Below, in pieces: positions 1 through 32,000 of a stretch of DNA of 32,000 nt (within the stretch, counting starts at the first letter, position 1; every line of letters begins with the position of its first letter). Source of the DNA: Candidatus Saccharimonadota bacterium (lineage in GTDB: Bacteria > Patescibacteriota > Saccharimonadia > Saccharimonadales > Saccharimonadaceae); assembly GCA_020160975.1 (NCBI GenBank), contig JAIUPJ010000001.1, positions 480,001 through 512,000 of the forward strand, given 5' to 3'. A model generated the notes under the pieces. The model saw only the letters and a program-made list of their open reading frames with translations, made no database searches and was not told where the DNA came from. Both the position numbers and the translations under genes were made by a program.

Positions 1-560
1 GTGAATGTCTCGTTGCGAAGGGTGAACGTCTGGCCAACAGGGGTATTGGTGCCGAACAGGTCGATAGCGAGTTGCTCGCCCACCACTGCGGTGCTGTTGT
101 CGGTCACGCTGTCAAGAAATTGCCCGGTGCGCATCTTGACGCCGGCAATCGTTGCAAAATCCGGCGTCGTCGCCAAAATGACATTATCGCTTACTGTCTC
201 ACTACTGGATTTTAGGGTGCCATTGATGGTCATGACTGGCACCGCCGTCTCGATTCCCTCGAGTTTTGAAAGCTCCGCCACATCTGTTTCTGTCAGGGTA
301 CTTGTACTAAACGACTGCTGCGCCACCGGATTCATGATGGCATTTGGGTCACGCGACTGCAACCCTGGTCGCACCACGATCAGCTGGCCGCTATGCTCGG
401 CAATTTGCGCGCCAATCATTCGGGACACGCCACCGCTGAGTGCCAAAATGCAGGTTACACTGGCAATACCAATGGTGATCCCTAGGGTTGTTAGCACGCT
501 ACGGGTTCGGTTGCGCCGAAGTGTCTCATAGGCATTCTCTATGTGGTCATATAGCATCAT
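1..560 (-). CDS. ABC transporter permease, MacB/FtsX family (N-terminal part; C-terminus lies beyond window start)
   Basis: Absent from the ORF track because it has no stop inside the window. Hand translation of the reverse strand from ATG 560..558 gives [66 protein letters not shown]..., a typical MacB/FtsX N-terminal TM helix followed by a periplasmic domain. The ATG overlaps the TGA of the upstream ATPase gene (ATGA). The + ORF 1..531 is its antisense shadow. Confidence 0.8.
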   Translation of the reverse strand, partial: MMLYDHIENAYETLRRNRTRSVLTTLGITIGIASVTCILALSGGVSRMIGAQIAEHSGQLIVVRPGLQSRDPNAIMNPVAQQSFSTSTLTETDVAELSKLEGIETAVPVMTINGTLKSSSETVSDNVILATTPDFATIAGVKMRTGQFLDSVTDNSTAVVGEQLAIDLFGTNTPVGQTFTLRNETF

Positions 561-1429
561 TTCTTGGCCGCTTTCTTTGGTTTGGTGGATTTCGCTGTTT
601 TCTTGGGTGTTTTTTTGCTGCGGCGTGAGGCAGGGCTATCGGTGGTCTTCTTCTCTCGTTCGACTTTTTCCTGACTCAAATGACGATTCAGCGGAATTTT
701 CACCACGCCTTCGTCCTTAACATTGATATCAATTCGTCGATCACTAGCGATCTTGCCGTCAAGCATCTTGATAACGCGGCTGGCATAACTTGTCAGATTT
801 GGGTTGTGCGTCACCATGATGATCGTGTTGCCTTTTTTGTGGAGCTCAGACAGCTCCTCCATGATGACATGGCTGCTGCGACTGTCGAGGTTGCCTGTCG
901 GCTCGTCGGCGAGGATGATACTCGGGTCGTTAACGAGCGCACGCGCGATTGCTACTCGCTGCATCTGCCCGCCCGACAGCTGCCACGGCATATAATATTC
1001 GCGCTCTTGAAGATGAAATTGCTTCAACACTTCGCTAGCGCGCTCGAGACGCTTGAGACGACGCATGCCTTTGTAAGTAAGGGGCAGGGCGACATTTTCG
1101 AGTACAGGTAATCGGTTAATCAAGTTAAAGCTCTGAAACACGATACCGATCTGATTGGAGCGAATATGGGCATGTTGCGCGCTACTCAAACTCTCGACCG
1201 ATTTGCCATCAAGGATATAGTCGCCATCATCTGCCCGATCAAGCAGCCCGATAATATTCAGGAGCGTGGTCTTGCCACAGCCGCTCGGACCCATAATCGC
1301 GATGAATTCACCCTGACTTATCTTAAGGTCAACTTCATCGAGCGCGCTGAGCGCAGCATCACCCAGCCCATACCTTTTGGTGAGCTTCTTGAGTTCGATA
1401 ACTGGTGTTTTTTTGCGAGCAGTGGGCAT
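557..1429 (-). CDS. ABC transporter ATP-binding protein (MacB/LolD-like) with a lysine-rich C-terminal tail
   Basis: Walker [10 protein letters not shown], signature [15 protein letters not shown] and Walker B IILADEPT are all present. I trimmed the start to ATG at 1429 ([16 protein letters not shown]...), because the longer ORF to 1600 runs through tRNA-Ser. The last ~40 aa are K/T/P-rich ([19 protein letters not shown]). Confidence 0.9.
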
Positions 1430-1544
1430 CTCGCACCTATTATGGCCGTCCGGAGACCATAAAGCAACAGATTGAGAATGTATAAAATACAACCTTTTTG
1501 ATATAAGCACAAGTAGTTCGACAGGGTATACTAGAGGGTAGCAG

Positions 1545-1636
1545 GGAGAGGTGACCGAGTGGTTGAAGGTGCACGCCTGGAAAGTGTGTGTGCGGGGCAA
1601 CTCGCACCGAGGGTTCGAATCCCTCTCTCTCCGCCA
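1545..1636 (+). tRNA. tRNA-Ser (anticodon GGA), long variable arm, encoded CCA
   Basis: Cloverleaf read by eye. Acceptor is GGAGAGG/TCTCTCC, anticodon stem CACGC/GTGTG with loop CTGGAAA, a long variable arm, T arm GAGGG-TTCGAAT-CCCTC, then G-CCA. Confidence 0.85.
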
Positions 1637-1681
1637 AATGTAATTATTTTCATACTCCGTCTTTTTCTCCTAGGGCATACT

Positions 1682-2140
1682 ATGGATATGTCACCCTACA
1701 TCTTAGCCCTGCGCGCCATCACAGCGACGGTATTTCAGCGAGTATACCGCCCGGTCGTATGGGTAGTGAGCGCTCTTTTGGTTGTTATTTTCGTTATTGT
1801 TATCCTTCTTGCCGCACTGTATTCACCGTGGTGGCTCGTGGCTCTGCTTATTATCATTCCGCTAGGGTTGGTGTTCGCACTTATTGCCACGGTATTGTGG
1901 ATTGCATCAAAAAAACTATTGCCGCGCTCGATTGATAATACCGAACGCAAGCAAATTACCAAATTTTCCGACAAAATCATGCGCGTGGTTGAGGTGCGCT
2001 CCACGCCGTTTCCTGTCATGGCTGCTTTTATCGCCAAAGACATAGTCCGCGGCAAAAAAAGTAGTTATATAGAGGGAATTATTGACGATTCAAAGACGCT
2101 AAAAAGTGACTTCACTGCGATAAAGGCACTGTTTGAATAG
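1682..2140 (+). CDS. hypothetical membrane protein (2 predicted TM helices)
   Basis: ORF 1559..2140 trimmed to ATG 1682 (MDMSPYILAL...), because the upstream part overlaps the tRNA. Two hydrophobic stretches (VVWVVSALLVVIFVIVILLAAL, WWLVALLIIIPLGLVFALIATVLWI). No family recognised. Confidence 0.6.
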   Translation: MDMSPYILALRAITATVFQRVYRPVVWVVSALLVVIFVIVILLAALYSPWWLVALLIIIPLGLVFALIATVLWIASKKLLPRSIDNTERKQITKFSDKIMRVVEVRSTPFPVMAAFIAKDIVRGKKSSYIEGIIDDSKTLKSDFTAIKALFE

Positions 2141-2154
2141 GGCTGGTTGCATGA

Positions 2155-2195
2155 CCAAGAAAAAAGAGCTAGGCTAGCTAACTCTCTTTTCTTGG
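2155..2195. terminator. bidirectional hairpin between the CDS ending at 2140 and tRNA-Arg; the right arm includes the tRNA CCA
   Basis: CCAAGAAAAAAGAG (2155-2168) pairs with CTCTCTTTTCTTGG (2182-2195), 14 bp with 1 mismatch. The A-tract and T-tract arms make it symmetric. The loop contains the GCTAGC palindrome. Confidence 0.6.
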
Positions 2196-2269
2196 TACAC
2201 TCGACAGGATTCGAACCTACGACCTTCGGCTCCGCAAGCCGACGCTCTATCCAGCTGAGCTACGAGTGC
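2193..2269 (-). tRNA. tRNA-Arg (anticodon GCG), encoded CCA
   Basis: 77-nt cloverleaf on the reverse strand. Acceptor GCACTCG/CGAGTGT, D arm GCTC-AGCTGGATA-GAGC, anticodon stem TCGGC/GCCGA with loop TTGCGGA, T arm GTAGG-TTCGAAT-CCTGT (two wobble pairs), then A-CCA. Confidence 0.8.
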
Positions 2270-2337
2270 GCACGGGTACGTGCTAGACACATACAACTCA
2301 AAAAATCATAGCATATTTCAGAGGTAGGGGCAACCGT

Positions 2338-3015
2338 CTAAAGGCGAAGTTTGGCGAGCAGGCGGTCGATCAGGTCAGGCGCGCCCTGTTTCATCGGTAA
2401 TCGTGCAGCCAGCATATCAACTACTTGTTCGCCGACTTGCTCGGAGAAGTAGACAGTCTGCGCTATCTGAAAACGCCTGCGAGGCACCAGAACGACCGAA
2501 TGTGCACCATTATGGCTCACGACACTGAATGAACGAAACTGCTCGTACGGATAGAGCTTATCGTTGATGTAGAGTCCCTTGCGGCTCAATGTATAGTCGA
2601 TCACCGCAGGCGGTCGGCGAGTATAGATAACCAGCGTTGCAGCCATGACGGGGATGAGCAAAGTGAACGTCAATGATCGAATGAGCAGATACGCTAGCGC
2701 CATCAAGAATACTGTGACAATAGCCAAAATGCCATACCAAAGTGGTGTTTGATCTTGGTGGAGATACTCAGCACTTTGCCAACGAACCAGCACGTCATCG
2801 TCCTGAAGCTCGCGCTCCTCCAAGGAGTCCGTTTGAACACCTGTCACACCAGCCTCAAGCGAGGAGACCCCATTTGGCGTATCTTGAGTTATACTCGTTG
2901 GCTGATCGACATCCACCGCGCCACCTTCGGGCGCAACAGCTTGGTACGGGGCTTGCGAACCTGCCTCTGTTGGTGCTTGCCATTCTTCTGGACTTTGTGG
3001 TTGCTGAGGTTGCAT
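2338..3015 (-). CDS. hypothetical membrane protein: P/Q-rich acidic N-terminus, two TM helices, possible bacterial PH-like (bPH/YdbS-like) C-terminal domain
   Basis: 225-aa ORF. TM pair is LWYGILAIVTVFLMALAYLLI and LTFTLLIPVMAATLVIY, followed by a ~90-aa soluble domain. The domain call rests on architecture only. Confidence 0.65.
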   Translation of the reverse strand: MQPQQPQSPEEWQAPTEAGSQAPYQAVAPEGGAVDVDQPTSITQDTPNGVSSLEAGVTGVQTDSLEERELQDDDVLVRWQSAEYLHQDQTPLWYGILAIVTVFLMALAYLLIRSLTFTLLIPVMAATLVIYTRRPPAVIDYTLSRKGLYINDKLYPYEQFRSFSVVSHNGAHSVVLVPRRRFQIAQTVYFSEQVGEQVVDMLAARLPMKQGAPDLIDRLLAKLRL

Positions 3016-3188
3016 GGTTTTAGTATAGCATGAGAAGAATTGAGAAGAAGGGAGTAGGGCGGCGATAGCTCAAAAGGGGTTGCAGGTAAAAAGAAGGTAC
3101 AAGGATAAACCCTTTTTGTTTAATGAAGGTAATAGAGGCTGCTTTATTTTTGAGAACAAAACGCGAGAGCTCAAGTCTCGCCTCCATG

Positions 3189-3226
3189 CAAGAAAAAATA
3201 CGACCAGATGGCCGTATTTTTTCTTG
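3189..3226 (-). terminator. hairpin immediately 3' of tRNA-Ser(GCU), overlapping the terminal CA of its CCA
   Basis: CAAGAAAAAATACGACC (3189-3205), loop AGAT, GGCCGTATTTTTTCTTG (3210-3226). 17 bp with 1 mismatch and A/T-tract arms. Confidence 0.65.
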
Positions 3227-3317
3227 GCGGAGGAAGGGAGATTCGAACTCCCGCTGCAGGTCTCCCCACACTAACGATTTAGCAAACCGTCCCCTTCAGC
3301 CACTTGGGTACTCCTCC
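3225..3317 (-). tRNA. tRNA-Ser (anticodon GCU), long variable arm, encoded CCA
   Basis: Reverse strand reads GGAGGAGTACCCAAGTGGCTGAAGGGGACGGTTTGCTAAATCGT...GGGAGTTCGAATCTCCCTTCCTCCGCCA. Anticodon stem ACGGT/ATCGT with loop TTGCTAA. Confidence 0.85.
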
Positions 3318-3585
3318 GTACAGTTGGTGCTTCCACGAAGCTCCTGCGTAAAACTCATGTATTTCAGCTGTTGGCTGAAAGGGACGGGCGCCGTCCGATA
3401 ACTTGCGTTCACGCAGCAGCCACTTATTGTCGCAATGTAAGGTAAACAATACCAATTGCCACAAAAGTACATTCGATAGTGTAACATATCTCACAAAGAG
3501 CGTACAGGGGTGCTGGCAGACAATCGCAAAGCGTGTATACTGGAATCAAGACTTCATTTTTAAGTAATCAGGAGCCGTCAACGCC

Positions 3586-4002
3586 ATGAAACGATCCCTC
3601 AAACTATTTAGCAGCTACGTTATCGCCGCATCAACCGTCCTTTTACTTGATCTCGCACAGGCTCATGCCGTCGGCACCATTACTGATGGGGCAGGGGCGG
3701 CACGGGGGCAACAGCAGCCAAATGACCTCTTTGGTGACAGTGGTGTGTTTTCAAAAATCAGCAGCGTACTGCTGTTCATCGTCGGTGCAATTGCCGTGAT
3801 TATGATTGTGATTGGTGGTCTCCGCTATGTTATCTCTGGAGGTGACGCCTCGCAAGTGCAATCAGCCAAAAACACCATTCTCTACGCTTTGGTAGGAGTG
3901 ATCGTGGCTATCCTCGCCTACGCAGCCGTCAACTTCGTGATTGGGAGCTTTGTCCCCAGCGGCACTACAGGCAGTAGTACCTACGGCGCCTCAACGCGAT
4001 AG
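3586..4002 (+). CDS. VirB2/TrbC-like T4SS pilin paralog (P0), outlying inverted copy
   Basis: Signal-peptide-like N-terminus (…LLLDLAQAHA), then two TM helices joined by the loop GGLRYVISGGDASQVQSAKNTILYA. The C-terminal half is nearly identical in protein to the 7035..7472 product. RBS CAGGAG lies ~10 nt upstream. Confidence 0.8.
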   Translation: MKRSLKLFSSYVIAASTVLLLDLAQAHAVGTITDGAGAARGQQQPNDLFGDSGVFSKISSVLLFIVGAIAVIMIVIGGLRYVISGGDASQVQSAKNTILYALVGVIVAILAYAAVNFVIGSFVPSGTTGSSTYGASTR

Positions 4003-4003
4003 C

Positions 4004-5377
4004 TCAGCGCTCATATAGCACAATTGAGCTGCCCTCTTCTCGAGACACGATCCGCCAGCCACTTTCTTGGAGTTGTTTCGCAATCTGTAAGCTAGGACGA
4101 ACAACCGCACATCGGATATCGTACCGTTGAAATTCCTGCCGCTGGAAGTCTGTCTCGTTTAACACTCGTATATAGTCATCCATATAGCTCTTGTTCCCAA
4201 GCCTCCAACTCGGCATTCGTCCATCAATATAGAGCTTTTGGCTGGGAACTTTCCAGATGAGATAGCCGCCATAATTGTATTCTGCAAAGACATTGCCCTC
4301 GCACGGATGCTGGCGCAGATATCCTGCAATTGTCTGCGGATAGGGCTGTTCACGATCAATCGATGCATAACGAAGGGCAAAACAACCGAACAACACACAG
4401 GCCACCACACTAAGCATCACGAGAGCAACAACCATCTTTTTTGCACCGCGATCTCTCAATGTCTGCACAGGAATGACGAGCGACTGGAGTTGCTCAACAA
4501 TCGTTGCCAGAGCAAACAGCGTAAACACTGGTGCGTGTCGAACACTCGATAGCATCATGATCGCCAGCAGCGACTCAAACCGCAAGAACTTCCGCCACCA
4601 CGCACCCTTTGCCATAATCAGCAGTCCTGCCCACATGCCAACCACAATACCGATGTCAACTTTAACCCCAAATGACCGCCACTCCTGAATCCTCGATCGT
4701 AGTGTTGTATCAAACATGGTGCGCACAATCTCTACATACATGCCTGGCCCGTATGGCGTGACGCAGCTCGCCAGTACACTCACGACAAATACTCCGAGTG
4801 ACGCGGTCGTTCGATCTCGTGCTAGCTGCCACCCAATATAGGCAAGTCCGACCACAAACGATCCGTGCATATTGGCCCACAAAAGTATGAGAAATGGCAG
4901 AACTACCCGTAGTCGAGTGTCTTTGGCGCGGTAAATCGCAATCATTACTGCAGAGAAAACTATCGTCCAGGTAATGGCGCGCACCCCTGAGAAAGGCACC
5001 ATCGTCACACCAGCAAAGAGAACGAGAAGCCGCGCTTTCGTCGTGCGGGCCACCAGCCATATTGCCACCGTCCATAGGAGCGCATAGAGCACAGCCAGTA
5101 CCGTGAATCCGCCAACCAGGTGATACACCATTGCTCCAATCGTATCGGCTAGCCATTCGTGATGAATCCATGAAAAGTTGCTGGCCGTATAGCTATAGAT
5201 ATCGTGCGAAGGGATACCATGCTGCAAAATATACTCGCCCGAGCTGAGGTGCCAGCCAAAATCAGGGTCGAGCGTAAAGAATGCTTTTGCAAAGAACAGT
5301 GAAAACAATAGTCCGTACAGAATCCAGTTATTCATCGTAACTAGTGCGAGCGCCCACCGGTATATCCGTTGCTTCAT
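4004..5377 (-). CDS. polytopic integral membrane protein, probable GT-C-fold glycosyltransferase-like
   Basis: ORF 4004..5434 trimmed to ATG 5377 (MKQRIYRWALALV...). More than 10 hydrophobic helices, an early loop motif DPDFGWHL...HEWL, and a soluble C-terminal domain. The family call is from architecture, not from a search. Confidence 0.6.
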   Translation of the reverse strand: MKQRIYRWALALVTMNNWILYGLLFSLFFAKAFFTLDPDFGWHLSSGEYILQHGIPSHDIYSYTASNFSWIHHEWLADTIGAMVYHLVGGFTVLAVLYALLWTVAIWLVARTTKARLLVLFAGVTMVPFSGVRAITWTIVFSAVMIAIYRAKDTRLRVVLPFLILLWANMHGSFVVGLAYIGWQLARDRTTASLGVFVVSVLASCVTPYGPGMYVEIVRTMFDTTLRSRIQEWRSFGVKVDIGIVVGMWAGLLIMAKGAWWRKFLRFESLLAIMMLSSVRHAPVFTLFALATIVEQLQSLVIPVQTLRDRGAKKMVVALVMLSVVACVLFGCFALRYASIDREQPYPQTIAGYLRQHPCEGNVFAEYNYGGYLIWKVPSQKLYIDGRMPSWRLGNKSYMDDYIRVLNETDFQRQEFQRYDIRCAVVRPSLQIAKQLQESGWRIVSREEGSSIVLYER

Positions 5378-5431
5378 TGTTTTCACTATAGCAGAAGAAG
5401 AAGCGCCTCGACGGGGAGGGGGCCTCCCGCG

Positions 5432-5469
5432 CAAGAAATAAGACGACCTGATGGTCGTCTCATTTCTTG
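5432..5469 (-). terminator. hairpin immediately 3' of tRNA-Ser(UGA), overlapping the terminal CA of its CCA
   Basis: CAAGAAATAAGACGACC, loop TGAT, GGTCGTCTCATTTCTTG: 17 bp with 1 mismatch. The core ACGACC-ATCA-GGTCGT resembles the 3189-3226 hairpin. A second GC hairpin, GGGAGG-GGG-CCTCCC, sits at 5414-5428. Confidence 0.65.
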
Positions 5470-5555
5470 GCGGAGAGGGCGAGATTCGAACTCGCGGTGA
5501 GTTGCCCCACGCCTGTTTTCAAGACAGGTACCTTAAACCACTCGGCCACCTCTCC
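5468..5555 (-). tRNA. tRNA-Ser (anticodon UGA), long variable arm, encoded CCA
   Basis: Reverse strand reads GGAGAGGTGGCCGAGTGGTTTAAGGTACCTGTCTTGAAAACAGG...GCGAGTTCGAATCTCGCCCTCTCCGCCA. Anticodon stem CCTGT/ACAGG with loop CTTGAAA. Confidence 0.85.
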
Positions 5556-5598
5556 CTACGCACAAGACCGTTGCCATAAGCCACTCGGTCACCTCTGC
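5556..5598 (-). pseudogene. tRNA-Ser 5'-half remnant directly abutting the 5' end of tRNA-Ser(UGA)
   Basis: Reverse strand GCAGAGGTGACCGAGTGGCTTATGGCAACGGTCTTGTGCGTAG aligns with the first ~40 nt of the neighbouring tRNA-Ser (GGAGAGGTGGCCGAGTGGTTTAAGGTACCTGTCTTGAAA). It covers acceptor, D arm and anticodon stem up to CTTG, with no 3' half. Confidence 0.55.
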
Positions 5599-5632
5599 GT
5601 AAGTAGCATGTAGAATTATAACAGAGGCGAGA

Positions 5633-6301
5633 TCATTTTTCTAGAGGCTGCCTGGCAACAATCGCCAGCCACACTTCCGTCGCGCCGGCATCACGCAGTG
5701 CTTGCGCGGCAAACTCAACGGTCGCCCCTGTAGTGAAAATATCATCTATCAGCAGATATCGTCCTGGCTGTGCTGGACGGACACATGCAAACGCCTGCGC
5801 GGCCTGTTTGCGCCGGTCGCGCTTGCCTTTGCCCAACTGGCTTGTCGTCGTCACACGCTCAATAGCATGTTGATAAATCAATCCACGACGTTTTGCCAGC
5901 TCTTTAGCAACCAGCGCCGTATGGTCAAAGCCTCGGCGGCGAATATGTGGTGCAATCGTCGGTACCGGCACCACCACAACGTCTTCTGGCAGCACCGGTA
6001 GCGACAGGTCGAGCAACTGAGCCAACTCATGGTAGGCATCTTTTGCTCTCTCAAATTTGTATTGGTCAAGTAGGGCACGCAGAGCTGCTGATCGCTCACC
6101 AACGCACCACGCCCGGGAATAGGGAAGTATATGGTGTGAACACAGTGCCTCACCCCCGCCGACAGGCCCACTACATACCAAACAGGCTTCGTACTGTTCA
6201 CTTTCGATGTTGTATTTACAATACATACATAAAATCTGACCAATTGTGTCGCAAGACACACAGTAGTGGGGTGCGAGGACTCTCAGGGGCGATTCTAACA
6301 T
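5633..6301 (-). CDS. comFC: ComF family protein (ComFC-type phosphoribosyltransferase with N-terminal Cys-rich zinc finger)
   Basis: N-terminal CVSC...CMYC...CLVC...C cluster and a C-terminal PRTase motif YLLIDDIFTTGATV. 222 aa. Confidence 0.85.
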   Translation of the reverse strand: MLESPLRVLAPHYCVSCDTIGQILCMYCKYNIESEQYEACLVCSGPVGGGEALCSHHILPYSRAWCVGERSAALRALLDQYKFERAKDAYHELAQLLDLSLPVLPEDVVVVPVPTIAPHIRRRGFDHTALVAKELAKRRGLIYQHAIERVTTTSQLGKGKRDRRKQAAQAFACVRPAQPGRYLLIDDIFTTGATVEFAAQALRDAGATEVWLAIVARQPLEK

Positions 6302-6331
6302 TGTATTTTTTACCTATCAGACTGGATTTGG

Positions 6332-6360
6332 TTGATAATGCCACCTGGCTTAGTTATAAT
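6332..6360 (+). promoter_or_regulatory. sigma-70-like promoter for the hsp20 gene
   Basis: TTGATA (6332-6337), 17-nt spacer, TATAAT (6355-6360), ~45 nt upstream of the start. CTGGAT (6322-6327) and ATCCAG (6363-6368) flank it as an inverted repeat. Confidence 0.55.
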
Positions 6361-6405
6361 GTATCCAGACTAATTGTCAAAGCCTAGATAGAAGTGGAGG
6401 ATATC

Positions 6406-6882
6406 ATGGCACGCAAGCAAAATGACGATCTATTGATCGAGGACGAATTGGCTGCCGCATTTCTGAATGACGACAGTATGGCAGACGACAACGTTGCTGC
6501 ACCACAGCAAAGTTCGGCGTCGAACGACGATAATTGGGGTGAGAGTGAAGACGACTTTCCTGGTCAGCTCGCTGTTGATGTCTACGAGACTGACGAACAG
6601 CTGATTGTAAAAGCCCGCACCGCCGGTGTGAACAAAGAAGATCTCGATGTCAGCATTTCTGACGGCATCTTGACGATCAGCGGCACCCTGAGCAGTGGCG
6701 ATGACACCGAAGCTACCAACTGGCACATCCAAGAATGCTATTGGGGCGAATTCAGTCGTACGCTCGCACTACCAGTAGCCGTTAAGGAAGATGAAGTTGG
6801 CGCAGTTCTCAAAGACGGCGTTCTCAGCATTACCTTTAACAAGGTCAAGCAAGAGCAAGCCAAGAAGATTACGATTCAGTAA
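6406..6882 (+). CDS. hsp20: Hsp20/alpha-crystallin family small heat-shock protein
   Basis: Alpha-crystallin domain pattern (LAVDVYETDEQLIVKARTAGVNKEDLDVSISDGILTISG ... FSRTLALPVAVKEDEVGAVLKDGVLSITFNK). Start moved from GTG 6394 to ATG 6406, which has GGAGG 5 nt upstream. Confidence 0.9.
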   Translation: MARKQNDDLLIEDELAAAFLNDDSMADDNVAAPQQSSASNDDNWGESEDDFPGQLAVDVYETDEQLIVKARTAGVNKEDLDVSISDGILTISGTLSSGDDTEATNWHIQECYWGEFSRTLALPVAVKEDEVGAVLKDGVLSITFNKVKQEQAKKITIQ

Positions 6883-6905
6883 CGAATTGGTACAAAACAA
6901 GAACA

Positions 6906-6937
6906 TTACTCCGCCCCAAAAGCGGAGTAATTTTTTG
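6906..6937 (+). terminator. Rho-independent terminator of hsp20
   Basis: TTACTCCGC, loop CCCAAAA, GCGGAGTAA, followed by TTTTTT. Confidence 0.8.
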
Positions 6938-6974
6938 GTTCAGTCAAATTCAGTTGCCGTTGGCCGGACAATAT

Positions 6975-7003
6975 AATAACTCCCGCACTATGCGGGAGTT
7001 ATT
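6975..7003 (-). terminator. hairpin terminating the minus-strand pilin array
   Basis: Perfect 13-bp stem AATAACTCCCGCA / TGCGGGAGTTATT with loop CTA, 30 nt beyond the stop of the last pilin gene. An A/T-rich run follows on the minus strand. Confidence 0.7.
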
Positions 7004-7034
7004 GTTCATGTTGTCGAGACGGTCAGGGTATTAC

Positions 7035-7472
7035 TTATCCCTGGCTGTTTGCCGCGAAACTTCCGATCACGAAGTTGACTGCTGCGTAGGCGAGAATAGC
7101 AACCACGAGACCAATGATAGCGTATAGAATTGTATTCTTGGCACTGGTTACCGCCGAGCTATCACCCTGAGAAACGGTATAGCGAATACCGCCGATAATC
7201 AACATGATGACCGATACCGCACCGATGATGAACAGCAACACATTTGTTACTGTCTGGAAGATACCACCGTTCCCAAATAGGTTGTCTGGCTGGTCGCCAC
7301 CCTTGGCGCATTTTGCAGCGTCACTGAGGCCGCCAGAGACAAGACCTGTACAGTTAGCATCTTGTGCATAGGCTGGTGCCGCCACTACGCCGAGAACCAA
7401 AGCTGGTACAGCCAGGAGTCCAAGCAAGGTATTCTTGATATTCATTTTCATTACGATTTCATTTCCTTTCAT
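7035..7472 (-). CDS. VirB2/TrbC-like T4SS pilin paralog (P1)
   Basis: Signal peptide ending AAPAYA, a Cys pair (NCTG...AKCAKG), then the two-TM hairpin core LLFIIGAVSVIMLIIGGIRYTVSQGDSSAVTSAKNTILYAIIGLVVAILAYAAVNFVIGSF. The start is ambiguous: ATG 7472, or ATG 7451 (MKMNIKN). Confidence 0.85.
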   Translation of the reverse strand: MKGNEIVMKMNIKNTLLGLLAVPALVLGVVAAPAYAQDANCTGLVSGGLSDAAKCAKGGDQPDNLFGNGGIFQTVTNVLLFIIGAVSVIMLIIGGIRYTVSQGDSSAVTSAKNTILYAIIGLVVAILAYAAVNFVIGSFAANSQG

Positions 7473-7542
7473 TCATGTGGATTATCACTTAGTTATAGTT
7501 ATAGCAGAATTGTGGCTCGATGTTAAGGATTTGACGACTGTT

Positions 7543-7962
7543 TTATGGGGTCTTAGTGGTTGTCGTGTTGGTTGTGGCTGGCTTGGCAGCGAAACTCGTC
7601 ACCACGAGGTTAACGATTGCGTAGGCAATCAACGCCACAATTAGCCCGATAACCGAATAGAGAATCGTATTCTTGGCACTAGTTACCGCTGAACTATCGC
7701 CCTGAGATGTCGTGTATTTGATGCCTCCAATGATAATCATGATGACTGCAACGGCACCAAGAATGTAGAGTAGAACATTGACGACCGTCTTGATGATATC
7801 ACCGACGCTAGCGCTGCCACCGGTACCACCGGTCGAAGTAACACCGTCATTGATACATGATGCTGCGCTCTTACAAGCCGCAAGCACCGCTGGGCTTGTT
7901 ACTGCAGCCACGCCGAGAGCGACAGCCAGAATGATTACCGATACTGTGAGTTTGCTTTTCAT
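7543..7962 (-). CDS. VirB2/TrbC-like T4SS pilin paralog (P2)
   Basis: Signal peptide ...SPAVLA, Cys pair ACKSAASC, core GGIKYTTSQGDSSAVTSAKNTILYSVIG, and a T-rich C-terminal tail. AAGGAG RBS lies directly after the P3 stop. Confidence 0.9.
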   Translation of the reverse strand: MKSKLTVSVIILAVALGVAAVTSPAVLAACKSAASCINDGVTSTGGTGGSASVGDIIKTVVNVLLYILGAVAVIMIIIGGIKYTTSQGDSSAVTSAKNTILYSVIGLIVALIAYAIVNLVVTSFAAKPATTNTTTTKTP

Positions 7963-7973
7963 CTTTTTCTCCT

Positions 7974-8342
7974 TTATCCAAAGTATTCCGTTACAAGTAG
8001 TACGATTCCTCCCGCCATAAGTGCTACCACCAGGCCAATCACGGCGTAGAGAACAGTATTTTTGGCAGAACTAACCGCTGAGGCGTCTCCCTGCGACAGT
8101 ACAAAGCGCAGTCCGCCAATCACGATCATCAATACCGAGATCGCACCCAGTGCCCCAAGAACTACCTGCATGATTGTCCAGACGATATTGGTGTTGTCGG
8201 CTTTGAGCTTATCTTCCTTTACGACAGTACAGTCTGCGTCGGTACAGGTTGCAAATGGATCGTACGCCGAAGCGGGGGTCATCGAGACCAGCCCTAGGCC
8301 TGCCACCAAAACAATCGCTGCCAGAAGTAGCCGCCGCATCAT
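7974..8342 (-). CDS. VirB2/TrbC-like T4SS pilin paralog (P3)
   Basis: Signal peptide ...TPASA, Cys pair ATCTDADC, core GGLRFVLSQGDASAVSSAKNTVLYAVIG. The likely ATG at 8342 overlaps the P4 stop as TGATG. The ORF track starts it at GTG 8345. Confidence 0.88.
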   Translation of the reverse strand: MMRRLLLAAIVLVAGLGLVSMTPASAYDPFATCTDADCTVVKEDKLKADNTNIVWTIMQVVLGALGAISVLMIVIGGLRFVLSQGDASAVSSAKNTVLYAVIGLVVALMAGGIVLLVTEYFG

Positions 8343-8635
8343 CACTTAAATGTCCCCAGTACAATTGAGGTTACAACAAAAGCCATTAGTACAAAAATCA
8401 AGCCAATCACTGCACCCAAAATCGCGTTTTTTGCCCGGGTGAGCTTGCTCGGGTCACCACCCGACGTGGTGTACATAAATCCCGCCACGACGATCACGAT
8501 CACTGCCACCACACCCGCCCAGAAATACACTGGCAGGAGAACTGAGGATATAAAACCGCTGTCACTGCCACCATTTGGCTTGGGAATCCCTAGGTTTGAA
8601 GCGTCAACGAGAGCTGCAATTATTCGTTCATTCAT
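8342..8635 (-). CDS. VirB2/TrbC-like paralog (P4), divergent: no signal peptide and no Cys pair
   Basis: 97 aa. The core AGFMYTTSGGDPSKLTRAKNAILGAVIG is retained between two TM helices. The start ATG overlaps the P5 stop (TAATG). Confidence 0.8.
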   Translation of the reverse strand: MNERIIAALVDASNLGIPKPNGGSDSGFISSVLLPVYFWAGVVAVIVIVVAGFMYTTSGGDPSKLTRAKNAILGAVIGLIFVLMAFVVTSIVLGTFK

Positions 8636-9045
8636 TATTTGATTACTCCTGCCACCGCATTGACAATCGAAGCAGACAAAATGGCGATCACCAGACCAAT
8701 CACTGCATTCGTAATCGTCCGGCGCGCATTCGCCATGCCGTCAGACGAACCAGCACTGGTCATATAATCAAAGCCCCCCTTGATGATAAAAAATATCGTC
8801 ACATACGCCACAATTACCATCAATGCCTGGATAATATTCAACCCAATCTTGAGTGCAAAGTTCCGTGCGCCCGTATCGGTATTATCCGGTGCTTTGATGT
8901 TACAGTTGCCATCCTGTAGCCCGCGGTACCAGGCAGGAATCGCAAACATTGTATCGGTACAGGCAGCAGCCGGGGCTGCAAACGCCGCACCGCTGCCGAG
9001 CATGGTGATTGCAAGCATCATACTTAAGTATATTCGTTTCATCAT
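8635..9045 (-). CDS. VirB2/TrbC-like T4SS pilin paralog (P5), divergent
   Basis: Signal peptide ...GAAFA, Cys pair (AACTD...GNCNIK), core GGFDYMTSAGSSDGMANARRTITNAVIG. The start overlaps the P6 stop (TGATG). Confidence 0.8.
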   Translation of the reverse strand: MMKRIYLSMMLAITMLGSGAAFAAPAAACTDTMFAIPAWYRGLQDGNCNIKAPDNTDTGARNFALKIGLNIIQALMVIVAYVTIFFIIKGGFDYMTSAGSSDGMANARRTITNAVIGLVIAILSASIVNAVAGVIK

Positions 9046-9446
9046 CAGCCGATTACTCCTCCTGGAATAAGCCAGTTTAGTGCAAAATACATGAGCCCGT
9101 ATGCCACCAGGCCAATCACCACATTGGTAATCATTCCCTTGGCTTTCGAAACTTGTTCGTTGCTACCGCCCGCGCTCGAGTACATGATGCCTGCGTAGAC
9201 CAGCACGCCGACAGCCACCAGGCCTACACCAGCAGTCAGGATGTTGATCCCCCAGACCAGCAGCATGAAGACACCGGTGTTTGAGACATCCCCACCTTTA
9301 CCCGGTTGTGATGTTGCAGCGTCACAGATGCTCTGCGGCAAAATCGAGCAAGTCACGTCAGCCGCTGCAACTGGCGCAGCATTCATTAGTGGCACCAGCA
9401 CACCAATCGACAGAAGGAGAGTGCGAAAAATGTTGGTATATTTCAT
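9045..9446 (-). CDS. VirB2/TrbC-like T4SS pilin paralog (P6), first gene of the array
   Basis: Signal peptide ...APVAA, Cys pair (VTCSILPQSIC), core AGIMYSSAGGSNEQVSKAKGMITNVVIG between two TM helices. Confidence 0.8.
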   Translation of the reverse strand: MKYTNIFRTLLLSIGVLVPLMNAAPVAAADVTCSILPQSICDAATSQPGKGGDVSNTGVFMLLVWGINILTAGVGLVAVGVLVYAGIMYSSAGGSNEQVSKAKGMITNVVIGLVAYGLMYFALNWLIPGGVIG

Positions 9447-9460
9447 AATGTGTTCATTAA

Positions 9461-9466
9461 ATTATA
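9461..9466 (-). promoter_or_regulatory. candidate -10 box (TATAAT) for the pilin array
   Basis: The reverse strand reads TATAAT, 14 nt upstream of ATG 9446, with no SD in between. The -35 position reads TGGCAT (weak) and lies inside the tandem GGTTATGC repeat. Confidence 0.4.
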
Positions 9467-9643
9467 CCTCTAGTGTACTGGTTATGCCATGGTTATGCAA
9501 AAAAACCTAATGTTATCTGTTGCAAACCTGGGCTTCAAAGCCTGTTCATTCGCACCGTACAGCGGCCACAACCCCAGGCACGACAGGTCTGGGCATGAAA
9601 GGGAGGTGGGGGAAAGAATTTTGAAAATTCAAGATTGCAAGCA

Positions 9644-9672
9644 TTGACTTTTTGGGTCATCTATGGTAATAT
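9644..9672 (+). promoter_or_regulatory. sigma-70-like promoter for the T4SS operon
   Basis: TTGACT (9644-9649), 17-nt spacer, TAATAT (9667-9672). ATG 9682 is only 9 nt after the -10 box, which implies a leaderless or near-leaderless mRNA. Confidence 0.55.
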
Positions 9673-9681
9673 TAGATAGAT

Positions 9682-12600
9682 ATGTGGGAGTCTTTCAAGA
9701 TCATCTCGCACGGTAGAATATCGTTGCGACGTCTTTCCCTGTTGGCCACCTCTGTTCTGATGGCTATATTTTTGGCAACAGGTGTCATTGTACCCACCGT
9801 CCTCGCTGCCGATGCTGTCCGTAGTGGCAACACCGTCACCTACGAGGGAAAAACCTACCAACCTATCGACAAAACCGCCACGCCGTCGCAAGTACCAGCC
9901 GGCCTGCCGACTACTGAGGGTTATGTTTCCTTTGATACGAGTGGCAAAAAGGCCTACTACTTGCTGACAAATGGCCCTGCTGCTAGCTCCACCACTGCTA
10001 CCTATACCGTCTATGATATGCCTACGATGGGCTCGTATGGCAATCACTCGCCACCGACAAACATCGCCATCGTTAGTAGCCCAGTCTCTGCCGCCACCCA
10101 GCAAAATAGCGGTACCACCTGTGATAGCACCCAAACGGCCGGTATCGGCTGGATTCTTTGTCCTGTGGTCAATTTCCTGGCAAAGAGCATGGATTACATC
10201 TACAAAGTCATCGCCGACTTCCTGGTGGTGCGGACTATCACCACCGACACATCTGGTGCACTCTACCACATGTGGGCCATCATTCGCGATATCGCCAACC
10301 TCTGTTTCGTTGGCGTATTTTTGGTGATTATTTACTCGCAAATCAGCGGCCTCGGTTACAGCAACTACAATCTCAAAAAGATGCTGCCGCGGCTGATAAT
10401 TGGCGCGATTTTGGTGAACACTTCGTTCTGGATCTCTGCACTGGCGGTTGATGCTTCAAACATTCTTGGCGTTTCGATTCACGACGTCTTCATGACCGTC
10501 ATGCAAAACCTCAACACCAACGGCAACTACGACAGCGTCACCGTGCCCGATTGGCAGTCAATCACCATCATAGCGCTGAGTGGTAGCGCCGCGACTGCTG
10601 GCCTGACAATCTTTGTGCTAGCAAATACCGTCACTGGTGCGCTGGCACTACTCATCCCAGCATTGGTTGGCGTACTTCTGGCAGCACTAGTGGCATTCGT
10701 GGTGCTGGCCGCTCGCCAAGCGCTCATCGTCTGCTTGGTTATCATCTCGCCGCTGGCGTTTGCCGCTATGTTGCTGCCAAACACCGAAAAATACTTCGAC
10801 AAATGGCGTGGTGCGTTGACCACACTCCTCCTTTTGTTTCCGATATTCTCCGTCATTTTCAGCGGTGCACAGCTAGCAGGTATGGCCATCGTCCAGAGCG
10901 CTGGCGGCAACCTCGTCACGATTATCCTCGGTATGACTGTTCAAGTCGCCCCGATTGTCATCACGCCGCTGCTCGTCAAGTTCAGCGGGGGATTAATCGG
11001 TCGCATCGCCGGTATGGTCAATAATCCAAATAAGGGCTTGCTCGACCGCACCAAAAACTGGAGCAGGGGCCTCGCTGCCGAGCGTCGCAACCGCGCTATC
11101 GCTGGCCGCATGATGTCCGACGGCACCACCCAGCTCAAGCGTCGCCACGTACCGACTGCTTATCTTGACGCCCGTCGTCGGGCAAGGGAAGGCCGGCGCA
11201 AAGCCTATGAAGCAGGTGCAGAAGCACGCTTTAGTGGCACTCGGCAAGGTCATGATGTCGAAGCGCTCAATAAGCACTATGGCAATGTCAAAGCACGCAA
11301 CGAAAACCGATTTGCTGCATCACCTCGTGGCAATCGCCTGGAAATCGAAGCTCGCCACATTGCAGTCGACAAGCAGAATATTGAGACACAAATGATGAGC
11401 GATCCTGAGCATGGATACAAACTCCGAACTCGTCAGCGAGACGCCGAGACGGCCAAACTCAATGCTGACAGCAAATACCTCCAAGATGAGCAAGGACAAA
11501 AGGCCGAGTACCGGTCACGCATGGCGAATGTTCGCAAAACGCTCGCCGAATCTAAGTTCGAAGAGACCTCGATGGGGGCGCGTGTGGATATGGCAAAGCG
11601 CGAAGTAGAGCGTCGTAAGCACACTGCCGAGGCCCATCATGAGCAAAGCTGGCATTTCCGCAACCAGACCGATGCTGGCTCGCAAGAGCGGGAAATGAAA
11701 CTGCGAATCTCAACAGACGGCGCTTCGGCAGCCAAAGCGAAAGTTGATGCTATCTACAACGAGCTCAAACTCGATAACACCTCAGGGCTTACTACAACTA
11801 TGCTCAACAGCGTGAAAGACCAACTAGGAAAAGAAGCGTTCCAAGTCGCTCTCGAGACAAACCTCACCGCCAAACGCTCTGCCACGGCCGATAGTGAGCT
11901 CAAGTCAAAGATAAACAAAGAGTTGCTTACCGATGGTGTAACCTACCAACTCGATATGCATGGCAACAAGGTTTTAGACGCCAGCGGTAGCCCTATTGTT
12001 GCTAGCAGGATTACTGTTGACGGCAAAACTCTCCAGGACTATGCTACCGGCATTGGTAAACGCGAGCTCATGCTGGCAAACTCCGTTGCAGAAGATCGCG
12101 CCGATTGGGGTAAGCAGGCGCAGGCCGCAAGTGAACTCATCGCTCACTTCAAACTCGATAGCAACGCCGTCCAAAAACTAGCGATAGGCGGAGAAGGTAG
12201 CGACCCTGGTGAAAGGTATGTCACAATAAAAGATGATAGCGGCAACGAGTTTACCTTTGACGCGGCCGACGAATACGTCAAAGAAGCAGCAATCTCAAAG
12301 CAGTTCAAAGCTGGTTCATATGGCCAAAAAATGGCTATTCTCAAGGAGACTGGAGAAAACATTGCTATCAAAGACGCCTCTGGCAATATTGTTGGGCACC
12401 GAACAGGCTACAACTACCATCACCGAGCAACCGCCCAGTCTGATGCAATTGCCTCTGGTATCGCCGGTCTGGCGCCATTCATCAACGACGTAACCTACAA
12501 TGAAATCCTCAAGGGTAATTTCAATGGTGATGATAGTATGCGTATGCATGCACTGCGTCAGGTGTTTGAAGGTCGTATAAAAGCAAGCAACCTCACTGGC

Positions 12601-12921
12601 GCAAACCAAGATGCGCTCTCGATTCTCTACGATCTTGGACGACTCAAAGAAAGTGCCGACCCAAGCAAGCGTGCAGAATACGACCGTTACAAGACGATGT
12701 TGACAGAGTTCTTTGGCGACTCATACGGCACCGATTCCGCTATGTACAAAGCTGCTACAACCAACTTCGACAGCGTCTTTGACGAGAAGTGGCGTGGACT
12801 CCTCAGTACCACAAAGGGCATCATGGAAAACTCAAACCTCAACAGCAATACTGCAGACGAGGCGAAGAAAGTCATGCGCGACATCCTTGTCGAAGAGGGC
12901 GTTACTTTCCGCGAGCGATAG
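9682..12921 (+). CDS. VirB6/TrbL-like polytopic T4SS channel protein, paralog 1, with a ~600-aa charged helical C-terminal extension
   Basis: 1079 aa. Signal or anchor sequence, a ~130-aa exported domain ending in the motif CDSTQTAGIGWILCPVVNFL, a multi-TM block (about 160-470), then a long K/R/E/A-rich region. The N-terminal ~470 aa align by eye with the 13956..16445 product. Confidence 0.75.
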   Translation: MWESFKIISHGRISLRRLSLLATSVLMAIFLATGVIVPTVLAADAVRSGNTVTYEGKTYQPIDKTATPSQVPAGLPTTEGYVSFDTSGKKAYYLLTNGPAASSTTATYTVYDMPTMGSYGNHSPPTNIAIVSSPVSAATQQNSGTTCDSTQTAGIGWILCPVVNFLAKSMDYIYKVIADFLVVRTITTDTSGALYHMWAIIRDIANLCFVGVFLVIIYSQISGLGYSNYNLKKMLPRLIIGAILVNTSFWISALAVDASNILGVSIHDVFMTVMQNLNTNGNYDSVTVPDWQSITIIALSGSAATAGLTIFVLANTVTGALALLIPALVGVLLAALVAFVVLAARQALIVCLVIISPLAFAAMLLPNTEKYFDKWRGALTTLLLLFPIFSVIFSGAQLAGMAIVQSAGGNLVTIILGMTVQVAPIVITPLLVKFSGGLIGRIAGMVNNPNKGLLDRTKNWSRGLAAERRNRAIAGRMMSDGTTQLKRRHVPTAYLDARRRAREGRRKAYEAGAEARFSGTRQGHDVEALNKHYGNVKARNENRFAASPRGNRLEIEARHIAVDKQNIETQMMSDPEHGYKLRTRQRDAETAKLNADSKYLQDEQGQKAEYRSRMANVRKTLAESKFEETSMGARVDMAKREVERRKHTAEAHHEQSWHFRNQTDAGSQEREMKLRISTDGASAAKAKVDAIYNELKLDNTSGLTTTMLNSVKDQLGKEAFQVALETNLTAKRSATADSELKSKINKELLTDGVTYQLDMHGNKVLDASGSPIVASRITVDGKTLQDYATGIGKRELMLANSVAEDRADWGKQAQAASELIAHFKLDSNAVQKLAIGGEGSDPGERYVTIKDDSGNEFTFDAADEYVKEAAISKQFKAGSYGQKMAILKETGENIAIKDASGNIVGHRTGYNYHHRATAQSDAIASGIAGLAPFINDVTYNEILKGNFNGDDSMRMHALRQVFEGRIKASNLTGANQDALSILYDLGRLKESADPSKRAEYDRYKTMLTEFFGDSYGTDSAMYKAATTNFDSVFDEKWRGLLSTTKGIMENSNLNSNTADEAKKVMRDILVEEGVTFRER

Positions 12922-12949
12922 TAGCCACCACAGGAATATTACCTAGTAG

Positions 12950-12978
12950 TTGACAATTATAAGCATATGGTGTATAAT
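12950..12978 (+). promoter_or_regulatory. perfect-consensus sigma-70 promoter inside the T4SS cluster
   Basis: TTGACA (12950-12955), 17-nt spacer, TATAAT (12973-12978). A 62-nt leader follows, with AAGGAG at 13022-13027 before ATG 13041. Confidence 0.65.
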
Positions 12979-13040
12979 GCTAACCAATACGTTACAGCGA
13001 TAAGTAGTGGCGTACATTCATAAGGAGAATTTGAATTATT

Positions 13041-13901
13041 ATGACAAATCGCTTAAAGAATCTGCGCGAAAAACTACCGGTACGCAAGCTAAAAGCTAGC
13101 GGCGCTATGGGTTTAGCAGCCCTGTCTCTAGCAGGCTGCCTTGCATCTGGTGACGCTAAGGCATCAACACCCAAGCCAAGCCCGTCAATCAGCCAGGAGG
13201 CAACACCTTCTACTGCCTCGACAGAGACCCTAGCGCCAGTCGCACCAGCAACTCCTGAGGCTCCAAAGCCGAGTGTCGACGCTATTTCTGAACAACTAAT
13301 GAGCCCATCGGTGAGCATAGAAGAATTTGCTAAATACCCTCAATCGGCTCGTATCGCCGCAGGCCTCGTGCCCGCAATTGAGCTAGAGGATAATTGGATC
13401 GGGATGGACTTGTTTTCGGGTTCATTTAGTGACGGTACTACTCTTGATTCCTACAATCCCATTAGGGGTAAGGTTTTAAATGTCGGCAGTACATTTAAAG
13501 ATATCTATCGACAAAATATGTTCTTTGAGCAGCTGATGAGCGCCCAACGTGTAAGCAGCAATGAAACGACACTCGATAAAGATAGAGCAATAAAAATCGC
13601 CCTCGGTCCATACTCATATAGCCCAGAAAGTACCGTGGCAGTGTCAAAAATTAAGGCAATTGGTAATCAACCCAATTTGCTTAAATTCAGTAGTGATAAC
13701 CTACGCGATGAGTCGTTTATCTCCTATGAACTGAAACGCGACACTCAACTCGACGATGGCACAACAGCCGATGTGATGGAAGGTGTTGTTGAAGTTGGTG
13801 GTCAGCAGTACACGTTGATTTTTGTATTTGTGCCGGTTGAATCTCTTGGTGCAGGCAATGGCATCTGGACGCTTCAGAGCCTAGAAGAAACAGCCAAATA
13901 A
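13041..13901 (+). CDS. lipoprotein of unknown function (T4SS-associated; candidate VirB8/TcpC-like role)
   Basis: Lipobox LSLAGC at residues ~29-34, a P/S/T/A-rich linker (STPKPSPSISQEATPSTAS...APKPS), then a ~190-aa globular domain ending in GIWTLQSLEE. Confidence 0.75.
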   Translation: MTNRLKNLREKLPVRKLKASGAMGLAALSLAGCLASGDAKASTPKPSPSISQEATPSTASTETLAPVAPATPEAPKPSVDAISEQLMSPSVSIEEFAKYPQSARIAAGLVPAIELEDNWIGMDLFSGSFSDGTTLDSYNPIRGKVLNVGSTFKDIYRQNMFFEQLMSAQRVSSNETTLDKDRAIKIALGPYSYSPESTVAVSKIKAIGNQPNLLKFSSDNLRDESFISYELKRDTQLDDGTTADVMEGVVEVGGQQYTLIFVFVPVESLGAGNGIWTLQSLEETAK

Positions 13902-13921
13902 ACCTAGCTTGCACTCGTATC

Positions 13922-13955
13922 AATAAAGAGTATAGCTTATGCTATACTCTTTATT
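13922..13955 (+). terminator. perfect 15-bp AT-rich hairpin abutting the next start codon (terminator or attenuator / translational element)
   Basis: AATAAAGAGTATAGC, loop TTAT, GCTATACTCTTTATT. ATG 13956 follows with zero spacing, so there is no SD. The right arm contains TATACT, 7 nt before the ATG. Confidence 0.5.
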
Positions 13956-16445
13956 ATGAAGCTTAGTAAGGTGAGTGCATCTCGGCGATTATTGTTTATA
14001 CCGATCGCACTTTTTGCGCTTGCCACGATTATCGGTCAATCTCTCGTGGCGCCAGCCTCTGCTGCGCCTACCAAACAAGAGTGTTGGGATCAGCTGAACA
14101 ATAAACCTTATGAATATTCTAGGCAGACGATAGACAAGCAAAATCTGATAAATAGCTGTAAAAGTGCAGGGTTTTGTACTGTATCATCGTTTGACCTTGC
14201 TACCAATATCACAACATTATCCTGCGCCAACCCTAGTAGCCTTGGCAGCACCACAGTAGGAAAGACCGACGCGGAAGTAAAGCCACTTGTCACACTAGTG
14301 TGCGGCAACACACCTACTAGTGATCGGCTAATGGACGCCTATGTCCAGTGTGGCGACAATGTACGCAAGATATATTCATCCTGCAATTACACAGGTGGAT
14401 CCATCACTTCAAACATGCAAGATACTGTGGCAAATTCTAGTAAGTGTGTTTATGGTAAGCTCTCGAACCCTAAACCCTCTGCTAGCGCTGTCACCGATGC
14501 GGTGCAGGCGGGCAGAAATGCAGCAAACAATATTGTAGATGGAGCAATTGCAGATCAGGCAAAAAAAGAATTGCAGGCAAAATGTGACGAGCGTGCCAAG
14601 GCTGGCGAAAACGTAGAATGGAATGGAACAGAGTGTGCTCCAAAGGCCGATAGCAAAACAACCTGTGCAGTCAACGGCATTGGTTGGATCGTCTGCCCTG
14701 TTATGAACTTTCTCAGTAGTTTGATGGACAAAATGATCAAGTTCCTTGGTGAAAACTTCTTGCAGACAGAAGCCGACCTAGTCCAAGCAAATGACAGCAA
14801 CGGGACATATGTTGCCTGGAAAGTATTCCGCAATTACGCAAATGTCGCATTCATTGGGGTATTCTTGTTTATTATTTATTCTCAAATAACTGGTGCGGGT
14901 GCATCAAATTACGGCCTTAAACGCATGTTGCCACGACTTATCACAGCGGCGATCTTGGTTAATGTATCGTTCTTTATCTGCCAACTGGCCATTGATGCAA
15001 GTAATCTAGTAGGATTTGGTATATCTGAGTTATTCAATGGCATTACCCAGCAAGTAGCTACGAGCGGTACAGCCCAAACTACAGGTGCAGGTAGTTGGGA
15101 GAGTACGATCGGTGCAGTAATGATTGCTGGTGTCGGACTAGCGCTTGCGCTTGCGCTAGGTATTCTTGTACCCGCACTTTTAGCTGCACTTATGATTGTC
15201 ATCATATTGCTGATTCGAAAGGCGCTCATTGTTCTATTGATCGTAGTTGCGCCTCTTGCATTTGTTGCCTATTTACTCCCAAACACCGAGCAATGGTTTA
15301 AAAAATGGTATAAAATGCTGTTCAACCTACTCATGGTCTTTCCTATTATTGCTGCAGTGTTCGGAGGTAGCAAACTGGCTGCATCTATCATCAACACTAT
15401 AGGCGCTACCGCGACTAATGCAGCCACAGGCGAAGAAGATGCAAAGTTATCCTTGCAACTTATCGCACTTGGCATCACTGTTGTACCGTTCTTTGTTGTT
15501 CCAGCGTTACTAAAAGGCGCTATTGCTGCGTCCGGAGCTATCGGCGCAAGACTCGGTAATTATAGTGATCGCGCCAATAAGCGTGTTGGCGCAAGAAGCA
15601 AAGAGGGCTATCTTGGTCGGCAAATGGCCGAACGGAAAAAACTTGCTGCAGCGCGTAATGCTCAGATAGCAGGTGGAACCTACAAAGGTAAATACGGAAA
15701 ATGGAATCCTCGAAATCTCCGAAGCGCGACCTCAGGTGTACTGAACAGATCGAAAGTCACTGGACGAGCGGGTGATCGCATGGGCGCAATCGGTGCAGCA
15801 GTGTCGCAAAAAGACCAGAGTGAAGAGGTAGAGAACGAAGTGGCTCGCATGTCCAGTGAGTGGGGGCCCCATGAGGAGCTCAGCAAGGCATCGGAAGCAT
15901 ACGCAGCGGCATTGCATAGTGGAGATGTAGTTAAAGCACGCGCTGCGCAAAAGATACTTCTAGGTAAGGGAAATGCTGGAATTGCCGAGATTCGAAAGGG
16001 CGTTGCTTCCACAGACTCTATGTCAGACCAGCAAAGACTTGACAACAAGGCAATCGCTTACGCAAGAGGGGACTTAGCCTCTGCGGGCATTAAGGGTAAA
16101 GATGCCGCACTGAATGCCTGGAGCTATGATTCAAAGAGCAGGTCACTATCAAGTCATGATGCTAGTGCAGGTACGTTCGATGGGCTTACGGATGCAGAAA
16201 TGGCGGGGCAATCGGCAGGAAGTCTCGAAAAGGCGATTTCGGCAGGTGGCCTCACGGCTGAAAGAGCTGCTGGTATGCAGGATAATCCTAACGTATGGCA
16301 AAACCTATCAGAAGATAAAAGGAAAGTCATCATTGGAGCCCAGACTCGCGTCAGAGATACTGGTGCTGCACACGAAGAGGCGCTCGCACAAAATGCACTA
16401 TACGACATGAATAATAAAAATAACGGGCCTAGTTCAAACCCTTAG
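13956..16445 (+). CDS. VirB6/TrbL-like polytopic T4SS channel protein, paralog 2, with a Cys-rich exported N-domain
   Basis: 829 aa. Signal peptide ...APASAAP and a ~230-aa domain with ~12 Cys ending in CAVNGIGWIVCPVMNFL. Shares with paralog 1 the blocks FIGVFLFIIYSQITGAGASNYGLKRMLPRLI, AILVNVSFFICQLAIDASN and VAPLAFVAYLLPNTEQWFKKW. A/K/G-rich C-terminal tail. Confidence 0.75.
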   Translation: MKLSKVSASRRLLFIPIALFALATIIGQSLVAPASAAPTKQECWDQLNNKPYEYSRQTIDKQNLINSCKSAGFCTVSSFDLATNITTLSCANPSSLGSTTVGKTDAEVKPLVTLVCGNTPTSDRLMDAYVQCGDNVRKIYSSCNYTGGSITSNMQDTVANSSKCVYGKLSNPKPSASAVTDAVQAGRNAANNIVDGAIADQAKKELQAKCDERAKAGENVEWNGTECAPKADSKTTCAVNGIGWIVCPVMNFLSSLMDKMIKFLGENFLQTEADLVQANDSNGTYVAWKVFRNYANVAFIGVFLFIIYSQITGAGASNYGLKRMLPRLITAAILVNVSFFICQLAIDASNLVGFGISELFNGITQQVATSGTAQTTGAGSWESTIGAVMIAGVGLALALALGILVPALLAALMIVIILLIRKALIVLLIVVAPLAFVAYLLPNTEQWFKKWYKMLFNLLMVFPIIAAVFGGSKLAASIINTIGATATNAATGEEDAKLSLQLIALGITVVPFFVVPALLKGAIAASGAIGARLGNYSDRANKRVGARSKEGYLGRQMAERKKLAAARNAQIAGGTYKGKYGKWNPRNLRSATSGVLNRSKVTGRAGDRMGAIGAAVSQKDQSEEVENEVARMSSEWGPHEELSKASEAYAAALHSGDVVKARAAQKILLGKGNAGIAEIRKGVASTDSMSDQQRLDNKAIAYARGDLASAGIKGKDAALNAWSYDSKSRSLSSHDASAGTFDGLTDAEMAGQSAGSLEKAISAGGLTAERAAGMQDNPNVWQNLSEDKRKVIIGAQTRVRDTGAAHEEALAQNALYDMNNKNNGPSSNP

Positions 16446-16459
16446 GGTAGGTTATAGCT

Positions 16460-17506
16460 ATGGCGGTATACAAAGTCGCACAAGATGTAGAGGCAGATGA
16501 CAAGCTCATCGGGCCGTTTAGTTTTCGCCAGTTTGTCTACCTGATCATCGTGGCGCTGGCTGGGGCGCTGGCGTGGGGATTATCACGTGTTTTTACCCCG
16601 CTTTTCGTCCTGCCTTTACCGATCATAATTTTCTTTGGGGCGCTGGCACTACCGTTACGCAAGGATCAACCGATGGAGGTCTACCTAGCTGCCCTAGTGT
16701 CGTTCTATCTCAAACCTCGGCGTCGTCTCTGGGTACCTGATGGGGTGGAATCGCTGATCGAAATCACCGCACCAAAAATTGTCGAGGTGCAACGCACAAA
16801 AGACCTCTCCCAGGTAGAGGCAGAGAAACGACTCAGTTACCTGGCTGACATTGCCGACACTGGCGGCTGGGCGATTCGCCACACCACCGATCCATTCATG
16901 AACACTGCCATGAACAATGACGCATGGTTCGCTGCCCAGCAGACCGAGGACATGCTTGATAGCAGCGGGGGTATTGCTCAGTCATTTGACACCATGATCG
17001 CTCAGACCGACGAGCGCCGACGCCAAGAGATGGTCGAGCGCATGCACAATACCCAAGTTGCGGCATCACAACAAGCTCCTCAACCCCGTGTCACGCCGCT
17101 CGCTGACCCCTATGCCAATCTGTCAACACCTCAGCAACCCTCTCCAGTGGCACCTCAAGGTCAGACATCGCCAACCTTTGCACAATCTCCTGCGCCAGCC
17201 GCTGACGAACCATTCACGCAACCTCAATACAATCCGTACCCGACGTCGATCCACCAAAGTGTCATCCAGCCGCTTAGTCAACCTCAACCACAAACTACCC
17301 AGCCACCCGTTTCAACCCCTGACCAGACAACCCCGAGCCTAGGAGCCGAAAATACTAGCGTAAGCACTAGCGAGAAGCCTATCTCACCTGATATAATTAA
17401 TCTTGCAAACAACTCCGATTTATCTATCGAGACGATTCAGCGTGAGGCTGACCGTATCAGGAAGAAAGAAGAAGACGATGGTGAGGTCTTCATCTCGCTT
17501 CACTAA
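16460..17506 (+). CDS. PrgI/VirB3-like T4SS membrane protein with a long P/Q-rich C-terminal extension
   Basis: The N-terminus VAQDVEADDKLIGPFSFRQFVYLIIVALAGALAW plus a second TM matches the PrgI-family layout as I recall it. Residues ~190-300 are P/Q/S/T-rich. 348 aa, against ~100-130 aa for typical VirB3/PrgI. Confidence 0.65.
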   Translation: MAVYKVAQDVEADDKLIGPFSFRQFVYLIIVALAGALAWGLSRVFTPLFVLPLPIIIFFGALALPLRKDQPMEVYLAALVSFYLKPRRRLWVPDGVESLIEITAPKIVEVQRTKDLSQVEAEKRLSYLADIADTGGWAIRHTTDPFMNTAMNNDAWFAAQQTEDMLDSSGGIAQSFDTMIAQTDERRRQEMVERMHNTQVAASQQAPQPRVTPLADPYANLSTPQQPSPVAPQGQTSPTFAQSPAPAADEPFTQPQYNPYPTSIHQSVIQPLSQPQPQTTQPPVSTPDQTTPSLGAENTSVSTSEKPISPDIINLANNSDLSIETIQREADRIRKKEEDDGEVFISLH

Positions 17507-17538
17507 TAGTAGAGAATCGGCCTAATCAGGAGTGGGAA

Positions 17539-18459
17539 GTGCCGCCAAACAATCAACCGCCAATTACTTCCGTCCCTCCAGCCGGTGCTCCGGCTGGCAC
17601 TTTTGATGCGAGCATGCCGATGCAAGCTCCTCCTATGAATGCCCCAATGGCCGCCCCGATGACAGCGCCGATGGCCGCCCCTACTGCAAATCCTATCGCT
17701 CAACAGCCAGCCGGCAAATCGACACCAAAGGCCAACTCAACCCAAAACAGCCTCCTCCTGAGTGAACTTCGCGACGGTATGGTTATCATGTCGGACGGCA
17801 CATTCAGAGCAGTAATTGCCTGCAAATCGATTAACTTCGACCTCATGAGCTCGCGCGAACGAGAGGGTGTGGAGTATAGTTATCAAAACTTCCTCAACGC
17901 TCTCTACTTTCCGATCCAGATCTATGTTCGGTCTCAACGTGTTGACATTGGCCCCTACCTTGACCGGCTTGAAGACATTCGCCGCAATCAAGACAATATG
18001 CTCCTCAATGTCCTGATGGATGATTATATTCAATTTATCGATGTTCTCAGCCAAGAAGCGAATATCATGGACAAGAGCTTTTTCATCATCGTGCCTTTTT
18101 TCCCGAGCGGCGATGCCGCCAAAGTGATGGAGCAGGGCAAGGGATTCTTCGACAAGTTTTTTGGTGGGGCCAAGGCAAATGCTACAATCACACGCATCGA
18201 TAAAGCCACCTACCAAAAGGCCAAGGACGAGATCAAAAACCGTGTCGATTCTGTCATGAGCGGCCTGTTGCAGGTCGGTATTCAGGCAGTACAGCTCAAT
18301 ACAAAAGAGCTTGGCGAGTTGTATTACAACGTTTACAACCCCGACACCGCTGTACGTGAACCGCTTGGCGACTTTAGTTCAGTGACATCAACCTATGTAC
18401 GTCGTGGTGGCGAGCCACTACAGCAACCAACCCAAGGAGTGCCAAATGGCCAAGCGTAA
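17539..18459 (+). CDS. hypothetical T4SS protein; the central domain resembles the non-ATPase N-terminal domain of VirB4-family proteins
   Basis: GTG start with AGGAG 6 nt upstream. A/P/M-rich N-terminus (APPMNAPMAAPMTAPMAAP), then LRDGMVIMSDGTFRAVIACKSINFDLMSSREREGVEYSYQNFLNALYFPIQIYVRSQRVDIGPYL. No Walker motifs and no TM. Overlaps virB4 by 14 nt. Confidence 0.6.
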   Translation: MPPNNQPPITSVPPAGAPAGTFDASMPMQAPPMNAPMAAPMTAPMAAPTANPIAQQPAGKSTPKANSTQNSLLLSELRDGMVIMSDGTFRAVIACKSINFDLMSSREREGVEYSYQNFLNALYFPIQIYVRSQRVDIGPYLDRLEDIRRNQDNMLLNVLMDDYIQFIDVLSQEANIMDKSFFIIVPFFPSGDAAKVMEQGKGFFDKFFGGAKANATITRIDKATYQKAKDEIKNRVDSVMSGLLQVGIQAVQLNTKELGELYYNVYNPDTAVREPLGDFSSVTSTYVRRGGEPLQQPTQGVPNGQA

Positions 18460-20296
18460 AGACCCGATGGATATCGCTGCCGAGCAGCGTGTCAAAGAGC
18501 AGGCCGAAGTTGAGCAAGCTTTTCTCAAGGGAATGACCACACTGCGTGACCTGATCGCGCCAAGCAGCCTCGAGATTCATAGTAGCCACTTCCGTCTCGG
18601 TACAAAGTACGGCCGCACGATGTATATCTATGGCTATCCCCGCGAACTCTATACCGGCTGGCTATCTGGACTCATCAATATCGATCAAGTGCTCGACATC
18701 AGTATGTTTGTCTACCCGGTTGAAACCGCGGTTGTTCTCAAAAACCTTGCCAAAAAAGTCACCCAGCTCGAAGCTGACATGTCTATCAGTGCCGACAAAG
18801 GCCGCACCCGCGACCCAGGCCGCGAAGCTGCCTTGCAGGATGCCGAGGAGCTACGCGACCAGCTACAAGTTGGGGCCGAGCGTTTTTTCCGCTTTGGTCT
18901 CTATGTCACGATTTATGCCGATAGTCTAGAAGAGCTTGGGTTTGTGCAGCACAACCTAGAAACACTCTTTGGGCAACAGCTTGTCTATAGCAAGGTTGCG
19001 AGCAGCCAACAAGAACAGGGGCTCAATAGCACTATTCCGCAGATGTCCGACCAATTGCAGATTCGCCGCAACATGAATACTGGAGCAATCTCGACGAGCT
19101 TCCCATTCACCAGCGCCGACCTGACACAAGAAAAAGGCGTGTTATATGGCATTAACATGCATAACAACGGTCTCGTGATCTTTGACCGCTACAGTCTCGA
19201 AAACGCCAATATGGTGGTGTTTGCAAAATCTGGTGCAGGTAAGTCGTTTACCGTCAAGCTCGAGGCACTGCGTAGTATGATGACCGGCGCCGATATTCTC
19301 ATCATCGACCCTGAAAACGAGTACCAAAAACTCAGCGATGCCGTCGGCGGCAGCTACATTCGTCTCAGCCTCAATAGCGATACGCGCATCAACCCGTTTG
19401 ATTTGCCGCGCGTTATCGACAGCGACGAGGCCGATGATGCCCTGCGAGCCAACCTCGTGACACTCCATGGTCTTCTTCGACTGATGCTCGGCGGCTCACA
19501 GCAAACGGCAAGCGGACAGCTAATGGCTGGTCTGACGCCGGCTGAAGAAGCTGATCTCGACCAGGGACTGATCGATACGTATGCTCGCGCTGGCATCACC
19601 AGCGACCCGCTAACGCACGATTCCACGCCGCCAACTATCGGCGATCTCTACGACACACTGCTCCACATGGGCGGCACGGGGCCTGCACTCGCTCAGCGCC
19701 TACGCAAGTACACGAGCGGGACTTTCGCCGGTATCTTTAGCCAGCAGAGCAACATCGACATCAACAACAATATGGTTGTCTTCAACATTCGCGATCTTGA
19801 GGACGAACTTCGCCCTGTTGCGATGTATATCGTGCTCAGTCACATCTGGAATATCACACGCACCGTCCAGAAAAAGCGCATGCTGATCGTTGATGAGGCT
19901 TGGCAGCTGATGAAATACGATGACTCTGCAAACTTCCTCTTCAGCCTCGCCAAGCGCGCCCGTAAGTATTTCCTCGGTCTCACTACTATCACACAGGACG
20001 TCGAGGACTTTATGGGCAGCAAAATGGGTCGTGCTATCGTTGCCAACTCCTCCATGCAGCTACTTCTCAAGCAGTCGTCCAGTGCTGTCGATGTACTTGG
20101 TGATGTCTTCAAACTCACCGAGGAGGAGCGCAAACGTCTTGCCAATTTCCCAGTTGGACAAGGCTTGTTCTTTGCCGGCCAAAATCACGTTCATATCCAG
20201 ATCATCGCCAGCCAAACCGAAACCGGGCTGATCACTACCAATCCGCAAGCCTCACTCCTCCAAAACCAGCAACCAGGAGCTGGGCAAGGAGCATAA
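18446..20296 (+). CDS. virB4: VirB4-family T4SS ATPase
   Basis: Walker A VVFAKSGAGKSFTVK, Walker B RMLIVDEAWQLM, and an N-domain YGRTMYIYGYPRELYTGWLSGLINIDQVLDISMFVYP. Start set at ATG 18446 (MAKRKDP), with AAGGAG 6 nt upstream. Confidence 0.9.
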   Translation: MAKRKDPMDIAAEQRVKEQAEVEQAFLKGMTTLRDLIAPSSLEIHSSHFRLGTKYGRTMYIYGYPRELYTGWLSGLINIDQVLDISMFVYPVETAVVLKNLAKKVTQLEADMSISADKGRTRDPGREAALQDAEELRDQLQVGAERFFRFGLYVTIYADSLEELGFVQHNLETLFGQQLVYSKVASSQQEQGLNSTIPQMSDQLQIRRNMNTGAISTSFPFTSADLTQEKGVLYGINMHNNGLVIFDRYSLENANMVVFAKSGAGKSFTVKLEALRSMMTGADILIIDPENEYQKLSDAVGGSYIRLSLNSDTRINPFDLPRVIDSDEADDALRANLVTLHGLLRLMLGGSQQTASGQLMAGLTPAEEADLDQGLIDTYARAGITSDPLTHDSTPPTIGDLYDTLLHMGGTGPALAQRLRKYTSGTFAGIFSQQSNIDINNNMVVFNIRDLEDELRPVAMYIVLSHIWNITRTVQKKRMLIVDEAWQLMKYDDSANFLFSLAKRARKYFLGLTTITQDVEDFMGSKMGRAIVANSSMQLLLKQSSSAVDVLGDVFKLTEEERKRLANFPVGQGLFFAGQNHVHIQIIASQTETGLITTNPQASLLQNQQPGAGQGA

Positions 20297-20301
20297 AATA
20301 A

Positions 20302-23049
20302 ATGGCAGATCCTGACGACCGAATCGGCGATAAATTTGAACAGGGCAAAGGCGCTTACTCAACAGCAGGTGATCTAAAAGACGCAGAAAACGCCAACAGC
20401 ACCTACCAGGACGGCGAGGGAAGTACCGAGCAACCCGGCGATGCCGTCCGCGATGCCGAATCATCCTCCAGCGGATCGTGGAGTACAAATCTCGATAGCT
20501 TCAGGGATAGTAACAATACAAATAAATCCGCCAATCCAGTGGTGACTGTCCTCAAAAAAGGCGGCCCGGGTGGAATTATGGGTGGCGGGCTTATCGCTTT
20601 TCTTTTCATGTCTTTTTTTGTCGCCCCAGGCTCACTGCTAATAAATCTCAAAGAAAACTTCGTTGCAAACTTTGATCAACAGGCCGTTACAGCTCAAAGT
20701 CGCACCAACCGAATGATGGTAAAGCGTCTCACCGACACAGATACTAAGGGCGCATGTACTACAATCAAGCTCGCGTGTAAGTATACAAAACCAAGCAAAC
20801 GGTTCTTAACGAACCTCAATGATGCCGGCATCAAAGCTATTGCTGCTGATGGTACCGAAATGACTCCAGATGACCAGCGATGGGGGAGTAGAGAGCGTCC
20901 TGCCAAGTACAAACTAGCCGACGGTTCGCTTGAGTTCAATGCTAAGGAATTTAACACCGCTCTCCGCAACAATCCTGCCGTACGGGTTGCCTTTACAAAA
21001 GCTCACAATCCACGTTGGGTGAATTGGGTGGACAAAAAAGCCATAACATTTTTTCAAAAAAATGGTGCTTCAAAGCTTGTCAGCAAGATTTTTAGCGAAA
21101 AGGATGTTAAAGCCCGACAAGATGCATTTGATGATTTACTAAAAAATAAGAATACCAGTGCCACAGCAGTAAAAGATGCTGTTAATAGTGAAGGTAAAAA
21201 ACTCGCAAAATCAACCGCAAAAAAAATTAGCGGTAAGACTGATGCGGTATTTATTGGAACAGCAGTTGCATGCGCGGGATTTAAAGTACCCGGAGCAGTC
21301 AGTAATGTTTTTCGTGCGTACAGAATGCGTAATGTGATTGCCGCTGGGTTTGTATTCCTGACGCTTGCGGATGCTATTAAATCCGGCAGCGATGTCACAC
21401 CGGAACAATCCTCGGCAGCAGGCGACATGCTCACTGCAGTAGTAGCTGGTAAGTCTGCTATGGATGGGTCAGTAAAGTATGGATTATTCAAGGACGCCGC
21501 TTCAGCATCGAATTCTTCGTCATTAAAAAAATTTATGCCCGGTGCTGGACTTGGCATACTTGATACATTTAACAAAATTGCCAATGGAAAGGCAGCTCAG
21601 CAGTCCTGTGCCGTGGCAAATAGTGCCGAACTTCAAGCAGTGGTAGCGGCAGCAAAAATTGCAAACTCCTGGAACCCTGCTGGGTGGATAGCAATCCTTG
21701 AAACTGTAGTAGCGTTTGCTGGTTCGGCTCTTATTGGCAAGATTATCGAAGTTTCAGCACCGTATATTATTGATTTTATGAGTGGGCTAATCGACTGGAA
21801 TAAAGCACTTGACCTGATTATCGGCAATGACGCAGTTGGAGTGACGGGAGAAGAATTGGGTGATGTCGTATCACTCGGTGGTGCACTCGGTATGGGGCAA
21901 CTCGCTAATCAAGGTGGCAATATACCCCTGACGCCCGCTCAAAAAGTTGCCTTCGACCAGTCAATTACAACCCCAACACAGTTAGCCTGGGCAGAAGAAG
22001 ACCGACTCACCCATAGTCCACTCGACGCGACAAACCCAAACACTGCGCTCGGTGCTATTACTACAAAACTTCTCCCGCTCATGGCAAGTGTTCGATCAGC
22101 AAGTAGTTTTCTCACGCTATTACCACAAACCTCATTGGGTGGTTTTGGCTCAATGCTCCGTAGCCAATCGGTACATGCAGCCAGTGAGGCAGACTGGGAG
22201 CTCTGCAAGGACGATTATGCAATTAAAGCATCGGGAGTCGCAGCCGGGCCACTATGCGACATACAATATGGGGTACCTGCAGAATATATGGGTCTTGACC
22301 CAGAAGACGTGCTGACCCACCTGAAAGATCTCGACCAAATAGATGATGAAGGAAATCCGAAATCAGGCAGTGATCTTGAGGAGTATGTCGCTGCTTGTAA
22401 TGATGGACTACCGTCAATCCCTGATGACTGCATCATAACACCAGGAGACGACAAAAGTGCGTATTTTGCGCTATATCAGATCGATACCAGAGTTATCGAC
22501 ACTATGGATAACGAGCCACCTACACCGGGAGGAGGTGGCAGTAGTGGTAGTGCAACAACTGGCGGGGGAGCGGTGTCTGGGTCTGATATTGAAATCGCCA
22601 AGATGATCGTCGCTAATCCAAACATCGCGGTAGATAGTAAGTATGCAGGGCAAATACAAGCATATGCCAATGGAGACACGAGTTGTAGAATAGATTCCAG
22701 TATTCTCAAGCTCATCGCAACACTTGGGCAGTCTTTCAAGATTACTATATCCTCACTCAATCGATTCTGTACCAACACTCTTACCGCATCTGGAGCAAGA
22801 AGTCTTCATTATGCAAGCGGCGGGGGAGGTGCGGTGGATATATCAATTATCAACGGCACCCCAGCTAGTGGTGGTAATGCAGCTGATATAGAGGTCTACA
22901 ATCGGGCGCTAAGCATCCTACCAGACAGAAAACTTGAACTCGGCCAAATTAACTGTCGGCCAGCAAGTGCTGTCGTAATTCCTCCAGGCAATAGTTCTGT
23001 TCAAGTTACCGACTCCTGTAACCATGTACACATCGGAGTTTACCCGTGA
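20302..23049 (+). CDS. large membrane-anchored protein with a C-terminal LAS-type (M15-like) zinc peptidase domain
   Basis: 915 aa. Acidic disordered N-terminus, one TM (GIMGGGLIAFLFMSFFVAPGSLLI), a ~600-aa central region, a Gly-rich linker (PPTPGGGGSSGSATTGGGAVSGS), then SLHYASGGGGAVDI ... DSCNHVHIGV (H-x-D and H-x-H metal-ligand pattern). Confidence 0.7.
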   Translation: MADPDDRIGDKFEQGKGAYSTAGDLKDAENANSTYQDGEGSTEQPGDAVRDAESSSSGSWSTNLDSFRDSNNTNKSANPVVTVLKKGGPGGIMGGGLIAFLFMSFFVAPGSLLINLKENFVANFDQQAVTAQSRTNRMMVKRLTDTDTKGACTTIKLACKYTKPSKRFLTNLNDAGIKAIAADGTEMTPDDQRWGSRERPAKYKLADGSLEFNAKEFNTALRNNPAVRVAFTKAHNPRWVNWVDKKAITFFQKNGASKLVSKIFSEKDVKARQDAFDDLLKNKNTSATAVKDAVNSEGKKLAKSTAKKISGKTDAVFIGTAVACAGFKVPGAVSNVFRAYRMRNVIAAGFVFLTLADAIKSGSDVTPEQSSAAGDMLTAVVAGKSAMDGSVKYGLFKDAASASNSSSLKKFMPGAGLGILDTFNKIANGKAAQQSCAVANSAELQAVVAAAKIANSWNPAGWIAILETVVAFAGSALIGKIIEVSAPYIIDFMSGLIDWNKALDLIIGNDAVGVTGEELGDVVSLGGALGMGQLANQGGNIPLTPAQKVAFDQSITTPTQLAWAEEDRLTHSPLDATNPNTALGAITTKLLPLMASVRSASSFLTLLPQTSLGGFGSMLRSQSVHAASEADWELCKDDYAIKASGVAAGPLCDIQYGVPAEYMGLDPEDVLTHLKDLDQIDDEGNPKSGSDLEEYVAACNDGLPSIPDDCIITPGDDKSAYFALYQIDTRVIDTMDNEPPTPGGGGSSGSATTGGGAVSGSDIEIAKMIVANPNIAVDSKYAGQIQAYANGDTSCRIDSSILKLIATLGQSFKITISSLNRFCTNTLTASGARSLHYASGGGGAVDISIINGTPASGGNAADIEVYNRALSILPDRKLELGQINCRPASAVVIPPGNSSVQVTDSCNHVHIGVYP

Positions 23050-24326
23050 TGATTATGCGCGCAATTCTAATAGCAATTGCCGTTATCGTGGCGACACCGC
23101 ATCATGCTATCGCCGCAGGATTTAGCCCTCAGTTCTACTCTGGCAATGATATCTTGTTTTATGACCCTCGCGCCACAGCCTGCACCTCAAATTCAAGCGT
23201 ATCATCAAGTGGTGCAGGCATCTCTAGTGCCGACGAAAACAAAAATGCCGAAGCAATTCTCCGCTATCTCACCGGTAAAGGTATGACACTAGCCCAGGCT
23301 GCTGGGTTTGTCGGCAACATGAAGCAAGAGTCGGGCCTTAATCCTGCAATTATTCAGGGTGGAGGAATCGCCGATAGCTCTTATACACCAGTTAATGGAG
23401 TTGGCTTTGGACTAGTACAGTGGACATTCTCCACGCGCCAAGGTCCGCTCGTAGAACTTGCAACCTCAACTGGTCGACCAGTCACTGATATTAATTTACA
23501 GCTCGATTACGTCTGGCAAGAGATAAATGGTGGATGGAAATCAACCCTTCAAGCCCTCGCCGCTAATCCTTCCGTCACACCTACAGAAGCAGCAGCGATT
23601 GTTCATGGAAATACACATTTTGGCAGCGACCCGCGATTTACCAATGCACCACGACTAGGGTACGAAGCCTCTGCAGACTCAGCCGACGCCGTCTATCGAG
23701 TGCGCGGGGGAAATGCTGAGTATTTCTATAATATGTTTCGCTCGCAAATCCAGGATGGCGCAGGGATTAGTGCAGACACAACTACCACTGGTGGAGCAGT
23801 TGTTAGTACGACAAGTTCATGCTCCCTGGGTAGTTATGCGGCAACAGGCACTTGTCCACAAACTGCACCGGTTTACGGCGAGGGTGGCAACGGTAGACAA
23901 CTTCGCCAAGCTGATTTCGAAGCAATTTATGGTGTAGGCGGGCCAGATGTAGAGCCTAACCTTGTATCAGTAGATTTCCTCGGTAAGCCTGTTCAGGTTC
24001 ACAAGCTCGCTGCAGCCTGTCTGCAAGCAGTAGTCGACGATATAAATAAAGCGGGTATCAGCTACACCATCAATCAAATTGGAGGATACCGGGGGAGTGG
24101 TGGTGCGGGCGCGGCCGCACTCAAGGACGGTTACCACTATTATGGTTTAGCAGTCGACATCAATTGGGATACAAATCCGTATATACGCGGAAGAGGCGTC
24201 TCTGCTCCATACGACATGCCACAACAGTACGTCGATATCTTTCATGCGCACGGCTGGTCGTGGGGTGGTAACTGGAATAGCGCCAAAGATTATATGCATT
24301 TTGAATTTAATGGCCTAGGCCCATAA
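23049..24326 (+). CDS. secreted bifunctional cell-wall hydrolase: lysozyme-like (phage tail lysozyme type) N-domain plus M15 D-Ala-D-Ala-peptidase-like C-domain
   Basis: Signal peptide ...ATPHHAIAA. N-domain AILRYLTGKGMTLAQAAGFVGNMKQESGLNPAI...GFGLVQWT. C-domain DGYHYYGLAVDINW...HGWSWGGNW..AKDYMHFEF. The ATG overlaps the previous stop (TGATG); the ORF track starts it at GTG 23046. Confidence 0.8.
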   Translation: MIMRAILIAIAVIVATPHHAIAAGFSPQFYSGNDILFYDPRATACTSNSSVSSSGAGISSADENKNAEAILRYLTGKGMTLAQAAGFVGNMKQESGLNPAIIQGGGIADSSYTPVNGVGFGLVQWTFSTRQGPLVELATSTGRPVTDINLQLDYVWQEINGGWKSTLQALAANPSVTPTEAAAIVHGNTHFGSDPRFTNAPRLGYEASADSADAVYRVRGGNAEYFYNMFRSQIQDGAGISADTTTTGGAVVSTTSSCSLGSYAATGTCPQTAPVYGEGGNGRQLRQADFEAIYGVGGPDVEPNLVSVDFLGKPVQVHKLAAACLQAVVDDINKAGISYTINQIGGYRGSGGAGAAALKDGYHYYGLAVDINWDTNPYIRGRGVSAPYDMPQQYVDIFHAHGWSWGGNWNSAKDYMHFEFNGLGP

Positions 24327-24343
24327 GAGGGAGAGTTGAGTTA

Positions 24344-25756
24344 ATGGATGAACCCATAATTAACGTGAGAAAAATTATCCGCATCGGATTAATTGCGGTT
24401 GGGGTGCTGTGCGTCCTATGGTTCATCTGGTTTGTCACACAGCATGGCGGTGTCAAAATAACCGCAAATGACAATAATGCATCTGTTATTATTATGCCGT
24501 TTGATGACCAGCGTACTGTCGCTGAGAGTAAAGGATCGGTATATTCTTTTCTCCCGATTGGCGACTACATCGCACGTATCAGTCTCGATGGTAAAGAAAC
24601 ACGAAGAGTATTCTCTATTAAAGCATTCTCTGTGCAAGATATTTCACTCAAACTAGCTGATACCACACAAGTCTCTCCTGTCACCAATTTTTTTCCCGCC
24701 TCTTTTGCCGTGTCTGGGCAGAACATATCGTTTTTCGACTCGGAGCGACAGAGCCTTGGGCAAGTTCGCGACACCTACAGTGATATCGACTCCACACTCG
24801 TCTATGAGACGGCAATCTGGAGCTCATTTGGTAATGGCTACGCCGTAGCACGAGATCCCAAAACAAATGAGCGTCGTTTCATAAAAATTACCGATTCTCA
24901 TGTTGCTACTTTTTCTACGCCCGCGCCCATCACTACTCAAACATATTTAGCATTTTCGGTTTCGAGAGACGGCACGCTCTTCGTTATTCAAGATGGATTG
25001 ATCTATTCATATAGTAATAGTTCTTACACGAAACTTGCCGAGACAAGCAAGCAAGCAACGATTGTTGGCTCAAACAATCAAACACTCTCTTTATTTCTCC
25101 GTAGTAGTGAAGATAGTTGCGAAATGCAGTTTTTCTCGATAACGAAAAAATCGGTCACCAAAAAACAACCGGTAGAATGTATTCACAGTCCTAGCTATGA
25201 TTATGCAGTAGTGTGGTCGGGTGATAATAAATCTGTGGCTATCACACAGGGTAATTCGCTTGTTATAACTAATAATTCTTTCGAAACAAGCTATACGATT
25301 CCTGACCAACAAGCATCGAATCCGCTCTGGCTATCGAACGATGAGCTCGTCTATGTTGCTGCCAATAAAGTCTGGAAATACTCAATTTCAAAACAAGAGT
25401 CGACCACACTCGGTAGTGTCCCAAACTACATTACGCTCCTTTCGCTGGAACGTGATCAAGAATCGCAGACACTTTACTTTACTGGCTCAGCTTCGGATGT
25501 GGTAAGCCTCTATAAACTCACGTCCCAAACGCCCGATATCAACGCTGTTAAGCTTGGCGAGTCAAATATGCAAACCCTTTCCGATTATTGCCAAATTCGT
25601 TACATCAACACTTCAAAGCTTGTCGTAATCGGCTTTGCCGCACCAGAATACGTTGATTTCTGCCGTAAGTCAATCTCACAATACACTGCATCGATTGGAT
25701 TGCCAGATATTCCAATCGAGTTCTCTTTGCTTACTGATATTGGACAAGTCGAATAA
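24344..25756 (+). CDS. hypothetical N-terminally anchored, beta-rich extracytoplasmic protein (last gene of the T4SS operon)
   Basis: 470 aa. Single TM IIRIGLIAVGVLCVLWFIWFV, then S/T/V/Y-rich sequence that looks like a beta-sandwich plus propeller. RBS GAGGGAG lies upstream. No family recognised. Confidence 0.65.
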   Translation: MDEPIINVRKIIRIGLIAVGVLCVLWFIWFVTQHGGVKITANDNNASVIIMPFDDQRTVAESKGSVYSFLPIGDYIARISLDGKETRRVFSIKAFSVQDISLKLADTTQVSPVTNFFPASFAVSGQNISFFDSERQSLGQVRDTYSDIDSTLVYETAIWSSFGNGYAVARDPKTNERRFIKITDSHVATFSTPAPITTQTYLAFSVSRDGTLFVIQDGLIYSYSNSSYTKLAETSKQATIVGSNNQTLSLFLRSSEDSCEMQFFSITKKSVTKKQPVECIHSPSYDYAVVWSGDNKSVAITQGNSLVITNNSFETSYTIPDQQASNPLWLSNDELVYVAANKVWKYSISKQESTTLGSVPNYITLLSLERDQESQTLYFTGSASDVVSLYKLTSQTPDINAVKLGESNMQTLSDYCQIRYINTSKLVVIGFAAPEYVDFCRKSISQYTASIGLPDIPIEFSLLTDIGQVE

Positions 25757-25766
25757 ATAGTTTCAA

Positions 25767-26867
25767 CTAACTTTTCAGCGGCATAATAATATGAATGTAA
25801 TTCGGGCTTTTTTCGGCGGCAGAAAGAACTGATGGCGAAAGTTTGCCGCTAAATCGAAACTCGATGTGCTCGCCCTCGATTGCCGCTAGTGCCTCACTAA
25901 CATAGCGAGAATTGAGAGTAATCTGCCCACTGGCTGACACGTCAGCCGTTGCTGTGCTAGTATTTTCACCTAATTCACTGGCGATACTATGGATACTCAA
26001 CTGTTTCTCCTCGGCATCAGCGTTAAGTGTAATACCACCGCCCGACTCGCGTGCGAACAAACTTGCAATCTTTACTACTCGACCAAATTCGCCGGCCGCC
26101 AATGTCACAATCGTTTCCGATGAGGTAGGGATGAGCTGACGATAATCAGGATAATTCCCATCGATTAATCGGCTGGTAATTTCTGCCTCGCCCGCTCGAA
26201 ATCGCACTTGCGTGTTGTCAAATACCACTTCAATTGATTCGACTGAGTCGCTAACTGTTCGTAATGCTTCTTGCAGACTGCTAGCAGGCACAATAGCGGC
26301 AATCTGACTCTTGGTATCAAGTAATTTTCGCTCGGCCAATCGATAACCGTCTGTTGCTGCAAGATACAGCGCACCGTCAATCGATTGCCAGTACACACCC
26401 GTCAAAACAGGTCGACTCGTATCGGCACTGCAGGCAATGATTGTTTGGCTAACCGCTTGTTTGAAATCATGCGGCGCAATGGTATAGTGTACAGCTTCTT
26501 TGTCGTCGATTGCCGGAAGCTCAGGAAACTCTTCGGCATCGGTACCATTGACGACCGATGTATACTTGCCAGAAGTGATTGTCATCCGCGTTCCTTTGAC
26601 ACTAAGCGTAACAGTGTCTTTCGGCAAACTGGACAAAAATTCTGTCACAAGACGAGCAGGCAAGGTAATTGATCCTTGTTTAGTAACTTTCGCTCCAACA
26701 TAATACGTAGCAGCAATCTCAAGATTTGTTGCCGCCACCAAAAGACGATTTCCCTCGGTACGAAAAAGAATATTTCCGAGAATCGGTAGCCCGGCTCGAC
26801 TGCTTGACACACGTCCTACTATAGTAAGTGCTCGGGAGAGGTTTTCTTGGGTGACACTGAGTTCCAT
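25767..26867 (-). CDS. dnaN: DNA polymerase III beta subunit (sliding clamp)
   Basis: 366 aa. N-terminus MELSVTQENLSRALTIVGRVSSSRAGLPILGNILF, three-domain length, position directly downstream of dnaA. Confidence 0.95.
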   Translation of the reverse strand: MELSVTQENLSRALTIVGRVSSSRAGLPILGNILFRTEGNRLLVAATNLEIAATYYVGAKVTKQGSITLPARLVTEFLSSLPKDTVTLSVKGTRMTITSGKYTSVVNGTDAEEFPELPAIDDKEAVHYTIAPHDFKQAVSQTIIACSADTSRPVLTGVYWQSIDGALYLAATDGYRLAERKLLDTKSQIAAIVPASSLQEALRTVSDSVESIEVVFDNTQVRFRAGEAEITSRLIDGNYPDYRQLIPTSSETIVTLAAGEFGRVVKIASLFARESGGGITLNADAEEKQLSIHSIASELGENTSTATADVSASGQITLNSRYVSEALAAIEGEHIEFRFSGKLSPSVLSAAEKSPNYIHIIMPLKS

Positions 26868-26917
26868 TACGTATTAGTATCCTTTCTTATTTAATTCGTG
26901 ATGATAGTGATAGGTGC

Positions 26918-27077
26918 TGTGGATAGTGGGGATAACTCCGAGATTAACAGGGGAGATATGGATTAGTTCCATAGTGGATAGGTCTGTGATGTATGATGAG
27001 CAAAACTGTCCGAAATGAATCATAGTTGTACCCAGCCGTGTGAACAAAGTACGCAAATTGCCACAAACTGTGGATAG
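26918..27077. other. DnaA-box cluster in the dnaA-dnaN intergenic region (second half of a probable bipartite oriC)
   Basis: TGTGGATAG (26918-26926), TGGGGATAA (26927-26935), AGTGGATAG (26973-26981) and TGTGGATAG (27069-27077). Each has 1-2 mismatches to the reverse complement of TTATCCACA. An AT-rich stretch lies at 26881-26905. Confidence 0.65.
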
Positions 27078-27147
27078 TTGAACACATTTTTTACCAGTGT
27101 GTGTTCGCAGACTTTCCACTACTAGTACACAACTACGAGACCATATA

Positions 27148-28515
27148 TTAGGCATAGAGTTTCTCTCGTATCTCGGCTACTTGTTCGCGAATCAGTAGAT
27201 CAAGCTTGATTGACTTCTCGATTTTGTCGACAGAATGAATCGCGGTAGTATGGTCTTTTCGTCCAAGTTCATTGGCAATCCGCGGAAAACTCAGATGTAG
27301 CTCGCTACGCAGTAGATACATGGCGATTTGTCGAGGCACAACAATATGCTTGTCGCGCTTGCTGCCGCAGATCTCCTTGCTATCGATTTGAAAGTGCCGA
27401 GCTGTCTTGTCGATAATTTGCTTTGGCGTGACATGTTGAGGGCGAGAGTGGCGAATATTTCCAATCAACCCCTCGGCGATACTGATATCAGGAGTAACAC
27501 CGCGCATCTCGGCATAGGCCAGTAACTGGTTGAGTGCACCTTCAAGCTCGCGGACATTTGTCTTGATGTTCTGCGCTAGAAATTCGGCTGTCTCGTCGCT
27601 AATTTCTACACCAGACTGTGCGGCCTTGGTTTTGACGATAGCGCAACGTGTTTCAAAATCTGGCATTTGAATATCAATCGCCATACCCCACTCTAGTCGA
27701 CTACGGAGGCGTTCGGTGAGGGTGGGGATGCTGCGTGGTGGCTTGTCGCTACCAATGATAATCTGCTTGTTTGCCTGGTGAAGGGCGTTGAAAGTATGAA
27801 AGAATTCCTCTTGTGTTTTTTCTTTGCCAGCGATAAACTGCATGTCATCAACGATCAAGACATCAACATTTCGGTATTTGTCGCTAAAACCCGCTTTTTT
27901 GAATCGAATATGCTCCAAAAATTCTTTCATAAAGGTCTCAGAGCTAAGATACATTACTTTCATTTTTGGATGAGTCTTGGCGATTTCATTGCCAACCGCT
28001 TGGATTAGGTGTGTCTTACCGAGCCCCACGCCACCATAAATAAACAAGGGATTGTATTTTGTACCTGGGTTTACAGCAGCAGCTTGGCATGCGGTGTAGG
28101 CAAGATCATTGCTCGAGCCGACGATGAATGAGTCAAAGGTGTAACGTGGATTAAGTGTGGAGCTGCTAGGTTTTGTTGCTTGCGATGCTGTCGGAGTACT
28201 CATAAGCTCATCAACTCGCGCTGAAGTTAGGTCTGTCTCACTCGTGGTCTCGCGGCTGATCACTCGTTTTTTCACCGTCTTTACCTGGTAGGTGATGCGC
28301 TTGGTTGTAATGCCGTTGCGCACGAGGATCTCGCGAATCTGCTTGTCGAACTTGACTTCAAATTGGCGCTTAGCAAAGATATTTGCTACACCGATCACCA
28401 CCAACTCGTCATCGTAGGAAAGAAGTTCGGTGTGTTTGAACCAGGTCTCAAAGTTGCCATGCGAAACAGACAGTTCGATTTCCCCCAAGACACTCTGCCA
28501 CAAGGCGTTTAGCAC
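27148..28515 (-). CDS. dnaA: chromosomal replication initiator protein DnaA
   Basis: 455 aa. AAA+ Walker A GGVGLGKTHL, Walker B LIVDDMQF, C-terminal DNA-binding helix region (DHTTAIHSVDKI). GTG start with GGAGGGAG upstream. Confidence 0.97.
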   Translation of the reverse strand: MLNALWQSVLGEIELSVSHGNFETWFKHTELLSYDDELVVIGVANIFAKRQFEVKFDKQIREILVRNGITTKRITYQVKTVKKRVISRETTSETDLTSARVDELMSTPTASQATKPSSSTLNPRYTFDSFIVGSSNDLAYTACQAAAVNPGTKYNPLFIYGGVGLGKTHLIQAVGNEIAKTHPKMKVMYLSSETFMKEFLEHIRFKKAGFSDKYRNVDVLIVDDMQFIAGKEKTQEEFFHTFNALHQANKQIIIGSDKPPRSIPTLTERLRSRLEWGMAIDIQMPDFETRCAIVKTKAAQSGVEISDETAEFLAQNIKTNVRELEGALNQLLAYAEMRGVTPDISIAEGLIGNIRHSRPQHVTPKQIIDKTARHFQIDSKEICGSKRDKHIVVPRQIAMYLLRSELHLSFPRIANELGRKDHTTAIHSVDKIEKSIKLDLLIREQVAEIREKLYA

Positions 28516-28573
28516 GTCGAGACTCCCTCCGTCCGCAAGTTGATACTATCTCTTATGATACGCGACAAAAAAG

Positions 28574-28701
28574 TTTTCCACAATCGCTGGCTTGTTGTGG
28601 ATTTTGATACGAAGCAGCTACAGTTCACTTCTGTTTGACTTATCCACAATAGGATAGTCTCTCTGTTAATCTGTGGATAAATGAACTGTATATGTGGATA
28701 A
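28574..28701. other. oriC DnaA-box cluster between dnaA and rpmH
   Basis: Perfect boxes TTATCCACA (28640-28648), TGTGGATAA (28672-28680) and TGTGGATAA (28693-28701). Imperfect boxes TTTTCCACA (28574-28582) and TGTGGATTT (28596-28604). Confidence 0.8.
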
Positions 28702-28745
28702 TCACTATGACGAGAGTATATTTTTGCTGTTTCTTCAAGGAGATA

Positions 28746-28774
28746 TTGCCATATTCTCAAGGGAAAGGTATAAT
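28746..28774 (+). promoter_or_regulatory. candidate promoter of rpmH
   Basis: TTGCCA (28746-28751), 17-nt spacer, TATAAT (28769-28774). ATG 28784 lies 9 nt downstream. Confidence 0.45.
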
Positions 28775-28783
28775 TGGAGAGAT

Positions 28784-28921
28784 ATGCCAAAACGAACGTT
28801 TCAACCACACACTCGGCACCGTGCAAAAACACACGGTTTTCGCGCACGTGTGGCCTCAAAAGCCGGTCGCGCTGTTTTGAAGCGCCGACGCCTCAAAGGC
28901 CGCGCTCGCCTCGCCATCTAA
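28784..28921 (+). CDS. rpmH: 50S ribosomal protein L34
   Basis: [45 protein letters not shown] (45 aa), trimmed from ORF 28694..28921. Confidence 0.95.
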
Positions 28922-28928
28922 GATTTAT

Positions 28929-28956
28929 CCGCCCGATCATCATCTGGGCGGTTTTT
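28929..28956 (+). terminator. hairpin plus T-run after rpmH
   Basis: CCGCCC, loop GATCATCATCT, GGGCGG, followed by TTTTT. Confidence 0.6.
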
Positions 28957-28981
28957 CTTTGCTGTATACTTTTATATAACG

Positions 28982-29329
28982 ATGCTAGCAAGACGATTAC
29001 GATTTCACGGCCACGGCAGTCTGAAATATCTCTATAGAAACGCAAGAACCTACCGTTCCCGTTATTTCACACTGCGCGTGATTGAAAATCCTCGCCGCAA
29101 ACACTCGCGGTTTGCCGTTGTGGTGAGCAAAAAAGTACATAAATCAGCCGTCGGCCGCAACCGCATGCGCCGACGCGTGTACGAATTGTTGAGACATCAG
29201 CAAGAATCCATGGTGGGTACAGCAGATATCGCGGTGATTATCACAAATGCTGAGGTGATCACTATGCCACACGACGAGCTACAGCGGACACTTGATAGTC
29301 TCCTGAAACAGAGCGGAGTTGCGAAGTAG
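28982..29329 (+). CDS. rnpA: ribonuclease P protein component
   Basis: 115 aa, basic. RFAVVVSKKVHKSAVGRNRMRRRVYELLR (RNR motif), in the conserved position after rpmH. Confidence 0.9.
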   Translation: MLARRLRFHGHGSLKYLYRNARTYRSRYFTLRVIENPRRKHSRFAVVVSKKVHKSAVGRNRMRRRVYELLRHQQESMVGTADIAVIITNAEVITMPHDELQRTLDSLLKQSGVAK

Positions 29330-29386
29330 TAGCGACCTCAGACGCAAAGGTGATATACTAGAGAAAAGAAATCTCGTGGAGTATAT

Positions 29387-30334
29387 ATGTTTGACACCTT
29401 GATTGTAAAGCCGATATTTAATGCCTTGATGTATATTTATAGCCTTATTCCCGGCGGCGACTTCGGGGTGGCGATTGTTATTTTTACGATTTTGATTCGT
29501 TTTGCGATATACCCCCTCGTTAAGGCACAGCTGCACCAGACAAAACAAATGCGCAAGATGCAGCCAGAGCTGAAAAAAATCAAGAAACTAGCAAACGGCA
29601 ACAAGCAAGTTGAAGCGATGCAGCAGATGGAACTATACAAGCGTTACGGCATTAGTCCCTTTCGCTCGATTATTATTCTATTGATCCAGTTGCCGATTTT
29701 TATTGGTCTTTACCAGGTTATTCAAATTGTGACGCTACACCGCGACAAAGTCGGTCAGTATATGTATGAGCCACTCAAGCAGATTGATGCCATTAAGCAA
29801 GTGATTGAACAGCCCGATCAGTTCAATCACCTCATGCTTGGATTTATCGATCTCACCAAGACAGCAGTCAGTGGGCAAGGTGTTAACGGTATTCTGTTAG
29901 TGCTGGCTGTTATTTCTGCACTGACGCAATATATTATGACCAAACAAACCATGCCGACAAATAAAACCACCAAAAAATTCCGTGAAGTTATGGCTGAAGC
30001 GGCAAGCGGTAAGCAATCTGACCCGACTGAAGTGAGTGCCGCGATGATGAACAACATGGTAAAGTTCATGCCGATCATGATGTTCTTTATTATGGTGAGC
30101 TTGCCAGGTGCCTTGGCGCTATACTATACTGCATCAAACCTCGTTGCTGTGGCTCAGCAGCATTATCTGCTGAGTAAGGATAGCGAGGAGCTCGATGAAA
30201 TTGCCGATGAAGCTGATGGTGAAGTGGTGGCGCCGAAAAAGTCCGCCTCATCAGTCAAATCGGCTAAAACAGCTAAAACTCGTGCAAAAAAAGCGAGCGA
30301 GGCAAAGATTACGCGTATAAAAGCCAAGGGATAG
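29387..30334 (+). CDS. yidC: membrane protein insertase YidC (short, monoderm type) with a lysine-rich C-terminal tail
   Basis: FGVAIVIFTILIRFAIYPLVKAQLHQTKQMRKMQPELKKIKK and 5 TM segments. Tail is KKSASSVKSAKTAKTRAKKASEAKITRIKAKG. Synteny with rnpA and jag. Confidence 0.92.
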   Translation: MFDTLIVKPIFNALMYIYSLIPGGDFGVAIVIFTILIRFAIYPLVKAQLHQTKQMRKMQPELKKIKKLANGNKQVEAMQQMELYKRYGISPFRSIIILLIQLPIFIGLYQVIQIVTLHRDKVGQYMYEPLKQIDAIKQVIEQPDQFNHLMLGFIDLTKTAVSGQGVNGILLVLAVISALTQYIMTKQTMPTNKTTKKFREVMAEAASGKQSDPTEVSAAMMNNMVKFMPIMMFFIMVSLPGALALYYTASNLVAVAQQHYLLSKDSEELDEIADEADGEVVAPKKSASSVKSAKTAKTRAKKASEAKITRIKAKG

Positions 30335-30349
30335 TGAGAGGAGAGAATT

Positions 30350-30811
30350 ATGGACCAGCAGCAAACTATCGAATACGCACGGAAGTTTTTACAGGATATC
30401 ATATCGTTTTTTGGGGAGAATATTGAAGTCACAGCCGCAGTTGAGGACGACGTCATCGAGCTGTATGTTGAAACCAGCGATCTCAATAGTATTTTGATCG
30501 GGCGAAATGCAGAAACACTCCGCAGTCTCCAGTACATTGTTTCGACCGCACTACGCAATAAAAATGCCGAACTGACTCGGGTAAATGTTGACATCGCTGA
30601 TTACAAAAAGCAGCGCGAAGAAAAAATCGCCGAAAAAGCCCGCGGATGGATCGAAGAAGTACGAGCGACAGGCGACTCACATGTTGCGCATATCAATGCT
30701 GCCGATCGCCGCGTGGTACACCGGGTTGCGCAGGAATACGAAGATATTCAGACATTTAGCGAAGGCGATGGTCGTGATCGTCGGATTATCATCGCCCAGA
30801 AAAGCTCTTAA
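30350..30811 (+). CDS. jag: Jag/KhpB-type RNA-binding protein (KH plus R3H domains)
   Basis: 153 aa. R3H-like RRVVHRVAQEYEDIQTFSEGDGRDRRIII. Directly downstream of yidC. Confidence 0.85.
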   Translation: MDQQQTIEYARKFLQDIISFFGENIEVTAAVEDDVIELYVETSDLNSILIGRNAETLRSLQYIVSTALRNKNAELTRVNVDIADYKKQREEKIAEKARGWIEEVRATGDSHVAHINAADRRVVHRVAQEYEDIQTFSEGDGRDRRIIIAQKSS

Positions 30812-30874
30812 TTTACCACTACTTGCCGTATACTAGTAGAGACAATATAACATAAGAATCATAAGGAATTATCT

Positions 30875-31459
30875 ATGACAATCGGACTTATTATCGTAGT
30901 AGTACTCGTCGTACTATTGTTGGGGTTAGTTGGCTTTTTTGCCGCTATGTACAACTCACTTGTACGTCTCAATATAAAAGCTGGTGAAGCATGGAGTGGC
31001 ATCACCGTGCAACTCAAGCGTCGTGCTGATTTGATTCCAAACCTCGTCAATACGGTGAAAGGATACGCCGCACATGAATCAGGTGTATTTGAGAAAGTTA
31101 CTGCGGCTCGCGCATCAGTTGTAAACGCGGTAGATGCTGGCCCAGCCGCGGCTGCCAAGGCCGAGGGTGAACTTACCGGTGCACTGAAAAGTCTATTTGC
31201 AGTTGCTGAGAGCTATCCAGACCTCAAAGCATCGCAGAACTTCATGGACCTGCAGGCAAACCTCACCGATACAGAAGACAAAATATCCGCTTCGCGGCGC
31301 TTCTACAACAGTACGGTGACACAATTTAACACAAAGCGAAAAACCTTCCCGACAAATATCTTCGCAAACATGCTTGGGTTTACGACTGACAAAGAGTTTT
31401 TTGATGTTGATGATGCCGAGCGTGCAACGCTCGAAAAGCCAACCGAAGTAAGCTTCTAA
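30875..31459 (+). CDS. lemA: LemA family protein
   Basis: N-terminal TM, then YNSLVRLNIKAGEAWSGITVQLKRRADLIPNLVNTVKGYAAHE...SRRFYN, characteristic of LemA. Confidence 0.9.
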   Translation: MTIGLIIVVVLVVLLLGLVGFFAAMYNSLVRLNIKAGEAWSGITVQLKRRADLIPNLVNTVKGYAAHESGVFEKVTAARASVVNAVDAGPAAAAKAEGELTGALKSLFAVAESYPDLKASQNFMDLQANLTDTEDKISASRRFYNSTVTQFNTKRKTFPTNIFANMLGFTTDKEFFDVDDAERATLEKPTEVSF

Positions 31460-31479
31460 ACACCACCAGGTAATCGCCG

Positions 31480-32000
31480 GTGGACCACCTCTTCTCGCAA
31501 CTCGCCTCACTCATACCGTTTGAGTTTTTTGGTCGTGCTGGTGGCGGTGGCTCTGGCGGCGGTGGCGGAGAAGGTGGTATTGAGATAGTACTTGGATATC
31601 TTCCTATGCACTTCGTGGGCGCGCTCCTTGCAAAAATGCGCAAGGTCAATCTTGGGCTGAGTATCCTGGCGCAAATTCTCGGCTGGCTTGTTGCAATAGG
31701 TTATTTTATCCTCCTGACCTCGATACTCAGATGGTATGGCGGAACGATTGGTGCGATCGGGTTTGCCGGTATGGGTGCTGGTCTGTATGGATGGTTTGGT
31801 AAGGTAAAACAAAGTAAATTCCTCAAGAATAAATTGAAGAAAGCAGCAGTCAGTGATGGAGTTTGGGATGAAGCATCTCTGAGCGAGTACGCCAAGAAGA
31901 CATTTATGAGGTACCAGTCAGACTGGTCAAGTCTCAATACTGATTCGATGAAAGAGTATATGACGCCAGATTACCATTACCACGCGTCACTCCTCGTTTA
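31480..32000 (+). CDS. Tim44-like domain membrane protein (partial; continues past window end)
   Basis: Absent from the ORF track because it has no stop in the window. Hand translation from GTG 31480 gives (M)DHLFSQLASLIPFEFFGRAGGGGSGGGGGEGGIEIVLGYLPMHFVGALL...GAIGFAGMGAGLYGWFGKVKQSKFLKNKLKKAAVSDGVWDEASLSEYAKKTFMRYQSDWSSLNTDSMKEYMTPDYHYHASLL. It has a Gly-rich N-terminus, 2-3 TM helices and the start of a Tim44-like domain. An in-frame stop at 31471 bounds the start. Confidence 0.6.
   Translation, partial: MDHLFSQLASLIPFEFFGRAGGGGSGGGGGEGGIEIVLGYLPMHFVGALLAKMRKVNLGLSILAQILGWLVAIGYFILLTSILRWYGGTIGAIGFAGMGAGLYGWFGKVKQSKFLKNKLKKAAVSDGVWDEASLSEYAKKTFMRYQSDWSSLNTDSMKEYMTPDYHYHASLLV

Follow-up and report, generated by a model that had tools for sequence, protein, structure and literature searches.

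The window analysed here, a 32,000-nt stretch of a Candidatus Saccharimonadota genome (contig JAIUPJ010000001.1), contains seven open reading frames that encode homologous two-helix membrane proteins. Six lie in tandem on the minus strand (9446..7035) and are referred to as P6 to P1, from the first gene to the last; the seventh, P0, lies on the plus strand (3586..4002). All seven were verified at these coordinates (Table 1). The array is transcribed divergently from a Gram-positive-type type IV secretion system (T4SS) operon (9682-24326) that adjoins dnaA/dnaN and encodes two VirB6-like proteins, PrgI, TrsD, VirB4, and a lysozyme/peptidase.

Table 1. Pilin genes, putative expression signals and T4SS genes in the window.
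Feature	Position	Strand	Description
P0	3586..4002	+	138 aa; monocistronic paralog, inverted and 3 kb away from array; Ser/Thr-rich tail, without Cys
Second hairpin	6905-6931		Bidirectional
Hairpin with U-rich tail	6978..7001	-	35 nt past P1 stop; -23.1 kcal/mol, z -4.8
P1	7035..7451	-	138 aa; last gene of array
Promoter-like TTAACA-17-TATAAC	7498..7526	-	In P2-P1 spacer; read from sequence
P2	7543..7962	-	139 aa; signal peptide, Cys30/Cys36, hairpin, Thr-rich C-tail
P3	7974..8345	-	122-123 aa (ATG 8342 or GTG 8345); signal peptide, Cys pair, hairpin
P4	8342..8635	-	97 aa; short member; 27-aa N-tail and hairpin; without signal peptide, without Cys
P5	8635..9045	-	136 aa; signal peptide, Cys29/Cys48, hairpin
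P6	9045..9446	-	133 aa; array gene 1; signal peptide, Cys33/Cys41 in exported segment, two-helix hairpin
Promoter-like ATGGCA-18-TATAAT	9461..9490	-	5' of P6; consensus scan only
Extended VirB6/TrbL-like	9682..12921	+	1079 aa; TrbL PF04610 E 1e-3; TrbL_3 in sister strain; divergent from array
Second VirB6/TrbL-like	13956..16445	+	829 aa
PrgI (VirB3-like)	16460..17506	+	PF12666 E 8e-12
TrsD-like	17539-18459	+	NCBIfam TrsD E 3e-5
VirB4-type ATPase	18395-20296	+	TraG P-loop, AAA_10, DUF87
Cell-wall hydrolase (lysozyme + M15 peptidase)	23046..24326	+	VirB1 analogue; PF18013 E 5e-24, PF13539 E 2e-17

Hydropathy profiles predict the same core of about 70 aa in every protein, with a short polar loop between two long hydrophobic helices that follow the signal peptide where one exists. 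An earlier note on this DNA had ascribed a signal peptide to each member. This holds for six of the seven, in which an N-terminal hydrophobic segment ends in an AxA-like site and is predicted to be a cleavable signal peptide, but not for P4, and the N-terminal hydrophobic segment is missing in 91% of P4 orthologs. The loop is likewise shared, though its motif is looser than the note had written it: just four columns are invariant among all seven proteins, and P4 and P6 carry AG instead of GG. Identity among the paralogs in the window is 22-55%, with P6 the most divergent, and the Cys pair of P5 is kept in 34 of 36 orthologs. P1 most likely starts at ATG 7451 (MKMNIK, 138 aa), as in the sister-strain call, rather than at 7472, to which its longest ORF reaches. 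An AGGAG precedes P0 at 3570-3574.

All seven proteins match the T4SS_pilin family (Pfam accession PF18895), six of them at or above its gathering score of 26.6 bits (P0 36.1, P1 38.9, P2 47.6, P3 28.5, P4 35.7, and P5 33.2 bits). P6 falls just under this score (23.8 bits) and is detected in a leave-one-out comparison by an HMM built from the remaining six (E=1.6e-10). Its orthologs at array position 1 match PF18895, and across 19 loci the family is matched by 133 of 133 orthologs. The TrbC/VirB2 family (PF04956) is matched by 43 of these 133 orthologs at E<=0.01 (best E 2.4e-7); among the copies in the window, P4 alone matches (18.1 bits, E 3e-3), and none of the seven reaches the gathering score of 27.9 bits. 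We also compared the pilin alignment by hhalign with an Agrobacterium-type VirB2 profile, made from bona fide VirB2/TrbC genes that were retrieved with the Agrobacterium VirB2 sequence, this query being 100% identical to an annotated virB2. The alignment covers 35 columns and keeps the expected pre-TM1/TM1/loop register, at a probability of 4.3% and an E of 0.0096, a result that is not significant and comes from a narrow profile (8 alphaproteobacterial sequences). A tblastn search of P2 against 72,556 plasmids gave no match, so no plasmid-borne pilin among them is a close relative of the array pilins. By these family matches the seven genes are VirB2-like T4SS pilin paralogs, for which kinship with TrbC/VirB2 is plausible at the superfamily level only. 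The earlier note's proposal of a seven-member VirB2/TrbC-like family stands to that extent.

Structural searches were non-discriminating. The AlphaFold model of P2 is a helical hairpin (helices 53-85 and 90-125, pLDDT about 90). PDB sequence-profile searches with the pilin alignments found no solved pilin, and Foldseek comparison of the P2 model with the PDB returned non-significant hairpin matches only, again with no solved pilin. The hairpin matches ATP-synthase c subunits no worse than pilins, and a two-helix hairpin is not a discriminating fold. Small two-TM proteins are easily confused, and an unrelated family of this type, such as holins, might lie near a T4SS by chance. The HMM comparison matched no holin family, however, whereas the PF18895 matches are consistent. 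In addition, the array is invariably linked to the T4SS operon across about 80 genomes (loss of linkage was sought in relatives and none was seen), and essentiality of the pilins in the relative described below parallels that of T4SS genes. We reject holins and assign a chance association of an unrelated family almost no probability.

The same helices bear on an earlier reading of the TM7x array, in which small Sec-secreted effectors are delivered to the host. That reading draws on the literature labels for the TM7x array ('putative effector genes', 'Sec secreted array') and on its differential expression during host encounter, and six of the seven proteins here do carry predicted signal peptides. 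Two long hydrophobic helices in every member nevertheless point to integral membrane proteins, all members match a pilin family, and P4 has no signal peptide. We reject soluble effectors and regard effector function as very improbable.

The first array genes are tightly coupled, as the earlier note had observed. The P6/P5 (TGATG) and P5/P4 (TAATG) junctions are 1-nt overlaps at 9045 and 8635, respectively. The P4/P3 junction reads GTGATG, and P3 may start at either the GTG or the ATG; annotation of the sister strain uses ATG 8342 (122 aa). The Shine-Dalgarno sequence that had been noted right after the P3 stop is present (TAA-AGGAG-aaaaag-ATG), placing P2's own AGGAG 6 nt ahead of its ATG, and a spacer of 70-90 nt separates P2 from P1. 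This arrangement is conserved across Saccharibacteria: junctions 1-3 overlap or are <=4 nt long in 40-42 of 43 loci, and median lengths in these loci are 12 nt for junction 4 and 77 nt for junction 5.

The P2-P1 spacer holds a promoter-like motif, and the same or a similar motif (TTAACA-17-TATAAx) recurs in the last spacer across many lineages, with a match of at least 10/12 in 42% of loci and 2.2% of control windows. The consensus promoter scanner demands a T at position 6 of the -10 element and therefore leaves the P1 site unreported, so that this site was judged by its cross-genome enrichment. Beyond P1, the hairpin with the U-rich tail is the probable terminator of the array.

Of the 80 Saccharibacteria loci gathered with P2 alone as the query, most have the 6+1 layout. 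The pilin ORFs number 6-8 and keep the same order in 71 of 81 sources. The closest loci in the genome collection reach a P2 identity of up to 67% only. Gene by gene, the window locus follows the order of SEML1_0006-0024 in another species, Southlakia epibionticum ML1 (Se ML1). The two share dnaA, dnaN, the T4SS operon, six divergent pilins, Hsp20, a ComF-like gene, tRNA-Ser, a membrane protein, and an inverted pilin, as well as membership of PF18895 and a short third array gene (SEML1_0016, 312 nt). The pilins in the window are orthologs of SEML1_0014-0019 (array) and SEML1_0024 (P0). Strictly canonical examples of this layout number 43 and near-canonical ones about 28; among the 43, the seventh pilin is inverted in 35 loci and shares the strand of the array in the other 8.

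Essentiality data are confined to Se ML1, a cultivated relative, in which Tn-seq scored the six array pilins GD/ES/ES (essential) and the inverted seventh pilin NE/NE/NE (dispensable) (Wang et al. 2023 Cell, PMC10633639). Essentiality of upstream array genes in Tn-seq could partly reflect polarity on downstream genes.

The pilins sort by array position. For each position, the cross-genome nearest neighbour of a pilin comes from the same position in 35-43 of 43 cases, giving seven position-specific orthogroups, and the P6 orthologs at position 1 are mutual nearest neighbours in 43 of 43 loci. P1 is the best conserved pilin between species (core identity across loci 0.71). A separate conserved orthogroup at each array position means that divergence of the pilins is ancient and not ongoing diversification. 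Between close strains the pilins barely change. Compared with L082, a 97.5%-identical strain, they are 96-100% identical at the amino-acid level with a dN/dS of 0-0.2 (11 non-synonymous versus 42 synonymous changes over all seven genes), and 41 close locus pairs show full conservation of the array. The earlier note had allowed for all but one copy being in decay; decaying duplicates are rejected given the strong purifying selection and the absence of frameshifts in the pilin genes of about 80 genomes. Strain-level variation sits instead in the adjacent VirB6-like genes, which are replaced by divergent sequence. Residues 1-560 of the 1079-aa protein are 96-100% identical between the window and L082, whereas residues 600-1079 are 18-40% identical, the C-terminal ~480 aa thus varying between strains, and the 829-aa protein is divergent over its whole length.

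These patterns speak to a second function that the earlier note had offered, namely that the copies are alternative surface or host-specificity variants. Alternative pilins, deployed one at a time or mixed, would adapt the surface to host strains or evade recognition. In Anaplasma and Bartonella, virB2 paralogs have been proposed to work in this way; for CPR arrays the same has been speculated, and a 2025 survey voiced the idea (PMC12102498). High divergence within the array would fit it, as would the location of the variable regions in the exported N-segment and C-tails, and P0, being dispensable in Se ML1, could substitute for P1. Ancient orthogroups, near invariance among close strains under purifying selection, the requirement for all six array genes in Se ML1, and the placement of strain variation in the neighbouring VirB6-like genes all disfavour it, however, and we consider it distinctly improbable.

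Position-specific orthogroups and strain invariance together favour fixed, non-redundant subunits over interchangeable host-specificity variants. We think it likely that the proteins are VirB2-like subunits of an origin-proximal chromosomal MPF_FATA-like T4SS, serving as fixed, non-interchangeable parts of one heteromeric assembly. Six of the seven would be exported via Sec with a cleavable signal peptide, while P4, which has none, would insert as a hairpin, probably through YidC. Each would lie in the membrane as a two-helix hairpin whose basic loop faces the cytoplasm, and the VirB4 ATPase, on a VirB6/PrgI platform, may extract the subunits from the membrane and polymerise them. The product would be one heteromeric pilus-like conduit that runs towards the host bacterium via a wall hole cut by the lysozyme/peptidase. 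The translationally coupled P6-P5-P4-P3 would probably be produced at equal, low levels and act as minor or initiating subunits, and P2 would be translated from its own Shine-Dalgarno sequence. P1, with its own conserved promoter-like motif and the highest conservation, is the likely main shaft subunit, and P0 would be a dispensable, separately transcribed relative of it. P1 is thus a candidate for the major subunit, the major/minor split being drawn from gene order, coupling, the promoter-like motif, and conservation. A heteropolymeric fibre is the better of the two functional readings in the earlier note, with the assembly itself being something that we infer.

A T4SS pilus has never been observed in any Patescibacterium, Saccharibacteria included, and reviews call a pilus a possibility. 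Gram-positive T4SSs, moreover, are normally without pili (PMC12102498). Pilin-fold membrane subunits might accordingly work without a filament, as an accessory ring of the translocon or a channel lining around VirB6/PrgI. The equally good fit of the hairpin to ATP-synthase c subunits is compatible with such a role, as is weak similarity to two-TM conjugation proteins, namely DUF6112 and the Mbov_0395 pilin-like family (NF045849), which all seven proteins match weakly and below its 40-bit cut-off (best 38.7 bits for P4 and 37.5 bits for P2). Yet the nearest curated relatives of the family are pilins, signal peptides and disulfide-capable exported segments suggest extracytoplasmic exposure, and six distinct essential copies exceed the needs of any known translocon accessory. 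We consider a role of this kind improbable.

A bolder version of the heteromeric assembly, which we put forward tentatively and hold to be doubtful in its full detail, would make it the first known heteromeric VirB2-type filament. P6-P5-P4-P3 would form a coupled 1:1:1:1 initiating or tip complex (one member without a signal peptide), P2 an adaptor, P1 the separately promoted major shaft, and P0 an optional alternative shaft. Host or strain specificity would come from swappable C-terminal cassettes of both VirB6-like proteins and not from the pilins.

Saccharibacteria and other Patescibacteria are obligate epibionts. To our knowledge, no T4SS other than the patescibacterial one is known to be essential for its carrier bacterium, and no other monoderm T4SS has VirB2-like pilins. 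The locus is another copy of an already published feature, the chromosomal T4SS found throughout Saccharibacteria (published 2023-2025), and holds nothing categorically new; rather, the comparative results sharpen the question. New here are the recurrence of the 6+1 layout with seven orthogroups, the conserved tight junctions among the first four genes, the promoter-like motif before the last gene, the signal-peptide-less third array gene, and the near invariance of the pilins between strains in which the adjacent VirB6-like genes diverge. On this comparison the pilins appear to be constant components of a single machine, with the VirB6-like proteins as its strain-variable parts, which points away from the published 'versatility' speculation.

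A comparison with known systems places the array among relatives of varying closeness. The earlier note had treated multi-copy virB2 arrays as rare, a view that is outdated: besides the Se ML1 array, reported as essential in 2023, 441 arrays of 2-11 VirB2-like genes are published for 383 Patescibacteria assemblies (Quinonero-Coronel et al. 2025, bioRxiv 10.1101/2025.01.22.634366 / PMC12102498). Like the present locus, the catalogued arrays belong to PF18895/PF04956, lie near virB4 and dnaA with no relaxase nearby, and are abundant in Saccharibacteria (PMC12102498). Variability within arrays is the emphasis of that survey, which suggests versatility in host range, whereas we find position-specific orthogroups and strain-level invariance. 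The virB2 clusters of Anaplasma/Ehrlichia and Bartonella also place several tandem virB2-like genes beside a T4SS, and their paralogs are thought to give antigenic or host-interaction variation (as cited in PMC12102498). Unlike those clusters, the array consists of conserved orthogroups under purifying selection, all six required in a relative, and comparison with L082 gave none of the strain diversification with relaxed or positive selection by which the Anaplasma/Bartonella pattern is recognised.

Canonical VirB2/TrbC/TraA pilins (PF04956) of diderm T4SSs resemble these proteins in carrying a signal peptide and in joining two hydrophobic helices by a short basic loop. Their genes also adjoin VirB3/VirB4/VirB6 homologs, and a third of the array orthologs match their family weakly to moderately. 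The present system differs in belonging to a monoderm with an MPF_FATA-like machine, in having seven paralogs instead of one, and in lacking VirB5. The Mbov_0395 family protein of Mycoplasma ICEs also belongs to a monoderm T4SS and has two helices in 80 aa, but its gene is single-copy and borne on a mobile element. Type IV pili and type II secretion systems encode operons of divergent minor pilins or pseudopilins, each required and made in fixed low amounts, along with an abundant major subunit. Their fold and machinery are unrelated, but the gene organisation is similar, and from it we infer a functional analogy with the array.

All seven pilin-like open reading frames (ORFs) reported earlier are present in the window, six in tandem on the minus strand (P6 to P1 in array order) and one inverted paralog (P0) on the plus strand. 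Their junctions likewise read as first described: P6/P5 (TGATG) and P5/P4 (TAATG) overlap by one base, P4/P3 reads GTGATG and P3/P2 reads TAA-AGGAG-aaaaag-ATG. P1 is preceded by a spacer of 70-90 nt and followed 3' by a strong hairpin with a U-rich tail (-23.1 kcal/mol, z -4.8). The proposed common architecture holds less strictly. P4 lacks both the signal peptide ascribed to every member and cysteines, and the shared loop motif is looser than stated, with only four columns invariant across the seven proteins. The P2 C-tail (window 7543-7580) ends in PATTNTTTTKTP and that of P0 (3960-4002) in SGTTGSSTYGASTR; in a VirB2-type filament these Thr/Ser-rich tails would lie exposed at the surface, and they might carry glycans.

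Pilin-like genes and type IV secretion system (T4SS) operon genes in the window
Feature	Position	Strand	Remarks
P6	9045-9446	-	ORF
P5	8635-9045	-	ORF
P4	8342-8635	-	ORF, 97 aa
P3	7974-8345	-	ORF; start probably 8342, per sister-strain gene call
P2	7543-7962	-	ORF
P1	7035-7472	-	ORF; start probably 7451, per sister-strain gene call
P0	3586-4002	+	ORF, single plus-strand member
Two extended VirB6/TrbL-like proteins	9682-12921 and 13956-16445		T4SS operon
PrgI/VirB3	16460-17506		T4SS operon
TrsD-like protein and VirB4 ATPase	17539-20296		T4SS operon
Lysozyme/M15 peptidase	23046-24326		T4SS operon

The pilin array is divergently transcribed from a Gram-positive-type T4SS operon, beyond which lie dnaN and dnaA, then yidC and jag, so the locus is chromosomal and adjoins the replication origin. 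VirB4 is seemingly split into a 306-aa TrsD/VirB4-N-terminal-like ORF (17539-18459) and a 633-aa P-loop ATPase ORF (18395-20296), with the first running about 65 nt into the start of the second; SEML1_0009/0008 of Southlakia epibionticum ML1 (Se ML1) are arranged in this way too. On the P0 side, three tRNA-Ser genes (gga, gct, tga) and one tRNA-Arg gene fall within 4 kb (1545-5555). An Hsp20 gene (6394-6882) sits between the array and a ComF-like gene, also in Se ML1 and the sister strain L082; scored essential in Se ML1 (Wang et al., 2023; PMC10633639), it is a conserved array neighbour with no obvious T4SS connection.

The seven proteins belong to the T4SS pilin family. An HMM search matched all of them to PF18895 (T4SS_pilin), six above the gathering score of 26.6 bits and P6 slightly short of it (23.8 bits). 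P2 homologs come from Candidatus Saccharibacteria/Saccharimonas, with identity up to 98% among the matches listed, and PF18895 is present in 120 of the 120 homologs listed, of 2,346 matches. The link to canonical VirB2/TrbC stands only in part: PF04956 (TrbC/VirB2) is matched by 43/133 orthologs at E<=0.01 (best 2.4e-7), but none of the seven window copies reached threshold in the HMM search, P4 giving an additional weak TrbC/VirB2 match. Profile-profile comparison with eight bona fide plasmid-derived VirB2/TrbC proteins gave 4% probability, with the alignment in the expected register. AlphaFold modelled a confident hairpin, for which Foldseek matches were non-significant and non-specific, and sequence-profile searches of the PDB found no match. 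All seven weakly match NF045849, a Mycoplasma ICE 'pilin-like' family (best 38.7 bits, cut-off 40), in line with the published proposal of an MPF_FATA ancestry. Earlier TM7x studies described these genes as putative effectors; that reading and a holin one are both excluded by the pair of transmembrane helices and by the family matches.

We scanned all ORFs of 80 Saccharibacteria loci with an HMM built from the seven window proteins and found 6-8 pilin ORFs in 71 of 81 sources (the loci plus the window). The common order is P6, P5, a short P4, P3, P2, a spacer and P1, usually with an inverted P0-like gene 1.5-3 kb past P1 in related loci. Among 43 strictly canonical loci, the nearest neighbour of each protein in another genome lies in the same array position for P6 (43/43), P5 (42/43), P4 (43/43), P3 (35/43), P2 (40/43), P1 (43/43) and P0 (42/43). 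The paralogs thus represent seven old orthogroups rather than recent duplicates. Conservation is highest for P1 and P0 (core identity 0.71 and 0.69), which are also most similar to one another; a signal-like N-terminus is missing from the P4 class in 91% of loci, and the P5 and P3 classes retain Cys pairs. Coupling is conserved as well: junctions 1-3 overlap or are separated by <=4 nt in 40-42 of 43 loci, and median gaps are 12 nt at junction 4 and 77 nt at junction 5. A promoter-like TTAACA-17-TATAA(C/A) motif lies in the junction-5 spacer (window 7526-7498, minus strand) and recurs across lineages, with matches of >=10/12 in 42% of loci versus 2.2% of control windows.

Comparison with L082 (269-kb contig, 97.5% DNA identity over window 1-11450) reveals purifying selection on the pilins. 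The seven proteins are 96-100% identical, with dN/dS of 0-0.2 and 11 non-synonymous versus 42 synonymous changes summed over the genes; the few replacements fall mostly in signal peptides, exported N-segments or C-tails. The first VirB6-like protein (1079 aa) is 96-100% identical over residues 1-560 and 18-40% over its C-terminal ~480 aa, and the second (829 aa) is 23-70% identical over its whole length. Two divergent replacement blocks cover these regions, 11450-12944 (the C-terminal ~480 aa of the first) and 13211-16459 (most of a 286-aa ORF and the entire second protein); they resemble exchangeable cassettes for specificity or effectors. Other Saccharibacteria lineages show this contrast too: in 41 close locus pairs the whole pilin array is conserved, and the upstream VirB6 block is covered only 32-90% in most.

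In two further sister strains, L081 and L083, synteny with the window ends exactly at the tRNA-Ser(tga) 3' end (window 5468; tRNA 5468-5555). In L081 (12350-20420) an element is integrated at this tRNA, at a distance of 3 kb from the pilin array on the chromosome. It encodes a serine recombinase, ArdA, a DNA methylase, a Replic_Relax relaxase and a TraG/TrwB-like coupling protein; its visible part contains no T4SS genes. The chromosomal T4SS, which has neither relaxase nor coupling protein, might mobilise the element.

The window is collinear with the Se ML1 locus, where dnaA, dnaN, T4SS genes SEML1_0006-0013 and pilins 0014-0019 are followed by Hsp20, ComF-like, tRNA-Ser, a membrane protein and an inverted 'pilin', 0024 (Wang et al., 2023, Table S1). 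The window array is orthologous to an essential one: the six Se ML1 array genes scored GD/ES/ES, though in Tn-seq polar effects could make upstream genes look more essential than they are. SEML1_0024, the P0 counterpart, scored NE/NE/NE with 22-23 surviving insertions (PMC10633639); it is clearly non-essential, yet its place is conserved in most Saccharibacteria loci. The earlier note left open that the copies are alternative variants, but the orthogroup structure, the near-invariance of pilins between strains and the individual requirement of array genes disfavour this. We instead envisage a heteromeric pilus-like conduit, although no pilus has been observed so far. Sec, or YidC for P4, would insert the subunits into the membrane, and VirB4 would drive their extraction and polymerisation on a VirB6/PrgI platform, with P6-P3 as putative stoichiometric minor subunits, P1 as the probable major subunit and P0 as a presumably dispensable alternative.

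The suggestion that Anaplasmataceae are the main known carriers of such arrays is out of date. The window array is orthologous to a published system; the observation was correct and the system already described. Wang et al. (2023, Table S2) assigned PF18895 to 0014-0019 and PF04956 to 0018 and 0019, and VirB2-like pilins were reported in 1,948 CPR assemblies, with 441 arrays of 2-11 genes, close to dnaA and without relaxases (Quinonero-Coronel et al., 2025; PMC12102498). Beyond these descriptions, our analysis contributes position-specific orthology and a conserved layout for expression, and shows that the pilins are invariant whereas the VirB6-like proteins vary between strains. Published descriptions count six pilins; the window has an inverted seventh as well.

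Follow-up and report, generated by a model that had tools for sequence, protein, structure and literature searches.

What does a chromosomal gene cluster resembling a type IV secretion system (T4SS) do in a saccharibacterium when it adjoins the replication origin and contains no coupling protein or relaxase, and where did it come from? The 32-kb stretch of DNA analysed here (the window) carries nine T4SS-type genes in the same direction on the forward strand at 9682-25756, and the ORF check found every one of them where the initial annotation had placed it (Table 1).

Table 1. Features of the locus, with coordinates in the window and the evidence for each assignment
Feature	Position	Strand	Evidence
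Seventh VirB2-like pilin gene	3586-4002	+	PF18895 T4SS_pilin, 6.8e-9
Array of six VirB2-like pilin genes	7035-9446	-	PF18895, 1.7e-12 to 4.9e-5
Array members	7035-7472, 7543-7962, 7974-8345, 8342-8635, 8635-9045, 9045-9446	-	PF18895
Divergent intergenic region, pilin array versus g1; promoter-like sites on both strands	9447-9681		Consensus matches only
g1, extended VirB6-like, 1079 aa; N-terminal ectodomain, polytopic core, long basic C-terminal tail	9682-12921	+	TrbL, 1e-3
Perfect sigma-70 consensus promoter in the g1-g2 gap	12950-12978	+	TTGACA-17-TATAAT, 12/12 matches
g2, fast-evolving lipoprotein, candidate VirB8-like component	13041-13901	+	Lipobox LAGC, residues 30-33
g3, second extended VirB6-like, 829 aa	13956-16445	+	TrbL, 1.6e-5
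g4, PrgI/VirB3-like membrane protein, 250-aa C-terminal extension	16460-17506	+	PF12666, 8.1e-12, over cutoff
g5, TrsD-like stand-alone copy of the VirB4 N-terminal domain	17539-18459	+	NCBIfam TrsD, 2.9e-5
g6, VirB4 ATPase, 616 aa	18446-20296	+	NF045971, 4AG5, Walker motifs
g7, membrane-anchored 915-aa protein, conserved body, swappable C-terminal LAS-type peptidase domain (from ~aa 745)	20302-23049	+	LAS motifs, hhalign
g8, secreted lysozyme + M15 peptidase	23046-24326	+	Phage_lysozyme2, 4.7e-24; Peptidase_M15_4, 1.9e-17
g9, N-terminally anchored 470-aa protein, variable last operon slot	24344-25756	+	One TM segment
dnaN, dnaA and two DnaA-box clusters (26918-27077; 28574-28701), marking the replication origin	25767-28701	-	Pfam, DnaA boxes, GC skew

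Layout of the locus and its gene products

The nine genes are directly followed by dnaN, dnaA and DnaA-box clusters. The location next to the origin is confirmed by these clusters, which include three perfect boxes, and the cumulative GC-skew minimum falls in the same region. No compositional break occurs across the locus. The narrow spacing originally reported holds for g5 and g6, which overlap by 14 nt, but not for g1 and g2, which are separated by a 119-nt gap with a perfect promoter. Two transcription units may therefore exist, as judged from sequence. The promoter sits in an island of 268 nt (12944-13211) that is 98% identical between strains, with a variable island on either side. The divergent intergenic region contains TTGACT-17-TAATAT with a TG extension (9644-9672, forward strand) and a 10/12 promoter match on the reverse strand (9490-9461), both of them consensus matches only.

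Profile searches bear out the assignments to VirB4, PrgI and VirB6. The g6 protein reaches 371.7 bits with NF045971 (CD1110 family; cutoff 325, profile positions 175-732), matches PDB 4AG5 (3.8e-46) and possesses both Walker A (KSGAGKS) and Walker B (LIVDEA), but its start had to be corrected to 18446. It is indeed the sole convincing P-loop ATPase of the locus; apart from it, P-loops occur in the window only in DnaA and an ABC ATPase. For g4, two TM segments accompany the PrgI match. The resemblance of g5 to the N-terminal domain of VirB4 is upheld by a TrsD match, which falls under the NCBIfam cutoff, by matches to the N-terminal parts of VirB4 models, by a precomputed PF26593 TraC-like assignment and by its AF2 model, for which the top 14 Foldseek matches are all R388 TrwK/VirB4. 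In 79 of 79 loci g5 is a separate ORF that abuts or overlaps the VirB4 start.

The two VirB6-like proteins are paralogs (41% identity across a 300-aa membrane core, E 1e-64), and the core of g3 alone scores 27.0 bits against TrbL (cutoff 25.9). Precomputed PF19590 TrbL_3 is present on the identical 1079-aa g1 product of a public contig, and the identical 829-aa g3 product bears only a faint PF04610 TrbL mark; unmarked TrbL_3 matches at the g3 slot are those of alternative alleles. From about residue 590 the g1 tail is swapped for other sequence in sister strains, and by the positive-inside rule this variable tail is probably cytoplasmic. The g2 protein, correctly recognized as a lipoprotein, has only five relatives among 5.8 billion proteins. 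Its positional counterpart in Southlakia epibionticum, SEML1_0012, is annotated as NTF2-like (ECOD e4ec6D1) and non-essential (Wang et al., 2023; PMC10633639).

The LAS/M15-like end attributed to g7 is evident from the motifs SxH..GxAVD and DxCxHxH and from hhalign alignment to VanY-type domains (73% probability, E 3e-5); the TM segment lies at residues 90-108. Among species, this C-terminal domain is of VanY, M23, CHAP, EEP, C39, GH43 or LAS type, the nuclease/phosphatase-type, non-wall EEP occurring in 5 of 54 species. It varies among strains, too, with a breakpoint at 22529. The non-homologous tract stops at the g7 stop codon, and no immunity gene lies beside the swap. While g8 is the lysozyme and M15 hydrolase described before, sister strains have a lysozyme + Peptidase_C39_2 protein in its place and 139-aa and 174-aa proteins in place of g9. 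The latter is anchored as claimed, but the term beta-rich goes back to a single sub-threshold beta-propeller match; relatives of g9 were found in two species genomes among the best 80 of at least 563.

The divergent array of six pilin genes was likewise recovered, and the seventh gene had been missed. The PF18895 cutoff of 26.6 bits is met by five array members, the product of 9045-9446 lying slightly below at 23.8 bits. Five of the six have a signal peptide and two hydrophobic helices and the product of 8342-8635 has the two helices only; the array pilins share the loop GG..Y..SxGD.S.V.SAKNTILY. The seventh pilin can be aligned with them and matches the pilin-like family NF045849 (3e-5). The array takes the position of the essential pilins SEML1_0014-0019 of S. 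epibionticum. Those array pilins that are comparable across strains, pil4 to pil6, are near-invariant (96-97% nucleotide identity).

Conservation across species and variation between strains

At least 563 species genomes contain a VirB4 relative, and the statements on species in this section refer to the best 80 of them. VirB4 is 83-95% identical in this set and is conserved above DnaA. Median cross-species identity amounts to 88% for VirB4, 66% for TrsD, 55% for PrgI, 37% for VirB6 and 26% for g7, and g2 and g9 are mostly undetectable. Gene order, convergent on dnaN/dnaA, is retained in nearly all sufficiently long loci, and the position beside these genes is constant in 56-58 loci. In the window, as in all ten loci that reach far enough, comFC keeps synteny with the pilin array.

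In line with the initial annotation, neither a coupling protein nor a relaxase, an integrase or an att-like repeat occurs in the 32-kb window, and no direct repeats flank the locus. Moreover, none of the 80 species loci encodes a coupling-ATPase-like Walker-A protein or a recurrent mobility gene cluster within 10 kb of VirB4. The view that the locus is a core machine and not an ICE or plasmid remnant is supported, the arrangement convergent on dnaN/dnaA being preserved in nearly all species loci of sufficient length. The absence of a coupling protein is established for the locus only. According to the available part of a Patescibacteria-wide T4SS survey, VirD4-like genes are common elsewhere in these genomes (Quinonero-Coronel et al., 2025, Microb Genom; PMC12102498).

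Contigs with 100% identical VirB4 diverge in three islands (11451-12943, 13212-16457 and 20514-25765) that show no or about 66% nucleotide similarity within a backbone of 96-98% identity. The second VirB6 (41-60% identical), the lipoprotein ectodomain, the tail of the first VirB6 and the hydrolase module are present there as very divergent or unrelated alleles. The conservation of the motor above DnaA and this allele replacement at strain level go beyond the earlier finding. Neither the latter nor cassette-like g7 C-termini are described in the available part of the survey (PMC12102498).

Descent and relation to known systems

Descent from monoderm conjugation machinery of the MPF-FATA type, together with gene-for-gene orthology to SEML1_0004-0019, is almost certain. 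The initial annotation, which spoke of T4SS-like genes noted in genome surveys, understated the state of knowledge: this very system, including the missing relaxase, the proximity to dnaA, the TrsD homolog and the pilin arrays, was published between 2023 and 2025. In S. epibionticum strain ML1 the cluster is essential for growth on the host in Tn-seq (Wang et al., 2023, Cell; PMC10633639), and of the genes shared in order all but the NTF2-like one are essential, which supports the proposed host-contact apparatus of an epibiont. Single-gene Tn-seq essentiality may contain polar effects.

The window and ML1 (SEML1_0004/0006-0019) agree in gene order and orientation: tRNA-Ser, comFC, hsp20, six pilins, VirB6, a small exported protein, VirB6, PrgI, a TrsD-like protein of about 300 aa, VirB4 (612-616 aa), a large protein with a DD-peptidase C-terminus and a lysozyme protein, convergent on dnaN and dnaA. 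Both clusters lack a relaxase and a coupling protein. Unlike in ML1, recF does not follow dnaN in the window, a single 470-aa protein fills the last slot, where ML1 has two of about 210-250 aa (PEGA, prealbumin-like), the hydrolase combines lysozyme and M15 instead of two lysozyme-like domains and a cysteine protease, and g2 has a plain lipobox instead of a Tat-type signal. As far as the accessible part of the survey goes, there is no essential difference from the Patescibacteria T4SS clade, which features an MPF-FATA-related VirB4 with an adjacent TrsD homolog, PrgI, VirB6, arrays of 2-11 VirB2-like pilin genes, no relaxase, an unlinked coupling protein and a location near dnaA/dnaN; VirB8 is almost absent and VirB1 homologs are few (PMC12102498).

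Among plasmids, VirB4 has its best relatives in Actinomycetota and Bacillota, at 29-37% identity. On the Embleya plasmid, the place taken here by g7, immediately after VirB4, is occupied by a coupling protein and a relaxation protein. Among MPF-FATA systems (pGO1 TrsC-TrsD-TrsE; pCF10 PrgH/I/J/K/L; CTn2 CD1110; Mycoplasma ICE Mbov_0395-0397), likeness extends to a VirB4 passing the CD1110-family model, to the order VirB3-like, TrsD-like, VirB4, which agrees with the pGO1 gene names, to a large anchored wall hydrolase after VirB4 and to pilins resembling the pilin-like family NF045849 of the Mycoplasma ICE. The layout recurs on a Pontibacillus replicon, where two pilin-like genes are followed by one for a large membrane protein and one for a small protein, and then by TrsD-like, VirB4 and M23 giant genes. 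In contrast to MPF-FATA elements, the locus has no coupling protein, relaxase or oriT, is fixed in the core chromosome and combines six to seven pilin paralogs and duplicated extended VirB6 proteins with essentiality for growth.

Bartonella Trw is also conjugation-derived and devoid of a coupling protein, with tandemly amplified, diversified pilin genes, duplicated VirB6-region genes and surface components that diversify far faster than the motor. The system, in which trwL/trwJ are amplified and diversified, serves host-specific adhesion, not secretion (Vayssier-Taussat et al., 2010; PMC2883598). Unlike the present locus, Trw belongs to the diderm MPF-T systems, possesses VirB5 (TrwJ) and an outer-membrane core, targets mammalian erythrocytes and is dispensable for viability; furthermore, strain variation here resides in VirB6, lipoprotein and hydrolases and not in the comparable pilins.

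Host contact and competing explanations

As the best explanation we lean slightly, by analogy with Trw, towards a host-contact machine that forms a pilus, breaches the wall and works independently of a coupling protein. The mechanism itself, as we infer it, stands an even chance. Its essential function would not depend on a coupling protein, since the ML1 homolog is far from the locus and non-essential according to the available part of the survey (PMC12102498). VirB4 hexamers would sit on a platform of the two extended VirB6 paralogs, tethered by the PrgI/VirB3-like protein and assisted by the stand-alone TrsD-like N-domain copy, and would extract Sec-inserted VirB2-like pilins from the membrane to be polymerised into a pilus or a short tube across the wall. 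Anchored g7 and secreted g8 would cleave peptidoglycan in the path of this tube, and because cassettes are swapped between near-identical strains, the host wall is a probable target in addition to the own wall. The variable outward parts, namely the second VirB6, the lipoprotein ectodomain, the g7 C-terminus, g8 and g9, would determine which host surface can be engaged, and the machine would work as Trw does, without coupling protein, through amplified variant pilins and host-specific adhesion. Counter to this mechanism, no pilus on these cells is described in the literature examined, pil4 to pil6 do not vary between strains as Trw pilins do, and host-surface matching leaves the variable, probably cytoplasmic g1 tail unexplained. 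Hydrolase diversity could also reflect differences in the own wall or neutral shuffling of VirB1-like domains, a process common in Gram-positive type IV systems.

It appears unlikely that the system is an effector exporter injecting proteins, possibly hydrolase domains or VirB6 tails, into or onto the host to subvert it or to feed. The bacteria-killing T4SS of Xanthomonas delivers peptidoglycan hydrolases, the polymorphic g7 C-terminal enzyme domains, EEP included, resemble swappable effector heads, and the variable g1 tail would fit cargo or a substrate receptor. Export is the usual polarity of T4SS, and protein export was proposed for the ML1 system (Wang et al., 2023; PMC10633639). On the other hand, g7 and g8 possess an N-terminal anchor or signal sequence and therefore reach the outside via Sec without a T4SS. 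Furthermore, the g7 swap comes without an adjacent immunity gene, no cargo is known, and the coupling protein is absent from the locus, its distant ML1 homolog being dispensable.

Uptake of host macromolecules or metabolites (DNA, nucleotides, lipids, peptides) via pilus and channel is a rather doubtful alternative. It would suit a genome type unable to make nucleotides, amino acids and fatty acids de novo, has been speculated on in a 2025 review and is in line with the synteny of comFC and pilin array. Known VirB4 systems without coupling protein and relaxase include importers, ComB of Helicobacter and Ced of Sulfolobales, which share with the locus VirB6-like and small two-helix membrane proteins; they have neither a hydrolase module nor a pilin array of this kind. 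The matches of g6 to CedB (1.5e-11) and CedD (2.3e-5) are weak and lie far under the family cutoffs (43.7 versus 700 bits for CedB), and the locus offers no evident import substrate or binding protein. In ML1, comEC can be deleted without loss of viability, and comFC (SEML1_0021) is likewise non-essential (PMC10633639); ComEC-dependent DNA uptake is therefore not the essential role.

A cell-autonomous envelope machine for wall growth, division or budding independent of the host is very improbable: the locus is essential, origin-adjacent and equipped with several wall hydrolases, but alleles that are 40% identical or unrelated within one species are unexpected for self-directed housekeeping parts, the pilin arrays and the variable proteins anchored at the surface speak for an outward role, and essentiality was measured in co-culture only. 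A decayed or cryptic conjugative element that mobilises DNA via a coupling protein and relaxase encoded elsewhere can practically be dismissed, for although VirB4, PrgI, TrsD and VirB6 are conjugation-type parts, the nearest plasmid relatives are conjugative-type clusters and a few Patescibacteria carry relaxases (available part of PMC12102498), the position beside dnaN/dnaA is constant, integrase, relaxase and coupling ATPase are absent within 10 kb in the 80 best-matching species out of at least 563, flanking repeats and a compositional break are missing, VirB4 is conserved above DnaA, and essentiality is for growth and not for transfer.

With a pilus and wall-breaching machine for host contact as the preferred reading, the locus represents a machine that the tiny parasitic Saccharibacteria need for growth on their host bacteria and whose outward-facing parts differ sharply even among near-identical strains.

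The conserved system beside the replication origin

All nine co-oriented ORFs that the initial annotation had proposed for the T4SS locus (g1-g9) are present, and profile searches back the proposed parts list. Relatives of the VirB4 protein encoded by g6 occur in at least 563 species-representative genomes, and the best 80 of these are without exception Saccharibacteria-type assemblies with VirB4 amino acid identities of 83-95%. Nearly all sufficiently long loci among the 80 keep a common order, in which pilin genes on the minus strand are followed by plus-strand genes for a VirB6, a small exported protein, a second VirB6, PrgI, a TrsD-like protein, VirB4, a large anchored protein and a hydrolase, and finally by dnaN and dnaA on the minus strand. 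Where the flank extends far enough, comFC and hsp20 are found upstream of the pilin genes. The arrangement is the same in the epibiont Southlakia epibionticum ML1, whose cluster SEML1_0004-0019 is syntenic with that of the window gene for gene.

The Tn-seq passages of the ML1 study describe SEML1_0004-0019 as essential with the exception of the NTF2-like SEML1_0012, and it is from this one ortholog, studied by Tn-seq in co-culture, that essentiality for epibiotic growth is known (Wang, 2023; PMC10633639). The relevant passages of a survey of Patescibacteria report the same system, with MPF-FATA ancestry, a TrsD homolog, VirB2 arrays, no relaxase and proximity to dnaA, and also contain a VirB4 phylogeny that places it (Quinonero-Coronel, 2025; PMC12102498). 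A review of December 2025 lists it, in the passage concerned, as a known newcomer of unknown function. The match to this system supports the earlier interpretation, and the locus is therefore an already published chromosomal T4SS of Patescibacteria.

Judged by best model and plasmid matches, the VirB4 appears to be of the MPF-FATA (monoderm) class, grouping with VirB4s of Firmicutes, Actinobacteria and Tenericutes. The best NCBIfam models for g6 are those of CD1110 (Clostridioides CTn2) and of the Mycoplasma ICE VirB4, and the closest plasmid-borne VirB4s (29-37% identity) stem from Actinomycetota and Bacillota. On an Embleya plasmid, the slot right behind VirB4, which is held by g7 in the window, is taken by genes for a coupling protein and a relaxation protein.

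That the locus is truly origin-adjacent, as had been claimed, follows from the neighbouring dnaN and dnaA genes (minus strand, adjoining the operon end), from two clusters of DnaA boxes, with three perfect boxes at 28640-28701 and three with one mismatch at 26918-27077, and from the minimum of the cumulative GC skew, which coincides with this region. The 16-kb operon is read toward the origin, head-on to replication, with negative plus-strand GC skew across it, and only 10 nt (25756-25767) separate its end from the dnaN stop codon; the convergent layout of operon and dnaN recurs in ML1 and related loci. recF follows dnaN in ML1 and about 39 related loci and is absent after dnaN in the window. 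The spacer between dnaA and dnaN is filled by a 93-aa ORF, which runs over three near-consensus DnaA boxes, matches no family, and has a relative in one of the 80 loci; instead of being a gene, it probably belongs to oriC.

On the other flank, the ComFC-like gene and hsp20 have the same orientation in ML1 and in all ten related loci with a long enough flank; beside them is a bidirectional terminator-like hairpin. Further out, a 69-nt direct repeat (81% identical) corresponds to the 3' ends of two tRNA-Ser genes with a similar hairpin outside each. Between the seventh pilin gene and tRNA-Ser lies the gene of a 476-aa protein that has about eight hydrophobic segments; neither this protein nor a 225-aa ORF has a match in Pfam, NCBIfam or PHROGs.

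Features of the window, with positions in nucleotides
Feature	Position	Strand	Remarks
225-aa ORF	2338-3015
69-nt direct repeat	3188-3256; 5431-5499		3' ends of tRNA-Ser genes
Seventh pilin gene	3586-4002	+	PF18895, reaches cutoff; outside array
476-aa protein	4004-5434	-	membrane protein
ComFC-like gene	5633-6301	-
hsp20	6394-6882	+
Terminator-like hairpin	6905-6931		bidirectional
Six pilin genes	7035-9446	-	PF18895 T4SS_pilin; five reach cutoff, 9045-9446 just below
g1-g9	9682-25756	+	T4SS-locus genes
g1	9682-12921	+	1079 aa; weak full-length TrbL/VirB6 match
Variable island 1	11451-12943		g1 tail
Promoter consensus	12950-12978		in g1-g2 gap
g2	13041-13901	+	lipoprotein
Variable island 2	13212-16457		g2 ectodomain and all of g3
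g3	13956-16445	+	829 aa; weak full-length TrbL/VirB6 match
g5 N-terminal repeats	17539-17720	+	TrsD-like protein
Variable island 3	20514-25765		g7 beyond first 70 residues, g8 and g9
g7 C-terminal domain	22530-23049	+	LAS type
93-aa ORF	26874-27155	-	dnaA-dnaN spacer
DnaA-box clusters	26918-27077; 28574-28701

Family searches of the ORFs found no coupling ATPase, VirB11, relaxase or integrase anywhere in the 32-kb window, in agreement with the initial annotation; likewise, no window ORF matches the outer-membrane core families VirB7/9/10, and there are no flanking direct or att-like repeats around the locus. Within 10 kb of VirB4, the Walker-A proteins of at least 250 aa encoded in the 80 species are only VirB4, DnaA, RecF and three singletons, and the 80 neighbourhoods hold no recurrent mobility-gene or relaxase-like cluster. 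The position beside dnaN/dnaA is fixed in 56-58 loci. An integrative conjugative element is rejected on the lack of att-like repeats, of mobility gene clusters and of a coupling ATPase near VirB4, and the view that the locus is neither an ICE nor a plasmid remnant thus stands for the window and the 10-kb neighbourhoods.

Motor and pilins

The assignment of g6 as a VirB4 ATPase is secured by a score above the curated cutoff of NCBIfam NF045971, the CD1110 family (371.7 vs 325 bits), by matches to P-loop_TraG (4.7e-28) and to 4AG5, the solved C-terminal domain of Thermoanaerobacter VirB4 (3.8e-46), and by the Walker A (KSGAGKS) and Walker B (LIVDEA) motifs. The gene starts at 18446 (616 aa), overlapping the g5 stop by 14 nt, and its match to the VirB4 model begins only at profile position 175. 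The protein resembling a VirB4 N-domain is g5, which matches the first ~130-185 positions of VirB4 models as well as the TrsD model, the latter at 2.9e-5 and 24 bits, under the curated cutoff of 200; its relatives carry PF26593 'TraC-like'. A sequence-profile search of the PDB with g5 gave no significant match, and the 14 best PDB matches of its AlphaFold model, which is of moderate quality (pLDDT 60), are R388 TrwK/VirB4 chains (probability 0.75-0.99). By these profile and model matches, a putative TrsD-type protein, a feature of the pGO1 subclass, lies beside VirB4. A single frameshifted VirB4 gene made up of g5 and g6 is ruled out, and the split is a conserved one: as in ML1, g5 has an ORF of its own in 79 of 79 related loci, where it abuts or overlaps the start of VirB4, with a stop/start overlap of 1 nt in 57 cases. 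The N-terminus of the TrsD-like protein, rich in proline, alanine and methionine in APMA/PMAA repeats, varies in length between strains (306, 310, 314, 318 and 322 aa), as the window and the sister-strain contigs L082, L088 and L090 show. The third component, g4, is PrgI/VirB3-like as proposed, with two TM segments and a match to PF12666 PrgI (8e-12; 46 bits vs a cutoff of 27).

The motor is unusually conserved. Across the 80 related loci, VirB4 has a median identity of 88%, the TrsD-like protein one of 66% and PrgI one of 55%. The corresponding values in the same genome pairs are 74% for DnaA, 62% for DnaN, 37% for VirB6 and 26% for g7, and g2 and g9 are mostly undetectable; VirB4 thus exceeds both DnaA and DnaN.

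The divergent array of six tandem pilin genes is also borne out by matches to PF18895, and a seventh pilin gene lies 3 kb away, with the membrane protein gene, tRNA-Ser, comFC and hsp20 in between. Six of the seven pilins reach the family cutoff. All seven also match, just under its cutoff, an NCBIfam family known from Mycoplasma ICEs, 'Mbov_0395 pilin-like conjugal transfer protein' (6e-10 to 1.4e-2). An 898-kb replicon of Pontibacillus (L092) carries a similar cluster in the same order, with two pilin-like genes (L092:7477-8389) followed by genes for a large membrane protein and a small one, a TrsD-like protein, VirB4 and an M23 giant; no coupling protein is encoded within 12 kb. Among monoderms, pilin-like genes are therefore not confined to Patescibacteria, and the pilins may have been inherited from a monoderm ancestor and not from a diderm source.

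Surface proteins, wall hydrolases and the strain-level mosaic

Two VirB6-like proteins had been claimed, and the membrane core of g3 alone passes the Pfam TrbL cutoff by a small margin (27.0 vs 25.9 bits). g1 and g3 are paralogs with 41% identity over ~300 membrane-core residues (E 1e-64) and unrelated N-terminal ectodomains and C-terminal tails. A public-contig product identical to g1 bears a precomputed TrbL_3 match; the product identical to g3 has a faint precomputed TrbL mark only, and the unmarked TrbL_3 matches found in the g3 slot come from alternative alleles. A sequence-profile search of the PDB with the VirB6 core yielded nothing significant, TrwI appearing only at E 0.8. In two relatives (L091:7293-7922; L001:7324-7929), the genes for the second VirB6 and PrgI are separated by an inserted IS200/Y1-type transposase gene, and the operon hence tolerates insertion at this place.

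The lipoprotein g2 carries a lipobox and has only five relatives from two database searches. It is a candidate for a VirB8-like bitopic component with an NTF2 fold; its AF2 model, of low quality (pLDDT 44), retrieves only generic curved-sheet proteins in Foldseek, at E above 0.2, and the positional counterpart SEML1_0012 is annotated as NTF2-like (ECOD e4ec6D1) in the ML1 passages (PMC10633639). The 119-nt gap between g1 and g2 contains a perfect TTGACA-17-TATAAT, and g1 and g2-g9 may therefore form separate transcription units.

As to the hydrolases, the LAS/M15-like call on the g7 C-terminus is reasonable, given the motifs SxH..GxAVD and DxCxHxH; in profile-profile comparison this domain aligns with bona fide VanY domains (73% probability, E 3e-5), and a sequence-profile search of the PDB with it gave no significant match. 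The combination of lysozyme and M15 in g8 is confirmed as Phage_lysozyme2 plus Peptidase_M15_4. The g7 body and g9 have no match in Pfam, NCBIfam or PHROGs. In general, the protein following VirB4 combines a body that is conserved with a cassette-like enzyme domain of ~160 aa at the C-terminus. Its last 300 residues contain, in 54 species, VanY (14), M23 (14), CHAP (5), EEP (5), C39-like (2), GH43 (1) or C70 (1) domains, and in the remaining species no known domain, like the LAS type of the window. In the related loci L023 (14255-14823) and L024, whose DNA is 91-95% identical, g7 is 96% identical over residues 1-813 and unrelated beyond. No extra or immunity-like gene was gained with this swap, and a polymorphic toxin-immunity reading is ruled out, as the non-homologous tract goes no further than the stop codon of g7 and brings in no gene.

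The 477-kb contig k141_23966 of ENA ERZ27233579 matches positions 8446-30296 of the window at 100% identity. Exchange on a larger scale becomes apparent in public contigs (L085, L087-L091) that encode a VirB4 100% identical to that of the window. Their backbone is 96-98% identical at 8537-11450, 12944-13211, 16458-20513 and 25766-30750, and in the three variable islands (see table) there is no or only ~66% nucleotide similarity. Two contigs differ in that the third island begins only at 22529, in a Gly-rich linker before the g7 C-terminal domain. The same module swap is seen in contigs that were found through an identical DnaN (g7-g9 in L082). Four proteins are encoded by the alternative distal module: one ending in NlpC/P60, one of 139 aa, one that is lysozyme plus C39-like and one of 174 aa. 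At the protein level, alleles of different strains share 41-60% identity for g3 and 32-37% for g2, other alleles are not alignable, and none of the 80 species loci comes closer than ~45% as a donor; within one species, module alleles are as divergent as between genera. The 268-nt segment at 12944-13211 (98% identity), flanked by two hypervariable islands, holds the promoter consensus and encodes the signal peptide, lipobox and linker of g2; the first 57 residues of a sister-strain counterpart (P0002) are identical to g2 except for K16E, with ~25% identity thereafter.

A nearly invariant motor of PrgI, TrsD-like protein and VirB4 is thus combined with hypervariable, recombining modules, which we tentatively put forward as possible host-range determinants of Saccharibacteria. 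Swappable hydrolase heads would fit the wall chemistry of particular host bacteria, and the ectodomains of VirB6 and lipoprotein would fit host surface receptors. This proposal does not appear in the passages of the three papers that deal with the system.

Possible function and implications

An essential role without need for a coupling protein makes VirB4-driven pilin extraction the most economical reading. VirB4, together with the TrsD-like protein, PrgI and the two VirB6 proteins, would extract pilins and drive assembly of a pilus or tube, peptidoglycan would be opened by the g7 and g8 hydrolases, and engaging particular hosts would fall to the variable parts that face outward. We would give this combined reading an even chance. 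Its best-documented precedent is the Trw system of Bartonella, a conjugation-derived T4SS without coupling protein, in which variant pilins are amplified and surface parts diverge fast, and which mediates host-specific adhesion (PMC2883598). On the other hand, the passages of the literature on the system describe no pilus on these cells, the pilins that could be compared are not variable between strains, and the variable g1 tail is probably cytoplasmic. Moreover, hydrolase shuffling is common in Gram-positive T4SSs.

Among the alternatives, export of effectors appears unlikely; the coupling-protein homolog is unlinked and non-essential according to the survey passages (PMC12102498). Import is still more doubtful, and comEC is reported as dispensable in ML1. 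A self-directed role in the envelope is quite improbable, and module swapping argues for hydrolases acting on the host wall. Residual conjugation, which the Embleya gene order might recall, is barely conceivable for a locus whose window lacks a relaxase.

A large part of bacterial diversity belongs to the Patescibacteria, which live on other bacteria. The T4SS is among the few machines shown to be essential for their epibiotic lifestyle. As first reported, the locus is a rediscovery of a published system and by itself adds little. The Mycoplasma-ICE family match and the Bacillota replicon cluster bear on pilin ancestry and suggest that a monoderm ancestor, not a diderm source, may have contributed the pilins. 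The part worth following is the mosaic structure, in which a motor more conserved than DnaA is combined with surface and hydrolase modules swapped wholesale between near-identical strains, and which yields concrete, testable candidates for determinants of host specificity.
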